Assembly (NCBI GenBank): GCA_965214705.1
Contig: CBDCCI010000002.1
Coordinates: forward strand, 320,001 to 384,000
Origin: Alphaproteobacteria bacterium
GTDB lineage: Bacteria; Pseudomonadota; Alphaproteobacteria; UBA828
Reading direction: 5' to 3'
DNA: 64,000 nt
In this document: one piece after another, positions 1 through 64,000 of the stretch
Layout of the letters: every line of letters begins with the position of its first letter
How positions within the stretch are numbered: the stretch's first letter is position 1
Program-made: the position numbers and the translations under genes
Notes under the pieces: generated by a model
Seen by the model: only the letters and a program-made list of their open reading frames with translations
The model's database searches: none
Told to the model about the DNA's origin: nothing

Positions 1-736
1 GCATAACTGATTTCGCGGCGGCAGCATGCACATTAAGACGCTGGGCGAAGCCGTGGCGGCTTATCGGTTGCCCACGGGCGCTGAGAAAGAGGTGATTAAC
101 GTGAACCTCGGGACGGATTACGAGCCAGTTCTGAAGAACGGACTGGGTTTCCTTCCAGAGAGGTAGGATCCGCTCGCGTCGCCCCTTGCCCATCACATGC
201 ACCGTATCCAAGTGCGGGTGCGAGAGGCTATCAATCGTAAGCGACGTCAGTTCAGAGACGCGAAGCGCTGCGGTATAGGCGAGATGAAGCATCGCCCGGT
301 CCCGCACACCGGAAGGTGTGCTGATGTCCGGTGCGTCGACAATCGCCTGGATTTCGTCGCGGTCGAGCCAGTGGGGTAGCGCTTTTTCGCTACGCTTCTC
401 CGGAATGGCGTGCAACCGCCGAGAGAGTTCGAGACATGCGGGCTCTCTGTATTCGAGGTAACGAAAGAACGATTTGATTGCTGTTAGCCGGGCGTTCCTC
501 GTGCGAGCCGTGTTTCCACGCTCTTTTTCCAGGTAGTCCAAGAAGTCGAGGATGAGCTCAATTGAGAGTTGCTCGAGTACGATGGAGCTCGGTTGAATGC
601 CGAACCGACCGGCAGCGAACACAGTAAACAGCAGCAGACTGTCGGAGTAGCTGTCTATGGTATTCTGGCTGAGGTGCCGATCGCGTGGCAGGTGCTCGAG
701 AACGAACGCCGTTACATGGGGAGCAATGTAAATCAT
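1..736 (-). CDS. Tyrosine recombinase, RIT element third gene (RitC-like), runs off window edge
   Basis: Manual translation from ATG 736 (ATGA overlap with upstream recombinase stop): MIYIAPHVTAFVLEHLPRDRHLSQNTIDSY...NTARTRNARLTAIKSFFRYL...RDRAMLHLAYTAALRVSEL...VMGKGRRERILPLW; open to position 1, so absent from the ORF track. Confidence 0.9.
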   Translation of the reverse strand, partial: MIYIAPHVTAFVLEHLPRDRHLSQNTIDSYSDSLLLFTVFAAGRFGIQPSSIVLEQLSIELILDFLDYLEKERGNTARTRNARLTAIKSFFRYLEYREPACLELSRRLHAIPEKRSEKALPHWLDRDEIQAIVDAPDISTPSGVRDRAMLHLAYTAALRVSELTSLTIDSLSHPHLDTVHVMGKGRRERILPLWKETQSVLQNWLVIRPEVHVNHLFLSARGQPISRHGFAQRLNVHAAAAKSVM

Positions 737-1599
737 TGTTGCGTCCTCCCCGTCTGTACCCGCTCTGCCTTCTCGGCGATTCGCCGAAGCAGTGGCGGAG
801 TTGCCTTGAGATACCAGTACGTATTGGCCAGGTTGGAGTGGCCGAGGTAGGTAGAGAGAGCCAGCATGTGCGTGCTTGAGTCTTCGTCACTGTCCAGGCT
901 CTCCAGTACCCATACACAGTAGCTGTGCCGCAAATCGTGCAGCCGCGGTCCCGGCTCGCCCGGCTGTCCGCGCAGGCCCAACTGACGAAGAAGCCGCAAA
1001 AATGCACGTGTGGCGGTAGGACCAGCCGGCGGCTTGCCTGTTGCCAGAACAAACAGGTGCTCACCAGGCCCGCCAAGGCGTTTTCTGATCGCGACATACT
1101 CGTCTAGGGCGCGCCATGTGTCTTCGTGAAGCGGCAGGAGTCGGCTCTTGCGGAACTTCGATTCGCGGACGAGTAAGCCGTCTGAGGTGATGTCTGACAG
1201 CTGCAGAGCCAGTGCCTCCGACCTTCGTATGCCCGTCACCGCCATCAGCCCGAACAGGTAATGCCATGTATACGGCGCAATCGGGTCACGAGTGGGCAGG
1301 GACAGAGCAGCGTCCATCACCTGACGAACCTGGGCTCGCGTGAGCAAGTACGGTGACGGCCTGCTTGGGTTTCGCCGGCCCACGACGTCGCGAGGCGGCA
1401 CCTCGTGGCGTGCATCCTCCGCGTGTAGCGAGAGTGCGAAGTTTCGAGCGATCTGCAGCTTGAGCGAAGCCCTGTTCGGGGACGTTCCCTTGGAAGCCAC
1501 CACCACTGCGGCGCAGCGGCTCAGTCGCTGAAGTAACTGGGGGTAGAGTCTTCGACTGGGGTTGAGTCTTCGACGGTTGAAGCGTGAAGTGGTAGCGGG

Positions 1600-1781
1600 T
1601 AGGGCAGACGAGGCCGTCCCTTCAGTGGCGTGCGAGGGCACCCGTTTGGAAGCTTGGCCCGAACCGTGATCGGCTTCTGTCACTGATGGCGCGGGTTCGC
1701 CCGTGACCTCGTTCAAGAGATTGAGACTTCGCCGCGGTTCCTCCCCACCCGCAACGTCAACGGAGTTTGGGAGGGCTCTCG
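1600..1781 (+). ncRNA. Candidate IS110 bridge RNA (boundaries approximate)
   Basis: Contains TTGGAAGC (1646-1653) = left target flank, GGCTT (1672-1676) = reverse complement across the target core, TCAAGAG (1713-1719) = element right end, GGCTCT (1774-1779) = reverse complement across the circle junction. Confidence 0.65.
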
Positions 1782-3206
1782 ATGGCGCGCAAGCGGAGAA
1801 GGAGGCAGCGCCTCAAGGTAGTGCACCCGAATTGCGCCGGGATCGACATCGGCAAGGACCGGCACTTCGTGGCGGTGGATCCGGAGCGAGCCGAGGAACC
1901 GGTGAGGGAGTTCGGCGCGTTCACGCGCGACCTGGATGCGATGGCCGAGTGGCTGAAGTCGTGCGGTGTGACGAAGGTGGCGATGGAGTCGACCTCGGTC
2001 TACTGGATCCCGGTTTACGAGGTCCTGGATCGAGCCGGCTTCGAGGTGATGCTTGTGCCGCCCCGGATGACGAAGCAGATCGGCGGGCGCAAGAGCGATG
2101 TGCTGGACTGCCAGTGGATCTGGCAGCTGATGTCCTACGGCCTTCTGCGCGGCGCCTTCCGGCCGGGCGACGCGATCTGCCCGTTGCGCTCCTTCATGCG
2201 CCAGGCGAAGCAGTTGATCGAGGACCGCTCTCGCTGCGTGCTGCATATGCAGAAGGCGCTGACCCAGATGAACGTGCGTCTGGACTCGGTGATCAGCGAT
2301 ATCATGGGGAAGACGGGTGAGCGCATCCTGCGGGCGATCATCGCCGGCGAGCGCGACCCCGGGCGGCTGGCGTCGCTTCGCGACAGGCGGATCAAGGCCA
2401 GCGCCGACACGATTGCCGCGAGCCTGGAGGGCACTTGGCGCGAGGAGCACCTGTTCGCGCTTGAGCAGGCGATGCAGCGCTACGACTTTCTGGAGCAGCA
2501 GATCGCGGACTGCGAGGCGCGGATCATGGCGGAGGTTGAGCACCTGACCCCGCCGGACGATCCGACGGATGAGGGTACGCCCGAGGACACTCCCAGTGTC
2601 GGATCATCGGGCACGGCGTCGAACGAGACCCCAAGCAGCAGCGGCAGGGCGCTCCGCGGGCAGGATAAGGCCATGGCTATGGCGCTGCATAAGATGATGG
2701 GGGTCGATCTCACCGCAATCCCCACCGTCGGCGTCAACACTGCCCTGGTGATCGCCGCCGAGATCGGTCCTGACTTCTCCGCCTTTCCCTCCGCACAGCA
2801 CTTCAGTTCCTGGCTGGGGCTGGCGCCTGGGACCAGGATCAGCGGCGGCAAACCGTTGCCGGGCCGGGGGCCCAAGGTGGTCAACCGCGTTGGCCAGGCA
2901 CTGCGCATGGCGGCCATGACCGCTCGCACCAGCCAAACCTTCATCGGCGCCAAGCACCGCAGCCGCCTCGCCCGGATGGACACCAGCGTAGCCGTTGTCG
3001 CCACCGCCCGAGAACTCGCCTGCCTGATCTACCTGATGGTGACCCGCGGCCAGCAATATGCCGAGAAGGGGATGGAGGTCTACGAGAGCCGACGCCTGGA
3101 CCGAAAGTTCTCTTCGCTCCGTCGACAGGCCAAGAAGCTCGGCTTCCAACTGGTCGAGATCGACGACGACAACAAAAACACAAATGCCTCTATGTCAACG
3201 GCTTAG
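1782..3206 (+). CDS. IS110-family recombinase/transposase (DEDD RuvC-like + Tnp20 domain)
   Basis: CAGIDIGK, VAMESTSVYW, KSDVLDC (DEDD), IPTVG, SWLGLAPGTRISGG (catalytic Ser); ATG 1782 after GGGAGGG. Confidence 0.95.
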   Translation: MARKRRRRQRLKVVHPNCAGIDIGKDRHFVAVDPERAEEPVREFGAFTRDLDAMAEWLKSCGVTKVAMESTSVYWIPVYEVLDRAGFEVMLVPPRMTKQIGGRKSDVLDCQWIWQLMSYGLLRGAFRPGDAICPLRSFMRQAKQLIEDRSRCVLHMQKALTQMNVRLDSVISDIMGKTGERILRAIIAGERDPGRLASLRDRRIKASADTIAASLEGTWREEHLFALEQAMQRYDFLEQQIADCEARIMAEVEHLTPPDDPTDEGTPEDTPSVGSSGTASNETPSSSGRALRGQDKAMAMALHKMMGVDLTAIPTVGVNTALVIAAEIGPDFSAFPSAQHFSSWLGLAPGTRISGGKPLPGRGPKVVNRVGQALRMAAMTARTSQTFIGAKHRSRLARMDTSVAVVATARELACLIYLMVTRGQQYAEKGMEVYESRRLDRKFSSLRRQAKKLGFQLVEIDDDNKNTNASMSTA

Positions 3207-3368
3207 AGAGAAGTTACTCAAGAGCCCAGTCGATGATTCGGTCGCAGCGTGTCCATTCGTCCCCGAATGCCGTGGCGAACTCGGCGTACTCCCGCAGCAC
3301 CCGCTCGTTGTCCGCAAACTTGTAGCCAAGCTTCCTGTTCAGCTCGACGTAGCGTTCGACGTGGAGGA

Positions 3369-4940
3369 TTAACGACATGCCTCATCTCCTCCAATCCAGG
3401 GTTGTGCAACGTGGAGAAGCATTTCGGTGTCCACCTTGGCGTAGATCGCCGTGGTCTCTCGGAACCGATGGCGAAGCACCGCCCCAACAACGTCCAGCGT
3501 GGCGCCAGAGCGCAGCAGGCTGGTCGCGGCGGAATGGCGAAAGACACGAACGCCCCCCGCGCCGGGGGGTTTGACCTCGGCGCGGTCGAGCGCATCGCGC
3601 GCGATTAGCGATACCATCTGGCCGTCCCGGAACGGTCGATGTGGCGCTCGCGTCCGGAGGAACACTTTCTCTTCGTCGACCCGGGGACGCGCGGTGAGGA
3701 TGTAGTCCAGCAACGCGTCACCGACATCCTGCGGAAGGGGCAGAGCGGCCTCGATTGCCGACTTGCTACGGACACGAAGAGAGGCGTTCTTCCAATCGAT
3801 GTCTGACAGTTTCAGATTCGAGACGTCCCGTGCCCGGAGGCCGAGCCTGCCAAGAAGGAGGACAATCGTACGATCACGTCTCCCTTTGCCTGTCGTTGTG
3901 TCGAACGATCCAATCACCCGTTCCATATCGTCGGGCGAGATGTATTTCGGCAATGTCGAGAGCCGCCAATGAGGAACTGTCGGGATTGCTTCGACCAGTT
4001 CTGCGGGGCATTCGCCCTTCGAGGCCAAGTAGCGGATGTACATGCGCACCGCTCCGACCAGATTCTTAGCGTAGGATGGCGAGACGTCCTTTAGGTGATG
4101 TAGGAGAGCACTTCTGATTACTTCAACATCGTATCCGCGCGGATTATCGCCGAGATTCGGCAGCACTCTGGAAAGGTTGTAAATGTGATTCTGAATCGCC
4201 TCGTCTCCGGTGCCGCGGTGTTGACGCAACCACTCTCGGTAGTCATCCAGCCCGTCGTTGGGCTCCTTCCTCGATGGCAACATCTTCGGAGCTAGACCCC
4301 GTTCAGCGAGGAACGTGATGAACGCCCGGGTCTGGTAAGGGACGCGAACAGCGGCACGATGTCCTCTGAATCCAAAGAAGACACCGGGCCGGGCACAATT
4401 GCAGTCGTGGCTGGAGAACCGGTCGAGCACGGACTTGTCGATGTCGGCCAGGGAGATGCGACAATGATGGAGCCAGAAGAGGAAGTGACGGCTCCCGCCG
4501 CGGCAATGTCTGATTGAGCTCGCCGAATGACCCTCCGCCTGCCGCTGCTCCAGGAAGGTGTTCAGCAGGCGGAGGTTGTCATCAATCTCTCCTGGAGTAG
4601 TTATCCGCCCGGTCTCCTCAAGAAACTGAACAAACGTGCGAAGACCGGATACAAAGTGAGGTACCTCCCGGTTGTGAAGCCGATTGAACTTGAACGGCGG
4701 CACCGGACAGGTGCACTCATGCTCAAGAAAGCGGTGCAGGATATCGTCGTCCACCGTGTCCAGAGAGGTACGGCTAAGCTTCAACCAAGCCAGAAAGTGT
4801 TCCGCGGGACCCAGATACCTGAGGATCTTGGCGTGGCCACGTCCCGCCTCAGACAGGTAGGCCGAAAACTGCGGGATGATGCCTGTGAACAGGGCCTGAT
4901 CCGTTCCAGAGCTGACGGTGCATCGGGTGTCTTGTGACAT
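3369..4940 (-). CDS. Tyrosine recombinase, RIT first gene (RitA-like, long form)
   Basis: GLRARDV, VFRHSAATSLLRSG, VLRH...TTAIYAKVD, C-terminal QPWIGG; AGGAGG RBS before ATG 4940; overlaps ritB start. Confidence 0.92.
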   Translation of the reverse strand: MSQDTRCTVSSGTDQALFTGIIPQFSAYLSEAGRGHAKILRYLGPAEHFLAWLKLSRTSLDTVDDDILHRFLEHECTCPVPPFKFNRLHNREVPHFVSGLRTFVQFLEETGRITTPGEIDDNLRLLNTFLEQRQAEGHSASSIRHCRGGSRHFLFWLHHCRISLADIDKSVLDRFSSHDCNCARPGVFFGFRGHRAAVRVPYQTRAFITFLAERGLAPKMLPSRKEPNDGLDDYREWLRQHRGTGDEAIQNHIYNLSRVLPNLGDNPRGYDVEVIRSALLHHLKDVSPSYAKNLVGAVRMYIRYLASKGECPAELVEAIPTVPHWRLSTLPKYISPDDMERVIGSFDTTTGKGRRDRTIVLLLGRLGLRARDVSNLKLSDIDWKNASLRVRSKSAIEAALPLPQDVGDALLDYILTARPRVDEEKVFLRTRAPHRPFRDGQMVSLIARDALDRAEVKPPGAGGVRVFRHSAATSLLRSGATLDVVGAVLRHRFRETTAIYAKVDTEMLLHVAQPWIGGDEACR

Positions 4941-4988
4941 CGTGATGTCCTCCTTTCGTGACAACGCGAAAGAAGCACATCACAAGAC

Positions 4989-5052
4989 TATGTTGAGCGT
5001 TTAGGCCCCTGCAGCCAGAGCTGCCGGGGCCTTCGCGTCGCTGCTCAACATA
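4989..5052. repeat. Nested inverted repeat at the RIT element end (probable recombinase binding site)
   Basis: TATGTTGAGC (4989-4998) / GCTCAACATA (5043-5052) enclosing AGGCCCC...GGGGCCT and GCAGC...GCTGC stems, just upstream of ritA. Confidence 0.65.
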
Positions 5053-5807
5053 TTGTTCGACGCGAAATGCCACCTGTCGGAAGATCCCCGTGGCCCCGTT
5101 CGCGTGCACGAGCGCCATCGCGTCCGCGAGGTCGCCCGTCACCTGCTCGACACCCACCCGATGCTGTGAGCGGTGACGAACGACATCGGCGGTGTCTTCG
5201 GCGGCACCGGGAGCGGCTCGCTCTCAATCCCGTTGCCCGGCCCGCGGCCGGCACCGCGCCTCCCATCGCCTCGACGGTGGCGCACCGCTGGCAGGCAACA
5301 GAAACAAAATGGTCCGTTCGTCGTGATGTCCGAGGGTTCCACGCGTGCTCGCGCCAGCAACCCTGCGGGTCCTCCGGTCGCTCCGCTCCCTGCGGCCTGA
5401 CCCAAGGAAGTCTAAGGCGGGCCGTGAAGTTCGGCGACCGTGAAGATGGCTCACGTGTAATCGCCAACCGCCTCGTCTCGCAGCGCGCCGGCCCCTGACG
5501 CGGGGCCGCCGCGTCACGCTGCACCGCATCAAATCCATTCGCGGAACCATTCGTGGCGGCGCCTAGACGCCGGGCAGGCCCAAGCGGGCCCGCCCGGCCC
5601 GGCGCCGTAATGACCACTGGAATGGATTTGCTGCGGCGCACCGTTCCCACCGGCACCACGGCGCCATCTTCCGCACCATCGCCGAACTTCCGCACCACCC
5701 CGCCTAAGACTTCCCAGGGCCAGGTGCTGCCTCTGCGCGCGCGTGAATCACAAAGGACATCACGACGGGGCACAGGGTCCCGGAGGTTGAACCAACAGGA
5801 GATCGTC

Positions 5808-6728
5808 ATGATCGACACCATCGACACCACCGCATCAGCTTCTTCCACTGCCACCGTCTGCGAGAGCATGGCCCTCTACGGCGCAGCGCCCGAGCGCGGC
5901 GAGCTCGACAGCAGGGTCGTCTGGGACGAGGACGATGCCATCGACGCGCTGAACGAAGCCATCCGCGTCATCGTCGACGGTATCACCGTAGACGGCACAC
6001 AGATGGCCGACGAGCGCGAGCCCCTGATGTGGGGTCTGACCAACATGCTGCACTCGCAGGTCACACGCCTCGACCGCGCCGTCGATCGCATCACGCCCGA
6101 GATGCGCGACCTTGAGAAGGCACAGGACGGTTCCGAGGTGAAGGCCTGGGAGTTGCAGACCATGACCGACCGTGCGCAGAGCCTCGGCGACCGGCGCGAC
6201 GCCTTCGAGAAGCTCCGCGACCTCGCCGCCGACGCCTACCGCGTCGAGACCGGCGACACCTGGCGCCCGCGCCATGGCTCGCACACGAGCCAGACCGGAC
6301 AGCTCACCTCCGCCGCCATCGACGCCCGTGATTTTCGGCGCGCATGCAAGGACCGCGAGACCCGCGCGCACCTGCCCGAGGGAACGCTGGTCGCCGTCAC
6401 CGGCGGCAAGACCGTCAGTGATGCCGACGCGGTCTGGAGCACGCTCGACATGGCGCGCGCGAAGTACGGCGACATGGTGCTGCTACATGGTGGCGGTCCC
6501 GGTGTCGAGAAGATCGCCGCGAGCTGGGCCGAGGCCAGAGGCGTCAACCAGGTCGTGTGCCGCCCCGACTGGAGCGCGCACGGCAAGGCCGCGCCCTTCC
6601 GCCGCAACGACGAGCTGCTCAACTTCCTGCCCAAGGGCGTCATCGCGTTTCCCGGCAGCGGCATCACCGGCAACCTCGTCGACAAAGCTCGCACGCTGGG
6701 CATACCGGTGATGACCGTGGCCGCGTGA
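5808..6728 (+). CDS. DUF2493 / SLOG (YspA-like) domain plasmid protein
   Basis: C-terminal VAVTGG...LLHGGGPGVEKIAASWA...PDWSAHGKAAPFRRND...IAFPGSGITGNLVDKA; AGGAGA RBS before ATG 5808. Confidence 0.85.
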   Translation: MIDTIDTTASASSTATVCESMALYGAAPERGELDSRVVWDEDDAIDALNEAIRVIVDGITVDGTQMADEREPLMWGLTNMLHSQVTRLDRAVDRITPEMRDLEKAQDGSEVKAWELQTMTDRAQSLGDRRDAFEKLRDLAADAYRVETGDTWRPRHGSHTSQTGQLTSAAIDARDFRRACKDRETRAHLPEGTLVAVTGGKTVSDADAVWSTLDMARAKYGDMVLLHGGGPGVEKIAASWAEARGVNQVVCRPDWSAHGKAAPFRRNDELLNFLPKGVIAFPGSGITGNLVDKARTLGIPVMTVAA

Positions 6729-7574
6729 CGGCGACGCTTGCCTGTTCCGTTGGAGGCGGTTCTCGCTTCGGCGAGGATCGCCTCCACATTTTTTTCGCCG
6801 TCCCCCCTCGCGCATCGCGGCGCGGCACTCCGTGCCGCCGCCGCGCGCGTTTCCTTCGTCAGCGCCTGCGGCAACTGCGCTCGCGCCTGGCTTGGCGCTA
6901 CGCGCCGGCGCCGCGCTCGCCGAACGCGAAGTGCTCTCCGGCCTGCCATCCGCAGCCGTCGCGTCTGGCTCGGCGCGTGCGCGCCATCGCCGGACGCTCG
7001 CCGCACCCTGGCGCCCACGACCGCCGCGCGCTGACCGACAGTGCCGACGACGACGAGCGCCTGCCTGCAAATCCCACACGTACCATGTGGATATCCTTGC
7101 CGCCGCACGACCGGAAGCGCGACTGCGCCGTGCCCCGGTCCGCTCCGTCGCCGCTGGCGACGTTCGCCGCGACACCTTGCCCGCACGATATGCCGCCTCG
7201 GCTGAAGCGCCGAGCGTCACCCCGCCCGACACTCGCCATGACGATGGTGATCGTTCAACCGTGCTGACCATGATCGTGTGCCCCCTCCAGTGCCCAATCC
7301 GGTCGCACCGCACACCGTCGTGTGCCCTGCGCGACCGCCCGGCCAACTGCCGCAGAAACTCCGGCATGCCTCGCTCAACAGGTTGGGCCCTGACCCCTTT
7401 TCTCACCCCCCCCTCAAGTCCCGGCTCTACGGCGGAGCCGCTTTAACTTTCACACCTGACGCAGCAGGCTGCCGGACGGGAAAAACGAGTAGAAGTGGTG
7501 AAAAGCGAATAGAAATAAGACCGGGGAATCGCGCAGAAGCTACAGAAAACATGCTCCCGACGTGCCGGAAAAGT

Positions 7575-7715
7575 GATACCAAGTTGGTATCCGCTCGTCC
7601 TCGTGGCAGATTCGCACGATATACCAATGCGTTGGAAGTCAGCTCCTCCTCTCGTTTCGGCTCTTCGCAGCCGTATCGAATTCGCTCTTTTCCGTTCAGC
7701 CACCACTTTGGTATC
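7575..7715. promoter_or_regulatory. Repeated (G)ATACCAA boxes upstream of the RHH gene; candidate oriT/operator region
   Basis: Perfect inverted repeat GATACCAA-G-TTGGTATC (7575-7591), further copies at 7621-7627 and 7708-7715 in a lower-GC intergenic stretch. Confidence 0.45.
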
Positions 7716-7878
7716 GGAGCCTGTTGCGTACTTCGGCAAGAACCGCAACATTCGTAGCGTCGAGAACGGGTATTGGTCGGCGCACCGATGGGACAGCGCG
7801 CATGGAAAGAGATCCCGAAAGCCGGCGCCGTTAAGCTCGCAACGACGGCGAATACGACGATGAAGGGCAACAGGAAAC

Positions 7879-8175
7879 ATGACAAGGACGCTGCAAAAGA
7901 ACATTCGAGTCCGTCCCGAGCAGTGGGAACGCCTCGAAGACGCCGCTCGAGAGCGCGACACGACCGCGAACCAGCTGCTCCTCGAACTTGCGATGGAAGC
8001 CCTGGACCGTCGCGAATGGCCGAAGACCGATCTCGAAATCCTCATGCTGCGCTCGTGCGTGTTCGCCGCCCAGGCCGCAGTGCGCGACATGATCGCGGCC
8101 GGCCGCAGCGATGAGATCGAGGAAATCGAGCGGGCCATCTCCGCAGTCGCCCCGGCCATGCCCGAGAACCTGTGA
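7879..8175 (+). CDS. Ribbon-helix-helix (CopG-like) DNA-binding protein, possible relaxosome accessory factor
   Basis: KNIRVRPEQWERLEDAARERDTTANQLLLELAMEAL strand-helix-helix pattern; AGGAAA RBS. Confidence 0.7.
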   Translation: MTRTLQKNIRVRPEQWERLEDAARERDTTANQLLLELAMEALDRREWPKTDLEILMLRSCVFAAQAAVRDMIAAGRSDEIEEIERAISAVAPAMPENL

Positions 8176-8292
8176 CCGCGGCTCCTGCGAGAGGGCGGCA
8201 GCTGCACGGCAACGAGGAGCATCAGGCCAATTCGAACTCCCGCCATACGAGAATCGCCCCCGGGCGATCACCTCCGTCACGGGCACGCGACC

Positions 8293-8598
8293 TCAGTTCC
8301 TGACATCGTGGAGCACGTCAAGCTGGGAGAAAACCACCCCAAGTTCCTTGCGGACCTTCCGCATCTCGACAAGCAGACCCCGGAACGTCTCACGCGTCTT
8401 CTCGTCGAATTCGGAATCCGCTTCGACATCCCGCTCAAGACCTTCAAGGTCCTGATCGATCATCCTCAACAAGCCCGCCCCCAGGTCCGGGTTCCCCGAC
8501 GCCACCAGTACGGAAAGGAAGCTGATCAACCGCCGATTGCACAGCACCTGCGCTCGCAATTCTTCCGTCATCATCACGAACCCCATCCTCCTTCTCAC
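8293..8598 (-). CDS. Hypothetical small helical protein
   Basis: 101 aa ORF with protein-like composition (charged amphipathic helices); start uncertain. Confidence 0.45.
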   Translation of the reverse strand: MRRRMGFVMMTEELRAQVLCNRRLISFLSVLVASGNPDLGAGLLRMIDQDLEGLERDVEADSEFDEKTRETFRGLLVEMRKVRKELGVVFSQLDVLHDVRN

Positions 8599-8844
8599 GC
8601 TCCCGACATGGGTACCGCGTCACCTTGTCCTCTGAAGCCAACGAGCGCCAGGGTCCGTGCGCCGGGTTTCCGTCCCTCAGCCGGCCGGCTCGCTACTCTG
8701 CCGAGGCCCGCGCCGGTATTCGACGCCCGGCACGAGACACCGTCGCGGGCATGAGCACCGCCGGGGCAACTCCTCCGCAGCCAGCATCCGACCGCATCAC
8801 AGGCGATCATATTTCGGTTGCGCGCCGACCTGCGGCGATGTAGC

Positions 8845-8856
8845 GTTACATGTAAC
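8845..8856. promoter_or_regulatory. Palindromic operator of the TA operon
   Basis: Perfect 12-bp palindrome GTTACATGTAAC ending 18 bp before the antitoxin ATG. Confidence 0.65.
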
Positions 8857-8874
8857 TGCTGACGCGGGAACACC

Positions 8875-9096
8875 ATGCCGAGATCGGTAAACGAACGGGT
8901 CCGAAAGCGGCGAGAGGCGATGCGCCAGGCCGGGCTTCGACCCGTGCAGATGTGGGTACCGGACACCCGCAAGCCGGGTTTCGCGGAGGAATGCCGGCGC
9001 CAGGGCCAGGTCGCAGCCGACGCCGACCTCGCCGATCCGGATCTGCTTGAGGTCATGGACGCCGCCCTGGCGAGTGCCCACGAGTGGACGTCGTAA
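8875..9096 (+). CDS. DUF3018 / MazE-like antitoxin
   Basis: ERVRKRREAMRQAGLRPVQMWVPDTRKPGFAEECRRQ signature; overlaps a PemK-type toxin. Confidence 0.9.
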   Translation: MPRSVNERVRKRREAMRQAGLRPVQMWVPDTRKPGFAEECRRQGQVAADADLADPDLLEVMDAALASAHEWTS

Positions 9097-9416
9097 GGCG
9101 CGGCGATCTCGTGACCGTCGCGGTCGCCGGCGACTTCGGCAAGCCGCGCCCAGCCCTGGTCATCCAGTCCGATCAATTCGACACCACCGCGACGGTCACG
9201 GTGCTACTGGTGTCGAGCACGATCGTTGAGGCGCCGCTGATCCGCCTGACCGTTGAGCCTTCCGCGGGCAACGGTCTCCGGCAGCGCTCTCAGGTCATGG
9301 CCGACAAGGCGATGACGGTGAAGCGGGACAAACTTGGATCGCGTCTCGGCCGTCTCGATGACGACACCCTGGGCTCCGTCAACCGGGCCTTGGCATTGTT
9401 CCTCGGCTTCGCCTAG
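9084..9416 (+). CDS. mazF: PemK/MazF family endoribonuclease toxin
   Basis: RRGDLVTVAVAGDFGKPRPALVIQSD...NGLRQRSQVMADK...LGRLDD. Confidence 0.93.
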   Translation: MDVVRRGDLVTVAVAGDFGKPRPALVIQSDQFDTTATVTVLLVSSTIVEAPLIRLTVEPSAGNGLRQRSQVMADKAMTVKRDKLGSRLGRLDDDTLGSVNRALALFLGFA

Positions 9417-9454
9417 GGAACAGGAACGGCCCATTGTCGCCGTCAAGACGGACA

Positions 9455-9811
9455 ATGGCCCGGATCGGCAGAAATCAGCCTTGCCCATGCGGCAGCGGCA
9501 GGAAGTACGAGCGCTGCTGCTGGGAGCGCGACCGCGCCGCTCGCGTTCGCACCGCCCCGGCAGTATCGACTCAGCGACACCGCGTCCCGGCAGAATCCCT
9601 TCTCCGATGCCGCTTTGCGGAGACCGGGCTCGACCTCCTGCTTCTCCTCGATCTTCTGGATTGTGATAGGCCCCAATCTCCCCCGGAGGGAGGGATGGTT
9701 GCGAAGTTCGCATTCCGTGATCATTTCCATGAGAACTCTCCCTCTCGTGGAGTAAATCGCCCCACCCGTGGCAGCGGGCGGGGCGCCCTTTTTCGCCAGC
9801 AAACGCCGTAG
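9455..9811 (+). pseudogene. SEC-C zinc motif remnant
   Basis: MARIGRNQPCPCGSGRKYERCC followed by sequence that does not look protein-like. Confidence 0.55.
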
Positions 9812-10001
9812 CGTTGACGCCCCTGCGTCAACCTGCGACGCTTCTCCTGTCGCCATTTCAACCATGGGGAGCCTGTGCGCCGGGCTGCCCGCTGAATAGA
9901 ACACCGTTCGCGCGGAAACAGGCGGGAACCGTGACCCCATGGTTGTTTGGCGACCGGCCCGGCACCACGCCGGCGCCGACCCTGACACATGGGAGGACGG
10001 C

Positions 10002-10415
10002 TTGAGAGCGGCACTCATCATCGGTGCGACCGCGCTGGCGCTCGCGGCATGCGTCAACACGGGGGAGATCGAGGGGCACAAGGTTCGCGGCACGGCGGAA
10101 CCGCCCGCCGAAACAGTTTCGGAAAACTACCTGCACCGCGCAGCCCCGCAGTGGTTCAAGGACTATTGGGCTAAATATCTTCGTCATGCGCACGGCTACA
10201 GTGTCATGGCGGTGGACCGAAACGCGCGCGGCGCGTTCTACGTCTATTGCAGCAGCGCATGCCAGAATCTTACTGGTTCCACCTTCCAGTCATGGAAGGA
10301 CGTGAACTACAAACACGAGGCGCTGGAGAAGTGTCGTGAGTGGGTGCGGAAAGAATTCCCCGCCGCGAAGCCCAACTGCGCGATCTACGCGATCAAGGAC
10401 AAGATCGTGTGGTGA
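10002..10415 (+). CDS. Small Cys-containing lipoprotein
   Basis: GGAGG RBS, TTG start, signal RAALIIGATALALAA-C lipobox; C-terminal ALEKC...NCAIYAI pattern. Confidence 0.7.
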   Translation: MRAALIIGATALALAACVNTGEIEGHKVRGTAEPPAETVSENYLHRAAPQWFKDYWAKYLRHAHGYSVMAVDRNARGAFYVYCSSACQNLTGSTFQSWKDVNYKHEALEKCREWVRKEFPAAKPNCAIYAIKDKIVW

Positions 10416-10442
10416 AGGCCGGATGCCATGGTAGTAAGTACC

Positions 10443-11837
10443 ATGAAACGGCTTCTGTTCGCAGCTCTTGCTTTCGCGGCCCTGGCGGGTTGCACGGGTT
10501 CCGTCACAACAGGACAGGTGCAGACGCCTGTCCTGACTGATTTCCACGCACAGACGGGCGCAGCCCCAAAGATCGCCTATGCAAGTTCTCCCGTCGGCAA
10601 GTCCCGTTCCTACGTCAACATCTATGCCGACGAGCCGGGTGAAACGTGGTACGGGCTCGGCGACATCCCGGAAAGCTCGCGCGGTGGCTATACCTTCAAG
10701 GCGCGCGAGTATCAGCGCATCATTCCGAATCTCGTTTTCGACTACGCCCCAGGCCGCGCTGCCGATCCTGAGCTGGAAGCCCAGGTTCGCCGCGCCTTCA
10801 AACTCTGGACGCGCTACTTGACCGGCGTCCGCGGCTATGATTTCCGGCGCTGGACAACCGTCGTGGAAGTGGGCTACGCCAGCGCCTGTGGAGGACAGGC
10901 CAGCGTGCTTGCGTGCGTGGTCCCGGCCGGACATTCCTCTAATCCCTACGACTTGCCGGTCATGCAGATTCCGGCCAGCCAGGCCGCCCTGGTCGCCAAC
11001 GCGAACAGCCCGATTTCCCTGCTCAACACCCTCGCTCACGAAGCGGGCCACGCCCTCGACTACAGGCATCCCGGCCTCGGCTACTACAACCCCGAGACCG
11101 GCCGGTACGACAGAGCGCATGCGCCGCCCCACGCTAGGCAGCTCATGTCTCCCCACAGCGGAGATTCTGCCACCATCGGGCCGCAGGTTGCGGACCTTCG
11201 TGGCGTGGGGCACATCTTCACCTACGGAGAGGCTTACTCCCCCGAGTATTTCGGCTGGTGGATAGACGCGCCCGCGGGCTCAAACCTGAGGGCGTTCGGA
11301 GCCGGTGTCGCACGCTCGTTTGACGTCGCCGACCTCGCCGGCGCGACCGGCGATGTCGACGCTAACAGCAGCTCGGTGACGGCGGATACCGTCACCTCGG
11401 ACTTCGTGAAAGTGTCATCCTTCGTCGACGGTATCCCGACCCACCCAAGTTGGCTTGATGACGCCGATCTCCCGGCGTACCAGGACTTGGGCAGCGCCTC
11501 GTGGGCTGGTGTGCTTCTGGCGGTCGACACCGTCGACCTTCGCCCGGTGACTGGGGCGGCTCACCTTTCGATGAATTTCACGAGTTCGAGACTGTCTGCC
11601 CGGTTCGACAGCTTCATCGAAGGGCCGGATTGGGATACTTGGGCGGGCCCAAACTCTCTCAGCTACGTCATGTACGAGAACGATGACGGCGTTTGGCACG
11701 ACACCGCAGGACGCGTGGATGCGAGGTTCTTTGCCTCGCAAGTAAACGGAGAGATCGATCCTGCGCACACGGTCGCGGGCCATCTCGACGACGATCGGGC
11801 TGGTATCTTGGGAGCGTATGGAGCTACTCGCGACTGA
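10443..11837 (+). CDS. Lipoprotein with metzincin-type zinc protease domain and C-terminal TbpB-like beta-barrel
   Basis: MKRLLFAALAFAALAG-C lipobox; HEAGHALDYRH plus LMSP Met-turn; C-terminus ASWAG...VDARFF...VAG...GILGAYGATRD. Confidence 0.75.
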   Translation: MKRLLFAALAFAALAGCTGSVTTGQVQTPVLTDFHAQTGAAPKIAYASSPVGKSRSYVNIYADEPGETWYGLGDIPESSRGGYTFKAREYQRIIPNLVFDYAPGRAADPELEAQVRRAFKLWTRYLTGVRGYDFRRWTTVVEVGYASACGGQASVLACVVPAGHSSNPYDLPVMQIPASQAALVANANSPISLLNTLAHEAGHALDYRHPGLGYYNPETGRYDRAHAPPHARQLMSPHSGDSATIGPQVADLRGVGHIFTYGEAYSPEYFGWWIDAPAGSNLRAFGAGVARSFDVADLAGATGDVDANSSSVTADTVTSDFVKVSSFVDGIPTHPSWLDDADLPAYQDLGSASWAGVLLAVDTVDLRPVTGAAHLSMNFTSSRLSARFDSFIEGPDWDTWAGPNSLSYVMYENDDGVWHDTAGRVDARFFASQVNGEIDPAHTVAGHLDDDRAGILGAYGATRD

Positions 11838-11865
11838 TCGCACGAAGTGGAGGAAGACATGACCG

Positions 11866-12039
11866 ATGAGTTCGCGCGCTCTGACGCGCGGGCAAAACCC
11901 CACACCTAATCAGCCGAGTAAGGCAGACTTGGAGGAGCCGATTGTCATCCGCAAGGCGGACGGCTCGATGCCGTCGACAGAGGAGTTCGCGCGCGTGGCG
12001 CTACACCCCGTGAACGTTGCGGCTGACCCGGAGGTCTGA
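11866..12039 (+). CDS. Small hypothetical protein (57 aa)
   Basis: Manual translation MSSRALTRGQNPTPNQPSKADLEEPIVIRKADGSMPSTEEFARVALHPVNVAADPEV; GGAGG upstream; below the ORF-track cutoff. Confidence 0.4.
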   Translation: MSSRALTRGQNPTPNQPSKADLEEPIVIRKADGSMPSTEEFARVALHPVNVAADPEV

Positions 12040-12285
12040 TCGCCTGGCCAGCACGTCATTGTGACGAGGCGCCGCGCGCCTGTGCGCCTTCACCAGATCG
12101 GTCTTCGGTCGATAGCCGGGCATCAGCTCGTTCGGGCGTCGCCACGTCGTGGGCAACGACCAAACGTGACTGCCAAGAAGTCCCGTCATGGCCGTCTTCT
12201 CCTCTTTCGAGGAGGACCCACTCGACCGGCTCGTGGGAAACGCTAGGATTATCCCACTCGTTGTAGGGCCAATTCGGTGCGCCTC

Positions 12286-15237
12286 CTACAGCTCGAGTTC
12301 GAGTTCCGGCCCTTCCCGAACGATCTCCCGCTCCCGTTTCCGTTCGGCGGGCGCCTGGGTCCGTTCCGGCCGCCGCGGTGCTCTCTCCTCATCCGGCGAC
12401 TGGAATTCGGGTTCGAGCGGTCCCGGCGGGCGCTCCCGCGCCACGTTCAAGCCTTCCTTCGGCACCTTGACGCGTTCCGGCTCGACCGCCTCCAGCGCGG
12501 CAATACGCTCGCCGGTGGCAACCTCCAGCCGCTCGCGCAACGCGCTGCGGTCGTCGGTCACCAGCTCGGCATGGTAGCGGGCGCGGCTGATCTCGACGTA
12601 GAGCGTCTTCTGCGTGGTCAGATGGGGGTGGCCGGCTTCCATCGCGGCGATCACACGGTCGACGGTGCGGCCCTGGAAGGCATGCACGGTCGAGGCCCAG
12701 GCCCTGTCCACATGGCGCAACTGCGGATCGTCCCTTCGCAATTCCAGCGTCCGGCCGTCTTCGAGACGGAAGGACACCCCCCGCTCTCCGATGGCCGCCA
12801 CCTCGGCGGTGCCGCTGTTGACCAGCCCGTGCGTCCTGTCGTTCCGGGTCCAGCACAGCCTGTCGCCGCTTTGCAGCTCGACGGCATCGACGGCGTAGAC
12901 CTCCACGCCGCCGGTTCGGGCCGCCAGCCTGCCCGGCTCCCAGGCCACGGTCCTGCCGTCCTTGCCGGAGAGCGTCACCACGCCCGCGCTGCGGTCGACG
13001 CCGGCGACGCGCAGCTCGTCGCCCTTCTCCACTCCGAAGCGCTTGTACCGGCGGTGGAAGGCCACCACGTCGCCGCGCGCATAGTTGGCCGCGAGCGACT
13101 TCTCCGCATTGGTATAGCCCCTCGAGAGCAGCCGCTCGGCGTTCATGGCCGGACCGCCGATGGCTCCGTCGCGGACCAGGCGCTCCCGGACGATGGCGTT
13201 GATCCTCTCCCTGAGAGCGTGGCTGGGCGCCATGAGCCCCGTGCTCTCCCGCTCTTCGGCCGACAGCGCCAGCCAGCGCGCGGCCGCCGCGCCCGCGAGG
13301 TTGTCCGCCTTCACCTCCGCAACGTTTGGACCGAGCTTTTCGAACGCCTTGCGGACGTCGCCCGCGAGGCTCGCTTCGACCGCTTCCTTCAGTGCCGGAT
13401 CGCGCTGGCGCACGATGTCGTCCATCACCGCGCACTTCATGCCCGCGCCCTGCAACTGCGCGAAGGGCTTGCCGGCGTCGACGGCGTCCAGCTGCTTCTC
13501 GTCGCCCACCAGGACGACGCGGGGGATGCGCAGGGTCTCCGCAATCTTCAGGAGATCGCGCGCCTGCGCGGTCGAGGCGAGGGAGCCCTCGTCCACGACC
13601 AGAACCGTCTTCCCGAACCCGGTGCGCATGCGCCGCTCCGCCCTGTCCGTGAGCCGGCCCCCGGCAACGCCTGCGTTGCGGACGAGGAAGCCCTGCAGCG
13701 TCTCGCTCGCGATACCGGCCTCGGTGCCGAGCGTGCGCGCGGCCGACGCGGACGGCGCCAGGCCCCTGACCTCGAAGCCCCGCTTCTCCAGCAGCGCGCG
13801 GGCACGGTTGAGCATGGTGGTCTTGCCGGTGCCGGCATAGCCCTGGACGCCCACCACGCGGTCCCTGTCCGACAGGATCAACTTCACCGCGTCCTTCTGT
13901 CCCGGGGTGAGGGGACCGTTGCGCAGCGCCTTGTCGACCGCGCGCCCGCGCATCGCCACCGCGCCCCGCCCCCGGCCGCGCTCCATCAGCGCGATTGTCT
14001 CGCGCTCGTCGGCGACGGCCCTGTCGGTGGTGAGCGAGTCTCCCGGCACCGGGTGGTTTGCGGCATGCAGGGTGCCGGCCTTCACCAGGCGCGCCACGGC
14101 GGCCTCGGCCTCTCCGATGCTCAGGGCGCCCGGCCTCCAGGCGAGGGCGGCGGTGAGCAGGTTCGTGCGCGAGAACACCGCTTCGCGCTCCGAGAGATGC
14201 GCGACGGCCCAGTTCACGGCCCGGTCCGGGTCGTTCTCCTTCGCCTGCGCCGGACCCCGCCCGTCCCCGCCGCGCCCGAGCCCCTCCCGATGCGCCGCCC
14301 TTGCCGCCTTCCGCCGTGCCGCCCCGGCCGCGAGTTCATAAGCGTCGAAGCCCAGATCGGCCGCCTGCCTCTGCCAGCTTTCGCGCAGCGCGTCTTTGTC
14401 GACGTCGCGCTTGTGGGCGCGGGTCACCAGGGCGGCGCGCTGCGCGAGACGCTGGTCCTGCGCCGGATCGCCCAGCCCCCGCGCCGCCATCGCCGCCTCG
14501 ATCTCGGCGCGCCGCGTGGAAAAGGCCTCGACGACCGTCCGCGTCACGCCCGCGATCTCGAAGCGCCCGTCCGCGTGGGTCTTCTCGATGGCGTAGCCCA
14601 GCTCCTCCAGGCCCCGCGCCAGCTCCGCGCGATAGAGGGCGCCGATCAGCATCTTCGACGCGTAGAGCTTCTCGTTCGCCATGGTGCGCCACTTGCCGTC
14701 CCCGCCCTGCACCATGTTGGCGATCACCGCGTGCGTGTGAAGCTGGGGGTCCAGATTGCGCGAGGTATCGTGGCGGAAGGTGGCGATCACGGCCTTCTGG
14801 TTTCCGGCACGGATCATGCGCCCGCTGTCTGCGTCCATCGTCCGGGTCTCGGCGGCGTTGCCCTCGATCCACGCAAGGGTCTGCCGCACCGCGGCGTCAT
14901 GGGCGGCCACGATCCGCCCGTCGCCGCCGATCAGGGCGGCGATGGAGACCGACTTCGGCGCCGAGAGGGTGACGTCCCGGCCGGGACGGTGGCTGATCGT
15001 GCCGTCCCCCAGGCGGCGGCCGAGCCGCCGGCCCAAGCCGTCGGGGACGGTGCCGTCGAGGATGTCCGCGAAGAGATCGGGATCGACGGGGCCGGAGAGC
15101 CCCAGCGCGTCCGCGCCCTTGCCGGCCCAGGCGCTGGCCTCGAGGTGCTCGGCATCGTGTCTGGCGTAGTACCCGTCCCTTTCGTAGTAGCTGACGCCCT
15201 GCGCGGGCGAGGAGACGGCGCCGATCGAGGCGACCAT
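12286..15237 (-). CDS. trwC: MOBF (TrwC/TraI-like) conjugative relaxase-helicase
   Basis: N-terminal SYYERDGYY, DVTLSAPKSVS, FRHDTSRNLDPQLHTHAVIAN (HUH); helicase motifs VQGYAGTGKTT, VVDEGS, TVHAFQGRT. Confidence 0.96.
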   Translation of the reverse strand: MVASIGAVSSPAQGVSYYERDGYYARHDAEHLEASAWAGKGADALGLSGPVDPDLFADILDGTVPDGLGRRLGRRLGDGTISHRPGRDVTLSAPKSVSIAALIGGDGRIVAAHDAAVRQTLAWIEGNAAETRTMDADSGRMIRAGNQKAVIATFRHDTSRNLDPQLHTHAVIANMVQGGDGKWRTMANEKLYASKMLIGALYRAELARGLEELGYAIEKTHADGRFEIAGVTRTVVEAFSTRRAEIEAAMAARGLGDPAQDQRLAQRAALVTRAHKRDVDKDALRESWQRQAADLGFDAYELAAGAARRKAARAAHREGLGRGGDGRGPAQAKENDPDRAVNWAVAHLSEREAVFSRTNLLTAALAWRPGALSIGEAEAAVARLVKAGTLHAANHPVPGDSLTTDRAVADERETIALMERGRGRGAVAMRGRAVDKALRNGPLTPGQKDAVKLILSDRDRVVGVQGYAGTGKTTMLNRARALLEKRGFEVRGLAPSASAARTLGTEAGIASETLQGFLVRNAGVAGGRLTDRAERRMRTGFGKTVLVVDEGSLASTAQARDLLKIAETLRIPRVVLVGDEKQLDAVDAGKPFAQLQGAGMKCAVMDDIVRQRDPALKEAVEASLAGDVRKAFEKLGPNVAEVKADNLAGAAAARWLALSAEERESTGLMAPSHALRERINAIVRERLVRDGAIGGPAMNAERLLSRGYTNAEKSLAANYARGDVVAFHRRYKRFGVEKGDELRVAGVDRSAGVVTLSGKDGRTVAWEPGRLAARTGGVEVYAVDAVELQSGDRLCWTRNDRTHGLVNSGTAEVAAIGERGVSFRLEDGRTLELRRDDPQLRHVDRAWASTVHAFQGRTVDRVIAAMEAGHPHLTTQKTLYVEISRARYHAELVTDDRSALRERLEVATGERIAALEAVEPERVKVPKEGLNVARERPPGPLEPEFQSPDEERAPRRPERTQAPAERKREREIVREGPELELEL

Positions 15238-15238
15238 G

Positions 15239-17404
15239 TCACGTCCGACACAGACCCGAAGGCATCGTTCTGTTCTCCGGCGGACCGGCCGGCGCGTCCT
15301 TACGGGACGGCGCCTGCGGGCGCGAGGATGCGGCCGGCGCATCGACGGCGCCTTCGTCCGCTTGCGGCCCTGCATCCGCCGCGCCTTCCGCGACGTCGAC
15401 GGCGCAGTCCAGCGTGCGCTCGCCACCCGCCTCTTCGGATGGACACCCGACCGGGCAATCCGGCCCGTCGTCCGCCGGCATCCACCCCTCGAAGAGCCAC
15501 TCCGCCTCTTCGCCCGCCTCTTCGCCCGCGTCCGTGAGGCGCCATCGATCCGGCTCGTCCCGCTCGGGACGGCCACCGCCTTCGCTGCTTCCCGTCTCCT
15601 CGACGGGCGCAGCTTCGGCCGCTGCCACGGCTGCGGATACGCCGCTGCCGCCGCTCCGCCTCTCTTCCTCATCCTCCTTCGGCACGAAGCGCGGGGCCAC
15701 GATCTTTCGCTCCCTGTACCTGAGCCCGATCCGCGCCACGGGCAACTTGCCGGGGAACTTCAGGTAGCCCGAGAGGTTCTCCAGGCGCGCCACCTCCGAC
15801 GGAAGAATCAGGGGACGCTCCTCGCGCCGCGTGCTCAGCGTCACGCCGCCGTGCGGGGTGTCGTAGCTCACGCCCTCCGAAAGCGACTCGACCTCCACGT
15901 TCCCCAGGCTCTTTGCGGCCCACTCCGAGGTGTCCTTGTCGGGTGCCGCCAGGACGACCCGCGTGCCGCAGAGGCCCGAGATCGTCGTCGCGCCGTCGCC
16001 GCCGTAGATCTCCCGCAAGGCCGAGAACACCTGGACGCCCAGCACGAAGCAGCCCCCGTACTGGCGGCTCTGCGAAAGGCCGGGCCGGAGGCTCGGGAGC
16101 TGGTGCAGGGTCGGAAGCTCGTCGAGGATGACCCAGACACGCCTTCTGCCGCCGCGCGGCAGCGAGAGCAGCGCGTTCACCGCGATCTCCAGCCAGGTGG
16201 AGATCAGGCCCCGCAGGCTCGCGTGCTGGTCGGCCCTCGACGTGAGGAAGAGGAAGCCGCCGCCTCCCTCGTGCCCGACCCACTCGCGGATGGAGAAGGG
16301 AGATCCCTCGTCGGGAAACAGGTCCAGGGCAGCGATGCTGGCGGTGAGCATCGCGCGCACGGACAGCGCAGTCTTCGGGTTGTCGGGATCGACGATGGAC
16401 TGCACCACGGTGTCCTCCATGGCCTCCGCGAGCTCGCTCAGCTCGGTCTTGAGCAGGTGCTCCACCAGCACCCGGTTGCGGGTCTCGCCGCGCTTCCACA
16501 GCACGGCGGCTCCGTTGGAAAACAGTTGGCGTGCTGCGGTGATCCAGAAGGGGTCTGCGGCGTCCTTCTGGCGGGGGATCAGGGCCGCTGCCATCGTGTC
16601 GAAGTCGCGTGCCGTGCGGGCTTCGAGGAAGGGCGACCAGCGCGGCGCGCGCCGGTCGAGCGGGTTGAGCAGCACGTCGCGCTCCCTGTCGAAGAAGGTC
16701 TCGGTATAGGAGCCCATCTTGTCGTAGACGACGCAGCGCTCGCCCCTGGCGCGTATCTGCTCGACCAGATCGGAAATGAGCACGGTCTTGCCCGACCCGG
16801 TGGTGCCGGAGACGATCGTGTGGAGTGTCTCGGCCCTTCTGGGCCAGGGGATGCTGGCGACGGTGTACGGAGCGGCCTCGGGCCCCCGCATCAGCAGCAG
16901 CATCTCCCGCCACCAGGGCATGGTGCGCCGCGCCAGCTCCGTTGCCGTCGTCAGCTCGCCGCCGCGCAGGCGCCGGCCGCGCCGGACCCTGCGGCCGACC
17001 GTGCGCAGCCCGAACGCGGCAACGAAGACGAGGCCCACGCCGATACCGCCGCCCAGCATCGCCGCGCCGAGGATGTCGTCCAGGATGCGCTCGCGCAGCG
17101 CGATGAGCCCGTCGAACGACGCGATGTCGCGGAGCGTCTCGTGGTAGACCGTCCCGTCCTCGGCGCGGATCGACTTCTTCTTGTCCGGGCTGAACTGGAA
17201 GGTCAGCATGAGTTCCGAGAGCATGTGAACGCCCAGGACGTGCCACTCCCAGGCGGTGACGCCCACGAAGCTCTTCACGGCCGCGCCGAGCGCGCCCGAG
17301 CCGAGGGCCCAGGTCGCAACGGACCAGCCGAACCTCCACCACGTGCGCCAGCCCCGCACGGCGACCCGGACGCCCCGCCCGGTGTCTCCGCCCACACCCA
17401 TCAT
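15239..17404 (-). CDS. traD: Type IV coupling protein, TraD/TrwB family
   Basis: Two N-terminal TM segments, RRLRGGEL, HTIVSGTTGSGKT (Walker A), WSPFLE, WVILDELPTLHQL; acidic tail; ATGA-coupled start. Confidence 0.93.
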   Translation of the reverse strand: MMGVGGDTGRGVRVAVRGWRTWWRFGWSVATWALGSGALGAAVKSFVGVTAWEWHVLGVHMLSELMLTFQFSPDKKKSIRAEDGTVYHETLRDIASFDGLIALRERILDDILGAAMLGGGIGVGLVFVAAFGLRTVGRRVRRGRRLRGGELTTATELARRTMPWWREMLLLMRGPEAAPYTVASIPWPRRAETLHTIVSGTTGSGKTVLISDLVEQIRARGERCVVYDKMGSYTETFFDRERDVLLNPLDRRAPRWSPFLEARTARDFDTMAAALIPRQKDAADPFWITAARQLFSNGAAVLWKRGETRNRVLVEHLLKTELSELAEAMEDTVVQSIVDPDNPKTALSVRAMLTASIAALDLFPDEGSPFSIREWVGHEGGGGFLFLTSRADQHASLRGLISTWLEIAVNALLSLPRGGRRRVWVILDELPTLHQLPSLRPGLSQSRQYGGCFVLGVQVFSALREIYGGDGATTISGLCGTRVVLAAPDKDTSEWAAKSLGNVEVESLSEGVSYDTPHGGVTLSTRREERPLILPSEVARLENLSGYLKFPGKLPVARIGLRYRERKIVAPRFVPKEDEEERRSGGSGVSAAVAAAEAAPVEETGSSEGGGRPERDEPDRWRLTDAGEEAGEEAEWLFEGWMPADDGPDCPVGCPSEEAGGERTLDCAVDVAEGAADAGPQADEGAVDAPAASSRPQAPSRKDAPAGPPENRTMPSGLCRT

Positions 17405-18072
17405 GGCGCGTGCTCCGCCTCGGCGGGCCCGGCGGCTCCGCTGCCGCCATTGCGATGCCCGCCGAGTGCGAGGAAGCGTTCCAGCCAGCGCTCGGCTGCC
17501 GCCTCGGGCGCCATGGGCCGGATCGTGCGGCGCAGCGGCGGGAAGGGGAAGCCGCCCGCGCCTGCGCCGAGGTCGCGCCGCTCGGCGGCATCGGTCATGC
17601 GGGCGACGAAGCGCAGCACTTCGGCCCACTCCTCCGGCGGCTCGGGATCGAGGCCCGCCGCTTCCCGCACCGCCCGGTCTATCTGCGTGCCGTGCGTCCT
17701 CGCGCGCGCCGCAGCCCGGGCCGAGGCAGGGTGTTCGCCCTCCCCGTCGCCGAGCCAGGCGGCGCTCGCATTCGCCAGAAGCGCGTGAAGCGCGAGCGCA
17801 CGGCGGTCGCCGTCGGCGATGCCGTCGAGCGCCTCGATCTCCTCGGACGCCGTGAGCCCATGCTGGGCGAGCGAGAGGAAGCGCCTGACGCGACCGTTCC
17901 AGCGGCAGGTGTTGGCCAGCACATGGGCGACGGCCTCGAAGTCCACTGCGCCGGCCTCCACCTGCTCGTGGTCGCTCGGCCACCTGGGCTGCGGGCCGGA
18001 GGCTGCGGCCGCCTGCCTGGGGCTGCGCTCCCTGCGGCGACGCTTGACCGGTGTTTCCTGTTCTGTGACCAT
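17401..18072 (-). CDS. Degenerate HD-domain (YfbR-like) protein
   Basis: DFEAVAHVLANTCRWNG...SLAQH...ALHALLANASAAWLGD, where the family usually has LLHDAxEAYxGD. Confidence 0.7.
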   Translation of the reverse strand: MVTEQETPVKRRRRERSPRQAAAASGPQPRWPSDHEQVEAGAVDFEAVAHVLANTCRWNGRVRRFLSLAQHGLTASEEIEALDGIADGDRRALALHALLANASAAWLGDGEGEHPASARAAARARTHGTQIDRAVREAAGLDPEPPEEWAEVLRFVARMTDAAERRDLGAGAGGFPFPPLRRTIRPMAPEAAAERWLERFLALGGHRNGGSGAAGPAEAEHAP

Positions 18073-18412
18073 CCCGCTCGTCCTTTCACTTCAGTAATGC
18101 GGTGTTGTTCGCCGGGGGCCGCTTCAGCAACGGCTCCCGGCATTTGTGTGCGGTCCGCGCTCCTCGATCTCCGCCGCTGTGCGTGGAGGCAGAGCCGACG
18201 GCGCAGCGCCTGCCCGCGGCGCTTGACGGGCGCCTCCCGTTCGGTAACGGCGGCCTGCCTCGCGAAAGCCGAGGCTTGCTGCAGTGTGCCGGGGGGTGCC
18301 TGAGGGCACTGGCCGAAGCCGGCAGCCCAAAGGCGGCCCCCGGCATCTTTTCCAGGCGCCCGGCCACAACCGGGCACGGTCCGCGCCGGGAGCCGCGCCG
18401 CGCTCCATCGCC

Positions 18413-20689
18413 CTAGCCTCCCGATCCCGAACCGCCGCGCAGGCGCCCGGTCAGGCGGCCGCTACCCGCTCTCGCGATGCCGCCGGTAACGGCACCCGCG
18501 AGGCGGCCTGCGCCGTCGTCCCCGCCGCCGGCCCGCCCGCCGATCCACTCCAGGACGGCGGAAGGCAGCAGGTCGATCAGCTTGAAGGCACCGTTCATCA
18601 GCGCGTAGCAGAGCATCACGTAGAGGGTGAGCATCGCGAGAAAGCCGATGGGACCCAGTCCGTCCGAAGCACCCGCGTCCCTCAGCTGCGGCAGCCAGAT
18701 GGCGTTGAGCAGGCCGATCGCCGCGAGGAACACGAAGTAGCCGAGGATGAGGCCGAACAGCATCAGCGGCGGGCGCAGGATCAGGCCCGGCAGGAACAGC
18801 CAGCCCTGGCGTGTCGCGGGCACCATGAGGCCCCGGTCCTGGCCGCGCGTGACGTGGGCTGCGGCGAACACGGTGACGGCGAGCACCGCCTCGACCACGT
18901 TTACCAGCCAGCCGAAGACGCCGAAGAGGAAGCGGATGAAGGGGAGCGCAGGCAGCACGAACGCGAGCACGGCGCCTGCGATCAGCATGAGGCCCAGGAT
19001 GGTGGAAACGAAGCCGTCGGTGACGTGCCAGACGGACTCGAAGGCATCGAGGCCCTTGCCGAAGAAGGGGATCGATTCCAGCAGACCGGAGCCCACGGCG
19101 ACGCCGGAGATCGCGCCGATGGCCCCCAGGGCTGAGGCGATCAGGTCGTAGCCGAAGCCCGCGAGGTCGGCGATCGGGTTGCCGCTGTCGGCGATGACGA
19201 CCGCATCGAGGTCGATGAACTCGAAGAGCCCGGCCACCAGCCCGCCGTCGCCTCCCCCTGCCGAAGAAAGCGTCCCCGCAACCCCGCCGCCTGCGGCAAA
19301 GAACACGGGTTGCCAGGTGCGCGAAGATGCCAGAGCGGCGAGCAGGCCCTTCACCGCCGCGGCCGCGGGCGGCGACCACTCTTCGAGGCTCGGCAGGGGG
19401 AGCGCCGCGTCGGGGACGTTGTGGGCGGCGGCCTGGAAGAGGCCGGTGCGGGACGCGATGGTGTTGAAGAAACCGGCGGCGGCGAGCCACGACGAGCCTG
19501 CGGCGTCCTCGGCGACGGCACGCTCCAGGGCGACCCGCTCCTCGGAAGCGGCCCGGCTCAACGCATCGTCAAGGACGGACTCATAGGACAGCGCGAGGCC
19601 GCGGGCGTTCATGGCAGCCTCGACGTCCGGCAGCGGCCGGCCGTGCACGGGCGAGCCCGGCAGGTAGCGGTCTCCCAGATCGGCGGCGAGGCCGCGCAAG
19701 GCCGGGAGCAGCCCCTCCATGGCGCGCCGATGTCCGTGCGCGGCGATCCCTCTGGACCCTTCGCCGTCGAGGCCGTCGAAGCGCACCGCCCCGCACAGGT
19801 CGCGGGGCATGCCGCGCCCGTCGCCGTCGTAGTGCAGCAGCAACGCGCCGCCTGCGCGCTCGTCGTTCACCTCGATGTAGGGGTCGTCGCCGATACGGCG
19901 CGCATTGGCGTTGGCGACATGCGTGCAGGTCTCGGCCAGCAGCACGCGGGATATGGCCGAGCGCCAGGCGGCGGCCTTGGGACGTGGCGCGATGGGATCG
20001 CCGCGGCCCAGCGCCTGTTCGGAAAAGGGCGTCCACACCGCGCCGGCGAAATCGCCGCCGAGAGTGGCCAGTCCCACCACGGCGTGCTGCGCACCGTTCA
20101 TGCCGCCCGGCAGCGGGGCCATGAGGGCCACCGCCACCACGATCCGCACGATCTCCCAGGCCCCGAACCCCCAGCGGCCGGTGCGGGCCGTGTCGACGGT
20201 TCCAGCCACGGTGTGCCAGAGCAGCAAGAAACCCGCGAGCACCAGCACGCCGCCGTTGAAGACGAAAAGCATGTCGCCCAGCACCGCATGGCGCGCGACA
20301 TCCATGTCGCTCAGGAACCCCAGCAGGTCCCGCGTCGCGTTGTCGGCGGTGGCGAAGATATCGGGATCGATGGTCTGCGCGCCCGCGGAGCGGGTGGCCA
20401 GCCCCGCGGCACCGACGGCCGCCAGGCCCGCGCCCAGGGCCGAGAGCGCGGCACCGAGCAGGACGCGGGGACGCCGATCCCGCTCCAGCAGGCGCCGCCA
20501 GCGCCGCTCCCCGCCGATCACGGGGGAACCCCCTGGTACAGGGGAACTCCCTGGTACAGGGGAACTCCCCGATATCCCGTCCGAAAGCGCCCGGACGCTT
20601 CGGCCGAGACGCCGGGCGGCCTGCCGGACCTCGCCCAGGCTGCGGCCCACCTCGGGCGCGAACAGGAAGCGCAGGATCCGCACGGTCAT
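18413..20689 (-). CDS. dotA: DotA/TraY family inner-membrane protein
   Basis: Polytopic membrane protein; SWLAAAGFF, LAFVLPALPFIRF, LILRPPLMLFGL, LPSAVLEWIGG; position at the end of the T4BSS cluster. Confidence 0.88.
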   Translation of the reverse strand: MTVRILRFLFAPEVGRSLGEVRQAARRLGRSVRALSDGISGSSPVPGSSPVPGGSPVIGGERRWRRLLERDRRPRVLLGAALSALGAGLAAVGAAGLATRSAGAQTIDPDIFATADNATRDLLGFLSDMDVARHAVLGDMLFVFNGGVLVLAGFLLLWHTVAGTVDTARTGRWGFGAWEIVRIVVAVALMAPLPGGMNGAQHAVVGLATLGGDFAGAVWTPFSEQALGRGDPIAPRPKAAAWRSAISRVLLAETCTHVANANARRIGDDPYIEVNDERAGGALLLHYDGDGRGMPRDLCGAVRFDGLDGEGSRGIAAHGHRRAMEGLLPALRGLAADLGDRYLPGSPVHGRPLPDVEAAMNARGLALSYESVLDDALSRAASEERVALERAVAEDAAGSSWLAAAGFFNTIASRTGLFQAAAHNVPDAALPLPSLEEWSPPAAAAVKGLLAALASSRTWQPVFFAAGGGVAGTLSSAGGGDGGLVAGLFEFIDLDAVVIADSGNPIADLAGFGYDLIASALGAIGAISGVAVGSGLLESIPFFGKGLDAFESVWHVTDGFVSTILGLMLIAGAVLAFVLPALPFIRFLFGVFGWLVNVVEAVLAVTVFAAAHVTRGQDRGLMVPATRQGWLFLPGLILRPPLMLFGLILGYFVFLAAIGLLNAIWLPQLRDAGASDGLGPIGFLAMLTLYVMLCYALMNGAFKLIDLLPSAVLEWIGGRAGGGDDGAGRLAGAVTGGIARAGSGRLTGRLRGGSGSGG

Positions 20690-21879
20690 CGCGGCGCCGC
20701 GCCCGGATCGGTGAGGCCGGGCAGCCGGCGCATCTCCTCGGTGGCGAGCGCCAGACGCGCCGCCTCCATGGCCCCCCGGCGCTCGTCGAGCCGATAACGC
20801 TCCCAGCCGAGCATGAGGTCGATGGATTGCAGCATGACAAGCTCGCGCAGCAGGTTGGCCTCGGACATCTCCTGCAGCGCGACGAACCTGTTGGGGTCCT
20901 CGAAGCGGCGGCTCGCCAGCAGCTCCATCAACTCGTAGCGGCTCACGGGCGCTTCCGGGTCGCGGCCGCTTTCCGGCGCAACCGCGCGCGCCCATGCGCC
21001 GAGACCGGCGCCGGGGGCGCGCCGGCTCCTGGCCTGAGCGAACCAGTCGGCGGCCAGCGCCGTGCGCGCGTCGGCCGCACGGGCCAGCAGCACCAGCCGT
21101 CGCTCCCGGTCGGTCTCGGCGGACGCCAGCGGCAGCGGGTCGTGCACCACCGGCGCAGCCAGATTGCGGGAGAGCTCGATGGCGGCGTGCAGTTCTTCCT
21201 CGCTGCCGAAGGTGCGGCGATCGAGGAGCGTCCCCGGCCTGAGGTCGGCGCCGTGCCATGCGTCCTCACCACTGCACGCGTCCTCGCCGGCCCGGCCGGG
21301 GCTGCAATACGTCCCGGTGACGACATCGAAGCGGGCAGCGCCGTCGGCGGCGCTGCCGGCTTCCGCCACCACCGCCCGGTCGCTGACGATACGGCCGGTC
21401 TCGATCTCCTGCGCCGCCGCGCCGGCATACTCCGCCGCGTCTCGCGCCGCCCCCAGACCGGCCAGCCCCGTGACCGCGGCGCAGGCGCTCCGGCTGGGGC
21501 GGTGCGCGTTCATGGAGCGGGTCTCTTCCACCTCGCGGGAAGTCTGGGCCTGCAGGCGGGTCTGGGCGTCCAGCGCCTGGGTCAGCGCCTTCGTGCCCTG
21601 CGCGGTGTAGCCCGAGAGCTGCCCGGTCTGGAGCCTGAGCGCCTCGATGATTGCGCGCTCCATGGCGTCGATCTCGCCCGTCAAGACCCGGATCGCCCGG
21701 CTGGCCTCGGCGCGGTCGTTGTCGGTGCGGTCGCAGGCGTGGCCCAGCGCCGGCGCCGACGGCAACAGCGCCGACGCCACCGCGACAAATATCGCGCACG
21801 CCATGCCTGCGAACCTGGCCGCCCGCGGAAGCGAAGCCGAAACGCTCATCCTCCGCGCCCTTGCCGCACCGGCAGTCAT
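20686..21879 (-). CDS. IcmX/TraW-like periplasmic protein
   Basis: Signal peptide; C-terminal RRFEDPN...SEANLLRELVMLQ; directly upstream of dotA/traY. Confidence 0.65.
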   Translation of the reverse strand: MTAGAARARRMSVSASLPRAARFAGMACAIFVAVASALLPSAPALGHACDRTDNDRAEASRAIRVLTGEIDAMERAIIEALRLQTGQLSGYTAQGTKALTQALDAQTRLQAQTSREVEETRSMNAHRPSRSACAAVTGLAGLGAARDAAEYAGAAAQEIETGRIVSDRAVVAEAGSAADGAARFDVVTGTYCSPGRAGEDACSGEDAWHGADLRPGTLLDRRTFGSEEELHAAIELSRNLAAPVVHDPLPLASAETDRERRLVLLARAADARTALAADWFAQARSRRAPGAGLGAWARAVAPESGRDPEAPVSRYELMELLASRRFEDPNRFVALQEMSEANLLRELVMLQSIDLMLGWERYRLDERRGAMEAARLALATEEMRRLPGLTDPGAAPR

Positions 21880-22436
21880 TGCCCGCCTCCCACGATGCTG
21901 CGAAACAGCGGAACTCGCTGGTACAGGGGAACGCCCTGGTCCAGCGGAACTCGCCGGTCCAGGGGAACGCCCCGGTCGCGCCCGGCGCTCCTCGTGCGGG
22001 CCGCCGATTCGGCCGCCCGCACCGGCTCAAGGCCGGGCAGACGGGGGATGCGGGAGGTGTAGAGGGCGGCGTCGAGCGGACGGCCGAGGTAGCCCCGGTA
22101 GGCTTCCCTGGCCGCAGCGCAGATGCGCCGCTGCACCAGCCCCAGCAGGTCCGTCATGCCGCGTCCCGGATCGAAGAGGATGTCGAAGCGCCGGAAGTCG
22201 AAGAGGTCGTCCGTGCAGGAGAAGTCGAGGATCGAGTCCGGGTCGCGGATGCCCTGGTCGGGATGGCGCAGGACGGCCACGTCTCGCTGTACGCCGATGC
22301 GCGCCCCTTCCGCCAGCGCCCGTTCCACCTCCGGTGCGCAGTCCGCCCCGGCGTGCGTCTCTCCATCCGCAGACACCGGCGTCGACCAGAGGGACAGCGC
22401 CAGCACCGACGCCAGGAGAGCCGACCGGCTACTCAT
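21876..22436 (-). CDS. Secreted hypothetical transfer protein
   Basis: Signal peptide MSSRSALLASVLALSLW, three Cys; overlaps both neighbours. Confidence 0.65.
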   Translation of the reverse strand: MSSRSALLASVLALSLWSTPVSADGETHAGADCAPEVERALAEGARIGVQRDVAVLRHPDQGIRDPDSILDFSCTDDLFDFRRFDILFDPGRGMTDLLGLVQRRICAAAREAYRGYLGRPLDAALYTSRIPRLPGLEPVRAAESAARTRSAGRDRGVPLDRRVPLDQGVPLYQRVPLFRSIVGGGQ

Positions 22437-23421
22437 GGCCGTCCCCGCCGCCGTCGGACGGGCGGACGATACCGGCATCCGCGCCCTCGCCCTCTCCGCC
22501 GATCTCCGTGCGGGCCTCGCCGCCCTGTTCGGCGCCGGGGGCGGCTTCTTCGTCCGCGGTCCCCGCTTGCCCGGCTGCGCCGGGTTCCGGTCCGGGCTCG
22601 ACGCTCCCTTCGCCTGCGGCGTCGCCGGCAGGGACAAGAGCAAGAGCTGCCTGTTCGCCGGCGCCGGCCGCATCGCCTGTCTCGCCGGCCGGCTCTTTGG
22701 CAGCGACGGCGGCGACGGTGGATGCGGTGTCGTCCCGCCGGTCCGCATCGCCGCCGGACGTGCCGCTCCCTGCGCGGATCGAAGAATTCGTGTCGGCCGT
22801 GCCGCCGGCTCCGGCGTCCGCGGCCGGGTCGTCGCCCTCATCGGCTTTGCCGCCGCCGGTCTCCCCTTGCCCCGCGGAAGCGTTGCCGGCTGCGCCGTTC
22901 CCGGCATCGGCCCGGCCGGCCGGCATGGCGGCTTCGCCCGCGCCGCCTTGAGCATTGGCGTCCGAAGCGGCGGTCGCCGCCGTGCCGGCAGGTTCCGCCT
23001 CCGCCGGCTTCGCCGCCCCTGCGGGCGCGGCTCCGCCGGGCGGCTCGTCGTCTCCGCCGCTATCGTCCGGCCCCCGCCGGCGCTGCTCCAGCACGTTCAC
23101 CTGCGCCTGCGGCCCGGACACCACGATCTCCGTGATCCGCCGCTCGGCGCCCCTCCTGTCCCGCCAGGACCGCGTGGCGATGCGGCCCTCGACCAGCACC
23201 CGGTCGCCCTTGCGCACCAGCTTCCTCGCCGCCTCGGCCGCTTCGCCGTACGCCACCACGGCGTGCCACTGGGTGTCCTCGCCGTCCGTGCCGTCCCTGC
23301 GCCGGAAGCGCTCGGTCGTGGCCAGGCTGAACAGCGCCACGTCGCCGCCGGAGGTCAGCTTTCGCATCTCGGGGTTGCGTCCGGCGTAGCCCAGCAGGGT
23401 CGCCCTGTTCATTGTCAGCAT
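22429..23421 (-). CDS. ssb: Single-stranded DNA-binding protein with long acidic low-complexity tail
   Basis: MNRATLLGYAGRNPE...FSLATTE...TQWHAVV...KGDRVLVEGRIATRSW OB-fold. Confidence 0.92.
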   Translation of the reverse strand: MLTMNRATLLGYAGRNPEMRKLTSGGDVALFSLATTERFRRRDGTDGEDTQWHAVVAYGEAAEAARKLVRKGDRVLVEGRIATRSWRDRRGAERRITEIVVSGPQAQVNVLEQRRRGPDDSGGDDEPPGGAAPAGAAKPAEAEPAGTAATAASDANAQGGAGEAAMPAGRADAGNGAAGNASAGQGETGGGKADEGDDPAADAGAGGTADTNSSIRAGSGTSGGDADRRDDTASTVAAVAAKEPAGETGDAAGAGEQAALALVPAGDAAGEGSVEPGPEPGAAGQAGTADEEAAPGAEQGGEARTEIGGEGEGADAGIVRPSDGGGDGHE

Positions 23422-26400
23422 CGTTCCGGTCTCCTTTCTCCGGTGGTTGGATCGGTCAATACGTTCCGTTGCACCGCGGCGGCAGGGCCGGCCCCGGCGG
23501 TCCGCGGCCTTCCCCCGGACCGGGGCGTTTCCCGGTCATCCGCCAGCTCGTCCACGAGCCTCTCCAGCAGATCGCTCTCGGACGCCGCGACCCTGGCGCC
23601 GCGCAGCTCCAGCCGGCGCAGCTCGGCCTCGATCCAGGTCCGGGCGCTACCCGTGGGGAAGCGCCTGGCCAGTGCCGCGCGCGCTTCCGCCGGAGCGAGA
23701 CGGGCGTGCAGCCGCTCGCGGAGAGCAGCGTCGCGCGGCGAGGTGGTGAGCGCCCAGAGCTCCACCGGCCCCGGCGCGTTCACCGCCACCTGCTCGAAGC
23801 GGCCCCGGGCATCGGTGGCGATCAGCAGGGCGGGCGCCCCGTCGGCCCCCGGTCCGGTGAGGCGGAAGCGCACCGCCTCCGTGACCGTCTCGCTCAGCTC
23901 GAACACCCGCGCGAGCGACTCCATCTCCCCCGCCTTGCCGCCCGCGCCCAGCACCCAGATGCGGTTGGCGAGCTCCACCAGGGCGTCGCCGAAGTCGTCG
24001 AGACGCTGGGAAGCGAGGCAAAGCCTGACATGGTGCTTGCGCGCCTCGCGGGCGTCGCGCTCCACCTGCGCGCGTACAGCCAGCGCGGAGCCGGTGCGGT
24101 GGAACTCGTCGAAGGCGAGGCGCTTCGGGGTCTCGCGGATCTGACGCAGGCGGCTGCGGTGCCACTCGCGGAAGCGCTCGGGCATAAGGTCGATATCCTC
24201 CCCGGCGATCCACCAATGGCGGGTGAGCGCGTGGCGGGCGAGCATGTAGAAGGCGGCGGTCTGGCGGTCGGCCTCGGCCGAGCCCCTCGGCGCCACCTCG
24301 CGCAGGTCGATGGCCGCCACCCTGGCGGCGCCGGTATCGAAGGCGGTGGGGGCGAACATCGCGGGCCACGAGCCCGCGAGCGCGGTGAGGATGCGGATGA
24401 ACGCCTGCGTCACGGTCTCGCCGCCCGTTCCGTGCCGGGCATCGCCCACGAGGCCCTGAACCGCGGGCTCGCGCACCGCCGAGAGGAAATCTCCCAGCAC
24501 CGGCACCGCGTAACGCTGGGCGCGGGAGGCTGAGACCGGATCGCCCGCGTCGAACAGCGCGTCCACCACGTCCCACCAGGGAAGCTCCGAAGGAGCCAGG
24601 CCCGCACGCTCCAGAGCCCCGTCCACGTCCCGGTCCCGGCCGGGCGCGTAGACGTTGGGCTCCGCGCCCGCGATCCGGTCGGAGCGGAGCGCATAGGCGC
24701 CCGCGATCGTGGGACCGATCAGCTCGCGCATGCCGTCCGGCACCCCTGCGGCGCCGGCTGGGGTCAGGATCAGCCCCAGCAGGTTCTCCAGAAAGGCGCG
24801 CTCGGCCGGAAGGGGCGCGCGGCAGCCGAGCTGCGTGTCGCAGGGGTTGATGGCGCATCCGGCGCTCATGCGGAGCGGGAACCAGCCGGCCTCCGCCCGG
24901 CGCTCCGGCGGCAGGGCCTCGCGGATCAGCGAGATCAGGCCGGAGGACGAGGGGCCGATGTCGATGGTGGCGGCCAGCGGCAGCCGCGCCGGGCCGGTCT
25001 GAAGCACGTGGGCGAGGGTGAGGCTGTTCATCAGCACCGACTTGCCGCGCCCCGGGATGCCGTGGATCAGCTCGAAGCCGTGGTCCTCGCCGTCTTCGCA
25101 GGACCAGGGCAGCATCTTGCCGTCGGGCGCCCGGAACAGGTGGTTGACGGCCGACCAGGGCGTTCCCCTGCGGCGCGCGAGCGGCGCGGGGCGGCAGACG
25201 GGCAGCAGGCGTAGCGCCTCCGAAAGCGGCGCGAGCGCAGGTTCTGCGGTGCCGCCGCAGCAGAAGCCCGGGACCGAGGATGCGAAGGCCTCCAGGGGAT
25301 CGCCCACCAGGGCCGAGAACACGCACTCGCCCCAGCCCTCGGCGATCTGCTGCAGGCGCCCCAGGCGGCGCGCCAGCTCCTCTTCTCCCTCTTCGGGACT
25401 CACCCACGTCAGCATGCCGAGGCGCAGGCGAACCACGGCCTGCGCGGCCGCGTCCTGCTCGGCGAGGGCGCGCATGGCGTCGCGCACGGCGCGGCTGTCG
25501 GGATGGGAGAAGGCGAGGAAGGCGGATGCGACGTGCGCCACGGCAGCGCCCAGGCGGCGCAGTCCGCCGCCCTCGATCAGGATGGAGAAGCGGCAGGGGA
25601 TGCCGGCCTCCGCCAGCCCTTCCATGAGCTCCGCGAAGGGCGGCGCGCGCCTTGGTCCCAACACCATGTCCAGTGCGCCGTAGAGGCGGCCGCCCATGCG
25701 GATGCCGCTGTCTGCGCGCACCGGATCGCGGACCAGGATCTGCGGCGCCAGCGGCGGCGGGAAGGCCCCCGCCTCCGGCGGCTCGGTCACCCGTGCCGGG
25801 GCATCGTTGGCGACGGTCACCGGACGCCAGTCCGGCGCGGTCGTATCCGAACCGTTGAGCAGCACCCGCATGGTGCGCAGCGCTGCATCGTCGCCGAGGC
25901 GTTCCGCGACCATGCCCGTCTCGCCGAAGAGCGCCGCCAGGGTGTCCGTGAGCGCCCGGTGGCGCGCCTCCAGCCCGTCGAGCACGGCATGGGGGCACTG
26001 GGACTCGCCCGGCTCGGGCAGCCAGCCCTTCGTGCGTGCCCGCAGCCGTTTGCGGCCGCGCCTGGCCTCCGCTGCGGTCAGGCACGCGGGCCGGGTCCAG
26101 CAGGCGAGCGTCATGGTCTCCGCGGCGAGGAGGGGCGCGAGACAACGTGCCCGCTCGTCGAGAACGTCGCGCAACTCGAGACCCAGCCGCACCGCCTGCC
26201 TCCCGGCCCGCGCGCAGACGTCCTCGACTTGCGACTCCGCTTCGTCCGGGGCCCGCTCCAGCATCAGGTGGAGCGCATGGCCGGGTTCGGCGAGCCGGCT
26301 GTTGAGGCGGCGGCAGGCCACCTCGACGAAGCGCTCCAGCTCGGCCGGCCCGGTCATGGAGCGTGCCCCGTCGATGAGGAACAGCGACACCAGCGAGCCG

Positions 26401-26516
26401 TCGGAGCAGGCCAGAAGCCCACCGCCCACGGCCGCCCGCGGCAGCAGAAAACTCTCCAGCGGCTTGCGCCGGAGCGTCCAGCCCGCCGCCAGCGCGTCCT
26501 CGAGAGCGCGGTGCAT
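23415..26516 (-). CDS. icmB: IcmB/DotO (TraU) VirB4-like ATPase
   Basis: ~1030 aa; GIPGRGKS Walker A, IDIGPSSSGLISLIREALP, INPCDTQLGCR, FDEFHR, LWALTT. Confidence 0.92.
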   Translation of the reverse strand: MHRALEDALAAGWTLRRKPLESFLLPRAAVGGGLLACSDGSLVSLFLIDGARSMTGPAELERFVEVACRRLNSRLAEPGHALHLMLERAPDEAESQVEDVCARAGRQAVRLGLELRDVLDERARCLAPLLAAETMTLACWTRPACLTAAEARRGRKRLRARTKGWLPEPGESQCPHAVLDGLEARHRALTDTLAALFGETGMVAERLGDDAALRTMRVLLNGSDTTAPDWRPVTVANDAPARVTEPPEAGAFPPPLAPQILVRDPVRADSGIRMGGRLYGALDMVLGPRRAPPFAELMEGLAEAGIPCRFSILIEGGGLRRLGAAVAHVASAFLAFSHPDSRAVRDAMRALAEQDAAAQAVVRLRLGMLTWVSPEEGEEELARRLGRLQQIAEGWGECVFSALVGDPLEAFASSVPGFCCGGTAEPALAPLSEALRLLPVCRPAPLARRRGTPWSAVNHLFRAPDGKMLPWSCEDGEDHGFELIHGIPGRGKSVLMNSLTLAHVLQTGPARLPLAATIDIGPSSSGLISLIREALPPERRAEAGWFPLRMSAGCAINPCDTQLGCRAPLPAERAFLENLLGLILTPAGAAGVPDGMRELIGPTIAGAYALRSDRIAGAEPNVYAPGRDRDVDGALERAGLAPSELPWWDVVDALFDAGDPVSASRAQRYAVPVLGDFLSAVREPAVQGLVGDARHGTGGETVTQAFIRILTALAGSWPAMFAPTAFDTGAARVAAIDLREVAPRGSAEADRQTAAFYMLARHALTRHWWIAGEDIDLMPERFREWHRSRLRQIRETPKRLAFDEFHRTGSALAVRAQVERDAREARKHHVRLCLASQRLDDFGDALVELANRIWVLGAGGKAGEMESLARVFELSETVTEAVRFRLTGPGADGAPALLIATDARGRFEQVAVNAPGPVELWALTTSPRDAALRERLHARLAPAEARAALARRFPTGSARTWIEAELRRLELRGARVAASESDLLERLVDELADDRETPRSGGRPRTAGAGPAAAVQRNVLTDPTTGERRPERC

Positions 26517-26524
26517 CGCCGTTC

Positions 26525-26965
26525 TCAGAGCTTGGGCCGGGCCACGGTCTGGACCGCACCGCCCAGGCCGAAGGTGTCGCCGAGGCCGTTGATCACCGCA
26601 GGTGCCGCGATCAGCGCTACGCCGATAAGGATGGCGATGAGCCCGGAGCCCAGGGTGGTCTGCTGCGGGTGGTCGACGTGGCGCTTGAGCTTCAAGAGCC
26701 CGAAGCCGGCGACGGCGGCACCCACGATGTAGAAGCCGATGGCGAGCAGCGCGGGCACCGCGTCGAGGTCCGCCGCCGCCTTGTCGGCCATGTCGCCGAG
26801 CGATACCGCCAGCGCGGGCTGCGCGGCGAGAAACCATACGGTCCCGAGGACCGCCAGTGCAGCGGCCCGCAGGGGTGCGGCCGCCCGCAGGGGCGCGGCC
26901 ATCCGCAGGGATGTAGCCGTCCGCAGGGGTGTGCCCACCCGCAGGGGTGCGATCGCGATGGTCAT
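26525..26965 (-). CDS. IcmD/DotP (TraR)-like small membrane protein / pilin-like
   Basis: AAGGAG RBS; signal peptide then two TMs around LLKLKRHVDHPQQTTLG. Confidence 0.75.
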   Translation of the reverse strand: MTIAIAPLRVGTPLRTATSLRMAAPLRAAAPLRAAALAVLGTVWFLAAQPALAVSLGDMADKAAADLDAVPALLAIGFYIVGAAVAGFGLLKLKRHVDHPQQTTLGSGLIAILIGVALIAAPAVINGLGDTFGLGGAVQTVARPKL

Positions 26966-26976
26966 GGTCGTCTCCT

Positions 26977-27513
26977 TCATGTGATCCGCAGAACCTGGAT
27001 GCCGAGGCTGGTCTGCACCGCCCCGATCAGGCTCTCGATGTGCCAGGCGCAGACCCCGCCCAGCATGTGCATGGCGGCCCGCCCGGCGCTCGCGCCGGGT
27101 ACCCCGTCCGCTGCCGCGCTCAGCACGAATGCGCCGCGCAGGAAGGCCAGCAGCCCGACCCAGCCCACGACGGTGAGCACCGCGCCGATGAGCGCGTCGT
27201 AGTCGGCGCCCCGCCGGGAGTGGTGCCCGAGGCTGGCGGAGGCTGCGGTTCCCTGCCCGAACAGGCTCTCGCCGCCGGCGGCGAGCCACGAGGGGAAGCT
27301 CGCCATCACCAGGCAGACCAGGAAGCAGAGCGCCGTGCCAGCGCCGGACGGTCCGTTGAAGCGGTCCTCCGAGAGCCGCAGCAGGCGCGCGCATCCCTGG
27401 ACGAACGCCAGCAGCGCAAGCAGGTAGCAGGCCGCTGCGATCAGCCCCATCAGCGCGGGATCGAGGTCCCGCACGAGGGAGATCATCGCGCCTCCGAGGT
27501 CATTCCCCTGCAT
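26977..27513 (-). CDS. IcmC/DotE (TraQ)-like membrane protein
   Basis: Four TM segments, AACYLL, VGLLAFLRG, HMLGG; synteny between icmE-like and icmD-like genes. Confidence 0.7.
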   Translation of the reverse strand: MQGNDLGGAMISLVRDLDPALMGLIAAACYLLALLAFVQGCARLLRLSEDRFNGPSGAGTALCFLVCLVMASFPSWLAAGGESLFGQGTAASASLGHHSRRGADYDALIGAVLTVVGWVGLLAFLRGAFVLSAAADGVPGASAGRAAMHMLGGVCAWHIESLIGAVQTSLGIQVLRIT

Positions 27514-28669
27514 CGGCCCTCTCCCGCCGGCCAAGGTCCGGCGCCTTTCCCGGCGCTCTCGCGAAGTCGCGAGCCACCATGACCACCAGGGGCGTGTCGC
27601 GGGGGATGCGGACCGTGGTCTCCTTCGGCGCGTCCGCCATAAGTATGTCGCCCAGGGTGCGCGCAGCGGCGCCGGCACCCGCATGGAGCGCCTCGCGCTC
27701 GCCGGCGGCACCGCGCTCGTGGAAGATCGTCCCGTCCTGCATGGTGAGGGTTCTGGCCGGCGCGGCGACGGCGGTGAGAAAACCCTCCGCGAATCGCGCC
27801 GCCGCGGGAAGCAGGACGCGGGACACGAAGTGCCGGTCGACCTCGCCCTCGATCCCGTAGCAGGCGCAGTTCGGGTCCACCGCCCAGGCGTCGAGCGGGA
27901 AGGTCCGGCCCCGCCAGGTCAGACTGGCGAGGCGCAGCACCAGCCTCTGGCGCACGCGCTCGAAGCCGCCGTGCGCGACCGCGCCGGCGAGTGGCGGCTG
28001 CAGGATCTCCAGCACCACCGGGCCGGGATAGTCCGAGTCCACGGCGTAAAGGGTGCGCGCGTAGAGCCCGGTCCCGGCTGCGACATGCGGCAGCCTCGGG
28101 CCGTCCGGAGCCGCCCTTTCCGCGCTGCGGCCGGCAGCCGCGCCGCCGCGGTCCCGGGGAGCCGCGTAGCGCAGGCTCACGATCTGCGGCGGCCGGGACC
28201 ACTCCTCCAGGAGCACGGCGACCAGCGCAGCCAGACCGTCGCCAGCGTCCGTGCTGCGCCTGTCCGGCCGCGACGTGCTCTCGTACACGGCGCGGGGCCG
28301 CACATCCACCCCTTCGGGCTCGCCCGCAGTCCCGGTGCGCCCCGTCCAGCGGTCTCCCGGGTTCGGCTCACCCATCTCCCCGATGTCCTGGCCCTCTCCC
28401 GGCGCCTGCCCGGTGCCGTGGAACGTCGACATGAAGGAGTCGCCGCGCGCCCGGGCTTGCTCCCGACGCTGCCCGTCGCGCCGGTCGAGCGTGTCCTCGT
28501 AGGCCGGCGACAGCGGATCTTCGGGGTTCAGGCTCACTCCGCGGTTGTCAGGCATCTGCGGCCAGGCAGGCGCGGCACAGGCCAGCATCAGGAACAATGC
28601 AGCCAGGGCCGCTCCCAACAGCCGGCCCCTGTGGGCGGCCGATGCTGCAACAGGTGCTCTGGCGTTCAT
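27500..28669 (-). CDS. icmE: DotG/IcmE (TraO) VirB10-like protein
   Basis: AGTGLYARTLYAVDSDYPGPVVLEILQPPLAGA...AWAVDP...VDRHFVSR; ATGA-coupled start. Confidence 0.85.
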   Translation of the reverse strand: MNARAPVAASAAHRGRLLGAALAALFLMLACAAPAWPQMPDNRGVSLNPEDPLSPAYEDTLDRRDGQRREQARARGDSFMSTFHGTGQAPGEGQDIGEMGEPNPGDRWTGRTGTAGEPEGVDVRPRAVYESTSRPDRRSTDAGDGLAALVAVLLEEWSRPPQIVSLRYAAPRDRGGAAAGRSAERAAPDGPRLPHVAAGTGLYARTLYAVDSDYPGPVVLEILQPPLAGAVAHGGFERVRQRLVLRLASLTWRGRTFPLDAWAVDPNCACYGIEGEVDRHFVSRVLLPAAARFAEGFLTAVAAPARTLTMQDGTIFHERGAAGEREALHAGAGAAARTLGDILMADAPKETTVRIPRDTPLVVMVARDFARAPGKAPDLGRRERADAGE

Positions 28670-29712
28670 TTGCGTTCTCCTTCGCTCTCGAATGCAGGGA
28701 ACCCCGGAACCTCGTTCCGCTCCCGGAACGCAAGCCGCGTCTCGCGGCCGTCGCGGCTGACCAGCGCGTAGGGCACGTCGGGGAACCGGTAGGCCCAGCG
28801 CCCGCCAGCGCCGCGCTCCGCCGCCCATGGCCCCGGCGAGAGCAGATCGGCCCGCGACACGAGCAGCAGGTCGGTGCCGAGCAGCCACGCCCGGTCGCCG
28901 GGATCCCCGCCGTCGACCTCCAGGCGCTCCGCGCCCGGTGGGGCGATCCCGCCCAGAAGGTCCAGCAGCACCCCGTCCCCGGCGTGGAAACCGGCCTGCG
29001 CCGCGACTTCCGGCATGGCGTTGGGTCCGCGCAGGCTCAGCCTGATCTCGACCCGGAAGTCCGCTTCCGCGCCGCCGCCCCGAACGATCGCCGCCAGCGG
29101 CTCGGCCAGGCCGTGCAGCTTCACGACCGCGTTGCCGTGCAGGGAGCGCGCCTGCGGGGCCAAATAGAGGAGGTGACTCGCCGCCGGTCCGCTTCCGCCG
29201 CCGGCCACCCCGGTCGTCTCCGGCACGACGGTCCCGGACAGAACTGTCTCGGACAGGACTGTCTCGGACAGAAACCGGCCATCCACCAGCACCCGTTCGA
29301 TCGGCCAGGGTGCGCCGGTGGCGTCGGTGAACGAGACCGCCGTCACGTAGCCCTTGCGTACCGCGATCGAGGGGATCGCACCCTCGCCGGGAGCGCCGAT
29401 GAGCACCCGCCTGATTCGGCCTTCCGGCGGCGAACCGCCGCCGAGCGCCACCGCCGCCTGCGTCTCCCGCAGCAGGTGTCCCAGCGCCTCGATCTGGTCC
29501 GCCGTGAACGGCATCGCCGCCCGGCCCTCGCGCGCGACGTCCTCGTCCGGCGCCGCGTGCTCCATCCACAGGGATTCGCCCTGGTACAGGGGATCGCCCT
29601 GATGAACCTCGCCGCCGCCGTCCCGGCCGCTATCGGCGGAGACCGATGTCACCGGTGCGGCGGCCAGCAACAGGGATATGGCAAGAGCGGCTCTCAAGGT
29701 TCGTCTCCTCAT
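28666..29712 (-). CDS. icmK: DotH/IcmK (TraN) core protein
   Basis: Signal peptide; GYVTAVSFTDATGAPWPI, GNAVVKLHGLAEP, RGPNA. Confidence 0.88.
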   Translation of the reverse strand: MRRRTLRAALAISLLLAAAPVTSVSADSGRDGGGEVHQGDPLYQGESLWMEHAAPDEDVAREGRAAMPFTADQIEALGHLLRETQAAVALGGGSPPEGRIRRVLIGAPGEGAIPSIAVRKGYVTAVSFTDATGAPWPIERVLVDGRFLSETVLSETVLSGTVVPETTGVAGGGSGPAASHLLYLAPQARSLHGNAVVKLHGLAEPLAAIVRGGGAEADFRVEIRLSLRGPNAMPEVAAQAGFHAGDGVLLDLLGGIAPPGAERLEVDGGDPGDRAWLLGTDLLLVSRADLLSPGPWAAERGAGGRWAYRFPDVPYALVSRDGRETRLAFRERNEVPGFPAFESEGERK

Positions 29713-30353
29713 TGCGCCGGCCTCCGCTTGTCCGCGATCAGCTGTGCGATGCCGATGCCGGCGGGCCGCTCGGAGAGCGGCACCCGCATCACCAGGACAC
29801 GCGCAAGCAGGTCCTGGCTCACGCTGCGCGCGCCCGCCGCGAAGGTCACCAGAAGCGGGAACTCGATGGCCCAGCCGAGACGCCCCTCGAAGTAGCGCGT
29901 CTCCGTCACCACCGGCGCGCCTTGCGCCACCGCAGAGGCCACCTGCAGGTTGTCCCTTAGCCGGTCCAGGAACAGGCTCTCCTCCAGCCCCTTCAGGAAG
30001 GACTCGTAGCCCTCGTCGGTGAAGCTCTCGCGCACCGAGGCGAGCCTGAGCCGCCAGTCGTGGTGGCCGAGGGTGAAGGCCTCGGTGACCGCCGAGACGG
30101 TCCAGTTCCTGAGCGCCGCGTCGGACATGATCGGATCGTCGAGCGGGGTCAGCGGCACCAGCTTGCCGTCCGGCGTGGCGGCGACGGTGATGTAGACGGT
30201 GGAGTGGAGCGCCACGTATGCGCCGAATATGGCCAGCGTGAGCGCGTTGCAGAGCAGCAGCCAGACTGCGGCCCTGCGCCAGCCGCGGTGCTGGTCGCGG
30301 TGGAAGGCGAAGCGGTTGACCGCATGCCTGACGGCGCGCGACCGTTCACTCAT
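29709..30353 (-). CDS. icmL: DotI/IcmL (TraM) VirB8-like protein
   Basis: One TM; ATPDGKLVPLTPLDDPIMSDAALRNW, FTDEGYESF, GIGIAQLI. Confidence 0.9.
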   Translation of the reverse strand: MSERSRAVRHAVNRFAFHRDQHRGWRRAAVWLLLCNALTLAIFGAYVALHSTVYITVAATPDGKLVPLTPLDDPIMSDAALRNWTVSAVTEAFTLGHHDWRLRLASVRESFTDEGYESFLKGLEESLFLDRLRDNLQVASAVAQGAPVVTETRYFEGRLGWAIEFPLLVTFAAGARSVSQDLLARVLVMRVPLSERPAGIGIAQLIADKRRPAQ

Positions 30354-31401
30354 CGGCCGAGCCCTCCAGCCAGGAATCGACGTCTTCAACGTCTCCGACC
30401 CGCTGCGCGACGCGGCCGTCCCCCGCCCGCCAGGCGATCAGCGGAACCGCGCCGGCGCCCCACGCATCGAACAGGGCGTTGTTGCGGGCGATCCGGCGCC
30501 CGCCCTCCGGGCTCGCCCGCTCGTCCGGTCCTTCGAACCAGGCCAGCGCCGGATCGGAGCCGGACGCGATGGCGGCGGCCTCGCGGGCCGAGGCGGCGCC
30601 GAGCACGCCCACCGGGATCACCCGCAGCCGCAGGCGTCCGTCGAGTGCGGCACGCACCAGCCGTGTGACCGCCGCGCGCGACCAGCGGCAGGCGGGATCG
30701 GCGAACACCACCGCCGCCGGGCCGCTCCGCCCGACCGAAAAGCCGAAGGCGGAATGGGATCGCGCGAGCAGCGCCTCCGCGTACCAAGGAGTTCCCTTGT
30801 CGGGTACCTGCGGCTCGCCGCCCTCGGCGTGAGCCAGGCGGAACGCTGCGGCATCGGAGATATCGCCCCTGTCTGCCTTGCCGGTTCCGCGTCCCTCGAA
30901 CCCGGCGACGTAAACTGGAAGGACATCGGTCTCGCCGTCGCGAGCCGCCTCATGGCCGGACCGTCCGCCGGAGACGGAGCTCTCCCCGTTCGGCGTGGCG
31001 CGAGACACGCGCCGCGCCACATACGTCTCGACGGCGCTTCCGCTTGAGATACCCTCGGAAGCGAGTTGGCGGCCGGTGAGCAGGGCTCCGTCGGGACCGT
31101 AGAGCAGACCCGCGACCGCATGGCCGTCCGGCGTCAGGTAGAGGCTGTAGGCGTCGCCGTCCGCCGGCTCCACCAGGCGCCCGTCGAGACCGCCCCGCTT
31201 GCCCAGCGGCAGGACGCGCGCGCCGTTCGCGCGCAGGGCCGCGACCACGGCCGGTTCCGGCCTCTCCACGGCCGACAGGTCAATCGGCGGCCGCGGCCAC
31301 CGGTCCGGCAACGACAGCACCGCGATGCACGCCGCCAGGCCCCCGAGGCATCCCGCCAGGAGAGGCCCGAGAGACCGCATCGGCGCTCCCGCGCGCCTCA
31401 T
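30346..31401 (-). CDS. DsbC/DsbG-like thioredoxin-fold periplasmic protein (CxxS variant)
   Basis: YLTPDGHAVAGLLYG dimerisation-like region; VVFADPACRWS; VIPVGVLG; AVP cis-Pro motif. Confidence 0.78.
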   Translation of the reverse strand: MRRAGAPMRSLGPLLAGCLGGLAACIAVLSLPDRWPRPPIDLSAVERPEPAVVAALRANGARVLPLGKRGGLDGRLVEPADGDAYSLYLTPDGHAVAGLLYGPDGALLTGRQLASEGISSGSAVETYVARRVSRATPNGESSVSGGRSGHEAARDGETDVLPVYVAGFEGRGTGKADRGDISDAAAFRLAHAEGGEPQVPDKGTPWYAEALLARSHSAFGFSVGRSGPAAVVFADPACRWSRAAVTRLVRAALDGRLRLRVIPVGVLGAASAREAAAIASGSDPALAWFEGPDERASPEGGRRIARNNALFDAWGAGAVPLIAWRAGDGRVAQRVGDVEDVDSWLEGSADE

Positions 31402-31862
31402 CGTCCCTCTCCTGCGAAGGGCGCCCGATGAAGGACCGCGAGCGTTCGCCCGTCGGGCCTGAGCTCGCCCGCCGGCGGATGCGGCATATGGGAGAGCGAA
31501 GAGAACAACGCCCGCGTCGCCTCCTCGAAGGAACCGCGGAAAGCCCTCCCCTCGTGCAGCCGGTAGCGGCGGTCGGTGAGGAACAGCACCTCCATGCCGG
31601 CGCGCCCTGCCCAGCGGTCCAGAACCTCCCGCAGCATCTCGTTGGGATGAACGCGCCATCGGCCGGAGCCCGGCTTTGCCGCTGTGGTCTCGTCTGCAGC
31701 AATCCGGGCGTCGCCGCTTGCATCGGAGTCCAGCGCCCGCTCCGGTTCCGTACCGCCGCCGGCGTCGACCGCGTTCGGCGACGTCCCGTCCTGCGGCACA
31801 TAGAGGAAGCCGGCATGTCCGGCCGTGGACAGGCACGCCGTTGCCAACGCCACTGCCGCCAT
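31398..31862 (-). CDS. TcpQ/PilL-like domain protein
   Basis: Signal peptide; WRVHPNEMLREVLDRWAGRAG...FRGSFEEATRALF. Confidence 0.75.
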   Translation of the reverse strand: MAAVALATACLSTAGHAGFLYVPQDGTSPNAVDAGGGTEPERALDSDASGDARIAADETTAAKPGSGRWRVHPNEMLREVLDRWAGRAGMEVLFLTDRRYRLHEGRAFRGSFEEATRALFSSLSHMPHPPAGELRPDGRTLAVLHRAPFAGEGR

Positions 31863-32191
31863 CAGCCGAAGTCCACGAAACGCCGCGCGCGCCTGGCGTG
31901 GAGGGCCGTGCGCCGTCCGGCCAGCCTTGCGCGCACCGCCCTCAGCGCCGCGTGAAGCCGGTAGCCTCTGGCTTCCGCCACCCTCAGGGCGGTCCCTGCG
32001 ATCAGCACCGCCGCCGTCGTCCACCACGCCGGCACGAACAGCCAGACCGTCAGCAGCACAAGCAGCCGCGCGTCGATGACGTAGAAGCGCACCGGCCGCA
32101 TCGTGTCCCGCCACGGGACAACACCCCGGTCCAGGGGAACTCCCTGGCGCGGCGTCTCCATCGAGACGGCGTCCATCGAGATGGCCATCAT
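31862..32191 (-). CDS. icmT: IcmT/TraK family protein
   Basis: WRDTMRPVRFYVIDAR, two TMs, RGYRLHAALRAVRARLAG. Confidence 0.9.
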   Translation of the reverse strand: MMAISMDAVSMETPRQGVPLDRGVVPWRDTMRPVRFYVIDARLLVLLTVWLFVPAWWTTAAVLIAGTALRVAEARGYRLHAALRAVRARLAGRRTALHARRARRFVDFG

Positions 32192-32203
32192 TCATCTCCC
32201 CGG

Positions 32204-33481
32204 TCAAAGCCACATCCTCCCTGTCGTGCCGGGACTACAGGCGGTTGGCGGACCCTCCGCGGTAGCCGTCACGCGCCGCCAATCCGCCTCCCCGATCCGC
32301 CCCTCCTGAAAGGCTCTGTCGGCGCTCGCCGCGAGATCGTTGCCGGTGCGCCGCAGCGCATCCGCGATCAGCGCCGGCCAGCGCTCTTGCGGCGCCTCCA
32401 TCAGCGTCCCCTTGAGGGCGCCGTCGAAGCGCAGCCACTCCCTGATGGCGGTGCGTCCACGCGAAGAGGTGCGACCACCCGAAGGGGTGCGGCCACCCGA
32501 AGGGGTGCTGCCACCCGAAGGGGTGTGTCCGCCTTGCGGGTTCGGCAGCAGCATCTGGGTCACGACGAGGGTCATCACGTCGATCAGCGCCGCGCCCCGC
32601 TCGTGGCGCTCGCTCGCCGGGAACTCCGCCAGAAGACGCCGGATCGCGGCGGCCACGCCCACCGTGTGCGCGGTGGCGAACACGGCGATCCCGAAGTCCG
32701 CCGCCCGGATCACGGCCTCGGCCGTCTCCCGGTCCCGCGCCTCGCCGACCACGACCGCCGCGGGGCGGCGCCTGAGGCTTGCCCTCAGTCCCTCGGCGAA
32801 GCTCGGGAAGTGGCGCGGCACCTCCGAGGACGACATCAGCGCCCCGTCGCCGCCGATGCCGTCGAACACGAACTCGATCGGCGCCTCATAGGACTGCACC
32901 CGGCCCGCGCCGCTCTCCAGCAGCCTCCGCGTGCCCGCCGCCAGCAGCGTGGATTTGCCCGACCCCGGCACACCGGTGACCAGCGTCAGGCCCTTGCAGA
33001 GGTCCCAGGCCTCGGCGATCTCGGGTTCGATGCCGAGTGCCTCCAGGGTGGGCGGGCTGCCGGGCAGCACGCGCATGGTGATGTTGATGCCGAAGCGCTG
33101 GCCGGCGAGCACCGGCGAGAGGTTGCAGCGGAAGCGGCGGAAGCACCGGGGGCCGGAGGCGACCGCATAGGAGCAATCGATGGCCCTGCCGGAGCGCAGG
33201 ATGCCGTCTGCGGTGCCGCCACCCGGAGGGGTGCTTCCGCCCGGAGGGTTGCCTTCACCCGCAGGGATGCGGTCGAAGACGCGGGAGCAGATGCGCTCCA
33301 TGACGAGGCCGTCGAGGACGGCGCCGGTGGCCCGGCGGAGCCTCCCGTCGATCTCGACGAAGGCCGGTGCGCCGGTCTGGAAGGAAACGTCGGAGGCGCC
33401 AAGGTCGGCCGCCCAGAGCAGGAAGCCGTCGAGGCCCGCGGCCGGGAAGGCGTGGTCGGCGTCCGCCCAGCGGGGGCTCAT
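32204..33481 (-). CDS. dotB: DotB/TraJ secretion ATPase
   Basis: GASDVSFQTG, RFRCN, VTGVPGSGKSTLLAA, YEAPIEFVFD, LRRRPAAVVVGEARD. Confidence 0.92.
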   Translation of the reverse strand: MSPRWADADHAFPAAGLDGFLLWAADLGASDVSFQTGAPAFVEIDGRLRRATGAVLDGLVMERICSRVFDRIPAGEGNPPGGSTPPGGGTADGILRSGRAIDCSYAVASGPRCFRRFRCNLSPVLAGQRFGINITMRVLPGSPPTLEALGIEPEIAEAWDLCKGLTLVTGVPGSGKSTLLAAGTRRLLESGAGRVQSYEAPIEFVFDGIGGDGALMSSSEVPRHFPSFAEGLRASLRRRPAAVVVGEARDRETAEAVIRAADFGIAVFATAHTVGVAAAIRRLLAEFPASERHERGAALIDVMTLVVTQMLLPNPQGGHTPSGGSTPSGGRTPSGGRTSSRGRTAIREWLRFDGALKGTLMEAPQERWPALIADALRRTGNDLAASADRAFQEGRIGEADWRRVTATAEGPPTACSPGTTGRMWL

Positions 33482-34350
33482 GGGGTGTCTCCACCCGCAG
33501 GGGTGCGCCCACCCGCAGGGGTGTGCCCGCCCGCAGGGGCGTCTCCTTCGGGGAGGGGCTTCCACTCTTCGGGGCGGAGCTCGAAGCGGGCCGGCTCGCC
33601 GAGGGCAGCGCGGGTCTCGTCGATCCGCACGAGCCGTCCGTGGCCGCTTGCGGCGATATGCTCCGTCTCCAGCGCCGGCGCCGAGACCATCCCCGCCAGG
33701 TTGGACCGGCGCCACTGCACCAGCCCCTCGAACACCCGGTTGAGGCGCTCCAGGTCGGAGGCGAAGATATCGTCGGCGAGCGCGGTTCCGTGCTCCCAGC
33801 CCTCGCGCATCCACTGCCGCCAGAGCGCGCCTTCCGCATCGTCGCGGGGAAACAGAATCGCCGCCGGGATCTGCGCATGTGCCCAGTCGCGCACCAGGTA
33901 ATCCCGCCAGTGGGGCACGGCGCTCACGATCCTCTCCGGCTCCACGATCCTCAGGATGCGCCTTGCCCCCGCCGCCTGCCTGCCGGACCGTTCCAGCCGG
34001 AAGGCGCGGTCGGTGCCGGCGAGCACCGGCGGCATCACGGTGAAGCCGTCCTTCTCCAGCATCAGCTCGCGGAAGCGGTAGATCGCGGAGAGTTTCCCGG
34101 CGTGCCGCTCAAGCATCGCGGCGATCTCCCAGCTCCGGCGGGCGAGTCCGGCACGTGCGCCGAAGCCGAGCGCGGCCGATCGCATCGCAGGCCGGCGTGC
34201 TTCTCCGGAGAGCGCGCCGCCGTCCGACGCCGCCTCGGGCGCCTCGGACATCAGCAGCGTCTCCAGCGTCGGCGGCAGCTCCGTGCCGCCAAAGGCGATA
34301 TCGGCGCCGAGGCAGAGGAGGGCCAGCATCAGCAAGCAGAAGCGGGTCAT
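33478..34350 (-). CDS. dotC: DotC/TraI protein
   Basis: AALGFGARAGLA, PPVL, IVSAVPHWRDYL, LERLNRVFEG, LAGMVSAP. Confidence 0.88.
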   Translation of the reverse strand: MTRFCLLMLALLCLGADIAFGGTELPPTLETLLMSEAPEAASDGGALSGEARRPAMRSAALGFGARAGLARRSWEIAAMLERHAGKLSAIYRFRELMLEKDGFTVMPPVLAGTDRAFRLERSGRQAAGARRILRIVEPERIVSAVPHWRDYLVRDWAHAQIPAAILFPRDDAEGALWRQWMREGWEHGTALADDIFASDLERLNRVFEGLVQWRRSNLAGMVSAPALETEHIAASGHGRLVRIDETRAALGEPARFELRPEEWKPLPEGDAPAGGHTPAGGRTPAGGDTP

Positions 34351-34976
34351 GAGCCCTCCTTCCCCGGCGCCGAACCGGTGCGTTCTCCCGTACCCGGGAC
34401 TTGCCCTCTCCAGTCGAGGCGAACCGCGCGGTTGCCCGCGTCCAGCACGAGCGTCGCAGCAGCCCCGGCCTGGAGGCCGGCGTCGCGCAGAACCTCGATG
34501 AGGGGGGTGCCGGCGGCCCTTACGCTGACCATCACCGGCCGTACCGGCATCGGGCCTGCCGCCAAGAAGCGGTAGCCCGCGCGTTGCGCGAGAATCTCGG
34601 CAAGGGCCTCGACAGGGCCGATCCAGTCGAGCGTGACCGCACGCCTCAGGGCGGCCGGCACGTCCTCCAGCGCGGGGGAACTCCCCGGTACAGGGGAACT
34701 CCCTGGCACAGGGGAACTCCCTGATACAGGGGAACGCACCGACGCCCCGGCAACGGCCGGCGGAGTCCGCGCGGCGTCGATCCTGGCCAGCGCGGTCAGC
34801 GCCGCCTCCGCCCGAGCCGCCGCCTCTGCAAGCCGCATCTCCGCAGGGTCCGGCCGCACGGCCGCAGGAGGCGCCGGTTCCGCCTCCGGCGTCCCGGTCC
34901 AGAAGGGCGCGCAGCCGGCTGCAATCGGAGCGATGCAGCAGACCGCGAGGAGGCGACGGGCGCGTGAACGGATCAT
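34347..34976 (-). CDS. dotD: DotD/TraH lipoprotein
   Basis: AAG-C lipobox; RLAEAA, VTLDWIGPVE, LRDAGLQAG. Confidence 0.88.
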   Translation of the reverse strand: MIRSRARRLLAVCCIAPIAAGCAPFWTGTPEAEPAPPAAVRPDPAEMRLAEAAARAEAALTALARIDAARTPPAVAGASVRSPVSGSSPVPGSSPVPGSSPALEDVPAALRRAVTLDWIGPVEALAEILAQRAGYRFLAAGPMPVRPVMVSVRAAGTPLIEVLRDAGLQAGAAATLVLDAGNRAVRLDWRGQVPGTGERTGSAPGKEGS

Positions 34977-36292
34977 CGCACAGCCCCCGCGTCCTCGATG
35001 ACGAGGTGCCGGTTGGGCTCGTGCGCGAACGCCACCAGGGACCGTCGCGTCGCGGGGCCCCCCATGAGCAGATCGGCGGCGTCCAGGAACCCGCCCCGGA
35101 GCGTGGCGCGGGCGCCCACGGCATAGTGCCGCGCAGCCTTCCACACCACCGACCAGCCCGCCTGTGCGCCCCAGTCCTCGAGCACGTCCAGCAGGGTCCC
35201 GTGGCGTGCCGGGTCCACGACCCACAGCCGATCGCCCCGGTCCGGACCCGGCGTATCGGGGACTTGCCCGGTCCCGGGGAGTTCCCCTGCACCAGGGAGT
35301 TCCCCGGAGCCCGTATTCCGATCGGCAGCCGCTGCCGTCCCCTGCGGCGTGCGCTGCTCGATATCGCGATACCGGTAGAAGACCACGGCGCCGCCTGCCC
35401 AGGTCCAGCTGTAGCCGGTGCGCGCCGTCACGAGGTTCAGCAGCCCTGGCAGGCGCCCCTCGAACTTGAGCGTCGTATCGGGCGGATCGGGCAGCCGTAC
35501 GGCGCCGCCGGCGACACGCGCGGGCCGCTCCTCGATCTCGACGGCAACGCCCGCGGCGATGGCGATGCGCTCCGCCACTGCGGCGAAGGGGAGCGGCACT
35601 GCCTCGTCCACGGCGACATCGCGCATCGCCAGCGACGGGGGCAAGGCCGTCCGCACCGGCGCCAGCTCCGTCGCCGCGAGCATGGCGGACCGGTCCGCCG
35701 CTGACGTCGAGCCCGGACGGGGCGGCGGGGGCGCAGGCATGACGATCCGGGAAGCCGCTGCGTCCTGCATGCCCGGATGAACCGGCGGCAGCGGTATCTC
35801 CGGCGTGTCCGCCGCGAGCGCGCTGCCGGCGTTGACGAACACGAACACCGCCATGGCGCTGGCAACCATGCCGGGCCCGAGCGGGCAGTAGCCTTTCAGG
35901 AAGGAGCGGCCGCGGCGGCGCTGGAGCCAGACGCGGTACAGCAGGGAACAGAGCGAGCCCGCCAGCAGTGCCCAGCCCAGCCCGAGGGGACCGAGCACGA
36001 AGCCGAGGCCGCCAAGGAGCATCGCGTCGCCGGGAAAGAGCGGCCAGCGCCGGCGGCACAGCTGCGCCACCGCGATCGGCACGGCGACGACCGCCACACC
36101 GAGTGCTGCACCGAGTCCCGCACTCCACAGCGGCCCCGTCTCGACTGGTCCAAACAACCGCCAGAGCAGGCCGGACCCCACCAGCGCCAGTACCAGGCGC
36201 GCGTCCACGATCGCGCGACGGGCGTCCACCGCGGCGACTGCCGCCATGGCCGTCAGCACGAGGGCGATCAGAACGAGGTCAGTCGCGGTCAT
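34973..36292 (-). CDS. A24 prepilin peptidase fused to PilL/TcpQ-like periplasmic domains
   Basis: N-terminal TMs with AVDARR (Asp1), FPGDAML (Asp2), PLGPGM; C-terminal TLLDVLEDWGAQAGWSVVW...GGFLDAA. Confidence 0.8.
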   Translation of the reverse strand: MTATDLVLIALVLTAMAAVAAVDARRAIVDARLVLALVGSGLLWRLFGPVETGPLWSAGLGAALGVAVVAVPIAVAQLCRRRWPLFPGDAMLLGGLGFVLGPLGLGWALLAGSLCSLLYRVWLQRRRGRSFLKGYCPLGPGMVASAMAVFVFVNAGSALAADTPEIPLPPVHPGMQDAAASRIVMPAPPPPRPGSTSAADRSAMLAATELAPVRTALPPSLAMRDVAVDEAVPLPFAAVAERIAIAAGVAVEIEERPARVAGGAVRLPDPPDTTLKFEGRLPGLLNLVTARTGYSWTWAGGAVVFYRYRDIEQRTPQGTAAAADRNTGSGELPGAGELPGTGQVPDTPGPDRGDRLWVVDPARHGTLLDVLEDWGAQAGWSVVWKAARHYAVGARATLRGGFLDAADLLMGGPATRRSLVAFAHEPNRHLVIEDAGAVR

Positions 36293-36767
36293 GGCCGTCC
36301 TCCCTGGTTGAGGTGCCGAAGGTGGCGGGGAGCAGGGGGCACCACGCGCCGAGCGCCGGATCGGCGCAGAGCGCGGCGGCGAGGGTTGCGGGCGCCTCGC
36401 CCGCCTCCGAACCCGCCCGGTTCAGGGCAAGCAGCGCCGCCTGCGCGTTCTTCAGCGCGGAAAGCGTCGCGATCTCCTCGCGCAGCATTTCCATCGCCGC
36501 CAGCGCCCGCTGCCTGAGCGCCGCAGCGGAACCGGACGCGGTGTTGTCCGCGGACTGCGCCGCAGCACGGCGATCCCCTTCACCGGAGCGTTCCCCTGTG
36601 CCGGGAAGCTCCCCCGTGCCGTGGGCGCCGATGGCGTCCGGCATTACTCGGGGACTTTCCTGGCTGGCGCCCGCAGGCATCGTCCCGGCCTGCGCCATGG
36701 CGCTCGACGTCCAGAGACAGGCAGCCAGAGCAGCAGCGATCGGCAGCAGGGTGAGGCTCGTCTTCAT
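36279..36767 (-). CDS. Secreted hypothetical protein
   Basis: GGAG RBS, signal peptide ending AMA-Q, coiled coil, C-terminal C-x7-C; overlaps the next gene. Confidence 0.65.
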   Translation of the reverse strand: MKTSLTLLPIAAALAACLWTSSAMAQAGTMPAGASQESPRVMPDAIGAHGTGELPGTGERSGEGDRRAAAQSADNTASGSAAALRQRALAAMEMLREEIATLSALKNAQAALLALNRAGSEAGEAPATLAAALCADPALGAWCPLLPATFGTSTREDGHDRD

Positions 36768-36779
36768 CTCTCCGTCTCC

Positions 36780-38096
36780 TCAGCACCCCGTGCAGCGTCC
36801 GACGGTGAGGCGGCTGAAACCGGCCTCCGCCGCGTCGACGCGCCCCGTGGCCCGCACCGCCCGTGCCGTCGCGCCAGCAGCGGAGACCTCCGTTGCCGTC
36901 ACGGTCCGGGCCGTCACGCTGCCGCTCTGCAGGCTCGCGAGCGAAGCGCTGCCGGCCGCCACCGTGCCGCGCACGCCGGCCGAGCCCGCCCTCACGGCGC
37001 CCTGCGCCGTCAGGCTCGCCGCCCTCAGATCGTGTGTGACCGCAAGCGAGCCCGCCGATGCCGCGCCTGCCACCCGCGCGGTCTGCGCCGTGACCCTGGC
37101 CGCCACCTCAGCCGAACCCGAGACGTTCAGCGCGCGGCCCACCATCAGGTCCGCCGTCACCGTGAGCCCGCCGCCCACCGTGAGATCGCTCTCCAGTGCA
37201 AGCGTGTCCGCCTCCATGGCGTTCGCGCCCGTCAGGTCGTTGCCGCCGAGGTCGAGATCGGTCTCCATGCGGTTGGCGTCGGCAAAGCCCGGCACCGGGA
37301 CGCGGTAGAGCTGGTCGCCGTAGACGGCCCGGTGGTCGAGACGCCTGAGCGTCGCCAGCGCGCCCGCTTCGGGCGCGCCGCCGAAGGCGGTCCGGAAGGC
37401 GCTCATGTCGGCGTCCACGGCCGGGCCCGTCAGGCGGTCGGGGATGTCCGGCAGCACCACCCCCATCCTGGCGTTGCCGCCGGCTCCGAACAGCGCCGAT
37501 GCGGGAACCTCGGTGGATCCGGGCGTTCCCCCGCCCGCCGGCACTGTCTGGGTCACCAGCAGGTCGATGGTGTCCGCGCCTGCCGCGAGCATGAGCACCC
37601 GGTAGCCGCGGCCCATGGCGCCCACCTCGGCGAAGCCGGCAGGCAGCGCACCGGCGCCGCGAAGTGTTGCCAGCGTGAGTTCGAAGGAGCCGCCGCCGAG
37701 GGCGGCCAGCATCGCGGGGAAGCGGCCGCTGACGTGGCTTGCGGCGGCGTCGGAGAGCACGGTGAGCTGCCGTGCGGCGAGACGGGCGCGCTCGTCCATG
37801 GCCCTGTTCTCGAAGAAGAGCGCCACGGCCAGCACCATCGCGCCCAGCAGCCCCAGAGCCAGCAGCGACCCAAAGAGGCTCAGTCCCCGGCTCAGCCCCC
37901 GACTGAGCCGCAGGCTCCGTCCCAGGCAATGACGCCGATTCAGCGCAGGGCTCCGTCCCCGGCGGAGGCCTCGACCGGCACCGTGGTTCTGTCCGTGAGT
38001 ACCGCCCAGACCCGGGCATCGGCCCGGTGCTCCATCCAACGCCGGGATCGCCCTCGCGCTCTCGAGACGCCGATGACTTGCGCACACGGTCAGCAT
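36780..38096 (-). CDS. pilV: PilV-like minor pilin/adhesin, paralog 1
   Basis: Prepilin-like RG|LSLFGSLL; LYRVPVPG...NRMETDLDLGGNDLTG motif; repetitive beta C-terminus ending CTGC; start uncertain. Confidence 0.72.
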   Translation of the reverse strand: MLTVCASHRRLESARAIPALDGAPGRCPGLGGTHGQNHGAGRGLRRGRSPALNRRHCLGRSLRLSRGLSRGLSLFGSLLALGLLGAMVLAVALFFENRAMDERARLAARQLTVLSDAAASHVSGRFPAMLAALGGGSFELTLATLRGAGALPAGFAEVGAMGRGYRVLMLAAGADTIDLLVTQTVPAGGGTPGSTEVPASALFGAGGNARMGVVLPDIPDRLTGPAVDADMSAFRTAFGGAPEAGALATLRRLDHRAVYGDQLYRVPVPGFADANRMETDLDLGGNDLTGANAMEADTLALESDLTVGGGLTVTADLMVGRALNVSGSAEVAARVTAQTARVAGAASAGSLAVTHDLRAASLTAQGAVRAGSAGVRGTVAAGSASLASLQSGSVTARTVTATEVSAAGATARAVRATGRVDAAEAGFSRLTVGRCTGC

Positions 38097-39214
38097 CCGC
38101 CGCAGCTCCCGACGCTGAGAGAGCCGATGGAGGCATCGGGACCGTGCAGCCCGGTGGACGAGATTCGATCCGCTCGCACGGTCCCGCTTGCCGTCAGCAT
38201 CTCGCCGGCCAGTACCTGCGCAGAGGAGGGGCCGGAAACGGAGGCTGTGCCTGCCACGGCGAGGGTACCTGCGGTGAGCGCGCCGCCGATGGCAACGGAC
38301 GTCCCTTCGAGACGGCCGTTGACCTCCGCCGAGCCCGCCGACACCGGCCCCGCCACCGCGCGCCCCATCAGGAGATCGGCCGAGACGGTGAGCGAGGCCG
38401 CCCCCAGGGCGCCCGTCTCGAGCGATACCGCCTTGAGGCCCCCCGCGCCCGCATCGCCGGTCACGCTGCCGCTGCCGCCGGCTTCGGCATCACCCAAGAC
38501 CGACGCCGTGAATCCCTCGGCATCCGCGATGCCGGTGACGTCGTGACCGCCGGCATCGAGGGCCGTCTCCATCCGGTTCAGGCCGGGGCGGCCCGGTTGT
38601 GCGCGACGGTAGAGAGTCCGGTCGTCGTAGCGCAGCCCTGCGTCCGCCGTGACGTAGAGGCCGTCCGCTGCAAGCGGCCGCCCCAGCGCGGCCTCGATGG
38701 CGGGTACGTGAGCCGCCATCGCCGTCTCCGCGCTGCCGGCCTCGGCGAGCGCCGCCAGACCGGCGGCGACGGCGCCGCTCCGCAAGGCCGGAGCCGCCTC
38801 CGGGCGTGCCGGCTCCAGCACACCGAAGGCCATCGCCACTGGTGGGTTGCCCGGAACACCCCGGCCGTCGTCCACGATGCCGACCGTGAAGGTGGCGTCG
38901 CGGCCCGCCCGCTCGGGCAACCCCGGCGGCACGGCGCCAAGCGCACGCAATGCCGCCGGCGTCAGAACGAAGGCCGGCTCGGTCTGCAGGCGCAGGGCGA
39001 AGCCGTGCTCCTGGCTCGCACGGTGCGCCGCCAGCACCCATTCGCCGAACACCCGTCCCGCCTCGAAGGACGACGCCACCTGCCGCGCCGCATGCTGCGC
39101 CGCGTAGTGGACCGCAAGCCCGACGCCCGCCAGCGCAGCCAGAAGCAGCACCGCCACAAGCGCGCCCGCACCGCAGCGGTATCGCCGGAGCGGTATCATG
39201 CTTCGCATGCTCAT
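38090..39214 (-). CDS. PilV-like minor pilin/adhesin, paralog 2
   Basis: N-terminal hydrophobic helix; LYRRAQPG...NRMETALDAGGHDVTG; ends SCGGC. Confidence 0.7.
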   Translation of the reverse strand: MSMRSMIPLRRYRCGAGALVAVLLLAALAGVGLAVHYAAQHAARQVASSFEAGRVFGEWVLAAHRASQEHGFALRLQTEPAFVLTPAALRALGAVPPGLPERAGRDATFTVGIVDDGRGVPGNPPVAMAFGVLEPARPEAAPALRSGAVAAGLAALAEAGSAETAMAAHVPAIEAALGRPLAADGLYVTADAGLRYDDRTLYRRAQPGRPGLNRMETALDAGGHDVTGIADAEGFTASVLGDAEAGGSGSVTGDAGAGGLKAVSLETGALGAASLTVSADLLMGRAVAGPVSAGSAEVNGRLEGTSVAIGGALTAGTLAVAGTASVSGPSSAQVLAGEMLTASGTVRADRISSTGLHGPDASIGSLSVGSCGGC

Positions 39215-39849
39215 CCGAAGGTGAACCCGATATCGTTGGCGCCGGCGCCGTCGTCGCAGTTGGCCGTCACCTGCGCCACCGTCACCGGCGAGGCCAGGGT
39301 GGTGCCGTTCACGATCATCGAGACGATCCCCGCCCTGGCTCGGGTGCGCCCCGCATAGGCGTCGCCCATCGCCGCGCAGACCTCGTCGTCCACGTCGTTG
39401 AAGGCGATGCGGAACTGGTTGGTGGCCCCGCCCGGCCCGCCGGTCACCGTCACCAGGCCGCCGAAGGGGTGGCGGATCTGCACCGCGCTCCCGCTTACCG
39501 TGCGCGCGCTGTCGGGGATGCCGCCCCTGCGGTCGATGGTGGCGATCAGGTTCGTGTTGTTGCCGTAGGACGGCGCGCCTGCGAAGACGCTCTCCACGTT
39601 GGCGCGCAGCCGGTTGAGCAGGGTCAGTGCCTCGGAGCGGTTGGCGGACTCGCGCGCGGCGTTGTAGAGGCTCACGGCCCCCACGATGGCCACCGCCGCC
39701 AGCGTCAGCCCCAGCAGCACCCCGAAAAGGCTGAAGCCTCGGCGCCAGCGCTTCTGGCGCAGACGCCCCAGGCGCCGCGCGGCGAGCGCCCCCAGGCGTT
39801 CACGGCGCCCCCGGCACGTGCCGCTTCCAGTCTCGATCGTCCCGTCCAT
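39211..39849 (-). CDS. pilS: Type IVb major pilin (PilS-like)
   Basis: GGAGG RBS; long basic leader, RRG|FSLFG, HPFGGLVTV, two Cys in the C-terminal D-region. Confidence 0.85.
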   Translation of the reverse strand: MDGTIETGSGTCRGRRERLGALAARRLGRLRQKRWRRGFSLFGVLLGLTLAAVAIVGAVSLYNAARESANRSEALTLLNRLRANVESVFAGAPSYGNNTNLIATIDRRGGIPDSARTVSGSAVQIRHPFGGLVTVTGGPGGATNQFRIAFNDVDDEVCAAMGDAYAGRTRARAGIVSMIVNGTTLASPVTVAQVTANCDDGAGANDIGFTFG

Positions 39850-39863
39850 GTCTCTGTCCTCCG

Positions 39864-40913
39864 TCAGTACCGGGCGGCCTGTTCCAGGATCGAGAACATC
39901 GCGTCGATGCCCGAGCCCATGACCAGTGCCGCAACAATCAGAAGCGTGCCGTTGAGAAGAGCCGCGCGGGCGCGCAGCAGCTCGTCCGAGCGTCCCACCC
40001 AGCGCTCCACGAAGCGCGCGAGCTTCCTCTCCCACCCCGGCGCTCCGTCGAGCGCCGCCACCACCGGAACCAGGGAGGGGTCCGGGAAGCCGTGGCCTGC
40101 GAGCACCATGCTGCGCCCGAGGCCCACGCCCCGCGCCATGTGCCCCTGGATCGCCGCGATGCGGTGGCGGGCGTAAGGGGAGGCGGCGCGCTTCAGCGCC
40201 TCGAAGGTGCGGTCGTTGACGTCGATGCCCGCCGCGAGGAACTCCATGGTCACGAACAGGAAGGCGGAGCCGGTGAGCGTGCGGTAGAGCGAGAAGGGGG
40301 CGATCCTGTCGAGAACGGTGCGGCCCGGCCCGGTCCAGGCCACCATCGCGGCCGTGACGGCTGCGACGAGACCCAGGAGCGTGGCGCCGAACGCCAGGGT
40401 GTTGGCGTTGAGCCAGACGGAGACGCTGCGGAAGAGGCGTGCGCCGGAGCCCCACTGCTCGGGCGGGCTCACGCTCTCGATGACGGGGATGAAGTGGCCG
40501 CCGGCGGCCCAGAGCATCAGCACCAGGCCCAGTGCCAGCACCAGGGGCATGGCCAGCGCCTTCCACACCGCCGCGACCTGGCGCTCGCGCATCTCCGCGA
40601 CGCGCGCGGCGGCAGCGAACAGCATCGCCGCATCGACGCGCCCGTAGGCGTGGAAGATCATCGCCTCGGAGGCCGGCAGGCTTCCTGCAACGGCATCCGC
40701 GAAGCGGTCCTCCAGCAGCGCCTTGCGCCAGGCCCCGAGGAGCTGCGCCCTGCCGCGCTGACCCTGATCCTTGGCCGCCTGAGCGGCGATCTCCAGCGCA
40801 CGCTCCAGCGAGAACCCCGCGTCCAGCAGGTCGGCCACCATGCGGAAGACGTCCACACGGGCCTTGCGCCCGAGCAGGACCGTGCCCGCGAGTTTCTGTG
40901 CGAGCCGGCTCAT
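39864..40913 (-). CDS. pilR: PilR / GspF-family platform protein
   Basis: Three TMs, PFSLYR, GHGFPDP; between the ATPase and the pilin. Confidence 0.85.
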   Translation of the reverse strand: MSRLAQKLAGTVLLGRKARVDVFRMVADLLDAGFSLERALEIAAQAAKDQGQRGRAQLLGAWRKALLEDRFADAVAGSLPASEAMIFHAYGRVDAAMLFAAAARVAEMRERQVAAVWKALAMPLVLALGLVLMLWAAGGHFIPVIESVSPPEQWGSGARLFRSVSVWLNANTLAFGATLLGLVAAVTAAMVAWTGPGRTVLDRIAPFSLYRTLTGSAFLFVTMEFLAAGIDVNDRTFEALKRAASPYARHRIAAIQGHMARGVGLGRSMVLAGHGFPDPSLVPVVAALDGAPGWERKLARFVERWVGRSDELLRARAALLNGTLLIVAALVMGSGIDAMFSILEQAARY

Positions 40914-42532
40914 GCGGCGTCTTCCCCCGGGGCCGGAAGCGGCGAGGCATCCACAGCCTCCGCCTGGTTCACCCGTGCGCGCTTGCGCAGCGCATCGAAG
41001 GGATCCGCACGGCCGGCCGCCACCAGCGCCCAGATGCGCTCGCCCATGGGCTTGCCGCCCATATGGGTCACCCAGTGCTCCCAGGCGCCCGCCGGGTCGC
41101 GCTGGCGCACGAAGGCCAAGTAAGCCGCATCGGGGCGGATCGCCTCGGCGATCGCGGTCTGGCGCGCATACGCGTTCCACGCCTGCCCCGCGACGGCGGA
41201 TCGCTCCTCCCGGTTGCACGCGGTGCACCCCTGCGGGTTGCGGAAACGCAACCGGGGCCAGTTGCGGAGGTGCCGCCCCAGCCAGTCAGGGACTGCCTTG
41301 CCTCCCGCCGGCTCTTCGAGCGCGCACGCGTCGCAGAGCCTGGGAAGCAGGGTCTGCTTCATCAGCAGCTCGATGTTGCCGGGCTTGCACACCTCGGCGG
41401 TGCCCACGCCCATGTCGAGCAGGCGGAACAGGATGGCATTGGCGGAGTGCACGTGGATGGTGGTCCACACCTGATGGCCGGTGTCGATGAACTGCAGCAC
41501 CTGCCTCGCCGCGTCGGCGTCCCTGATCTCGGAGACCATTCCCGACGCCGGATGAACCCGGCAGAAGTGCATCAGCGCGTCCCGGAAGTGTTTGCCGCGC
41601 TCCTCGCCGGAGCCGGTGGTGGGCACCGCGATCTGCACCGCGCCCGGAATCGGGTATTCCACCGGGTCCTCGATGGTGACCACGTTGAGCTGGCCTTGCG
41701 CCTCCTCCATCTGGAGCGCGAGGTTGGTAGCCAAAGTGGTGGACTTGCCGTCACCGGCCGTGCCGCCGAGGAAGATGCCGCCCCTGAGCGACATGCGGAT
41801 CTCCGAGAACACGGCCGCCTCCTCGGCGGAGAAGCCGAGGCTCTCAAGCGTGGTGCCCTTGGCGATGCGGTCCCGGTAGAAGAGGCGGGCGAAGAGGTGA
41901 TCGCCGTCGGGCTCGTGCGGGCCGCGCTGGCAACGCAGCGCCGAGACGGTAGCGGGCAAGGGCACCTGGCCCCCGGCGCGGACGGAAAAACCTTGGAAGG
42001 CGCTTCTCTGGTAGGAGGTCTGGGCCGAGCCCTCGTCCTTGCAGTGGAAGATGAAGCCCATGACCTCGCGGCCCTCGTCGGCGGGCATGGGGTCTGCGAG
42101 CCGGAGCTTGCGGTCGTTCACGATGCCGTGGACGCAGCAGAGCCCGCCGTCGTTCTCGAAGACGACGTCGCTGGCCTTGGCTGCTGCGGCCTCCTCGAAG
42201 AGGGTGCGCACCTTGTGCGCCGCAGGCGCCTCGCCGCCCGCCGCCTCATGCGCTGCCCGGCGCCAGCACGCGGCGATCTCGTCGAGACTGGCGGTGCGCT
42301 CGATCAGCCGGCTGGGGACACTGCCGTTGCGGCGGAGTTCCATGAGAGCTGCGCGCAGCCTGCGGTCGCTCTCGTAGCCTTCGGCGATCAGGCAGCGGCC
42401 GTCGGCGTACACGGCGCAGACGCGCCTGACCCACTCGTCCATGGCGGGGTGGCGGACGAGGCAGGCGGCTCCCGCCTGCGCCTGCCCGCGCGCCCTGCGG
42501 CCGCCGAGCCACTCTGCGGCGGTGCGCTTCAC
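40910..42532 (-). CDS. pilQ: PilQ / GspE-family assembly ATPase
   Basis: GTAGDGKST, TIEDPVEY, SEIRD, TGHQVWTTIH, CxxC...CxxC. Confidence 0.92.
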   Translation of the reverse strand: MKRTAAEWLGGRRARGQAQAGAACLVRHPAMDEWVRRVCAVYADGRCLIAEGYESDRRLRAALMELRRNGSVPSRLIERTASLDEIAACWRRAAHEAAGGEAPAAHKVRTLFEEAAAAKASDVVFENDGGLCCVHGIVNDRKLRLADPMPADEGREVMGFIFHCKDEGSAQTSYQRSAFQGFSVRAGGQVPLPATVSALRCQRGPHEPDGDHLFARLFYRDRIAKGTTLESLGFSAEEAAVFSEIRMSLRGGIFLGGTAGDGKSTTLATNLALQMEEAQGQLNVVTIEDPVEYPIPGAVQIAVPTTGSGEERGKHFRDALMHFCRVHPASGMVSEIRDADAARQVLQFIDTGHQVWTTIHVHSANAILFRLLDMGVGTAEVCKPGNIELLMKQTLLPRLCDACALEEPAGGKAVPDWLGRHLRNWPRLRFRNPQGCTACNREERSAVAGQAWNAYARQTAIAEAIRPDAAYLAFVRQRDPAGAWEHWVTHMGGKPMGERIWALVAAGRADPFDALRKRARVNQAEAVDASPLPAPGEDAA

Positions 42533-43437
42533 GAGCCGTCTCCCTTGCCATCCCGGCGCGGACCGGTAACGGCGAAAGGACGGGGCCTGTACGGAAGGGC
42601 GCCCTCGACGGCGCCCTCCACGTGCACGCCCGGCGGGCGGGCAACGATGCGCGCCACCGTCACGCCGCCGGGGAGGCTGTCTCCCTCGCGCACGAACCAG
42701 ACCCTCGCGCCACCGTGCCCGGTGCCGTCGCCGATGCCGGCGCGCAGGTCGCCGGCCGTGCCGATGATCGAGAACCAGGCATAGTCTGGCGGCGCGGGGT
42801 CTGCCGGCGCCTCATCCTTGTCCGGCGCCTCTTCGGCCGCCTCGTCCGCGGGCGGCAGCGAGATCACGCGGACCGGCACCGACTCCTTAACTGTAGGGGT
42901 GTCCGCAATCGTGGAGCCGACTTGGCCCCCGGTAGGCCTCGCAGCGCTGCCCCGCGCCTCTGCCAACAATTCCCCGAGCTCGCCTTCAAGGGCGACGATG
43001 CCGTTGACGATCTCCTGGCGCTCGCGGCAGAGCGCCAGGGTCTCGCGCTCGATCGCCAGCGCCGAGACCGCATCCGCCGTCTCGGTCGCCTCCGCCAGAA
43101 GCGCTGCCAACAGCGCGCGCGGACAGCCCTGCAAGACGGCCGCAGGTGCTGCTCCGCCGCTCGCCGGCAAGCCGGCCCCAACCGGATCGGGTTCGCCGAC
43201 AAGTGCCTCCGGCGCCGCCGGCTCCGGAGCCGGCGGCGCCGCCCCCTCGCTCAGCATCCGCAGCAGGCGGCTGTCCGGCATGGCGCCCGCCCCGGCATCC
43301 GCCTCGGCAGCCGCGTGGGCAATCCCGATCGCCGTTGGCGGCAGCGCTGCGGGTTCGCTCGCCGCGGCAGCGCCCGCCGTCAGAGGCGCAGCCAGAAGGC
43401 CGGCGAAGAGAGCCGCACAGCGGACCGGAGCAGTCAT
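42529..43437 (-). CDS. PilP-like pilus biogenesis protein
   Basis: Signal peptide, coiled coil, C-terminal SIIGTAGDLRA...VREGDSLPGGVTVARI. Confidence 0.7.
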   Translation of the reverse strand: MTAPVRCAALFAGLLAAPLTAGAAAASEPAALPPTAIGIAHAAAEADAGAGAMPDSRLLRMLSEGAAPPAPEPAAPEALVGEPDPVGAGLPASGGAAPAAVLQGCPRALLAALLAEATETADAVSALAIERETLALCRERQEIVNGIVALEGELGELLAEARGSAARPTGGQVGSTIADTPTVKESVPVRVISLPPADEAAEEAPDKDEAPADPAPPDYAWFSIIGTAGDLRAGIGDGTGHGGARVWFVREGDSLPGGVTVARIVARPPGVHVEGAVEGALPYRPRPFAVTGPRRDGKGDGS

Positions 43438-43444
43438 CGTCCGG

Positions 43445-44683
43445 TCACTCCCCGCCGCCACCGGCGCCAGGGGCGACCGGATCGATGCCGGGAAGCGCCT
43501 GCTGCCCGGCGGCCAGGCCGCGCCAGGGCCAGGCATAGGTCTCGGCGACCCCGTCGAGCGAGACGTGGAGATGGCCGCGCGACCACCGCCAGCGCCCGCC
43601 GATCTTGCCTCCGTCTGCGGCCTCCACTGTCGCCGTGCCGCCGTCGCCGAAACGCACGGCCACGCCGCCACGATCTCCCAGAGGCAGCGTCACCGGCCGA
43701 TCGGCGGCCAGGAGCCGGTCCGTCAGCACGAAAGCCCCGTAGCGCTCACCCGTCGGCTGCAGCGGGAAGGGGTCGCCCAGGCGGTACTCCAGACGGCGCG
43801 GCAGGCGCTCCCACTGCGCCACGATCCCGGCGCCATCGGCCGCAGGCAGCAGTACCGCCGTGTCGGCTACGTCCCCACGCTCATCCAGCCGCCAGAGCTC
43901 GTCACGCTCGGCTCCCAGCACCAGCACCACGCGCACAGGGGAACTCCTTGGTGCCCCCGCCGGGCTCTCCAGCACGTAGCCGTCGTTGGCGGCCAGGAAG
44001 CGGCCGAGCTCTGCCGCAGTCACCGTCGAACTGCCGCCCGACATCGCCAGCCCGGTCGAGCCGGGCGCGCGCAGCTCCGAGCCGGGGTGCGCACGCACGG
44101 CGGCGTCCGCATCCTGCGCAACCGCCTCCTCCATGAGCGCGGAGACCTGCTTGGCGTTGACCGGAAGGCCGGCGGGAAGATCGAGGTCCGGACAGGCCTG
44201 CTTCAGCGCCTGCGGCCAGCTCTCCTGCACCCAGCCGAGCGAGAGCACGAACCAGGCGCTCCCCCCGACGCTCTCGCTGTGGAGCCGGCCCGTCCCCGGG
44301 TCGTAGAAGATCGGCACGTGGCCCTTCACGTGGCCCGGATCGGGCTCGGTGCCGGCGTCGCGGTAGTTGTAGAGGGCCCGGAAGCGGGGCGAGGACACCA
44401 CGCGCCAGCGGTCGACACGCGCCTGCCAGACGCCGTCGAGGTGGATGCACGCCCGCGCGGTGCCGTCGGCCGCGTGGTGGATGCCCCAGACCAGGCCCCG
44501 GTCGCCCGCATGCGCCGAGTTGGGACGCTCGAGAACCCAGACCCGGTCCGTCAGCAGCTCCGAGAACAACGCCGCATCGTGGGAGCTGTAGTTGGGAGGC
44601 CCGGACTGGGCACTTGCCTCTGCCGCGCCTGCCGCCATGAGAGCGGCCGCCGCCAGGCCCACCATGCTCCGACGCGCCTTCAT
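43445..44683 (-). CDS. Secreted hypothetical protein
   Basis: Signal peptide ASA-Q, Trp-rich globular sequence, ATGA-coupled to the upstream gene. Confidence 0.7.
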   Translation of the reverse strand: MKARRSMVGLAAAALMAAGAAEASAQSGPPNYSSHDAALFSELLTDRVWVLERPNSAHAGDRGLVWGIHHAADGTARACIHLDGVWQARVDRWRVVSSPRFRALYNYRDAGTEPDPGHVKGHVPIFYDPGTGRLHSESVGGSAWFVLSLGWVQESWPQALKQACPDLDLPAGLPVNAKQVSALMEEAVAQDADAAVRAHPGSELRAPGSTGLAMSGGSSTVTAAELGRFLAANDGYVLESPAGAPRSSPVRVVLVLGAERDELWRLDERGDVADTAVLLPAADGAGIVAQWERLPRRLEYRLGDPFPLQPTGERYGAFVLTDRLLAADRPVTLPLGDRGGVAVRFGDGGTATVEAADGGKIGGRWRWSRGHLHVSLDGVAETYAWPWRGLAAGQQALPGIDPVAPGAGGGGE

Positions 44684-46359
44684 GACCGAACCGCCCGGAC
44701 CGGCGCGAGCCAGCGCGCCTCGAGGCGGCGCACCATGGCGACGTAGATGGCGAAGGCACGATCCTTCTCACCGGCGCGGATCGCCGCCACCGCCTCGTCG
44801 ACCCGGTCGCCGATCCAGGTCCAATCCGCGTGAGCGCGGGGGATCGCCGCGACGATGCGGGGCGCGATCTCGTAATACCTGGCCACCAGGGCGCGCCGCT
44901 CCGGCGTCTGCTGCATGTAGCCGTCGCGGAAGGACCTGAGCGCCGTCAGCGTCGGGCCGTCGTCGGCCTCGATGCCCCGCGCGCCTGCCACCGCCTCGGT
45001 GAGGAAGCAGCCGCCATCGCCGCCGCCGCTGCCCGCGCCGGGACCCACGCCCGGCCCCGAGCAGGTGCCGTCGCCGGGGCCGTCCGAGCCGCCGCCATCT
45101 CCGGGTGCAGGCCCGCAACTGCCGTCGCCGGGACCGCCCGTTCCGGGACCGACCCCTCCGGGGCCGCTGCCTCCGGGGCCCGTCCCGCCCGGAGGGCTGA
45201 CCGTCGGCGGCGCTACCGCCACGCAGCCCGTGTCGTCCGCGATCCAGTTGCCCGGGATATCCTGCACCGTCGGCGACGCGTCCCATGGCCACCGGGTCGA
45301 GCGCTCCGTCACCGTCCGGGTCAGCAACACCGTGCCCGTGTACCCCGCAGGGCAGGACTGTTGCGCCGTCTCTGTCCTCAGCGTCTCCGACACCGCGGCC
45401 TGCGGCAAAGCGGGCACATGCCCCTCCCAGCAGCTCGTGGACACGAACTCCGGCGTGCCCCAGGAAACGCCCTCCGCCGTCACCGTCTTCTCGCGCCGCC
45501 AGATCTCCTGTCCGGTCATCTCCCGGTTGTGCGGGGGGCCGGCGAACCAGGTGCACTCCAGCGTGTAGTGCTCCCACTCGCTGTAGTCGGCGCGGCAGTC
45601 GTCGATGAGCACCTGCCAGGAACCGGTGACGGGGGCGCCCGTGGGATCGCCCCGACCGTCGTGGGCCTGGCGGACCTCCCGGGTCATGGTGCGGCCGCCG
45701 CCGTGGCTGCCCGCAGGGCAGTCCTCGACGGTGCGCTCGTGGGAGATACGCTCGCGGCTCTCAAGGTGCGGATCGCGCACCGTGCCGGCGAGCGCCACGC
45801 GGCCGGAGGGCAAGGGGCCGCCGAACGAGGCGTCCGACAGGCATGCGGGCAACGCCACGTCGGCGCGGCCCGCCGTCCCGGTGGCTGAATCCCCTTCCAG
45901 CCAGTGCAGGGCCGGGAGGCCGCCCACCAGGGAGTTTCCCTCTTCGGCATAGAGGTGCGGCGCAACCTGCACCGAGCGGTGATCGCGCCCCACGCCCTTC
46001 AGGGACGCCGGCTCCAAGTAGACGAGAAGAGTGTTCCCGCAGTAGCGCGCACGCACCCCGCGCTCGGTCCAGGCATCGAGCCAGCCCATGGCGGCAGGGG
46101 GCACCGAGCCGGTCCAGCTCACCGCCGCCGCCGAGCGGCGGAGAATGTGGTCCTCCAGGCTCCGCCAGGCCTCGGCGATGGCCGTCGCATGGGCCAACGC
46201 CTCCTGGCGGTAGGCCCGCTCGGCCTCGTACCCCTGCGCCGCCGCAGGCGTCGTGAACGCCGCAACCCCGGCGAGCACCGCCGTGCCCGTCGCGATCGCG
46301 ACCGCGAGCGTGCTGGCTCCGGCCAGAACGCGGGCGCGCAAACGTCGTCTCCTACTCAT
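44680..46359 (-). CDS. Cys-rich secreted protein with C-terminal CFI-box-like domain (putative adhesin)
   Basis: Arg-rich signal; CPAG repeats; Gly/Pro linker; GGCFLTEAV...LRSFRDGYM...YYEIAP. Confidence 0.72.
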   Translation of the reverse strand: MSRRRRLRARVLAGASTLAVAIATGTAVLAGVAAFTTPAAAQGYEAERAYRQEALAHATAIAEAWRSLEDHILRRSAAAVSWTGSVPPAAMGWLDAWTERGVRARYCGNTLLVYLEPASLKGVGRDHRSVQVAPHLYAEEGNSLVGGLPALHWLEGDSATGTAGRADVALPACLSDASFGGPLPSGRVALAGTVRDPHLESRERISHERTVEDCPAGSHGGGRTMTREVRQAHDGRGDPTGAPVTGSWQVLIDDCRADYSEWEHYTLECTWFAGPPHNREMTGQEIWRREKTVTAEGVSWGTPEFVSTSCWEGHVPALPQAAVSETLRTETAQQSCPAGYTGTVLLTRTVTERSTRWPWDASPTVQDIPGNWIADDTGCVAVAPPTVSPPGGTGPGGSGPGGVGPGTGGPGDGSCGPAPGDGGGSDGPGDGTCSGPGVGPGAGSGGGDGGCFLTEAVAGARGIEADDGPTLTALRSFRDGYMQQTPERRALVARYYEIAPRIVAAIPRAHADWTWIGDRVDEAVAAIRAGEKDRAFAIYVAMVRRLEARWLAPVRAVRS

Positions 46360-47698
46360 GATCCGGACTCCCCGTCGTTGGCTGTGCCGGCGCTTGCGTC
46401 GCCGGCCGCTCCGGTGGTTCACCCGCTGGCCGAGCCGCTCGCTGCGCCACTCGCTGCGCCACTCGCTGCGCCAGCCGCTCGAACTCCGAGCCGGGAATGG
46501 ACGCCGGCGCCACGCGCCGTCCTTCCAGGGTCCATTCGCCGGCCGCGTCTTGCGCGAGGCGCACGAGCTCCAGCCCCGGCACGCTCGCGACGGCATCGGC
46601 GAGCCGCTCCGGTGGCCGCCGCGTCGCGATGCGAACCTCGATCCCGTCCGCGCCCTGCTGCGGGTATTCGATGCGGGTTCCGCGGGCGCCGAAGCGGCGG
46701 TCCACCGCGTCCCGGAACTCAAGAAGGGAAGGCGGCACGGCATTCGACAGACGCAGCACGGGTTCCAGAGGAACCACCGCCCAGGCCGCAGCGCCGCTGA
46801 CCTGCGCCGCGTACCAGCCCGAGAGATGCGCCTCTGCGATGCGCCGGTGCAGAGGCTCCGGCCGGCCTGAATCGAGGCGCCAGCGCACCGCCAGCACCGC
46901 CCGGCCTTCGAACTCGGGACGGGCCGCGGTCAGCGCGGCGTACCAGGGCGTTCCCCTGTCGGCGAAGCGGCCCTCGCAGGAGACCCGCTCCGTCCGCCAT
47001 GCCGGCAACCAGGGCGGATGCTCCATGAGCGCCCGGCGGCAGCCCGCGATCAACGCGCCCGAATCCAGCGCGGCCGTCACCGGCGGATCGGCCGGCGCCT
47101 GTTCGACCTCCGCCGCCCGCTCGGGGCCGGCAATCAGACGCCACAGGCTCTCGTGCTCGGACCAGAGAACGACGGAAGCGGCCATGAGAGCGGCCACGCT
47201 CAGAGCGCCCGCCGCCGTGCGCAGCCCAAGCCGTGCCAGAGGCGCAGCGGCAAGGCGCATGGCGGGATCGTCCGCCAGCGCCGCCGGATCGATCCCGGCT
47301 GCCTCGCCGTCCGCGAGCCCCGGCGTCGCATGCAATGCCCAGCCGACGTCGCGGGAGCGTTCGAAGGCTTCCAGGGCCGATGCCCGGTCGGAGAACACCT
47401 CGTCCCCGTCCGCGAGGATCGCCCCGTCCCGCGCCTTCACCAGCGCGAAGCGCCCGTCGTCCGCCTCCACCAGCGCCATCCAGAAGGGCGCTCCGATATG
47501 CGCCTGCAGCGATGCCGCGAGGCTGGGGCAGCCGGCGGGATCGTCCTCGTCGGCCGCATACCCGGTCTGCCCGCCCCAATGGACGTACCAGGGACGGCCG
47601 AAGGCGCGCGCATTCCGCGCCACCGAGGCCGCACCGCCGCGCTCCATCCAGTAGAGCCCCGCGGCGAAGCGCCGGCCGCTGACCGTGAGCACGCTCAC
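46352..47698 (-). CDS. pilO: PilO2-like type IVb pilus protein
   Basis: GRRFAAGLYW, SLAASL, DGAILADGD, central TM; follows the secretin. Confidence 0.78.
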   Translation of the reverse strand: MSVLTVSGRRFAAGLYWMERGGAASVARNARAFGRPWYVHWGGQTGYAADEDDPAGCPSLAASLQAHIGAPFWMALVEADDGRFALVKARDGAILADGDEVFSDRASALEAFERSRDVGWALHATPGLADGEAAGIDPAALADDPAMRLAAAPLARLGLRTAAGALSVAALMAASVVLWSEHESLWRLIAGPERAAEVEQAPADPPVTAALDSGALIAGCRRALMEHPPWLPAWRTERVSCEGRFADRGTPWYAALTAARPEFEGRAVLAVRWRLDSGRPEPLHRRIAEAHLSGWYAAQVSGAAAWAVVPLEPVLRLSNAVPPSLLEFRDAVDRRFGARGTRIEYPQQGADGIEVRIATRRPPERLADAVASVPGLELVRLAQDAAGEWTLEGRRVAPASIPGSEFERLAQRVAQRVAQRAARPAGEPPERPATQAPAQPTTGSPDHE

Positions 47699-49296
47699 GA
47701 GGGATCACCCCGGTACAGGGGAACTCCCTGGTACAGAGCAGCTCCCCGGTCCAGCTCGACTCCCTGCACCTCGGAAATGCCCAGAGGCGCGCCGATATCT
47801 GCCGCGATCAGAAGCACGCGCTCCTCCCGCACCAGCCGCGCGCTGCGGCCGCCGAGCGGCACCGGCAGGTCCGCGTCGATGCTGCCCTCACGGCTCGACA
47901 CCGCGCCCCGGTCGCTGAACCCCGTCACCATCAGGGTCTCGCCGCGGCCGATCTTCCTGGTCACCTGCACCGCGCGCCCGCCGTAGGCCGGAAGCTGGAT
48001 GGTGTGACCGTCCGTGGTGAAGGTGGTGAAGCGCGGCCGGTCCCTGAGACTCGCGCTCAGGCGCACCAGGACCTCGTCGGGGCCGGTGATGCGCGCTAGG
48101 TAGGAGAGCGCGAACCCCGAGGACACGGTGCCGGGCACCAGCTCTGTCTGCGCGACACCCTCGCCGGCCGTGGTCCTGAGCTCCTTGAGATAGGCCTCGT
48201 TGGTGAGCTCCAGGAACTGCGCGGGCTTGCCGTTGAGAGAGGGGATGTCCGCGCTCAGAACCCTGGACACCGTGCCCGCCCGGCTCAGCGCGCGCACAGC
48301 CGCCGCCAATGCGTCCTCGGCCCCGGTGGGCCGGATCAGCGACACCGTGTCGCCGGCCACCGCGACGCCCACCGACGAGTCCAGAAGCTCCGAGAGCGAG
48401 AGAGCCACGCCATGGTCGGTCTCGCGCTCGAAGCGCACCGCATAGAGGTGCACCGACAGCGTCACCGGGCGCAGCACCTCGCGGTTGAGCCAGCCGAGGT
48501 AGCCGCGCACCCTGCGCACGTCACGAGGCGCGCCGCTCACCGTCACCGACGCGCTCGCCGGCGAGACCGTGACCACGGTCTCCTCAGCCACGAGCCCCGC
48601 GAGCTGGTCTTCGATCTCGGGCCAGGGGTCGTAGACGGTCTCGCTCTCGATGGACTGCGCGGAAAGGCTGGCGGAGCCGTCCTCGCCCGTCTGGTCCTGC
48701 GTGGACGACGAGGCGCCGTGGCGCTCGCTGCCGGCGAGCGCGTTGACTTGGAACACCGCGGTGAGCGAGCGCACGATCTCGATGCGTTCCGTGCGCGAGT
48801 CATACCGCCACTCGTGGCCGGCGGCCTCCACCCAGGCGTCCAGCAGCCGGTCGATCGGTCCGGTCCAGACGGCGCCGTTCGGCACGAGCAGGTCGGTAGC
48901 GGCGAACGAGGCGCCGACATCGCCACGAGCGGCACCGACGAAGCGCACCGGCAATCCGGTAGCGGCCTCGATGCGCGCCGCCAGCACCGCATCTTCATCG
49001 GCGCCCGTCAGCGGCAAGGTCACCGCGTCATCGGCAAGCAAGCGCTGGGGCAGAGTGCCGCGCCGGTCCTCCTCGATCGGTTCAAGCCCCACGTAGGGCC
49101 GCGCGACAGGGCGCACCGTGACGTAGCCGGACCCGGCCGGGGCCGTGCGCGCCGCTGCGGCGTCCCGGGCCACCGCACGCGCCTCTTCGCGCGCATCTTC
49201 AATTGTGCTCAGGCCGCAGCCGGTCAAAGCGAGCAAGGTGGATAGTGCCAGCGCCGAAGGCCGCACGATCCGCAAGTGAGTCCGCGCGCCCATCAC
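47695..49296 (-). CDS. pilN: PilN-like liposecretin
   Basis: LTG-C lipobox; SVTVSGAP, LNGKPA, LVPGTVSSGF, IQLP, GETLMVTGF. Confidence 0.88.
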   Translation of the reverse strand: MMGARTHLRIVRPSALALSTLLALTGCGLSTIEDAREEARAVARDAAAARTAPAGSGYVTVRPVARPYVGLEPIEEDRRGTLPQRLLADDAVTLPLTGADEDAVLAARIEAATGLPVRFVGAARGDVGASFAATDLLVPNGAVWTGPIDRLLDAWVEAAGHEWRYDSRTERIEIVRSLTAVFQVNALAGSERHGASSSTQDQTGEDGSASLSAQSIESETVYDPWPEIEDQLAGLVAEETVVTVSPASASVTVSGAPRDVRRVRGYLGWLNREVLRPVTLSVHLYAVRFERETDHGVALSLSELLDSSVGVAVAGDTVSLIRPTGAEDALAAAVRALSRAGTVSRVLSADIPSLNGKPAQFLELTNEAYLKELRTTAGEGVAQTELVPGTVSSGFALSYLARITGPDEVLVRLSASLRDRPRFTTFTTDGHTIQLPAYGGRAVQVTRKIGRGETLMVTGFSDRGAVSSREGSIDADLPVPLGGRSARLVREERVLLIAADIGAPLGISEVQGVELDRGAALYQGVPLYRGDPS

Positions 49297-50030
49297 TCGC
49301 TCTTCGGAGAGCAGGGGGACTCATCGGTGTCGGGTTCGGGTGGCGGCTTGCCCGGGTCCGAGGTCGAGGAACGCTCCCGGGACGCCAGCCAGGCATTCAC
49401 CTTCGCGCGGGCGTAGAGAACCCGGCCCTTCAGCTTCAGGTATGGGGGACCGCCGCCCTCCAGCCTCCAGCGGCAGAGGGTGCTTTGGCTCCGGCGCAAG
49501 ATCGGCGCAAGCTCGCGCGTGCTCCAATAGAGAGGCTTGGCTCCCGCAGCCGGCGGCGGCTCCTCTGCCGCTGCGGACGAAGCCGCGTCCTCGCCGGAAA
49601 GCTCCTCCGCCCCCGGCCCTTCGCCGGCGGCGGCCTCGATCATGCGCCATTCCTCGGCGGTCGCATTCTTCCTCATCCAGGCGCGCATCCGGTCCACGGT
49701 CTTGAGGCGAGGAGAGGAGCCGTTCTGCAGGCGTTTCACGAAGGAGCGGTTCTGCACCGCCCCCTGGCCCACCGCGCTTGGCTTCGCGCCGGTCACGTTC
49801 AGATAGGCTTCCACCTCTTTCCTGAAGCGCGGCCCGATCAGCTCCATGCCCATGAAGTGGAGAATGCGGTCTGCGGTATCGAGGCGGGGCGTACATTTGC
49901 CCCCCAGCAGGACGCGGACAAAGGAGGGGTTGCCGAAGAGCATGCGTCCCATTCCGGACGGACTGAGCTTGCTCCGGCGTTCGATGAAGGCCTTGACGGC
50001 GTCCTTGAGGTATTGAGCACTATCGGTCAT
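49293..50030 (-). CDS. Regulator with two Cro-like HTH domains and a C-terminal excisionase/AlpA-like HTH
   Basis: Internal repeat (GNPSFV...PRLDTADRI / QNRSFV...PRLKTVDRM); STRELAPIL...TLCRWRLEGGGPPYLKLKGRVLY; ATGA-coupled to pilN. Confidence 0.8.
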   Translation of the reverse strand: MTDSAQYLKDAVKAFIERRSKLSPSGMGRMLFGNPSFVRVLLGGKCTPRLDTADRILHFMGMELIGPRFRKEVEAYLNVTGAKPSAVGQGAVQNRSFVKRLQNGSSPRLKTVDRMRAWMRKNATAEEWRMIEAAAGEGPGAEELSGEDAASSAAAEEPPPAAGAKPLYWSTRELAPILRRSQSTLCRWRLEGGGPPYLKLKGRVLYARAKVNAWLASRERSSTSDPGKPPPEPDTDESPCSPKSE

Positions 50031-50342
50031 GGACCGGAACGTGGCAGGAACGCGTAGAGGAATCAATATGTTTCGGTAGCGGATTGCATACACTCTAACC
50101 ATTCGTGCGCAATCGTGCGCAAATCCGTGAGAAATCGCGCCTTTCCTACAGCCCTTGCGCCCTCCCGAGCGCAAAATTCTGCGCCTCGACCGGCGTGTTC
50201 AGGCGGTTTTGTCGGAAGACAGCGTCAATTCTTGCCTCCCCGTCCGCTATCGGGCCGGCGCACGACGGCCGGCAAGTCGGCCGTCGTCTTGCGGCGCGTT
50301 CGCCGGAATCGGGCCCGCGCCCATCGAGGTCGCGGAGAACAT

Positions 50343-50385
50343 ATAAGGAATATCTACTTGACAGAATGTTATTTTCCCTTATGAC
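50343..50385 (+). promoter_or_regulatory. Sigma70-like promoter and imperfect operator upstream of the repressor
   Basis: TTGACA (50358-50363)-N16-TATGAC, flanked by the imperfect inverted pair ATAAGGAATA / TATTTTCCCTTAT. Confidence 0.55.
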
Positions 50386-50418
50386 ATATACAGTCGCCCG
50401 TGCACTTGAGGACACACT

Positions 50419-51162
50419 ATGACCGACGAACCTAAGGCCCCGGCGCAGTCCGATGCCAGCCGGCTTCTGCAGGACGACCCTGTCAGGAACAGGATCCGCC
50501 ACCTGCTGCGTGAGCGCGACGCGACGATGCGCGAGGCATCCCTCGCCATCGGACGAGGCTCCTCCTACGTGCACCAGTTCCTCGAACGCGGCGTCCCCAA
50601 GGCGCTGAGGTCGCATGACCGCCGTGCGCTCGCCGAATGGCTGCGCTGCGATCCCGAAGAACTGCGCCACGACCATGTGCCCAGGCGCAGGCCCTCCAAG
50701 CCGCGCGCGCCCCGCTTCAAGCCGCCCCAACTTCCCAACGCGCCGGTCTCGGCCGTCCGCGAGATGGCCGTCGACGCCTCCGCCGGCGCCGGCGCGCTCA
50801 ACGAGGACAATGCGGCGGAAGCCGCGCGCTGGTACATGCCCGACGCCATGATCCGCCACGAAGGCCGCGCCGCGCCCGAGAACCTGCGCATCCTCGGCGC
50901 ACGCGGCGATTCCATGGAGCCCCTGTTCGGCGAAGGCGACAGGATCGTGGTCGACGTCTCCCGCCGCGCGCCCGTGACCGGCGAGATGCTCGTGCTCTGG
51001 GACGGCGGCGGCCTCGTGGTCAAGCGGGTCGAGACGCTGCTGCGCTCCCAGCCGCCGTCGCTCCGCCTGCACTCCGCCAATCCCGCCTACGAGCCCTACA
51101 CCTGTCTCGCCGACGAAGCTCACATCGTAGGCAAGGTCCTCTGGGCGATCAGGAAGGTCTGA
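50419..51162 (+). CDS. CI/LexA-like repressor with S24 autopeptidase domain
   Basis: N-terminal HTH, ASAGAG cleavage site, GDSMEP (Ser), VVKRV (Lys), IVGKV. Confidence 0.92.
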   Translation: MTDEPKAPAQSDASRLLQDDPVRNRIRHLLRERDATMREASLAIGRGSSYVHQFLERGVPKALRSHDRRALAEWLRCDPEELRHDHVPRRRPSKPRAPRFKPPQLPNAPVSAVREMAVDASAGAGALNEDNAAEAARWYMPDAMIRHEGRAAPENLRILGARGDSMEPLFGEGDRIVVDVSRRAPVTGEMLVLWDGGGLVVKRVETLLRSQPPSLRLHSANPAYEPYTCLADEAHIVGKVLWAIRKV

Positions 51163-51263
51163 ACGGAACGACGCGCCGGCACGCGCGATCCTGCGCGGCC
51201 CTCTTCAGGCAGCGCGGGATGCCGAGGCTCACGTCCCGGGTGAGGCGTCCGAGTAGGTCCGTA

Positions 51264-53289
51264 GTGTGTGCTGGGCAGCGCCCAGATCAGGTGGGTTCAA
51301 GTCCCACTGGCGCTCGGGTAAGGGGCGCCATATCCAAAAGTGGGGGTAATTCCTCACTGGCCGGAGTGAGCCGATAAGCGAAACTCTAAACGGGCACGAA
51401 GCCGGAAACGGCGGAGACAGCCAAGGGAGGAGCTAAGTTGGTCCACTGTCGAAAGACAACCGGAAGGCAGGGTGTCCACCGCGAGGTGGAATCTGAAGGG
51501 CTTGCGGAGAAGTACCGGGCCGTAATCGAGGGGGCCACCCCATGATGAATCGGTCGGCCAAAGACGGGGCAAGGTCGAGCCGGCACTATGGCGGCGAAGG
51601 CGTTCTTACCCACCCGTCGCACCAAGGTGTTTGCGAGCGGCACGGTACGGAAGATCTGGACGTGACCCCAGGAGGGCTCGCCGCGTTCCCGGGTGGCACC
51701 GGGATAACGGACCCTATAAGCCGAAAGGCGAAATGGGAAAGGATGCGCGGCGAGCAATCGGACAACCGAATAGTACCTGAAGCCCGGCGAAAGCCGGGTG
51801 ACCGCGCGAGCGGCGGCCGTGTGGGCCGGGGAAGGCGGTTGGCAGAGGTGGTCGGCGAGAGACAGCGATGAGTGAGTAAGGACCATGACGCGGACAAGTT
51901 CCTTGAGCGAAAGACCCGGACATCATGGCCCGAGGAGACTCATCGACTGGATCAACCCGGCGGGTGACAGGAAGGTCCACTCACTGGTGGACAAGGTGTA
52001 CAAGCGGAAGAACCTTGAGGTGGCCTGGGAAAAGGTGAAGCGCAACCGGGGTGCCGGTGGCGTGGACGGAGAGGATTTAGCGGCGTTCGAGGCATCGCTG
52101 GATGCAAATCTCGATCGCCTGCACCGGGAGTTGCGGGACGGTGAGTATCACCCGCAGCCGGTTCTCCAATGCCTGATCCCCAAGGCGGGCCAGCCGGGGA
52201 AGTTCCGCCCGCTCGGCATCCCGACAATCTACGACCGGGTGTGCCAGCAGGCGCTGCTGAACCGGCTGGAACCGATCTTCGAGCCGGTGTTCGACGATGC
52301 CAACTACGGGTACCGGCAAGGAAGGTCTGCCCATGGAGCGTTACGCAAGATATGGAGGGAACTGGACGAGGGCAACGAGTGGGTTCTCGATGCGGATTTG
52401 AAAGACTTTTTCGGGTCCGTGGACCACGAAAAGCTCCTCGAACTCGTCAACCAGCGAGTCTCGGATGGCCGGGTATTAGGTCTGCTCAGGCAGATGCTCA
52501 CGGCCGGGGTGGTGGCCGACGGTAAGAGGCTGCCGACCGAACAGGGCACTCCGCAGGGCGGCATCGTTTCACCGCTGCTCAGCAATATCTTGCTGACCCC
52601 GTTCGATTGGGAAATGCGTCGTCGCGGCTATCGACTAACGCGATACGCCGATGATTGGCTGATCACGTGCCGCACACGCGGGGAAGCCCGCGCAGCACTG
52701 GAGACGGCCAGGCGGATTCTGGCAAAGCTGGGTGTGTCCCTCAACGCCGGGAAGACCCGCATTGTCCATGTCAGGCACGGGTTTGAGTTCCTCGGCTACA
52801 AGATCAAGCAGGGCGAGCGGCCTCTCCGGCTGTCGTCCTCCAAGATCAAGAGCGGGGTTCGCGGGGGAGCGCGCTACGCGGTTCCGCGTGAGAAATCCAT
52901 CCGGCACTTCAAGGACCAGATTCGCCAGCGTACCCGGCGCAAGGCTCCTGTCAGCACGCAGGAGCTGATTGACGAGATCAACCCGATCATTCGGGGATGG
53001 GGCCAATACTATTGCAAGGCCCACGTCCGCGGGCTCTTCCACCAGCTTGACGGCTGGATCGTGCGGCGGCTCTGGTCGCATCGTCGCAAGCGCTGGCGCA
53101 ACGCTGGCTGGAAACAGTTGCCGGAGCGCAAGCTGATCGACGAATACGGGCTTGTTCGCCTGATCTCACTGGTTCCGTCCTTGAACCTTCGTTGAGACAC
53201 CTTTGTGAAAGCGGCTTACGGGAAAACCGTACGGGCCGTTTGAGCGGCGGACGGAGGCTAGCCTCGCGGGGCGCCTCCTCCGACCCGAC
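51264..53289 (+). mobile_element. Group II intron (apparently full length)
   Basis: 5' GTGTG; ACGGACC (~51707) complementary to the 5' exon GGTCCGT; domain V/VI GAAAGCGGCTTACGGGAAAACCGTACGGGCCGTTTG...CGACCCGAC after the ORF; 5' end uncertain by a few nt. Confidence 0.85.
51885..53195 (+). CDS. ltrA: Group II intron reverse transcriptase/maturase, no endonuclease domain
   Basis: GAGGVDG, RPLGIPTIYDR, DADLKDFF, GTPQGGIVSPLLSNI, RYADD, FLGY, INPIIRGWGQYY. Confidence 0.96.
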   Translation: MTRTSSLSERPGHHGPRRLIDWINPAGDRKVHSLVDKVYKRKNLEVAWEKVKRNRGAGGVDGEDLAAFEASLDANLDRLHRELRDGEYHPQPVLQCLIPKAGQPGKFRPLGIPTIYDRVCQQALLNRLEPIFEPVFDDANYGYRQGRSAHGALRKIWRELDEGNEWVLDADLKDFFGSVDHEKLLELVNQRVSDGRVLGLLRQMLTAGVVADGKRLPTEQGTPQGGIVSPLLSNILLTPFDWEMRRRGYRLTRYADDWLITCRTRGEARAALETARRILAKLGVSLNAGKTRIVHVRHGFEFLGYKIKQGERPLRLSSSKIKSGVRGGARYAVPREKSIRHFKDQIRQRTRRKAPVSTQELIDEINPIIRGWGQYYCKAHVRGLFHQLDGWIVRRLWSHRRKRWRNAGWKQLPERKLIDEYGLVRLISLVPSLNLR

Positions 53290-53417
53290 ACCCGCCACCT
53301 CGGCCTTTACCGCAAGATTGAGCGTGCGCCCGGTAATTGATGCCGCGGTTTGCGGATTATTCGATGCTCGAGATGCTGCGCTCGGTTAATGCACCGGAGC
53401 CGTGAGAGGCTGGGCTT

Positions 53418-54461
53418 TCATCGAGCACGCATCAGCATCTCATTCCAGTCCTTGGCGCCGCAGGGTCGCATCCTGATCACTCTCGGATCGTTGACGGCGA
53501 GCCGATGGGCGGCGCCGTCACCGGCCTTGTCGGCGTCGTAGGCACAGATGATGCGGCGGGGCTTCCACGCCTCGATCCAGGGCGGGACCGTTCTGGCGAT
53601 ACCGGCGGCTGAGGCGACGACGGCGCCGTGCTCGCCGGTCCCCTCGATGCGCAGGCTTCGAGCGGAGATGGCGTCGACGGCGCTCTCGGTGGGCATGACC
53701 AGTGCGGGCTAGTGTCATGTCACACATGGTATGTCGCATAGAATGTGGTAGCTTTCTCGTCGTGCGAGAACGACGAGGGCGCCGGCATGAAGCGATACGT
53801 GGTGACGTTGCAGCAGCGGGAGCGGGAAGAGCTTGCGGGAATCACGCGCAAGGGGTCCCACCGGTCGCAGAAGGTGCTCAACGCCTTGATCCTGCTCAAC
53901 TGCGACGAGGGCGAGTTCAACGAGCGCCGAGCGCACGGGGAGGCCATAGCCGAGATCTTACGCATCAGCGTGCGCAAGGTGGACCGGGTCAAGAAGCGCT
54001 TCGTGGAGGAAGGGCTGGAGGCGGCCCTCGGCGGCCGACAAGGACGCCGGCCATCGTATGTCCGCAAGGCGGACGGCGAGTTCGAGGCGCGCCTGGTGGC
54101 CTTGAGTTGCGCCGAGCCGCCGGAGGGCCACGCGCAGTGGTCGTTGCGGCTGCTGGCCGACCGGGCGGTGGAGCTCGGCCACATCGACAGCGTGTCGCAC
54201 GAGACCGTGCGCCGTGTTCTAAAAAAAACGAGATCAAGCTGTGGAAGCGGGTCGGGTGGGTGATCCCACCGCAACGCAACGCGGATTTCGCGGCCGCGAT
54301 GGAGAAGGTGCTCGATGTTTATGCCGTCCCTTCAACCCGGCCTTTCCGGTGGTGTCTTGAAGCGCGCTCGGTCGGCAGGGTCTTTTCGATAGCCGAGGGA
54401 AGCGGCGACCCGGTCGAGGGGGGGTGTTGCGGCAGGTGGCGAGGGGATCGCCGCCGCTCAT
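53418..54461 (-). pseudogene. DUF3991/Toprim primase-like gene, disrupted and internally deleted at the IS630 fragment
   Basis: C-terminal TESAVDA...CAYDADKAGD...KDWNE (53418-53709); frameshifted N-terminal LDRVAASLGYRKDPADRAR (~54358-54461). Confidence 0.65.
53710..54357 (+). mobile_element. IS630-family element, 3'-truncated
   Basis: Starts at TA; ORF A from ATG 53787 (MKRYVVTL...WSLRLLA...SHETVRRVLKK); A8C slippery site at 54221; -1 frame gives NEIKLW...FAAAMEKVLDVY and then breaks off. Confidence 0.85.
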
Positions 54462-54553
54462 TGTCCCGGCGAAGGTCTACTTGGAAGGGAGGCTCGCGGC
54501 GTTCCCGTTCCCGTACCCATCAACGCTTAAGGGTGCCGGGGAACGGGAACGCT

Positions 54554-54895
54554 TCATCCTGCGCTTCCGTTGGTGGCGGCAGGGGACTGCGGCTCCCGGT
54601 TCGCCTCGGCGGCTGCGAGGCGGTAGCGGCCCTTGGCCGCCCGCTCGATGCGCCCCTCCTGGGCGAGCTTCTCGATGGCGGCAACGACGCTTGCGTTGCG
54701 GGCAGCGGCGCGTGAGCGGATCTGGGCTTTCGAGAGGGGCTTTTCGGCCTGTGCGATCGCCTTGACGATGCGCTGCTCGACGGAGACGCGTTCCGGCCTG
54801 TCTTCGTCAGCCGCTTTCCGGTGCAGCCGGAACGCCGGTCCATATCCATCATCGTCGAGCTCCAGCTCGATGTCGTTGAGGCCCCAGGCGTGGGA
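54554..54895 (-). pseudogene. C-terminal remnant of an AAA/RepA-like ATPase with winged-helix tail
   Basis: Manual translation LNDIELELDDDGYGPAFRL...RIVKAIAQAEKPLSKAQIRSRAAARNASVVAAIEKLAQEGRIER; followed by a CGTTCCCGTTCCCG...CGGGGAACGGGAACG inverted repeat. Confidence 0.5.
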
Positions 54896-55167
54896 TCGAG
54901 ACGGGACTCGCGGCGACGCACTCCGAAGTCATCCGGCGGCCCCGCCATGCCGATCCGATTCTCGAGGACTTCCGCACGCAAACGGCCGGGCCGAGGTTCG
55001 GCTTGAAGACGGTTCTTGTGGGCCTGATCGTCCTGGTCTTCGGCATGCTGCTCGAGAGCCACATACATCTGCTCTACCGATGGCAGTGAGCCCGTCGAGC
55101 CTGCGGCGTTCAGCCTCCCTGCCCCTTGCGCGCACCGGCGCGGCCATAGTAATCGGGGTCTGAGCCG

Positions 55168-56325
55168 ATGGTAGCCACGGTTGTAGAGCTTCGCTCGTCC
55201 GCCATGGCGGTGACCTACTACGAGCGAGACGGCTACTACGCAAAGAACGATCCCGAGCACCGCCAGGCGAGTTTTTGGTACGGGGACGCGGCGAAGGCGC
55301 TGGGGCTCAAGGCCCATGTGCGCCCCTCGCGCTTCGAATCGGTGCTGTCTCATCCTGTTTGTCGCGCCGCACCTGCGTCTCGGCCGGATGCGCGAGGGGG
55401 AGCACGATCACCGGCCCGGCTGGGACATAACCCTGTCCGCGCCGAAGTCGGTATCGTTGGAGGCGCTGGTGATGGGCGACCGCCGGGTGATCCGGGCTCA
55501 CGACGAGGCAGTGCGGGCGACGCTGAAGTTCGTGGAGGCAGAGCTTCTGCAGACCCGGGGCTGGGACCCCACGACCAAGCGCCGTCCCCGGGTGAAGGCG
55601 GAGGGCGTGGTGGTGGCGGGTGGGGTTCCGGCATCTGGCGAGCCGCGACCAGGACCCGCAGCTGCACACCCACTGCGTGCTGGCCAACATGACGCGCAAT
55701 GCGTCCGGGGAATGGCGGAGCGCGGAGCCGACGAAGATCCGGCGCAGCGAGAAGCTGATCGGGGCGTATTACCGGAACGAACTCGCGCTGCGTCTTCAGG
55801 CGCTCGGCATGGCCGTCTCGCCGACCTTGGTGGGACGGGTGCCGGGGTTCGAGCTTGCGGGCTACGACCGCGCCTTCCTGGACGCGTTCTCGGGCAGGCG
55901 CCGCGAGATTCTTGCGTACCTGGAGCAAAAGGACCTGTCATACACGGCGAAGCACACGCAGATGGCGGCGCTGCACACGCGCCGGCGCAGGGAAGACAAG
56001 GGCCTCGCGGACCTGGTGCCGAAATGGCGCGCGCGGGCGCGGGCACTGGGGTTGGTCCGGGAGAAGACGGCCCTCGCGCCGTCCCGGCCGCTCGATCCGG
56101 TGACCGGCGAGCGGGTGACAATGCCGCGCGTGCCCGCGCCGGACCTGCCGCCCCACGAAATCCGCAGCCTGAAGCGCGCGCCGGCGCTGCCGGCGCTGCC
56201 GAGGCGGTCCCGCGACGGCGTTGCCGCGTCGGCGGGGTGAATCCCACGCCCCCTCCCGCTATCCGGCGCCGACGGAGCTGTCGCAGGAGCCCGAGCGGGG
56301 CGTCCTGGAGGCGGTGCAGTGCACG
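55168..56325 (+). pseudogene. Second MOBF relaxase, frameshifted and truncated
   Basis: TYYERDGYY, DITLSAPKSVS and FRHLASRDQDPQLHTHCVLAN fall in three different ORFs; helicase part absent. Confidence 0.9.
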
Positions 56326-57369
56326 CTGCAGGGCGATGCCGTCAAGGCGGGGCGCCGTTCCCAGGCAAGAACCTGCCCGTGGTGGGGAAGCTTCTCGGAC
56401 AGCCCAGGTACGAGGCAGATGTAACATCACCAGGGGAAGGCAGCGTTCACGCGCCGATGCAGCACAGGGAAGACTTATTTCAGTTACTGTGCTGTATCAG
56501 AGCCTTCGGCGTCCTCATATCTCCTCCTTCAGTACAGTACGCTGGTACGCTATAGCAGTTCTGAATGTGGTCCGTTTGCCGCCCATTCGCTATGCTCTTT
56601 CAAATCAGCTTTGGAGAGAGATCGTGGGAAACACCGTTGAACCACTGCTCAATGGCGAATTGGCGACGATCCTTCGCGAACGGGGTTTCGACACGTCCGC
56701 GGCTGAACAGAGCTTGAGGGACGCCACAGGACGCCGACACCAAATCGACGTCCTAGTAGATCTTGACGACCGCATTGTCGCTATAGAAGCTGAGTTCTCT
56801 CCTGCCCACACTCTGCGAAAGGACTCCACAAAGCGACTCCCGTCAACACCACTTCGCTGGCGAGGCATCCCTATTGAGTCCGTGTTCGAAGTAATCTACC
56901 CAAACATATTGCAGCGAATGAGCGAGCCAGAGGCCCGCAAGGCACTACGAAAATGCAAGGTCACCTTTCAAGAAGTCGCAAGGAACGCCGACGGCAAGCT
57001 ACTTTTGGGAATCAAACAAGAAGGAACTGTGGCCGCCCTTGCAGAAACACTTCACGCTTATTGGATCCAGCATGCGAGTGTATCATCTGTGGAAGACGCA
57101 GTAAATCAAGCTTCACTCGCTATTGAAGAAGCGGTTCAGTCCTTAGAGCGCGTTCCGACAATCCAGTCGCCGGAGGGAGAGCAAACGTTAGCAGCAATGG
57201 CTTTGGTCTGGCTCAACGCACTGCTGTTCCACGAACTACTTGCGGCGAATCTAAACCAAGACGCTCTCCCGGCCGTGCACCGACATCGCACAATCACATC
57301 GCCGGGTTATGACGATTCGCCTGACACGCTGCAACGACAATGGGGAGAAATACTCGAGATCAATTGGTG

Positions 57370-58869
57370 GAGCCGCTTGCAAAACTCTGATCGACTCGGA
57401 GCGGCGCAAGAACACCCAAGCTAGCAGCGACGTCGGCGCACGGCAATTGGCGCGATTTTGGTCGCGACCATGGTCGGATCAGCGTTGGCGCTGCCTCCGA
57501 TTCGGTATTTTCGCCGAACTCCAGGCGCGTTTGGCCGCTCCGCCTCTCAGGAAGTGCGGCTGCGGTGATGGCGAAGGAGAGGAGCCGGACTAGATCGGCG
57601 GAACGATAAGGCGCATCAGCTGGCTGGCCGTCAGCACGGTCATGCCGAACATGAGGTGGGCGAGAACCTTGTCGTACCCGCGCACGCGGACATGGCGGCC
57701 GCCGAACTCATCCTTGAGCCGCCCATTGATCCGCTCGGACCCCGAGCGCACGACGTAACGACGCTCCTCGGGAAAGACGAGACCGAGCGTGCGCCGCGCC
57801 TTCTTCTCCTGCTTCAACGCCTCTTGCATTTCGACCGAGCGGCGGGGGTTCACGTCGATGATCGGCTTGTGGCCCAGCAAGATGCTGTGCGCCCAGATCT
57901 CGATGGAATCATAGGCCGCGTCCATAAGGTCGTAGAGGTTCTCGACCCGCCCGGCCGTCAGGGTTCCCAACGGAATCGCCACCTGGGAGTCATGCGTCGA
58001 CGCAGACGTCATGATGCAGCTAATGGGGATCCCGCCATCGGCGGTATCGACGTGCAGCTTGTACCCGATCCAGGAGGTGGTATGGCCCTTGGCGTTGCGC
58101 TTGCTGCCGACATCGCAGGCCCTCGGCAGGTCTGCCAGCATCTGCGGAAGGCTCATCGTCAGTTGCCGTTCCAGCCGGCTCGGCTCCTTCGCTCGCGCCT
58201 CTCCCTTGCGTGGCCGCCCCCGCTTGCGCCGCTTCGGCTTCGCTGCCTTCGGCTTCGGCGCCGGCTTCTCCCGCGCCTCGATCGCCGTCGCATCCCGCGA
58301 GATGTGCTCGACAAGATGGCCATCCATCGTCCGCGCAATCAACGTCTCATGCAGACGGTTCGCAAGACGGCTCTCGGCAAACTCGGAAAAGGCCCGCGAA
58401 AACGTCGCCTCGCTCGGAAGCCGCCCGGCACCGCTCCAGCCGCACAGCCGCCATAGCCTGCCGTCAACCTCAAGACGCTCGATCAGGCCGCGCGTCGTCG
58501 GAACGTCGAACACGGCCTTGGCGATGAAGGCGCGCGCCAGCGCCGCGCGGTCCTCCTCCGGCCGCCCTACCTGGCCGCGGAAGTAGGGCAGAAGAGCCTC
58601 GACCCGCACCAGTTCCAGAACCGCGACGAACAGCTCGTAGCGCTCGCCCATCGGGCCAAGCTCGCTCTCGAGCCTCGGGAATAACTCTTGTTGAAAGGCG
58701 TACCAGTAATCCGATAGCATCTCGCGCAGGGACACGGCTCCACTCCTCCGTGGTCATCATGCGGTGTTTTGCGGCAGCACATGATACTCACGAGGGTGGG
58801 CCGGTCCCACCGCAAAGGCCTTCACTCAGGCAGAAAAGCAACTCGCTTCAGCTATTTTGCAAGAGGCTC
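57370..58869 (-). mobile_element. Insertion sequence (IS1182/IS5-like DDE)
   Basis: Terminal IRs GAGCCGCTTGCAAAA / TTTTGCAAGAGGCTC (14/15 match); 4-bp target duplication GGTG. Confidence 0.9.
57590..58735 (-). CDS. DDE transposase
   Basis: PSEATFSRAF, SRDATAI, WIGYKLH, HDSQ, LMDAAYD, RSGSERINGRLK. Confidence 0.93.
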   Translation of the reverse strand: MSLREMLSDYWYAFQQELFPRLESELGPMGERYELFVAVLELVRVEALLPYFRGQVGRPEEDRAALARAFIAKAVFDVPTTRGLIERLEVDGRLWRLCGWSGAGRLPSEATFSRAFSEFAESRLANRLHETLIARTMDGHLVEHISRDATAIEAREKPAPKPKAAKPKRRKRGRPRKGEARAKEPSRLERQLTMSLPQMLADLPRACDVGSKRNAKGHTTSWIGYKLHVDTADGGIPISCIMTSASTHDSQVAIPLGTLTAGRVENLYDLMDAAYDSIEIWAHSILLGHKPIIDVNPRRSVEMQEALKQEKKARRTLGLVFPEERRYVVRSGSERINGRLKDEFGGRHVRVRGYDKVLAHLMFGMTVLTASQLMRLIVPPI

Positions 58870-58945
58870 GGTGGCCAATATTTTCAATCGCGCGCGATAC
58901 ACTGAGAGACATGCCTCCGCAATGGTCGTCTCTCGCACTCATCCC

Positions 58946-61049
58946 TTTAAGCCGAACTTCCGTTAGCATCTGATTGCCGATCTGGCCGGATTTTGCCTGT
59001 TTCCGCCCTTTCTGCGCAGTTTAGCGCCCGGTTTGGCGCGAAATTCCCGAAATGATCGCCGAAACCGCCGCGATTCGGCGCTCCAGCGCTGGATCACGCC
59101 GTCCCGGCGCATCCACCAAAACCTGAATACTAGTCAGTAGATAGTTTTCTCGTTACGATAATTGCTCCGCATTCCCAAGCCTTTCCGATATGATTGCCGC
59201 GATTCGCTAGGCAGATCGATATGCACATCGAAACCACCCGGTCCGGAAACTCCCGCTGCCACCTCCTCAGACAGTCCTACTGGCAGGACGGAAAACCCAA
59301 GAAGCGCACCCTGTGCAACCTCTCCGCCCTCCCGGAACACGCCATCGAAGCCCTCAAACGCGCCCTCAAGCGCGGACCCGCCCTCAATCCCGACAGCGCC
59401 GACGTCGAACTGCGCGCCAGCCGGGCGCACGGCGCCGTCAGCGCCGTTCTCGGCACCCTTCGCGACATCGGCCTCGACCGCGTCATCTTCCACCGGCCCG
59501 ATCGCCGCAGGGCCCTCGTCATCGCCATGATCGTCGCCCGCCTGATCCGGCCCGGCGCCAAGCTGCGCGTCGAGCGCGAACTGGGAGCGGCCGGCACAAC
59601 CACCCTCGCCGCCCTGCTCGGCGTCGAAGGCGTCAGCGTCGACGAACTCTACGCCGCCATGGACTGGCTGGGCGCGCGACAGGGCGCGATCGAGCGCAAG
59701 CTCGCCCGGCGCCATCTCGGAGAGGACGATCTCGTCCTCTACGACGTGTCCTCGAGCTACATGGAGGGCAACGCCTGCCCCATGGCGAAGCGCGGCTATT
59801 CGAGGGATCGCCGGGGCGACCGCCCGCAGATCGTCTACGGCCTCCTCTGCACCCGCGATGGCTGTCCGGTCTCGATCGAGGCCTTCGCCGGCAACACCGG
59901 CGACCCGATGACTCTGGCCAGCCAGGTGCGCAAGGTCCGCGACAGCTTCGGCATCCGGCGGGTGGTGTTGGTGGGGGACCGCGGCATGATCGCGCAGACC
60001 CGCATCGACCGCGACCTCGCGCCCAACGGCATCGACTGGATCACGGCGCTGCGCGCATCCTCGATCCGCAAGCTCGTCGACCGGGGGCATGTCACGCCCG
60101 GCCTGTTCGACACCTGGGGCCTCGCGCGGGTGACCACGCCGGACTATCCCGGCGAGAGGCTGATCGTCTGCTACAACCCGGTTCTGGCGGCCGAGCGCAA
60201 GCGCAACCGCGACGGGCTGCTCAATGCGACCGAGACGGACGCGCGCGATTTCGCCGCGCGCCACGCCGCCGGCGACATCGACCGCGACGAGTTGAACCGT
60301 CGGCTGGGAACCTTGCGCCGCCGCAAGATGGCCAAGCACTTCCGCTTCGAATTCGACGAGGGCAGCGGCACCTTCAGTTGCGAACGCGACCGGGCGTCGA
60401 TCGACGCCGAGGCCGCCCTCGACGGTCTCTACGTCATACGCACCAACGTGGACGAGGACGAGATCGAGGACGTCGAGGCGGTCCGCGTCTACAAGAGCCT
60501 GTCACGCGTCGAGCGCGCCTTCCGCTCGCTCAAGACGGTGTCGTTGCGGATCCGCCCGATCTTCCACTGGCGCGACGACCGAGTACGGGCGCATCTTCTG
60601 ATCTGCATGCTGGCTTGGTATGTCGAGTGGCACATGCGCCGCAGGCTGGCGCCGCTGCTGTTCGCCGAGGAGGACGGAGCGCCGCTGTCCGCGAACCCGG
60701 TGGCGCCGCCGGAACGCTCGGAAAAGGCCCGGCGCAAGGACAAGCGCCGAAAGACGGATGATGGACTTGCGGTGTGCGACTTCCGCGATCTCCTCGGCCA
60801 TCTCGGCACGCTTGCTGCCACTGAGATCGCCACCGGAACCGACTTCGCCGTGCCCGCCCTGACCAAGCCGACCGAACTGCAGGAAAGGGCGTTCGCATTG
60901 CTCGGGCTGCGGCCCCATCCTGCGCCCGCGCTCACCGAAAAGGGGATGACCACCGCCAAACCTGTCCAGTAATCGTCGCTTCGAAACTCGCCGAAACCCC
61001 TGCCGCACAACGGTTCTTTGACTATCCCACACTGGAAGTTCGGTTTAAA
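58946..61049 (+). mobile_element. IS1634-family insertion sequence
   Basis: IRs TTTAAGCCGAACTTCC / GGAAGTTCGGTTTAAA; no target duplication seen. Confidence 0.85.
59221..60972 (+). CDS. IS1634-family transposase
   Basis: LLRQSYW, LYDVSSSYMEG, GYSRD, VGDRGM, LDGLYVIRT, VERAFRSLK, RPIFHW. Confidence 0.93.
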   Translation: MHIETTRSGNSRCHLLRQSYWQDGKPKKRTLCNLSALPEHAIEALKRALKRGPALNPDSADVELRASRAHGAVSAVLGTLRDIGLDRVIFHRPDRRRALVIAMIVARLIRPGAKLRVERELGAAGTTTLAALLGVEGVSVDELYAAMDWLGARQGAIERKLARRHLGEDDLVLYDVSSSYMEGNACPMAKRGYSRDRRGDRPQIVYGLLCTRDGCPVSIEAFAGNTGDPMTLASQVRKVRDSFGIRRVVLVGDRGMIAQTRIDRDLAPNGIDWITALRASSIRKLVDRGHVTPGLFDTWGLARVTTPDYPGERLIVCYNPVLAAERKRNRDGLLNATETDARDFAARHAAGDIDRDELNRRLGTLRRRKMAKHFRFEFDEGSGTFSCERDRASIDAEAALDGLYVIRTNVDEDEIEDVEAVRVYKSLSRVERAFRSLKTVSLRIRPIFHWRDDRVRAHLLICMLAWYVEWHMRRRLAPLLFAEEDGAPLSANPVAPPERSEKARRKDKRRKTDDGLAVCDFRDLLGHLGTLAATEIATGTDFAVPALTKPTELQERAFALLGLRPHPAPALTEKGMTTAKPVQ

Positions 61050-61322
61050 AACCGACGCGCTCGTCCGAAAGCTGCTGTTGGATCAATGCAGTACCCGGAT
61101 GCGGCTTCGATCTCAGCACTGAGAACGAATTTGCCGTGCCACATTTTACTTGCGCTATCCCACAACCATCTGTAGCATAATACATAACGGAGAGACAAAG
61201 CGACCCACCCAAACGACTGAATCACTCCAACAAAATCAGTTAAGGACTCACGCCTTAACTCAGCCGCTAGGCTGTCCGACGAACCGAGGCCACCTCACTT
61301 CACATGAATCGAGGCGCCGGGG

Positions 61323-62501
61323 ATGCCGCGTTTCCTCACGTTCACCCTTTTCCTGTTCGCGGTTTTCCTGCAGGCTGGCGCCTACGGGCTGACATTCATG
61401 CTGCCTCGCCTGTTCGAGGCCTTCGGGGCCAACGAGAAGGCGGTTGGTGCGATGCTCGTGATTGCCGCACTGTCGACACTGGTTGCGGTCTACTACGCGG
61501 GGCATCTCTCGGACTGGTTCGGCCGGGTGAAGACGCTCGGCCTGGCCTGCCTTGCGATCGCGGCGGCTCTTGCTCTCTACGGCATGGCCGAGACGGTGGG
61601 AGCGACCCCCGTGCTCGCGAGCCTCCTCCTGGGGGCAGGCTGGGGGCTGACTTACGCCCTGGCGCCGGTGGTCCTGACCCGGCTGGTTACGGCCGATGAG
61701 AGGGTTCGCTACTTTGCCATGAATTCGGTCGTGGTGATGGCGGGCTTCGGTCTTGCGCCGGTCATGGCCTCCGAGATCGAGAAGGCGGGCGGCACGGTTG
61801 CGGATGCCTTTCTGATCACGGCCGGACTCTGCGCGCTGAGCGCGCTTGTATTCTTTGCTCTCATCGGCCCGGTGCGCGCACATACCATCAACCCGGGACC
61901 CGAAGCGAGTTCCCGCCTCGATCTGGCCGGTGTTCGTGCGATACTGCGCACCCGTGCCTTCCTCCCGGTGATCATGGTCTGCATCGGTGCGAGCGTCTTT
62001 GCCGGAATGAACAACTTCCAAACCGTGTTCGCCGACGCGAGAGGCTTGGACTACGCGAACTTCTTCCTGGCCTACACGATCACGGTGGTCGTCTGCCGGA
62101 TCGCACTCGCCAAGTTCAAAGGCGGTCGCCGGCCCTATCTGATGATAGCGGGACTGCTGTATGTCATGGCCGGAAGCGTCTTTCTGTTCATGTTCACAGT
62201 GAGCAATGTGCCGGCCTATATCGCGGTCGCTGTCCTGTTCGGCATCGGCTATGGCGCCTCTTATCCGATCCTTGCGGCAATGGCTGCACACGATGCCGAC
62301 GAGCATCTCGTGCCACAAACGCTGCAGCTCTTCGCGCTCACATATTTCATAGGCGTCTTCGGGTTCCCTCTGATCGCTGGCTGGATGATCGTGGAAGTCG
62401 GGATTCCATCACTTCTGCTCCTGTTGTTCGTCTTGGCGACGGTCGAGGCGACCATGGCCATTTGGCGTGTTCATCGGGACCGAATTGCCGGCACGGCGTA
62501 G
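61323..62501 (+). CDS. MFS transporter
   Basis: ~12 hydrophobic segments; motif A GHLSDWFGR. Confidence 0.92.
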   Translation: MPRFLTFTLFLFAVFLQAGAYGLTFMLPRLFEAFGANEKAVGAMLVIAALSTLVAVYYAGHLSDWFGRVKTLGLACLAIAAALALYGMAETVGATPVLASLLLGAGWGLTYALAPVVLTRLVTADERVRYFAMNSVVVMAGFGLAPVMASEIEKAGGTVADAFLITAGLCALSALVFFALIGPVRAHTINPGPEASSRLDLAGVRAILRTRAFLPVIMVCIGASVFAGMNNFQTVFADARGLDYANFFLAYTITVVVCRIALAKFKGGRRPYLMIAGLLYVMAGSVFLFMFTVSNVPAYIAVAVLFGIGYGASYPILAAMAAHDADEHLVPQTLQLFALTYFIGVFGFPLIAGWMIVEVGIPSLLLLLFVLATVEATMAIWRVHRDRIAGTA

Positions 62502-62544
62502 ACTTGAAGGGATCGCAGGTCATCATCGGCCTGTTTCCGGATCG

Positions 62545-62735
62545 CATCACACCCGGAAGCTCTCCTCCCACCCCCGAGCGATGGGCTCGCGAAGCTGCGC
62601 ATCGCGACGGACACGTGCCGGCAACCGGCGCCGGTCCGCTTGCCGGGGCTTGGCCCTCGTAGTACGTCGATGGGGCGAGCGACCGCTCCCTGCAGAGCGG
62701 CCCGACCGGTTGTACCGGCCGCGTCGGCGAAATCA
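62545..62735 (-). pseudogene. IS3-family orfB remnant
   Basis: LCRERSLAPSTYYE then, after a frameshift, RVRRDAQLREPIAR...ESFRV. Confidence 0.55.
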
Positions 62736-62834
62736 TTCGTCATGGTCCCGGTTCTTTCCCTGTTTCAAGGACTTACCCGCCGAATGGCGGGCGACCCGGT
62801 GCCCCACATATTGAGAAGCCGTGCTCAACGGGAT

Positions 62835-63363
62835 AAGCCTTCTCGGGGTTACAGGCTTAGCCACTCCCTGGCCCTTCTCCCTTCAAGGCACCCCTCCACA
62901 CCTGAGGCCCCTTTCCTCGGCCGGCATTACCCGGCGTCCTCAGTCTTACGGGCCTCTCCGCCACCCTGACGGCCCGGCCTGTCCCTCGCGGGCTTCCGGT
63001 TGATGTGCGCGCACCACCGTCAGGGCTTCCCGTGTTGCTGCTCTCTTCCTCTTCCGTGCGTGCCGGCGCCACTACCCCGGCGAGCCGCGATCGGTGCGCA
63101 TGTCGCTCTCTTCCCGATCGGCGACGGTCTTCCCCTTTTGGCAGGAGGGTCGACACTCGCATTACCCGTTTCGAGGCCTGCTCAGCGTTCACTCACGTTC
63201 CGGCCCGCACGGTCGCTGAGCCACCCAACGGTGGCCCTTTTCCACCAAGGTGCTTCAGCCCATGTCGTCACCTCCATGAACCGCCCTGGCTGCTACCAAC
63301 CGGAGCGACAGTTGTTGGGCGGGATTCGCACCCGCTGAAAGAGAGCGCCTTTCCACGGCGCAC
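62835..63363 (-). mobile_element. Group II intron 5' half (domains I-III), truncated near the RT start
   Basis: Begins GTGCGCCGTGGAAAGGCG; AACACGGGAAGCCC and GGGTAATGCCGGCCGAGGAAAGGGGCC intron-like segments; no RT and no domain V. Confidence 0.8.
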
Positions 63364-63383
63364 TGCCAACTTGGGTAAAGGCG

Positions 63384-64000
63384 TTACGAGTGAATCCCGC
63401 GCAGCCGCTCGCTCCGCCGCCGCAGGAGCTCGACCATCGTCAACAGGATGATCGACACGACCACCAGGAGCGTGGCGACCGCCAGAATGGTCGGTCTGAT
63501 CTCCTCGCGAATCCCTGAGAACATCTTCCAGGGGATCGTTCGCTGCTCGACCGAGCCCACGAACAGCACGACCACCACCTCGTCGAAAGAGGTGATGAAC
63601 GCCAGCAGTGCGCCCGATATGACGCCCGGCAGAATGAGCGGCACGATCACCACGAAGAAGGTGCGGGTCGGGCTCGACCCCAGGCTCGCAGCCGCCCGGG
63701 TGAGCGAATGGTCGAAGCCCACCAGGGTCGCTGTCACCGTGATGATGACAAACGGGATTCCCAGCGCTGCGTGAGCGAGGATGACGCCGATGTGCGTCGA
63801 CGCAAGTCCGATGCGCGCATAAAAGAAATACATGCCAGCGGCCGAGATAATGAGCGGCACGATCATCGGCGATATCAACAGCGCCATGATCGTCTTCCTG
63901 AAGGGCATTTCTGGCCTGCTTAGACCGAGCGCCGCCAAGGTCCCGAGAGATGTGGAAATTAGGGTAGCGAATACCGCAATCAAGAAGCTGTTCTGTACTG
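63384..64000 (-). CDS. potC: Polyamine ABC transporter permease (PotC-like), 5' end outside window
   Basis: GTLAALGL, SPMIVP, RAAASLGS (EAA loop), AFITSFDEVVV. Confidence 0.85.
   Translation of the reverse strand, partial: VQNSFLIAVFATLISTSLGTLAALGLSRPEMPFRKTIMALLISPMIVPLIISAAGMYFFYARIGLASTHIGVILAHAALGIPFVIITVTATLVGFDHSLTRAAASLGSSPTRTFFVVIVPLILPGVISGALLAFITSFDEVVVVLFVGSVEQRTIPWKMFSGIREEIRPTILAVATLLVVVSIILLTMVELLRRRSERLRGIHS

Follow-up and report, generated by a model that had tools for sequence, protein, structure and literature searches.

Bridge recombinases are under development as programmable DNA-rearrangement tools, and to our knowledge almost all mechanistic work has been done on IS621 and its near kin. 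The locus described here raises the question of how a remote member of the IS110 family finds its insertion site. It lies in a window of 64,000 nucleotides from an Alphaproteobacteria bacterium (contig CBDCCI010000002.1, positions 320,001 to 384,000), and all coordinates below are positions in this window. A preliminary description of the window had proposed an IS110 element with four readable bridge-RNA guides. Our analysis makes it quite probable that a recently active IS110 element aims itself by an RNA from its 285-nt left end, with one arm being read.

An IS110-family element interrupts a recombinase-in-trio

The insertion sequence occupies 1497-3224 (plus strand), which is 1728 bp when one AG is counted, and the flanks diverge exactly at these positions. 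The limits of 1495-3226 given earlier had the right location but were not exact. The element begins with CCACC and ends with CAAGAG, and the AG is common to the left flank and the right end. It has no long terminal inverted repeats, its target duplication is the short core only, and its insertion is site-specific, as is usual for the IS110 family. The long non-coding end lies upstream of the gene (285 nt vs. 18 nt at the right end), which is the arrangement of the IS110 group and not of IS1111. The 5' part of the left end carries an 18-bp tandem duplication (1540-1574, plus strand) that is absent from the aligned relatives.

The genome contains 10 full-length copies, of which nine are identical and the tenth differs by one change. 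Among the matches, all printed as 100% identical, eight reached the full 3117 bits and one reached 3112 bits; in the latter, one letter is changed within the ribosome-binding site. One copy is split by an internal duplication. A contig from public run X5 joins 1494 to 3223, skips exactly 1728 bases and keeps TTGGAAG once, and it represents the empty site. Both occupied junctions are present in public run X1. The element has been active recently. The contig layout of the public runs also contains uncovered parts and joints from 2011/2014 to 2381 (side 21).

The left target half TTGGA and the shared AG (1490-1496, plus strand) belong to the host flank and lie inside a gene on the minus strand. 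This gene encodes a tyrosine recombinase (Pfam Phage_integrase), whose 3' part is at 733-1496 and whose 5' part is at 3225-3378; by codon count, the reading frame continues from one part to the other across 3225|1496. It is preceded by the gene of a tyrosine recombinase of 531 aa (3369-4964, minus strand) and followed by another that runs off the window (2-736, minus strand). The three genes are adjacent, on the same strand, with overlapping or abutting ends, and all match PF00589, which identifies them as a recombinase-in-trio (RIT). As described earlier, the insertion is thus inside a RIT recombinase, namely the middle gene of the trio, and the empty site in run X5 agrees with this. Nothing here is unusual for the genome as such: an insertion sequence with recent activity has inactivated a gene belonging to another mobile element. 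The target TTGGA-AG-CCCAG and the circle junction TCAAG-AG-CCACC, as previously reconstructed, both follow from the two junctions. A circle or tandem junction, in which the right end abuts the left end, was not found in this genome.

The gene of the element (1782-3206, plus strand) encodes a recombinase of 474 aa that matches PF01548 (RuvC-like DEDD domain, N-terminal; residues 19-163, E 4.4e-23) and PF02371 (C-terminal domain with the conserved serine; residues 310-382, E 3.1e-12). It scored 280 bits against NCBIfam NF033542, 'IS110 family RNA-guided transposase', for which the cut-off is 140. The protein is a member of the IS110 family. Alignment to the IS621 structure 8wt6 (E 6.5e-10; the chain numbering of 8wt6 is offset by 2) placed D22, E69 and S354 on IS621 D11, E60 and S241. 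The last two aspartates were outside the aligned stretch, and D105 and D108 (KSDVLDC) fit the last two catalytic residues by motif only. The protein is long and has an acidic linker, as had been noted; residues 255-305 hold eight D+E, four K+R and 24 S/T/P/G among 51 residues.

The target guide changes together with the left flank

The motif TTGGAAG recurs in the left end at 1646-1652 (plus strand), in the same sense as the left target plus AG, and would pair with the bottom strand. Nine of the 10 copies in the genome are flanked on the left by [C/G]TTGGAAG and one by TTAGAAG; position -8 is C in seven left flanks and G in three. The genome carries 342 TTGGAAG 7-mers. On both strands of the 64-kb window, TTGGAAG occurs 8 times and the donor motif TCAAGAG 4 times, against 3.4 and 4.7 expected, and each guide 7-mer is expected about 0.01 times by chance on one strand of a 285-nt left end; both exceed chance.

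We compared flanks and left ends among the relatives. In 80 paired rows, 69 showed an exact guide-flank match and 6 a match with one mismatch, and 15 distinct guides had an exact cognate flank, all ending in AG. Guide matches of at least 7 nt were found in 23 of 24 cognate pairs and in 4.6% of non-cognate pairs. In a column scan of 28 left-end variants, target positions 3-7 tracked five adjacent left-end columns in no fewer than 96% of cases, with all four letters seen. Two copies of relatives were inserted within the guide-coding DNA of another copy. The left-target guide suggested at 1646 is confirmed by the flanks of the genomic copies and by the co-change across 15 guide variants. Covariation of guide and flank, which had been proposed as a check, held for the left flank and failed for the right, where the 10 flanks are unrelated. 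The element is specific for the left half-site, and its target guide has been naturally reprogrammed.

Site-specific recombinases commonly read DNA directly, and we considered whether the protein alone recognises TTGGAAG, the copy in the left end being a protein-binding site or an accident. However, proteins that are 91% and 75-77% identical are found with different flank motifs (CTTGAAG, CCCATAG, TTACCAG and TGTTAAG), and each left end carries exactly its own motif at the same place in the fold. The stems described below persist through G-U pairs, which are workable only in RNA of this strand. Recognition by the protein alone is therefore extremely improbable.

The donor guide follows the right end

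The motif TCAAGAG (1713-1719, plus strand) reads in the same sense as the element's final 7 nt. In the right end (3212-3224, plus strand), the inverted repeat AGTTACT takes up 3212-3218, and the donor arm with AG, TCAAG-AG, takes up 3218-3224. The guide variants TCAAGAG, TCGAGAG, TCGGGAG, ATGAGAG, ATGAAAG and ATAAGAG follow the right end of their own element, with 22 of 24 cognate pairs matching compared with 5.7% of non-cognate pairs. The assignment of a left-donor guide to 1713 therefore stands, both by its recurrence at 3218-3224 and by the variants, and natural reprogramming extends to this guide. The start of the left end, which is the 'right donor' of the circle junction, reads CCACCACCAC (1497-1506, plus strand).

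A second co-changing element is the inner inverted repeat AGTAACT (1532-1538, plus strand), whose complement AGTTACT lies at 3212-3218. Among 26 distinct elements, 25 carried, at left-end position 34-39 and in four variants, the reverse complement of the 5-mer to the left of the donor arm, compared with 4 of 104 in the non-cognate control. The subterminal repeat is 5-7 bp, and its left copy lies 34-39 nt inside the left end. Subterminal repeats are described as 2-3 bp in the IS110 group and 7-17 bp in IS1111 in the part of PMC11208160 that was available. In IS1111 elements guided by seekRNA, as set out in the portion of Siddiquee 2024 (PMC11187229) used here, the bottom-strand match lies 3' of the top-strand match and the elements have subterminal inverted repeats. 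Two features are shared: the bottom-strand match of our element is on the 3' strand of the loop, and a co-changing subterminal repeat is present. Three features differ from the same account. As in the IS110 type, the non-coding region and RNA precede the gene instead of following it; the repeat is placed asymmetrically, 34-39 nt inside the left end and directly beside the donor arm at the right; and a top-strand match was not found.

Compensatory changes support two RNA domains in the left end

The fold was derived from a scan of all column pairs in 31 sequences, followed by a formal count of compensatory changes. The stems were paired in 94.8% of cells, compared with 86.6% in shuffles and about 40% when the partners were slid, and 16 pairs had changed on both sides, a number that 0 of 500 shuffles reached. 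The stems keep pairing through G-U pairs. The long left end therefore contains a structured RNA region, as suggested before. Folding the single sequence 1497-1790 was no better than its shuffles (z +1.49).

The region is enclosed by outer stem A (1595-1604 with 1743-1752, plus strand), in which 6 of 10 pairs changed on both sides among the 31 sequences; in this element it has one A-C mismatch (1601/1746). The target-binding domain (1612-1659, plus strand) comprises stem B (1612-1616 with 1655-1659; variants GGCC/GGCC, GATC/GATC and GACC/GGTC), a 5' strand of 9 nt that is variable between relatives (1617-1625), hairpin C (1626-1644) and a 3' strand that bears the guide. Hairpin C is invariant, so co-change cannot test it. 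The donor-binding domain (1661-1740, plus strand) comprises stem E (1661-1667 with 1734-1740), in which 5 of 7 pairs changed on both sides, the weak stem F (1680-1682 with 1722-1724), which changed on one side only, stem G (1684-1686 with 1709-1711), which changed on both sides, and hairpin D (1690-1705). In hairpin D the outer three pairs changed on both sides, and the inner three are weakly conserved, with pairing in 65% of alignment cells. Since stem F is weak, the 5' strand of the donor loop is of uncertain length.

Several other pairings were examined. RNAalifold on 17 close relatives recovered stem B and hairpins C and D, missed stem E and added several unsupported pairs. A hairpin CCGA...TCGG (1659-1673) and a CAGTG-CACTG pairing, both seen by eye, are not kept in relatives and were rejected. 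An alternative partner of GGCCG, 1626-1629 instead of 1655-1659, was also rejected: in the two GATC sequences it pairs only through G-U, and stem B is truly exchanged there.

A search of 1300-3500 against Rfam (E up to 10) returned no matching family. The three weak matches, all far below their gathering scores, were msiK (E 0.043; located within the gene, on the opposite strand), Scr3920 and Acido-Lenti-1, and were taken as chance. Neither a sigma-70-like promoter nor a terminator-like site was found in 1400-1850. The sole contig from an RNA library (run X17) represents a relative that is about 94% alike, lacks strand and end information, and may derive from carried-over DNA.

The right-hand guides are not supported

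The preliminary description had asked whether the left end folds into two loops that hold four motifs. Two domains were found, with the 1646 guide in the target domain and the 1713 guide in the donor domain, but the motifs at 1672 and 1774 were misplaced. The former, GGCTT (1672-1676, plus strand), proposed as the right-target guide, is conserved and belongs to the donor domain (5' strand) rather than to the target loop; it shows no co-change with the right flank and is not a demonstrated guide. The latter, GGCTCT (1774-1779, plus strand), proposed as the right-donor guide, is 3' of the outer stem and outside the whole fold, and shows no co-change with the left-end start. The earlier remark that it overlaps the ribosome-binding region is accurate; it occupies the spacer between GGGAGG (1769-1774) and the ATG at 1782.

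These observations bear on the reading of the element as a standard IS621-type four-guide bridge RNA with a new AG core (LTG at 1646, RTG at 1672, LDG at 1713 and RDG at 1774). All four motifs do exist at these places. GGCTT is the reverse complement of AAGCC and GGCTCT that of AGAGCC; extended to GGCTTC (1672-1677), the former corresponds to GA-AG-CC and the latter to AG-AG-CC. They resemble the core and 'handshake' positions in the part of PMC11208158 that treats them, and both are kept in the close relative L046. However, the right flanks of the 10 copies begin with TT, AG, AA, CC, AT, CG, GG, TA, CC and TG, so that only 2 of 10 start with CC. Since both motifs are 5-6 nt long and depend on the CC to the right of this copy, they are not above chance given the other copies. 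The 1672 stretch stays GGCTTC, GGCTTT, GGCTCC or GACTTC in relatives with targets CCCATAG, TTACCAG and TGTTAAG and left ends starting with CG, TA and CT, and distant relatives are without any CT there. The 1774 stretch varies freely (GGCTTT, GGCTTC, GGGTTT, GGATGT, GGACTT) and is unrelated to the left-end start. The IS621 order LTG-RTG-LDG-RDG is consequently unsupported in its right-target and right-donor guides, and we regard the four-guide reading as very unlikely.

We also searched for right-hand guides elsewhere. The column scan gave no co-change diagonal for the right flank or the left-end start. A guide complementary to the core plus right target matched in 6 of 24 cognate pairs compared with 7.7% of non-cognate pairs, with the 7-nt matches at scattered places. 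For the left-end start, 2 of 24 cognate pairs matched, again compared with 7.7%. Ungapped searches for a right-donor guide gave best matches of 4-7 of 8 positions (mostly 5-6) at varying places, and the 5' strand of stem A, 1668-1683 and 1720-1733 showed only partial GC-rich likenesses in some relatives. A handshake guide was rejected as too weak: the nucleotide that follows the target guide is identical to the one that starts the left end in all 18 closer relatives (one of them a T/T case), whereas among the 13 distant relatives this holds for only 4. The term 'one-armed' as used here denotes the negative result of ungapped pairing searches in 24-31 related sequences.

Both arms might nevertheless be read, by second guides that are hidden in bulges, non-standard pairs, 1617-1625, 1668-1683, or a pairing of 1532-1538 with the right end. 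The right-donor guide of IS621 is itself discontinuous, with two bases flipped out and a G-T pair, according to the portion of PMC11208158 on this guide. The variable 5' strand of the target loop and the choice of C or G at position -8 would be compatible with hidden guides, and the GTTAC/GTAAC co-change (25 of 26 elements) might reflect contact between RNA and DNA and not a DNA repeat. In two Pseudomonas elements hairpin D contains an 8-nt match to AG plus the right flank; this candidate was rejected because L108 shares the target but lacks the match. No target guide can explain 10 unrelated right flanks, and no RNA stretch follows the left-end start across 24-31 elements. Hidden second guides are thus unlikely, if less so than the four-guide arrangement.

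The element resembles IS621 with three differences in layout

Under the reading that we prefer, with one arm read, the region 1595-1752 would form an RNA closed by the outer stem, with two side-by-side domains of the same build, each consisting of a stem, a 5' strand, a hairpin and then the guide-bearing 3' strand. This RNA is probably made and bound by the recombinase, and a circle would be the donor. UCAAGAG of the donor domain would pair with the right end at the circle junction, on the same (bottom) strand as is bound by the target guide, and recombination would take place at the shared AG. Simple pairing would then read only one arm of the target and of the donor (5 nt + AG).

The likenesses to IS621 and ISCro4, as far as the available parts of Durrant 2024 (PMC11208160) and Hiraizumi 2024 (PMC11208158) and the structures 8wt6 and 9t56 describe them, are several. 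The proteins belong to the same family, with D/E/S catalytic residues aligned; a long left end precedes the gene and the right end is short; two RNA domains lie side by side, each built of a stem, guide strands and an inner hairpin; the target is matched by one of them and the ends of the element itself by the other, with the shared dinucleotide included in both pairings; and the target guide is naturally reprogrammed. The same sources also mark the differences. The shared dinucleotide is CT in IS621 and AG on the gene's strand here. IS621 has RTG and RDG on the 3' strands of its loops, whereas the guides on those strands, the target guide being on the 3' and not the 5' strand, here read left target and left donor; counterparts of the other two IS621 guides were not found. 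Target recognition involves 7 nt on one side compared with 11-14 nt on both sides in IS621. The outer stem encloses both domains only here, and the protein has 474 aa compared with 326, with remote similarity. The layout therefore departs from the known one in three ways, namely the AG dinucleotide, guides on the 3' loop strands and no detectable second arm.

AG is shared by the relatives examined

AG was present at both junctions in all 19 guide variants (the scan required AG) and was also read by eye at the junctions of multi-copy families and in a Caballeronia relative. It was the shared dinucleotide in all relatives examined, and together with the same layout it extends to relatives with 47-48% protein identity on Caballeronia plasmids. 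A CT core on the gene's strand was not found. The earlier claim of a non-CT core is correct for the transposase-sense strand, but its novelty is qualified, AG being the reverse complement of CT. Because of this, and because the guides have the form and place of the right-hand guides of IS621, the core may be an ordinary CT that lies on the strand opposite the gene. The guides (5 nt + AG + 2 nt, on the 3' strand after the hairpin) would then correspond to the IS621 right-hand guides, and AG would be the CT of IS621 seen from the other strand. In a non-exhaustive literature search, neither an AG or turned-round core nor one-armed guides were found described.

We tentatively propose, as a possibility well short of even, that this element and its wide clade (Alpha-, Beta- and Gammaproteobacteria, to 47% protein identity) are natural one-armed bridge recombinases with the CT core turned round. 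In each loop, only the guide whose IS621 counterpart binds the first strand to be cut and exchanged would be retained, and the other strand would go unread, so that insertion would need just 5 nt plus the core. One strand might be transferred and the process completed by replication or repair, and the co-changing subterminal repeat might replace the missing donor guide. The half-match and single-strand models of IS110 transposition, in the portions of bioRxiv 10.64898/2026.08.31.748434 and 10.1101/2025.10.25.684509 available to us, both fit an RNA that reads one arm. In those accounts they are side reactions or pathways of four-guide elements, whereas here one-armed reading would be the normal design.

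The element belongs to a broad uncharacterised branch in which natural reprogramming is clear from 15 guide/target pairs. If it is one-armed, it offers a natural setting in which to test recent claims that half-matched substrates, and the transfer of a single strand, are sufficient, and it would show how little pairing a working system needs. If not, the missing guides mark a pairing mode that current search rules miss.

Relatives in Pseudomonas (54-58% identity) insert in the REP-like repeat GTGGCGAGGGAG|CTTGCTCCCGC. ISPpu10 of Pseudomonas putida, in the part of bioRxiv 10.64898/2026.03.19.712850 that was available, likewise belongs to the IS110 type, has a bridge RNA and targets REP repeats; it is described with a CT core and a need for both LTG and RTG. 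In contrast, both junctions carry AG in the Pseudomonas relatives of our element, and no CT can be placed at the left one.

The element and its insertion site

The IS110-family element (1497-3224, + strand) carries one gene, which encodes a recombinase of 474 aa (1782-3206, +) and is preceded by the ribosome-binding site GGGAGG (1769-1774, +). The recombinase has both Pfam domains of IS110 recombinases and scores 280 bits against the NCBI model 'IS110 family RNA-guided transposase' (cut-off 140). In addition, it shows remote similarity to the IS621 recombinase of known structure (8wt6, E 6.5e-10), whose D11, E60 and S241 align with its D22, E69 and S354. The IS110 identity given in the preliminary description is borne out by these matches; judged from its sequence, the protein belongs to the family.

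The window genome (7.9 Mb, 3 contigs, 67% G+C) holds ten copies of the element; nine are identical, and the tenth differs by one letter. By comparing the ten flanks, we found that the copies part company exactly ahead of CCACC... and past ...CTCAAGAG, which gives an element length of 1728 bp, counting one of the two AG dinucleotides. As had been proposed, the insertion lies inside a RIT recombinase: the element splits the middle one of three neighbouring genes for tyrosine recombinases (minus strand), which are arranged as a recombinase-in-trio. A codon count by hand placed the two parts of the split gene in frame across 3225|1496. In contigs of the public sequencing run X5, 1494 is joined to 3223 and exactly 1728 bases are skipped; contigs of run X1 contain both occupied junctions. 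Therefore, the insertion is recent and polymorphic. The runs holding matching contigs were mostly sponge metagenomes.

Several sequence variants were recorded. One copy (L009, G000:C1:852330-854057) has a single changed letter, giving the ribosome-binding site GGGGGG for GGGAGG. In an otherwise identical copy (L010/L013, G000:C3:1872743-1874606), left-end positions 22-157 are duplicated internally in tandem (136 bp); the duplicated stretch takes in the target guide and is joined at a common AGC. Towards its 5' side, the left end of the window element has a tandem duplication of 18 bp (1540-1574) that the aligned relatives lack. Joints in X1 and X5 contigs skip 366-369 bases within the recombinase gene (2011-2381; short side of 21 letters) and may represent a deleted copy or another relative. 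Finally, related elements are present in the window genome as incomplete, diverged copies (L011, L012 and L014; 75-90% identity), of which L011 has the guide TGTTAAG with a matching flank.

Target and donor guides

The preliminary description proposed guides for the left target (1646), right target (1672), left donor (1713) and right donor (1774). All four motifs were found in place, as were the reconstructed target and circle-junction sequence. In 128 kb (both strands), TTGGAAG and TCAAGAG had 8 and 4 matches (3.4 and 4.7 expected); by such counts both 7-mers are scarce enough to be informative, unlike the two short reverse-complement motifs. The left flank is (C/G)TTGGAAG in nine of the ten copies, so other insertions share it as predicted, and TTAGAAG in one; the right flanks are unrelated to each other. 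Given 342 TTGGAAG sites in the window genome, about 3% are occupied.

A pattern scan of loci of relatives, drawn from the same genus and from public genomes, yielded 80 different flank/left-end combinations. In 69 combinations the 7-mer at the 1646-1652 place is the same as the final seven letters of the flank, and in 6 there is one mismatch. Larger differences were seen in 5, of which three are tandem copies, one is a truncated contig and one has an unclear end. An exact cognate flank was present for 15 different 7-mers. Each of the 19 guide 7-mers ends in AG, which the scan itself requires; AG was also read by eye, without the scan, at the junctions of multi-copy families. The scan takes the best match within 230 nt (chance about 0.014 per element), and limits in the multi-copy families were fixed independently, from copy divergence points. 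In a column scan of 28 left-end variants, target positions 3-7 track five consecutive left-end columns in at least 96%, and all four letters are seen in these columns. A match of at least 7 nt was present in 23 of 24 cognate pairs vs 4.6% of non-cognate pairs. By this joint change of guide and flank, the proposed left-target guide, TTGGAAG (1646-1652), is real.

In two relatives, a copy is inserted in the guide-coding DNA of another copy. At these loci (L023/L049 and L074) the left flank is ...CACCCGA plus guide and the right flank carries on the interrupted left end, as shown for L049. An X5 contig with a loose end before 1651 belongs to a relative with another target guide, ...CACCCGTAGAGG then AGC..., and the same downstream left end; by its sequence it is a further natural reprogramming.

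TCAAGAG (1713-1719) is identical to the seven final letters of the element. In relatives, the variants TCGAGAG, TCGGGAG, ATGAGAG, ATGAAAG and ATAAGAG track the right end, and the donor guide matched in 22 of 24 cognate pairs vs 5.7% of non-cognate pairs. By this measure, the left-donor guide is real too.

The proposed second guides

The right-target guide at 1672 did not hold up, because this stretch is nearly constant across relatives with different targets and ends, and no left-end column tracked the right flank among the 28 variants. The CT at this place is missing in more distant relatives. Right flanks matched slightly better in cognate pairs (6/24) than in non-cognate pairs (7.7%), at scattered places. 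Nor was the right-donor guide at 1774 supported, since its stretch varies freely among relatives and lies outside the fold, and the left-end start gave no diagonal with any left-end columns in the same scan. Cognate pairs were no better for the left-end start (2/24 vs 7.7% non-cognate). Ungapped searches used the 8-mer made up of AG and the six opening letters of the left end; its reverse complement matched at 4-7 of 8 letters (mostly 5-6), at shifting places. That the RNA would pair with only one arm each of target and donor (5 nt plus AG) is, in these comparisons, a negative result.

Fold of the RNA

We aligned 31 distinct left-end cores and applied a scan of all column pairs and a formal count. 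Both support an outer helix, stem A (1595-1604 with 1743-1752, +) and a stem B (1612-1616 with 1655-1659, +), which closes the target domain. This domain holds a variable 9-nt strand, an invariant hairpin C (1626-1644) and U-UUGGAAG-CU (+). Stem E (1661-1667 with 1734-1740, +), five of whose seven pairs are exchanged on both sides, closes the donor domain, which holds stem G, hairpin D and U-UCAAGAG-AU (+). Support for hairpin D covers its outer three pairs; the inner three are not well conserved among the aligned cores. Stem F (3 bp, 1680-1682 with 1722-1724, +) shows one-sided changes only and is uncertain. In the formal count, 94.8% of cells were paired vs 86.6% in shuffles and about 40% with partners slid; 16 pairs changed on both sides, a number reached by 0 of 500 shuffles.

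The expected two internal loops are therefore found around TTGGAAG (1646) and TCAAGAG (1713), but not around 1672, in the donor domain, or 1774. The window element has an A-C mismatch in stem A (1601/1746); 1601 is G in relatives and in variant contigs of the public runs X8 and X17, which mends it. No RNA of the element itself was seen in public runs, where one RNA-library contig came from a relative about 94% alike. The window genome gave no circle junction, and a scan of 1400-1850 no promoter.

Orientation of the core

In IS621, according to PMC11208158 and PMC11208160, each loop has a 5' strand that matches the left arm together with CT. The 3' strand of the loop comes after the inner hairpin and is the complement of CT and the right arm; it thus ends in AG, with two 'handshake' letters after it. 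The DNA-tracking guides of the window element are also on the 3' strand: they lie directly past the hairpin and end in AG, followed by two letters. On the opposite DNA strand, the target reads CT-TCCAA and the donor CT-CTTGA, the sequences expected to pair with a right-hand guide of IS621. From position and form, we think that this is the usual CT core in reversed orientation with respect to the gene, and that the element has no equivalent of IS621's left-hand guides. Of the earlier 'non-CT core', AG does stand on the gene strand at the junctions, but it may be the usual CT read on the opposite strand.

The seekRNA paper (PMC11187229) reports that IS1111-type RNAs have the two matches in reverse order relative to the IS110 type. 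It also mentions database entries with a one-sided conserved target, for which its authors blame wrong limits; in contrast, the limits of the window element are not in doubt. Half-matched recombination and mainly single-strand insertion are reported for other IS110 elements in two preprints (bioRxiv 10.64898/2026.08.31.748434, 10.1101/2025.10.25.684509), which makes a one-armed design plausible by analogy.

Relatives and subterminal repeat

The AG core and the same layout are common to relatives in Alphaproteobacteria MAGs, in Gammaproteobacteria, among them Pseudomonas with a REP-like repeat as target, and on Caballeronia plasmids (47-48% protein identity). The IS110 kind is already known; the layout is an apparent variant of it, and no description of it was found in the passages of the literature consulted. 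The Pseudomonas relatives (L111-L116, L108, L119 and L122; 54-58% identity) all lie in the repeat GTGGCGAGGGAG|CTTGCTCCCGCTGG and have the guide GAGGGAG. Genome OZ253557.1 (G004; L039, L071 and L072-L088) holds about 30 copies of a related element with the guide TGTTAAG, many head to tail with 1707-bp spacing. In these arrays the right end of one copy runs straight into the left end of the next (CAAGAG|CCTCC), or the two are separated by an additional AG, a pattern suggestive of recombination of donor with donor. Arrays of IS110 elements in tandem are described in bioRxiv 10.64898/2026.08.14.744561.

The five letters left of the right-end donor arm have their reverse complement at left-end position 34-39 in 25 of 26 distinct elements, vs 4 of 104 non-cognate pairs. 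Four variants occur (GTTAC/GTAAC, GTTTG/CAAAC, GTTCC/GGAAC and GTTTC/GAAAC). This signal may reflect a repeat in the DNA, a contact between RNA and DNA, or a hairpin formed by a single-stranded circle. In the window element, the subterminal inverted repeat is lopsided (1532-1538 and 3212-3218).

What the first reader, a model, noticed from the sequence alone, without database searches (positions are those of the whole stretch)
12286..50030. Hybrid conjugation system: Dot/Icm (IncI-type) pore and type IVb pilus with a MOBF relaxase and TraD coupling protein
Seen: a co-oriented, mostly overlapping gene block with dotD/C/B, icmT/L/K/E/C/D/B/X, dotA and pilN-V, ending in TraD/TrwB and TrwC-like genes. 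I found no DotL/DotM/DotN (TrbC/TrbA), NikAB, Sog primase or Rci here. Known: IncI/MPF-I systems normally use MOBP relaxases and DotL-type coupling complexes, and MOBF/TraD normally go with MPF-F or MPF-T. Inference: a minimal T4BSS whose substrate-recruitment module was swapped, possibly an uncharacterised ICE/plasmid family.
Basis: partly seen in the sequence, partly recalled or inferred. Interest (0 to 1): 0.8.

Follow-up and report, generated by a model that had tools for sequence, protein, structure and literature searches.

The report
I-type conjugation machine with F-type coupling module
This is an intact chromosomal DNA-transfer element in which an IncI/Dot-Icm-type secretion machine and thin pilus are joined to a coupling protein and relaxase borrowed from F-type elements, one member of a family found in related uncultured bacteria.

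Summary
Window 12286-50030 is an uninterrupted minus-strand block of about 31 genes, 70-75% GC against 66.9% for the genome. It encodes a type IVb thin pilus (PilN-V) and an MPF-I/type IVB core (DotD, C, B, IcmT, DotI, H, G, TraQ, IcmB, DotA). It ends in an unknown 223-aa gene, an F-type TraD coupling protein and a TrwC (MOBF) relaxase-helicase.

No DotL/TrbC, DotM/TrbA or NikAB was found in the 7.9-Mb genome.

The "swap" reading is supported but needs correcting.
- MOBF with MPF-I is not unusual in Alphaproteobacteria: 3 of 10 sampled plasmids are typed that way, though with DotL/DotM.
- What is unusual is the coupling protein.
- Downstream of DotA, 12 of 30 related loci in uncultured alphaproteobacterial genomes carry the same TraD-TrwC cassette. 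14 carry a VirD4/TraG-type protein instead. None carries DotL.
- All 14 MPF-I-linked TraDs form one clade (support 100), separate from all 43 TraDs of F-type elements. On the DotA tree the coupling type changes at least twice.

I read this as a new variant of a known kind: an MPF-I chassis with exchangeable coupling/relaxase cassettes. Transfer activity, oriT, integrase and element ends are not shown.

The parts
5553..6728 (+). YAcAr (PF10686) SLOG-family gene, probable leading-region gene of the element
   Evidence: Pfam E 8.7e-24. A homologue lies downstream of TrwC in 18 of 80 TraD loci; the listed hits lie about 2-6 kb away on the opposite strand. DNA synteny with L044/L046/L050.
12286..15237 (-). 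TrwC-type MOBF relaxase-helicase (983 aa)
   Evidence: PF08751 E 8e-84, AAA_30 E 1.8e-49, UvrD_C_2. N-domain matches R388 TrwC 1omh at E 8.3e-61, with the Tyr pairs and the HxDx..HxH motif aligned. Start.
15239..17404 (-). F-type TraD / TrwB-family coupling protein (721 aa)
   Evidence: TrwB_AAD_bind E 1.2e-129. TIGR02759 E 4.7e-128, 428 bits, below the 521-bit equivalog cut-off. The only PDB matches are TrwB sequences (1e9r, 1gl6), E 4.3e-58. Walker A GTTGSGKT.
17401..18072 (-). Conserved 223-aa soluble protein that travels with TraD-TrwC (here 'o17404'); possibly HD-superfamily-like
   Evidence: No Pfam or NCBIfam hit. Homologue upstream of TraD in 11 of 12 TraD-type MPF-I loci, in compact MPF-less elements, and after TraC in F-type ICEs. 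Weak hits only: 2gz4 E 0.49, Foldseek E 0.068, Atlas scores under 0.9.
18073..18412 (.). 340-bp non-coding gap: the joint between the MPF-I block and the coupling/relaxase cassette
   Evidence: Gene calls. Bridged without differences by 707-letter contigs of runs X1 and X5, from two studies. No inverted repeat found.
18413..20689 (-). DotA/TraY
   Evidence: TIGR04346 E 6.9e-59.
20686..21804 (-). Unknown; weak TraW (IcmX-like?) hit
   Evidence: NF033888 E 0.0012. No PDB match. Conserved in all four clusters of the genome.
21876..22406 (-). Unknown conserved ORF
   Evidence: No family hit. Homologues in clusters B-D. Start uncertain.
22429..23421 (-). Single-strand DNA-binding protein with a long C-terminal tail
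   Evidence: PF00436 E 4.7e-28, residues 4-102.
23415..26516 (-). IcmB/DotO/TraU-type (VirB4-like) ATPase
   Evidence: tblastn 34-38% identity over 89-96% to plasmid genes annotated IcmB/DotO. 36% to Roseomonas and Acetobacter IcmB.
26525..26980 (-).
   Evidence: No family or PDB match. Conserved in clusters B-D.
26977..27513 (-). TraQ-like
   Evidence: NF033883 E 5e-11.
27500..28597 (-). DotG/IcmE/TraO (VirB10-like C-terminus)
   Evidence: NF033900 E 1.7e-13, NF033884 E 4.6e-13. TrbI E 1.5e-5.
28666..29670 (-). DotH/IcmK/TraN
   Evidence: PF12293 E 6.5e-43.
29709..30353 (-). DotI/IcmL/TraM
   Evidence: PF11393 E 6e-40.
30346..31380 (-). Protein with a DsbG-like thiol:disulfide interchange domain
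   Evidence: NF008657 E 6.5e-19.
31398..31862 (-). Small protein with a TcpQ domain
   Evidence: PF10671 E 4.8e-8.
31862..32191 (-). IcmT/TraK
   Evidence: NF038220 E 8.8e-16.
32204..33481 (-). DotB/TraJ ATPase
   Evidence: TIGR02524 E 3e-62, TIGR02525 E 1.9e-54.
33478..34350 (-). DotC/TraI lipoprotein family
   Evidence: PF16932 E 1.1e-54.
34347..34976 (-). DotD/TraH lipoprotein
   Evidence: tblastn with Roseomonas p3 DotD E 7e-8 and pAP1447-2 DotD E 3e-5. N-terminus has a signal peptide and a Cys lipobox.
34973..36292 (-). PilU prepilin peptidase domain with a C-terminal TcpQ domain in one ORF
   Evidence: Peptidase_A24 E 8.8e-5, TcpQ E 2e-10. Full-length homologues in clusters B-D.
36279..36767 (-). 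Unknown 162-aa ORF
   Evidence: No hit.
36780..39157 (-). Two tandem PilV-like minor pilin genes (36780-37838, 38090-39157); no shufflon recombinase
   Evidence: Shufflon_N E 1.2e-10 and 5.9e-5.
39211..39849 (-). PilS type IVb major pilin
   Evidence: PF08805 E 1.6e-13, Bundlin E 3.8e-7.
39864..40913 (-). PilR platform protein (weak)
   Evidence: T2SSF E 0.0028. ComGB E 2.6e-4.
40910..42532 (-). PilQ pilus ATPase
   Evidence: T2SSE E 2.8e-39.
42529..46341 (-). Three conserved ORFs of unknown role (42529-43461, 43445-44683, 44680-46341)
   Evidence: No Pfam hit. The third has a CFI-box-CTERM hit, E 6.1e-10. All are conserved in clusters B-D.
46352..47698 (-). PilO-like (weak)
   Evidence: PF06864 E 4.5e-5.
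47695..49296 (-). PilN secretin-type lipoprotein
   Evidence: TIGR02520 E 2.9e-42.
49293..50030 (-). First gene of the block: HTH_17 protein (regulator or excisionase-like)
   Evidence: PF12728 E 1.1e-6. 36-38% identical homologues at the heads of the F-type ICEs.
50419..51162 (+). Divergent S24 (LexA/CI-like) repressor
   Evidence: Peptidase_S24 E 3.4e-16. The same divergent pair is at C3:236038-237538 in an F-type ICE. About 74% DNA identity to those copies.

Best explanation
The block is the transfer region of a chromosomally integrated conjugative element, a putative MPF-I ICE.

Proposed working:
- A divergent S24 repressor / HTH_17 pair heads one long operon.
- The operon builds a type IVb thin pilus (PilN-V) and an I-type (Dot/Icm-like) envelope machine.
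- It ends in a DNA-processing cassette: an unknown 223-aa protein, an F-type TraD coupling ATPase and a TrwC relaxase-helicase.
- TrwC would nick a not yet located oriT. TraD would hand the TrwC-DNA complex to the I-type channel, in place of the DotL/DotM (TrbC/TrbA) complex that such machines normally use.

Proposed history:
- The cassette comes from the F-type ICEs that share these genomes.
- It is one of at least two interchangeable coupling/relaxase cassettes on this MPF-I chassis.

Shown: gene content and intactness, absence of DotL/DotM, recurrence in relatives, and the tree patterns.

Inferred: that TraD docks on the I-type machine, that the element transfers, SOS-type control, and the direction of the exchange.
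For: Gene content and intact overlapping ORFs.

Catalytic motifs are kept: TrwC Tyr pairs and His triad; TraD Walker A.

TraD is TrwB/TraD-type, not DotL-type:
- TIGR02759 E 4.7e-128.
- PDB matches are TrwB only.
- No significant similarity to a DotL-type T4CP, E 0.025.
- Best plasmid hits are TraD of F-type plasmids.

No TrbC/DotL or DotM was found in the genome.

Backbone shared with the genome's F-type ICEs: an S24/HTH_17 head, an o17404 homologue, SSB, TraD 56-75% identical and TrwC 64-73% identical.

The genome has four colinear MPF-I + pil clusters. Two have TraD+TrwC and two have a VirD4/TraG-type T4CP.

Related DotA loci, n = 30:
- 12 have o17404/TraD/TrwC downstream.
- 14 have the VirD4-type.
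- 4 are uninformative.
- 0 have DotL.

TraD tree, 94 rows:
- All 14 MPF-I-linked TraDs fall in one clade of 26 rows with SH-aLRT 100 and no F-linked member.
- 43 F-linked TraDs lie outside it.
- One I/F change is enough.
- The two outgroups typed for MPF, both MPF_F, are F-linked.

DotA tree: at least 2 changes of T4CP type. L056 (TraD-type) sits inside a VirD4-type clade with support 99.

The DotA|o17404 joint is present without differences in contigs of two studies.
Against: - There is no experimental or expression evidence.
- oriT was not found. The gap upstream of o17404 and the region downstream of TrwC show no inverted repeat and little conservation.
- No integrase or att sites were assigned. 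The flanks are full of IS elements, a group II intron and a recombinase trio, so 'ICE' is not demonstrated.
- A 340-bp gap separates DotA from the cassette.
- The cassette also exists alone, as HTH-o17404-TraD-TrwC without any MPF, so physical linkage need not mean functional coupling.
- The outgroups in both trees sit on very long branches. The direction of the exchange therefore rests on parsimony, not on a secure root.
- TIGR02759 is below its curated cut-off.
- Class 'F' rests on TraH alone, because my TraG query was out of frame.
Confidence: 0.7

Rival explanations
1. Two unrelated things lie side by side. One is a relaxase-less type IVB system used by these probably host-associated bacteria for protein secretion. 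The other is an independent mobilizable element (HTH-o17404-TraD-TrwC) that landed beside it. TraD would not work with the I-type machine.
For: - The cassette exists on its own without any MPF in L076, L090 and own C1:2717229-2723686.
- A 340-bp non-coding gap separates DotA and o17404.
- The genome holds 36 TrwC matches and many mobile elements.
- From recall: type IVB systems of Legionella and Coxiella are effector injectors.
Against: - A T4CP always follows DotA in the informative loci: TraD-type in 12 and VirD4-type in 14 of 26. The position is a functional slot, not a random insertion site.
- The MPF-I cluster has no other T4CP, and the genome has no DotL/DotM.
- SSB and an R64-like thin pilus are conjugation features.
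- L091 keeps a DotA remnant beside TraD. This suggests that at least some compact forms are deletion derivatives.
Confidence: 0.15
2. The cluster is an inactive relic of a past recombination, kept only by chance in a repeat-ridden genome.
For: - Sister clusters are interrupted. B has about 2-kb insertions in DotB and PilR and a break in IcmB. D has about 2.1 kb inserted in IcmB.
- The flanks carry IS elements, an intron and a TrwC pseudogene.
- No integrase or oriT was identified.
Against: - In the window copy all of the roughly 31 ORFs are open, with overlapping starts and stops.
- Catalytic motifs are kept.
- The DotA C-terminal part is 94-97% identical across different species-level genomes, while neighbouring genes differ more. 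This points to recent spread and constraint.
- DotH is patchy: 12 of 20 genomes of the same genus, with 1-4 copies each. That is the pattern expected of a mobile element.
Confidence: 0.1

Closest known systems
IncI1 plasmid R64 transfer system (MPF-I with a type IVb thin pilus)
   Same: It has the same two machines:
- PilN, O, Q, R, S, U and V.
- TraH/DotD, TraI/DotC, TraJ/DotB, TraK/IcmT, TraM/DotI, TraN/DotH, TraO/DotG, TraQ, TraU/IcmB and TraY/DotA.
The R64-to-Legionella name equivalences are recalled, not from a call.
   Different: - R64-type plasmids use the NikA/NikB (MOBP) relaxosome and TrbA/TrbB/TrbC (DotM-like and DotL-like), as annotated in an IncI plasmid. None of these is found here.
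- Here there is an F-type TraD plus TrwC.
- There is no Rci or shufflon, but two pilV genes.
- There are three extra ORFs between pilO and pilQ.
- The element is chromosomal.
Alphaproteobacterial plasmids typed MOBF + MPF_I: Beijerinckia indica pBIND01 (NC_010580), Acetobacter ascendens pAP1447-2 (NZ_CP021526), Komagataeibacter xylinus pA (NZ_CP041349)
   Same: - They pair an MPF-I core with a MOBF relaxase.
- Their IcmB is 34-35% identical to the window's.
   Different: - They keep a TrbC/DotL-type T4CP, E 1e-75 to 1e-91. pAP1447-2 also has DotM, E 2.7e-36.
- None has an F-type TraD.
- No thin-pilus genes were seen in the parts I read.
- They are plasmids, not chromosomal.
F-type (MPF-F) ICEs of the same and related genomes; TrwB/TrwC of R388
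   Same: - TraD is 56-75% and TrwC 64-73% identical to the F-type ICE copies in this genome.
- They share the o17404 homologue, SSB and the S24/HTH_17 head.
- TrwB (1e9r) and TrwC (1omh) are the best solved relatives.
   Different: Those elements carry TraL, TraB, TraC, TraF, TraU, TraH and TraG where this one carries pil and dot/icm genes. The genome has no VirB4 of the CagE_TrbE_VirB type.
Aminobacter sp. SR38 plasmid pSR4 (NZ_CP062116)
   Same: It is another MPF-I core (DotD, C, B, IcmT, DotG, H, I, IcmB) without a DotL-type T4CP, and it comes from a cultured bacterium.
   Different: - It has a Ti-type TraA relaxase with TraC/TraD accessory genes.
- Its T4CP is TrwB-like and only 25% identical to the window's TraD.
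- MOB-suite types it 'non-mobilizable'.
[quoted passage not shown]
   Same: It has homologous core parts: DotA, B, C, D, G, H, I, IcmB and IcmT.
   Different: From recall and abstracts (listing), that system is an effector injector with a DotL-DotM-DotN-IcmSW coupling complex. Here there is no DotL or DotM, but a relaxase, SSB and a thin pilus, which points to DNA transfer.

Membership tests
MPF-I (IncI/R64-type, type IVB) mating-pair apparatus | TraU/IcmB-type VirB4 homologue | tested here: met
   tblastn gives 34-38% identity over 89-96% to plasmid IcmB/DotO genes. 3771 plasmid records matched, 3218 of them typed conjugative.
MPF-I (IncI/R64-type, type IVB) mating-pair apparatus | At least 4 type-specific genes of the set TraI, K, L, M, N, P, Q, R, W, Y (criterion read in PMC3158045) | tested here: met
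   TraI/DotC, TraM/DotI and TraN/DotH. TraQ and TraY/DotA. TraK/IcmT. That is 6 clear hits. TraW is weak only.
MPF-I (IncI/R64-type, type IVB) mating-pair apparatus | DotL/TrbC-type coupling protein with DotM/TrbA | tested here: not met
   NF041447 and NF033890 give no match in the genome. tblastn gives nothing. NF033890 rang in none of the 14 control genomes, but it did hit the pAP1447-2 and IncI proteins.
MPF-I (IncI/R64-type, type IVB) mating-pair apparatus | DotN/IcmJ | not tested
   I had no family accession for it. ORF 26525-26980, at the expected place, matches nothing.
IncI-type relaxosome (MOBP NikB/NikA) and accessories (Sog, Rci) | NikB relaxase and NikA; primase; shufflon recombinase | tested here: not met
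   tblastn with NikA and NikB gives no hit at E <= 0.01 in the genome. No primase or recombinase domain in the cluster ORFs. Sog and Rci themselves were not used as queries.
MOBF relaxases (TrwC/TraI) | N-terminal HUH relaxase domain with catalytic Tyr residues and a His triad | tested here: met
   PF08751 E 8e-84. The alignment to 1omh, E 8.3e-61, shows SYYE..YYA and HxDx..HxH aligned. The residue numbering in TrwC is recalled.
MOBF relaxases (TrwC/TraI) | C-terminal SF1B helicase | tested here: met
   AAA_30 E 1.8e-49, UvrD_C_2 E 1.2e-6.
TraD/TrwB-type coupling proteins | All-alpha DNA-binding domain and nucleotide-binding domain of TrwB | tested here: met
   PF10412 E 1.2e-129 over 386 of 387 positions. 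1e9r E 4.3e-58. Walker A present.
TraD/TrwB-type coupling proteins | Equivalog-level membership of F-type TraD (TIGR02759 cut-off) | tested here: not met
   428.4 bits against a cut-off of 521.35. It is the best-scoring family by far but stays below the curated line.
Integrative and conjugative element (ICE) | Integrase, attachment sites and defined ends | tested here: inconclusive
   - No tRNA in the window.
- The tyrosine recombinases at 5-4964 belong to a separate multi-copy trio element.
- Related loci lie in records titled 'chromosome' of 3.5-6.2 Mb.
- The ends were not found.
Integrative and conjugative element (ICE) | oriT | tested here: inconclusive
   No inverted repeat and little conservation in the candidate non-coding stretches.

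The most novel reading that the evidence does not exclude
Three linked claims make up the most novel reading.
1. An F-type TraD can feed DNA into a type IVB machine that has no DotL/DotM/DotN platform.
2. Coupling-protein/relaxase cassettes (F-type TraD+TrwC, VirD4-type+TrwC, TrwB-like+TraA) are plug-in modules on the I-type chassis. The conserved 223-aa HD-like protein that always travels with TraD may act as the portable adaptor.
3. Such elements are common chromosomal MPF-I ICEs, a class reported as almost absent, in a genus of uncultured Alphaproteobacteria.
Probability: 0.35. Interest if true: 0.7.

Novelty: new variant of a known kind. Interest (0 to 1): 0.55.

Why it matters
Background from the literature:
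- Coupling proteins found with MPF-I systems were reported as nearly monophyletic (passages of PMC3548315).
- MPF-I ICEs were reported as extremely rare or absent (passages of PMC5587801, and PMC3158045).

What this finding adds:
- An I-type machine recurs in chromosomes with up to four copies per genome. It is present in 12 of 20 sampled genomes of the genus.
- It is paired with coupling proteins from two other lineages and never with DotL in the loci examined.

If these elements transfer:
- The contact between coupling protein and channel is portable across the deepest split among type IV systems.
- The DotL-DotM-DotN platform would be a specialisation rather than a requirement.
- This makes a testable case for how substrates reach a type IVB channel.

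Practical points:
- Automatic typing misses such systems. pSR4 is called non-mobilizable.
- pSR4 sits in a cultured soil bacterium and offers a tractable model.

Tried and rejected
- **oriT.** I searched for inverted repeats and conserved DNA in the gaps at 18073-18412, 11840-12285 and 50031-50418. The result was one imperfect repeat in the regulatory gap and two short matches only.
- **Function of o17404.** No family hit. PDB 2gz4 at E 0.49. AF2 model with mean pLDDT 58. Foldseek best hit 2gz4 at E 0.068, TM about 0.35. Atlas clusters with YfbR/HD_3 labels scored under 0.9. 'HD-like' is therefore a lead only.
- **Complex prediction of TraD (140-600) with o17404.** No answer.
- **RNA evidence.** No RNA holder is listed among the runs. 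Most Logan contigs on the stretch are short and broken by paralogues.
- **First tblastn attempts.** The first two runs for DotL/DotM/Nik gave empty output. I repeated them with a positive control.
- **TraG query.** My TraG query was out of frame and found nothing, so class F rests on TraH.
- **Heads of clusters B-D.** They share only the HTH domain of the first gene, and no S24 gene. This did not settle which end is ancestral.
- **Rooting.** Rooting the DotA tree with Roseomonas p3, and the TraD tree with three plasmid TraDs, gave very long outgroup branches.
- **Literature.** Searches found no paper on an MPF-I system with an F-type TraD. One search found no paper with all terms.
- **Supplement not seen.** Supplementary fig. 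S2 of PMC9185392 covers MOBF co-occurring with four MPF types. It may already list MOBF with MPF-I.
- **Earlier notes of this scan.** Searches by words and by sequence returned nothing.

Full report
**What is there**

The window is C3:320001-384000 of a 7.92-Mb genome in three contigs (4.17, 0.71 and 3.04 Mb; 66.7-66.9% GC). From 12 to 50 kb the GC rises to 70-75%, with flanks at 61-66%. A GC3 frame plot and a codon-usage score place about 31 genes there. All are on the minus strand, most with overlapping or abutting starts and stops, and none is interrupted.

**Gene content, in the direction of transcription**

1. An HTH_17 protein (49293-50030), facing a divergent S24 LexA/CI-like repressor (50419-51162, + strand).
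2. Thin-pilus genes: PilN, PilO-like, three unknown ORFs, PilQ, PilR-like, PilS, two PilV paralogues, an unknown ORF, and PilU with a C-terminal TcpQ domain.
3. The I-type core: DotD, DotC, DotB, IcmT, a TcpQ-domain protein, a DsbG-like protein, DotI, DotH, DotG, TraQ, an unknown ORF, IcmB, SSB, an unknown ORF, a weak TraW-like ORF and DotA.
4. A 340-bp gap.
5. A 223-aa protein of no known family ('o17404'), TraD and TrwC.

TrwC keeps the tyrosines and the histidine motif when aligned to R388 TrwC. TraD keeps Walker A. No ORF in the block has a primase or recombinase domain.

**The coupling protein**

The window's T4CP is TrwB/TraD-type.
- Pfam TrwB_AAD_bind is E 1.2e-129.
- TIGR02759 TraD_Ftype is E 4.7e-128, though its 428 bits fall below the 521-bit equivalog line.
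- TrwB is the only solved relative.
- The best plasmid matches, about 40% identical over the nucleotide-binding half, are TraD genes. The two checked are typed MOBF + MPF_F.
- It has no significant similarity to a DotL-type T4CP.

The genome has no match to TrbC/DotL (NF041447) or DotM/IcmP (NF033890). tblastn with IncI TrbA, TrbB, TrbC, NikA, NikB and ExcA, and with the DotM/DotL pair of an Acetobacter plasmid, gave nothing at E <= 0.01 while a control worked. The genome is 98.5% complete by marker genes, so absence is likely but not proven. DotN could not be tested.

**Context in the same genome**

- There are 36 TrwC matches.
- There are 11 TrwB_AAD matches, 7 of them strong.
- There are four DotH genes.
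- There is no VirB4 of the CagE/TrbE/VirB type.

The four DotH genes mark four colinear pil + dot/icm clusters.
- Cluster A is the window.
- Cluster B is C1:1.608-1.651 Mb. It is 45-94% identical in protein and also ends in TraD and TrwC, but has breaks or ~2-kb insertions in IcmB, DotB and PilR.
- Clusters C and D are C1:1.278-1.308 Mb and C1:3.443-3.478 Mb, 40-76% identical.

In C and D the gene after DotA is a VirD4/TraG-type T4CP (PF02534 E 1.8e-36 and 2e-39; NF010394 E 3.9e-25 for cluster C). It is only 24% identical to TraD over 131 residues. D also has a divergent 1299-aa TrwC nearby.

The other strong TraD/TrwC pairs belong to F-type elements carrying TraL, TraB, TraC, a TraF-like S26 peptidase, TraU, TraH and TraG. 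Those elements have the same frame as the window element: an S24 repressor facing an HTH_17 gene at the head, an o17404 homologue, SSB, then TraD and TrwC at the tail.

**Relatives elsewhere**

A DotA alignment found 30 loci, all in metagenome-assembled genomes. 29 of the 30 record titles name Alphaproteobacteria, Rhodospirillales or Kaistiaceae; L072 is titled only 'bacterium'. Downstream of DotA:
- 12 loci, in 11 genomes, have o17404/TraD/TrwC. One of them lacks o17404.
- 14 loci have the VirD4-type T4CP.
- 4 are uninformative. In two the contig ends, one has a truncated DotA, and L054 has neither within 10 kb.
- None has a DotL-type gene.
- Several genomes hold both kinds.

A TraD alignment found 231 relatives, of which the best 80 were kept. 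Classified by what lies upstream:
- 39 have TraH, so they are F-type.
- 8 have DotA.
- 20 have neither.
- 13 are too short to tell.

On a TraD tree of 94 rows, all 14 MPF-I-linked TraDs sit in one clade of 26 rows (SH-aLRT 100). That clade has no F-linked member, and the 43 F-linked ones lie outside. One change of state is enough. I had dropped seven rows that were the same places fetched twice.

The unclassified rows inside that clade include compact HTH-o17404-TraD-TrwC elements without any MPF, and one with a DotA remnant.

On a DotA tree of 32 rows the T4CP type changes at least twice. L056 (TraD-type) sits inside a VirD4-type clade with support 99, and L066 (VirD4-type) sits on the other side. 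Three short rows were left out. Outgroup branches are very long in both trees, so the roots are weak.

DotH is found in 12 of 20 other genomes of the genus, 0 of 4 in other genera of the family, 0 of 5 in the order and 1 of 11 in the class.

Contigs of two studies bridge the DotA|o17404 joint without a difference (runs X1 and X5). X1 may be the source sample.

**Comparison with sequenced plasmids**

Ten alphaproteobacterial plasmids with IcmB homologues were sampled from the top 40 of 3771 records. MOB-suite types them as follows:
- 3 as MOBF + MPF_I.
- 5 as non-mobilizable.
- 1 as MOBP.
- 1 as MOBP/MOBQ + MPF_T.

Four of five checked have a TrbC/DotL-type T4CP and no F-type TraD. pAP1447-2 also has DotM.

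The fifth is Aminobacter pSR4. It joins an MPF-I core to a Ti-type TraA relaxase and a TrwB-like T4CP that is 25% identical to the window's TraD.

So MOBF with MPF-I is already in public data. Replacement of DotL on this chassis has happened more than once.

**Reading**

The best explanation is a chromosomal conjugative element built on an MPF-I chassis, whose coupling/relaxase cassette was taken from co-resident F-type elements.

F-linkage is the likelier ancestral state for this TraD lineage. The family model is the F-type one, and the outgroup plasmids typed for MPF are MPF-F. The root itself is not secure.

How TraD docks on the I-type channel is inferred. From recall, not from a call, coupling proteins are known to bind heterologous VirB10-like proteins, and DotG has such a C-terminus.

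Control by repressor cleavage is inferred from the S24 domain.

The element probably extends left to about 5.3 kb. The YAcAr gene there is syntenic downstream of TrwC in relatives. On the right it extends to the repressor. Beyond these points lie a recombinase trio with an IS110 insert, a group II intron, TrwC fragments and IS elements.

**Novelty**

Passages I read say three things:
- MPF-I-associated T4CPs are nearly monophyletic (PMC3548315).
- Many MOB/MPF combinations exist (PMC3158045).
- MOBF co-occurs with four MPF types (PMC9185392; its supplement was not seen).
- MPF-I ICEs are extremely rare (PMC5587801).

My searches found no description of an I-type system with an F-type TraD.

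I class this as a new variant of a known kind, of moderate interest. It is real, recurrent and testable, but it is a recombination of known modules and has no functional evidence yet.

Noticed in passing
whole genome (G000); loci L074-L152: This F-type TraD lineage is 73-85% identical over 382 residues. It occurs in genomes whose record titles name many phyla: Nitrospinota, Acidobacteria/Vicinamibacteria, Binatia, Thermodesulfobacteriota, Gamma- and Alphaproteobacteria. There are 231 relatives. This suggests one ICE family moving across phyla in a shared habitat.
   Followed up: partly
whole genome (G000): There are 36 TrwC matches, 30 of them at E <= 2.3e-57, but only 7 strong TraD genes and no VirB4 of the CagE/TrbE/VirB type. 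Many relaxases seem to lack their own coupling protein and machine.
   Followed up: no
window 1-5075: Three tandem tyrosine recombinase genes (5-736, 736-1716, 3372-4964) are split by an IS110-family insert at 1488-3224. The trio is 99.8-99.9% identical to C1:4091411-4094757. The IS has at least 9 near-identical copies.
   Followed up: partly
window 51204-53306: A group II intron (RT plus maturase ORF at 51885-53195) has more than 25 full or partial copies at 99-100% identity. The ~2-kb insertions inside DotB, PilR and IcmB of clusters B and D might be such introns, which could splice out. I did not check this.
   Followed up: no
window 54893-57424: Fragments of a TrwC gene of another subfamily appear as three Pfam pieces and an ORF at 55316-57424. 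They are 88-90% identical to copies at C3:911287, C3:1678660, C2:556705 and C1:1879901.
   Followed up: no
window 34973-36292: The prepilin peptidase domain (PilU) and a TcpQ domain are in one 439-aa ORF. It is conserved full-length in all four clusters. I do not know this fusion from R64.
   Followed up: no
window 36780-39157: There are two tandem PilV-like genes and no shufflon or Rci. Adhesin variety may come from paralogues rather than from DNA inversion.
   Followed up: no
window 5553-6728 and many other places: The YAcAr (PF10686) gene is a multi-copy unit, with more than 30 DNA matches in the genome. It lies near both kinds of T4CP/relaxase cassette.
   Followed up: partly
L157 (Aminobacter sp. 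SR38 pSR4, NZ_CP062116): This plasmid has a full MPF-I core, a Ti-type TraA relaxase and a TrwB-like T4CP, yet MOB-suite types it 'non-mobilizable'. Four other IcmB-bearing alphaproteobacterial plasmids are typed the same way.
   Followed up: partly
L044-L049 versus the window: Identity is uneven along the locus. Against L044, DotA (C-terminal 640 aa) is 96% identical, the gene upstream 85%, o17404 76%, TraD 73% and TrwC 66%. L047 has TrwC at 79%. This suggests recombination inside the cassette as well.
   Followed up: no

Follow-up and report, generated by a model that had tools for sequence, protein, structure and literature searches.

More than 12 genes of a DNA-transfer machine are invaded by an 18-base hairpin unit, and by whole units only. 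On balance, this motif is probably a DNA-level, putatively self-propagating mini-repeat of the conjugative mobilome, and neither a peptide motif nor a required signal. The 64-kb stretch of DNA analysed (the window) contains an MPF-I/IncI-like (Dot/Icm-type) conjugative transfer region at 12286–50174 on the minus strand, recognised by composition, GC3 frame plot, Pfam and NCBIfam, with a GC content of 72–74% and every gene on the minus strand. Gene order runs from the TrwC relaxase, T4CP, DotA/TraY, SSB, DotG/H/I and IcmT to a DotB-like ATPase, TraI, DotD, PilU/V/S/R/Q/O/N and an HTH_17 gene. Genes for HTH_17 and S24-type repressors adjoin the operon.

The exact string GGGGAACTCCCTGGTACA has only 2 copies in the window, rising to 14 at up to 3 mismatches (chance expectation 0.01); the 1–4 tandem copies of the original prediction hold as arrays of 1–4 units. 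A PWM scan of the window in phase CAGGGGAACNCCCYGGTN, with a threshold of at least 10 bits, finds 31 units of this type (family A) at approximately 17 sites, compared with one in the reversed-sequence control. No unit reaches 10 bits in the 64-kb window outside 20521–49329, a range that extends to 49.3 kb where the original prediction had 20.5–47.8 kb. The functional unit of 18 nt consists of a 15-nt hairpin or palindrome, CRGGG-GAACN-CCCYG, and a 3-nt spacer, GTN. Two positions ahead of GGGG, 128 of 129 units have a C. The core forms a palindrome, and conservation is stronger in its GAAC loop than in the spacer. The hairpin initially put forward, CCCTG-GTA-CAGGG, is present, but insertion phase and covariation favour the register CAGGG-GAACN-CCCTG: the pair R2:Y14 is A:T in 72 cases, G:C in 20, A:C in 29 and G:T in 2 (Fisher 7e-8), and no association between paired positions is seen in the alternative register. 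In a set of 172 distinct units, pairing is preserved by double changes 30 times at pair 2–14, 4 times at pair 3–13 and 10 times at pair 4–12, and the paired fraction of 0.857 (0.82 in shuffles) was reached by 0 of 1000 shuffles.

The genes with PWM sites agree closely with the approximately 14 transfer and pilus genes named at the outset. Their sites in the window operon (W) were compared with those of a ~90%-identical relative (R) and of three paralogous operons in the same genome (A, B and C). In the N-terminal region of DotA/TraY, 5′ of the first hydrophobic segment, three units (20521–20574, +) read as SSPVPG add 18 aa relative to paralogue B; four more, near the C-terminus of ORF 21876–23096 (21906–21977, +; GVPL(D/Y)Q), show an alternating 36-nt super-period, and R has one extra unit. 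The 1038-aa IcmB/TraU-position protein is occupied twice, by one degenerate unit (15 bits) in its variable C-terminal tail (23518–23535, −), within a 67-nt stretch missing from R, and by a single unit (25153–25170, −; +6 aa, RRGTPW) that is missing from R and paralogue B and identical to the unit at 21924. Two loop variants, CAGGG-ATTCG/GATCG-CCCTG, lie in the N-terminal region of DotH/IcmK (29569–29604, +) and add 12–13 aa relative to paralogue B. The DsbG-like ORF 30346–31836 carries a single unit (30782–30799, −; +6 aa, KGTPWY) with a compensatory A3:T13 stem variant, missing from R and the paralogues. At the N-terminus of IcmT/TraK, W has one strong and one weak unit (32114–32149, +; QGVPLD) and R two more; paralogue B has 3–4 units, C none, and A a 33-nt composite repeated four times in a different reading frame.

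Further along, four units in the linker 5′ of the DotD domain (34673–34744, +; SSPVPG) add 18 aa relative to the paralogues, R having two fewer, and two in the prepilin-peptidase/TcpQ fusion (35272–35307, −; GELPG(A/T)) add 11–12 aa, R having two more. ORF 36279–36779 holds two units (36581–36616, −; GELPGT/GERSGE), one of which is missing from R, with +18 aa relative to paralogue B, and PilV (Shufflon_N) a single degenerate unit of 14 bits (37516–37533, −; +5–6 aa, GGGTPG). Single units also occupy ORF 43445–44767 (43936–43953, +; exactly +6 aa, APRSSP), where the empty counterpart in relatives reads GCA|CCC; the CFI-box gene (45925–45942, −; +6 aa, EGNSLV), using the fifth reading frame of the operon; and PilO (46941–46958, −; exactly +6 aa, RGTPWY), where paralogues A, B and C lack it. 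Finally, the C-terminus of PilN adjoining the PilO start has three units, one of them perfect (47698–47751, +; YQGVPL), in the same frame in paralogue B, inverted in A (GELPGT) and absent from C.

Two further repeat families, the 18-nt family B with arms CACCC/GGGTG and a 15-mer, show the same confinement as family A. Family B arrays comprise 5.3 units (26857–26951; PLRxxx) that form the signal-peptide n-region of the small ORF 26525–26965, where R has two fewer; 4.2 units inside the DotB/TraJ-like ATPase (32450–32525; +24 aa, G[HSR]TPSG four times), where the paralogues carry only GRT and R two units fewer; a second array in that ATPase, of 3.2 units towards its N-terminus (33214–33270; NPPGGS/TPPGGG), an 18-aa addition missing from paralogues A, B and C; and 3.4 units that form a C-terminal tail on the T4SS_TraI lipoprotein (33482–33543; TPAGGx three times), a tail lacking in the paralogues that ends in the ATGA stop/start overlap with the ATPase gene. 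One variant contig lacks 54 nt net at the 33214–33270 array (joint 33205–33298).

Family A lies in the plus orientation at approximately 10 sites of the window and in the minus orientation at 7, and within one operon it is read in five of the six frames, as VPGSSP, YQGVPL, GELPGT, RGTPWY and QGNSLV. This bears out the earlier observation that the motif occurs on both strands and encodes unrelated peptides, the DNA being conserved and not the peptide. That it never breaks a frame is also true, but partly trivial, because the 18-nt unit has no stop in any of the six frames. Frame use inferred from GC3 in 128 arrays is 29, 17, 12, 10, 8 and 1, with 51 arrays lacking an assigned frame; arrays are antisense in 42 cases and sense in 35, without strand bias, and the frame CTREFP accounts for just one of the 77 assigned arrays. 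Such strongly uneven use shows that peptide-level selection acts on surviving insertions, which are translated as harmless extra loops.

In alignments with the three paralogous operons and R, the insertions into conserved proteins are clean and measure 6, 12, 18 or 24 codons. By protein, the additions are +6 aa (ORF 43445, PilO, DsbG-like, CFI-box and IcmB-position proteins), +5–6 aa (PilV), +11–13 aa (peptidase and DotH) and +18 aa (DotA, DotD and ORF 36279). Occupied and empty pairs fit a unit CAGGGG...GGTN, with no target duplication at the insertion sites of these pairs. The dinucleotide A|C, with a frequency of 0.045, is found at 7 of 14 informative empty sites (binomial 9e-7), although here and throughout counts and P values overstate independence, because units and loci are related by descent. 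Turnover is evident between the window and R (approximately 86–92% identical), where 12 of 44 indels of at least 6 nt consist of family A or B units in blocks of 18, 36 or 54 nt, three of them a single unit present or absent at an otherwise unoccupied site. Distances between flank pairs of different loci are multiples of 18 in 240 of 251 cases, and a rare T at stem position 13 is common to two single insertions specific to W (30782 and 43936).

The genome-wide scan shows a motif confined to conjugative-element genes generally, in one genus, and not spread genome-wide. Four operons, together 2% of the genome, account for 52 of its 118 units of at least 12 bits; the reversed-genome control gives 28 units. 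Outside these loci 66 weaker matches, ten of which were examined, stand against the 28 of the control, so some dispersed copies or look-alikes exist; seven of nine strict-pattern matches elsewhere in the genome are in DUF7146-Toprim, TrbI or TrwC genes. Restriction to a single conjugation operon, as originally proposed, is too narrow: family A is common to four MPF-I operons and to TrbI (MPF-T), Toprim and TrwC relaxase genes. Across 185,579 species genomes, 27 of 28 loci are pieces of the same operon. Carriers comprise 17 of 20 genomes of the same genus, one of four from other genera of the family and one of 16 from outside it, the reversed pattern giving 0–1. The machine itself does not need the motif, because two syntenic homologous operons, in genomes G020 and G040, have 0 units of at least 12 bits; their IcmB-position proteins are 73% and 68–69% identical, respectively, and the motif-bearing paralogues A and C are at a similar distance from W (66–70%).

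As an observation, the original prediction is therefore confirmed, with corrections to copy counts, hairpin register and confinement; of its interpretations the tiny selfish element gains support, binding sites are disfavoured and single-stranded transfer signals are weakened. Independent local tandem duplication by slippage at each site, or an assembly artefact, would agree with copy numbers that shift by 18-nt steps and with short-read contigs that end inside arrays, but deserves hardly any credence: one 18-nt unit recurs at approximately 17 sites here and in independent assemblies of at least 12 other genomes, slippage could not create the 76 of 144 arrays that are single units with empty orthologous sites, and contigs from 4 runs of 2 studies reproduce the stretches spanning arrays with 0 differences. 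The artefact that had been considered as a refutation is thereby dismissed. It is also unlikely that the units are cis-acting double-stranded sites, in which the palindrome is bound by a dimeric element or host protein (a regulator, ParB/KorB-like loader, nucleoid protein or antiterminator loader) and many copies adjust expression or label the DNA as ‘conjugative self’. The palindromic core, the conserved loop, an orientation independence that suits a symmetric site, approximately one unit per kb in the operon, strict confinement to conjugative elements and the neighbouring HTH_17 and S24-type repressor genes all accord with such sites, but the operons of G020 and G040 do without them, units are gained and lost between ~90%-identical relatives, and they also occur in conjugation systems that are unrelated and have different regulators (TrbI, Toprim, another TrwC). 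Moreover, copies are almost all intragenic, with none in the 322-nt intergenic region 18091–18412, and three different unit families coexist. The array of sites for a regulator, antiterminator or parS-like loader that had been envisaged is disfavoured by this fast turnover, by both orientations within coding sequences, by the unrelated systems and by dispensability.

Selection at the protein level seems similarly improbable; in that reading, T4SS and pilus proteins would be diversified or tuned by newly gained disordered regions, in the form of flexible linkers and tails rich in Pro and Gly, as has been suggested for the amino-acid tandem repeats of Borgs. Insertions do lie in linkers, termini, signal-peptide n-regions and loops, frames are non-random (the Cys/Arg/Phe frame being the rare one), TPxGGx is the common frame of three out of four family B arrays, and the in-frame repeats of Borgs are described as fast evolving and absent from the host (PMC9879509). 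However, one DNA unit yields five unrelated peptides, frame or orientation differs at single orthologous sites (the IcmT N-terminus and PilN C-terminus), invasion extends beyond surface parts to cytoplasmic ATPases and to the catalytic domain of the relaxase, stem covariation in the DNA has no peptide explanation, and purifying selection on a passenger predicts uneven frames equally. Single-strand signals in transfer (as priming sites, single-stranded promoters or structures that protect the transferred strand), or RNA hairpins that stabilise the long polycistronic mRNA or couple its translation, are very doubtful. They would explain why the units keep to conjugative elements, as no other DNA goes through a single-stranded stage routinely, and are in keeping with stem covariation, with family A arrays that fold beyond shuffles (z −3.1 and −2.6; family B weakly, −1.7 and −0.2) and with several arrays at gene junctions, one giving GGAG directly 5′ of a start codon. 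Against them, orientations are about equal, a single unit has a 5-bp stem of unremarkable energy that folds no better than shuffled sequence (z +0.35), homologous operons lack the units, turnover is rapid, and the island has no match to Rfam families.

The self-propagating mini-repeat is favoured by unit-wise gain and loss, a shared rare variant, spread across divergent co-resident elements and absence from the syntenic operons. The comparisons show whole units arriving at previously unoccupied positions, in either orientation and with no target duplication; the A|C target, found at half of the informative sites, recreates the unit-to-unit junction of an array, and arrays afterwards expand or contract by 18-nt steps. 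Since six stop-free codons give Pro/Gly-rich peptides in five frames, insertions survive in conserved proteins, where they occupy loops, linkers, tails and signal-peptide n-regions. The distribution is equally plain, the family being common to divergent conjugative elements co-resident in genomes of one alphaproteobacterial genus and missing from equally related operons elsewhere. Copying may be templated by resident units: conserved unit phase and rare shared variants point to a step of sequence-specific cutting and joining, or of copying, at the N18|C1 boundary. Restriction to conjugative elements suggests that this step may be tied to their DNA processing, for which relaxase/HUH chemistry, or single-stranded transfer and rolling-circle intermediates, are candidates. 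The lack of strand bias counts against a mechanism that acts solely on the T-strand or on single strands, which should produce one; a protein-binding site would account for the conserved GAAC loop and palindromic stem just as well, and a single sequence-specific enzyme does not easily explain why the same elements carry three distinct unit families. No Y1 (RAYT/IS200-type) transposase was found in the genome, and no hairpin similar to the unit in the putative oriT-side intergenic region. The terminal hairpin of the abundant IS91-family element is unrelated to the unit.

Several known systems resemble the mini-repeat in part. Rickettsia palindromic elements (RPE) are reportedly palindromic selfish DNA inserted in frame in conserved genes and, likewise, translated as a tolerated extra peptide segment; however, RPE are ~100–150 bp, with one copy per site throughout a reduced genome, whereas the present unit measures 18 nt, frequently forms tandems, uses both orientations and five frames, and is limited to conjugative elements. 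Mycobacterial interspersed repetitive units (MIRU) are 46–101 bp, intergenic and chromosome-wide, tandem in operons, with frames that join flanking genes. The arrays at stop/start junctions here (33482–33543, 47698–47751 and 21906–21977) recall them, but MIRUs do not form hairpin units, nor do they lie inside conserved domains. REP/BIME sequences are short GC-rich hairpin repeats in many copies, for which RAYT/HUH mobilisation of single-stranded hairpins has been proposed; they are reportedly extragenic, 20–40 nt, GTAG- or CGTC-tagged and genome-wide (PMC3733652), whereas the 18-nt unit is intragenic, lacks the GTAG tag and is concentrated in 2% of a genome with no Y1 transposase found. Borg tandem repeats are in frame with a unit length divisible by three, evolve fast, hardly occur on the host chromosome and characterise an extrachromosomal or mobile element, but they are perfect and A-rich, with a separate unit at each locus that is thought to derive from local sequence (PMC9879509); in the present case a single GC-rich hairpin unit, like its two sister families, is dispersed to many loci, often as single copies. 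The hairpin elements of sponge, placozoan, fungal and algal organelles (PMC7813641, PMC2670323, PMC13700413) are very small and GC-rich and also multiply within one replicon and invade coding regions, although they belong to organellar replicons, differ in sequence and size and have no reported link to conjugation. PARCEL shares intragenic tandem repeats, DNA dyad symmetry and an association with mobile elements, but is a protein motif of 25 residues whose conservation is at the peptide level, whereas here the DNA alone is conserved.

The window is C3:320001-384000 of a 7.9-Mb genome (G000) in three contigs of 66.7-66.9% GC, and its transfer island (~12-50 kb) is set off by a GC content of 72-74% from flanks of 61-65%; a GC3 frame plot places all of its genes on the minus strand. 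Matches to Pfam and NCBIfam, the latter including TIGR04346 and NF038220 above their cut-offs, identify it as an MPF-I (IncI / Dot-Icm type) conjugative transfer region. It encodes a TrwC relaxase (12286-15759) and a T4CP (Pfam), DotA/TraY (TIGR04346, above cut-off), SSB, a TraQ-like protein, DotG (TrbI), DotH/IcmK, DotI/IcmL, a DsbG-like protein, IcmT/TraK (above cut-off), a DotB/TraJ-like ATPase, T4SS_TraI, DotD, a prepilin peptidase-TcpQ fusion, a CFI-box protein and the PilN-V set (PilN, PilO, PilQ, PilR, PilS and two PilV, both Shufflon_N); genes for an HTH_17 protein (49293-50174) and an S24 repressor-like protein (50419-51162) also lie in the transfer region. A 1038-aa P-loop protein on the same strand has no family match, and is referred to here as the IcmB-position protein, the name IcmB/TraU in the original prediction resting on position. 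Homologues of its gene on four contigs of relatives (G025:C4, G013:C7, G008:C2 and G018:C2) contain 1-3 in-frame TGA codons within otherwise full-length matches, which may reflect pseudogenes or errors of assembly. Four paralogous operons with 45-93% amino acid identity are present in G000, namely the window operon and, on contig C1, paralogues A (~1.278-1.307 Mb), B (~1.611-1.650 Mb) and C (~3.445-3.470 Mb). Paralogue B is disrupted, with ~2 kb inserted three codons from the repeat site in its ATPase gene, and the gene in its IcmB position is split in two.

The exact 18-mer of the principal repeat, family A, occurs twice in the window, and 14 copies are present at up to 3 mismatches (chance 0.01). 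A position weight matrix (PWM) from 129 units of this genome and related loci finds 31 units of at least 10 bits at ~17 sites within 20521-49329, with 1 match in the reversed-sequence control and no family A unit in the remainder of the window; an iterated PWM drifted (matches from 87 to 201, control from 11 to 38), and the fixed PWM was used thereafter. The unit is GC-rich, and its arrays give TRF matches of 79-96%. Insertion of the motif across transfer and pilus genes, as originally claimed, stands once the ORFs, over-extended as is usual at 73% GC, are corrected, and both sites in the IcmB-position gene (23518 and 25153) are retained. The view that the DNA is conserved rather than the peptide is also upheld, five of the six frames being used within the window operon alone. 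The statement that the motif never breaks a frame is true, but simply follows from unit length and a composition that is stop-free in all six frames. An assembly artefact had been raised as a concern and is rejected; contigs from four runs in two studies show 0 differences over array-containing stretches (34036-35304, 32015-32812, 27259-29835 and 30294-32036), evidence limited to such pieces and one variant of 54 nt net, with matches at 85% likeness mixing paralogues and strains. Many short-read contigs end inside arrays, as expected of short reads. Other in-frame tandem repeats, outside families A and B, occur in PilV, the CFI-box gene and DotH/DotG (37876-37963, 45056-45177 and 29216-29273), with periods of 36, 27, 15 and 30 nt.

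Protein alignment of the window operon with paralogues A, B and C reveals insertions flanked on both sides by conserved sequence. These amount to 6 aa in the ORF at 43445 (APRSSP), PilO (RGTPWY), the DsbG-like protein (KGTPWY), the CFI-box protein (EGNSLV) and the IcmB-position protein (RRGTPW), 5-6 aa in PilV, 11-13 aa in the peptidase fusion (GELPG) and DotH, and 18 aa in DotA (SSPVPG), DotD (SSPVPG) and the ORF at 36279. The N-terminus of IcmT carries one unit in the window operon, 3-4 in the same frame in paralogue B, none in paralogue C, and in paralogue A four copies of a 33-nt composite in a different frame. This composite (C1:1291354-1291484; 95% matches), in which a 15-mer is fused to an 18-mer, is read VPGSSPARGSP. 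At the C-terminus of PilN, the unit has one orientation in the window operon and paralogue B, is inverted in paralogue A, and is absent from paralogue C. A second 18-nt unit, family B, with arms CACCC/GGGTG, accounts for insertions of 24 and 18 aa within the DotB-like ATPase, forms a (TPAGGx)3 tail on TraI that ends in an ATGA stop/start overlap, and in another frame supplies the n-region of a signal peptide.

Family A is inserted as an exact unit in fixed phase and in either orientation, without target duplication, with a preference for the junction of A and C, and with a stem that covaries. Comparison of occupied and empty sites (24 rows, 19 distinct sites) defines the unit as 5'-CAGGGGAACNCCYNGGTN-3', with no target duplication at any of the 19, and a C stands two positions before GGGG in 128/129 units. 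Phase and occupied/empty pairs together make the unit a hairpin of 15 nt (CRGGG-GAACN-CCCYG) followed by GTN. Where an empty site is not flanked by units, the A-C junction is found in 7/14 cases, at an AC frequency of 0.045 (binomial 9e-7), and positions R2 and Y14 covary (A:T 72, G:C 20, A:C 29, G:T 2; Fisher 7e-8), and in a set of 172 distinct units pairing is preserved by 30, 4 and 10 double changes at three stem pairs, the paired fraction of the stem being 0.857 against 0.82 in shuffles (0/1000 reach 0.857), all of these figures for unit, stem and target overstating independence because the units are related by descent. The register first proposed for the hairpin, with a GTA loop, is not borne out: its positions show no association (55/27/18/11), and covariation supports the one given here. 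Folding energies lend the hairpin little support: z-scores against shuffles are -3.1 and -2.6 for family A arrays, -1.7 and -0.2 for family B arrays, and +0.35 for a single unit. Arrays lie 42 and 35 times in the two orientations relative to genes, without strand bias.

Arrays expand and contract in 18-nt steps. The closest relative of the window operon found (G019:C95) aligns over 24 kb at 86-92% nucleotide identity with 44 indels of at least 6 nt, 12 of which consist of units of family A or B in blocks of 18, 36 or 54 nt, the close comparison covering this one pair and the four paralogues. Among these 12, single units at 25153 and 30781 in the window, and at the position corresponding to 38838 in the relative only, differ by presence or absence, and a 54-nt array at 34401 is found only in the relative. 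Across all loci compared, flank-to-flank distances over arrays differ by a multiple of 18 (0 to 108) in 240/251 pairs, and 76/144 arrays consist of a single unit. Two single insertions specific to the window operon (30782 and 43936) share a rare T at stem position 13, and unit 25153 is identical to unit 21924, both of which fit copying from resident units.

The units are restricted to conjugative elements of one genus. In G000 the fixed PWM finds 118 units of at least 12 bits (28 in the reversed genome), 52 of which fall in the four operons, 162 kb or 2% of the genome; the even density of an ordinary REP-like repeat, named beforehand as the outcome that would count against the motif, is thus not seen. 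A strict hairpin pattern has 35 matches, 26 within the four operons and nine elsewhere: four in DUF7146-Toprim genes, two in TrbI/VirB10 genes of another conjugation system, one in a second TrwC relaxase, and two in tyrosine integrases, where the match looks native. Among 185,579 species genomes, a two-unit pattern occurs at 28 loci in ~12 Alphaproteobacteria/Rhodospirillales MAGs, and 27 of these loci are pieces of the same operon. The motif is present in 17/20 genomes of the genus, in clusters of 30-60 kb, and beyond it in 1/4 other genera of the family and 1/16 genomes outside the family, with a single match each; the reversed-pattern control among relatives gives 0-1. Family B is confined in G000 to the window operon and paralogue B, and elsewhere in the same MAG group it has 11 loci, of which 10 are operon pieces. 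A third family, the 15-mer GAGACCCTCGGGCC, occurs in G000 in paralogues A and C and at TrbI-type loci, and elsewhere at 10 loci of this MAG group and on one Acidobacteriota contig. Two loci of ~72% GC with TrbI/VirB10 (C1:1958300-1975657 and 3023467-3027983) carry 15-mers and single 18-nt units, and appear to represent a second conjugative element, of MPF-T type, in two copies. A 17-nt-period pattern of CACCCGNAGGGGTG at 10 loci (L042-L051) in three myxobacterial-type MAGs (Polyangiales, Sandaracinaceae and 'Proteobacteria'), with no homology to the transfer operon, may represent an unrelated hairpin repeat family.

Complete syntenic operons of two relatives, G020 (same genus; IcmB-position protein 73% identical) and G040 (another family; 68-69%), contain 0 units of at least 12 bits and, as judged from these sequences, the units are dispensable for the operon. 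Paralogues A and C carry the motif despite being 66-70% identical to the window operon, and so about as distant as the G020 and G040 operons; the distribution of the family thus tracks co-residence and not the phylogeny of the operon, a pattern that points to spread among elements sharing a cell. Family A is, on balance, probably a self-propagating DNA-level mini-repeat carried as a passenger in coding sequence. This corresponds to the tiny selfish element of the original prediction, which is the best supported of the options offered there given insertion in unit phase, 18-nt turnover and spread with co-residence; the array of binding sites is disfavoured by the unit-free operons of G020 and G040. 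Self-propagation would involve a sequence-specific cut-and-join, or a templated copy, at the unit boundary, and might be tied to the processing of conjugative-element DNA, through HUH relaxase chemistry or single-stranded intermediates.

If the unit is self-propagating, a route through relaxase or single-stranded DNA is conceivable though rather doubtful. As in IS200/IS605-like HUH elements, target duplication is absent and the unit is itself a hairpin with a covarying stem, but as to the fixed 4-5 nt target and strand bias of that class there is only the A-C preference (7/14), orientation to genes being 42/35 without bias; three unit families also lie side by side, no Y1 transposase is present, the IS91-type end is unrelated, and the candidate oriT region has no similar hairpin. 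The specific proposal of an 18-nt cassette cut between N18 and C1 and pasted between A and C by the conjugative elements' own HUH relaxase or single-strand machinery is unlikely; if true, it would make the cassette the smallest mobile unit of autonomous appearance on record, with a transfer apparatus continually seeding its own and co-resident elements' genes with translated hairpins. In a variant of this proposal, a genus-specific factor would read the units as a 'self' mark shared across the mobilome. Dispersal as a REP by a RAYT was rejected: the Y1 transposase (PF01797) has 0 matches in G000 (98.5% complete; control genomes positive 6/14), the units sit inside conserved coding sequence rather than extragenically, and genome-wide dispersal fails on the concentration in the four operons. 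MITEs have terminal inverted repeats, a target-site duplication and a length of 50-500 bp, and this class was set aside for a unit of 18 nt without duplication at occupied/empty pairs. The loop GAAC is the complement of an IS91 target, and G000 has 116 matches to the IS91-family Y2 HUH transposase (PF04986), mostly intact 415-aa frames, so that this rolling-circle IS is expanded to an unusual extent, with one copy just upstream of the window (C3:317554-318114). The end of this element, a hairpin with a 19-bp stem followed by AACCTT, is unrelated to the unit, and no IS91-family copy lies in the arrays examined; a link to IS91 was dropped. Inverted repeats in the candidate oriT region (17950-18460) are likewise unlike the unit, and Rfam at gathering threshold has no match within the island.

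Rickettsia palindromic elements are in-frame selfish palindromes of ~100-150 bp. Family A shares with them a palindromic unit inserted in frame into conserved genes, but is, from their general description, set apart by being ~8x shorter, often tandem and mobilome-restricted. The spacing of DUS/USS-like self-recognition sequences, about 1 per kb, is matched by the 31 units spread over ~29 kb, which lie in both orientations and are tolerated in coding DNA. No candidate for a receptor selecting such DNA emerged, and homologous operons without the motif exist. Borg tandem repeats are in frame, element-specific and fast evolving (PMC9879509), and the unit lengths found here (18, 15 and 33 nt) are similarly divisible by three, with near absence from the host chromosome. 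Borg repeats are described as perfect and A-rich, with a locally derived unit at each locus (PMC9879509), whereas here one GC-rich unit occupies ~17 sites; family A differs because one unit has been dispersed to many loci rather than having arisen locally. No account of this repeat, or of hairpin repeats inserted in frame and limited to conjugation genes, appears in the literature searched.

Essential genes of a secretion machine can harbour selfish or mechanism-driven repeats as long as these are short, stop-free and loop-compatible, and such repeats can be characteristic of the conjugative mobilome instead of a genome. Here they chart where ~15 T4BSS and thin-pilus proteins naturally tolerate insertions and, as they evolve fast, offer a marker with which to follow element lineages through sponge-associated metagenomes. 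The clean phase, lack of duplication and A-C preference open the copying mechanism to direct tests in vitro with the element's relaxase. For annotation of DNA at 73% GC they are a warning, as arrays blur gene boundaries and split domain matches, DUF7146 being matched in two stretches.

The window holds further mobile elements around the island. An IS110-family transposase (1767-3206) breaks a run of three tyrosine recombinase genes (2-4964). At 51885-53195 lies the gene for a group II intron reverse transcriptase/maturase, and a separate match to group II intron D1-D4 RNA (RF02003, 80 bits) lies 10 kb from it on the minus strand (63193-63337). The ORF at 55316-57424 has a partial TrwC relaxase match only (profile positions 67-142), adjoins two DDE transposases, and is probably a remnant of another element.
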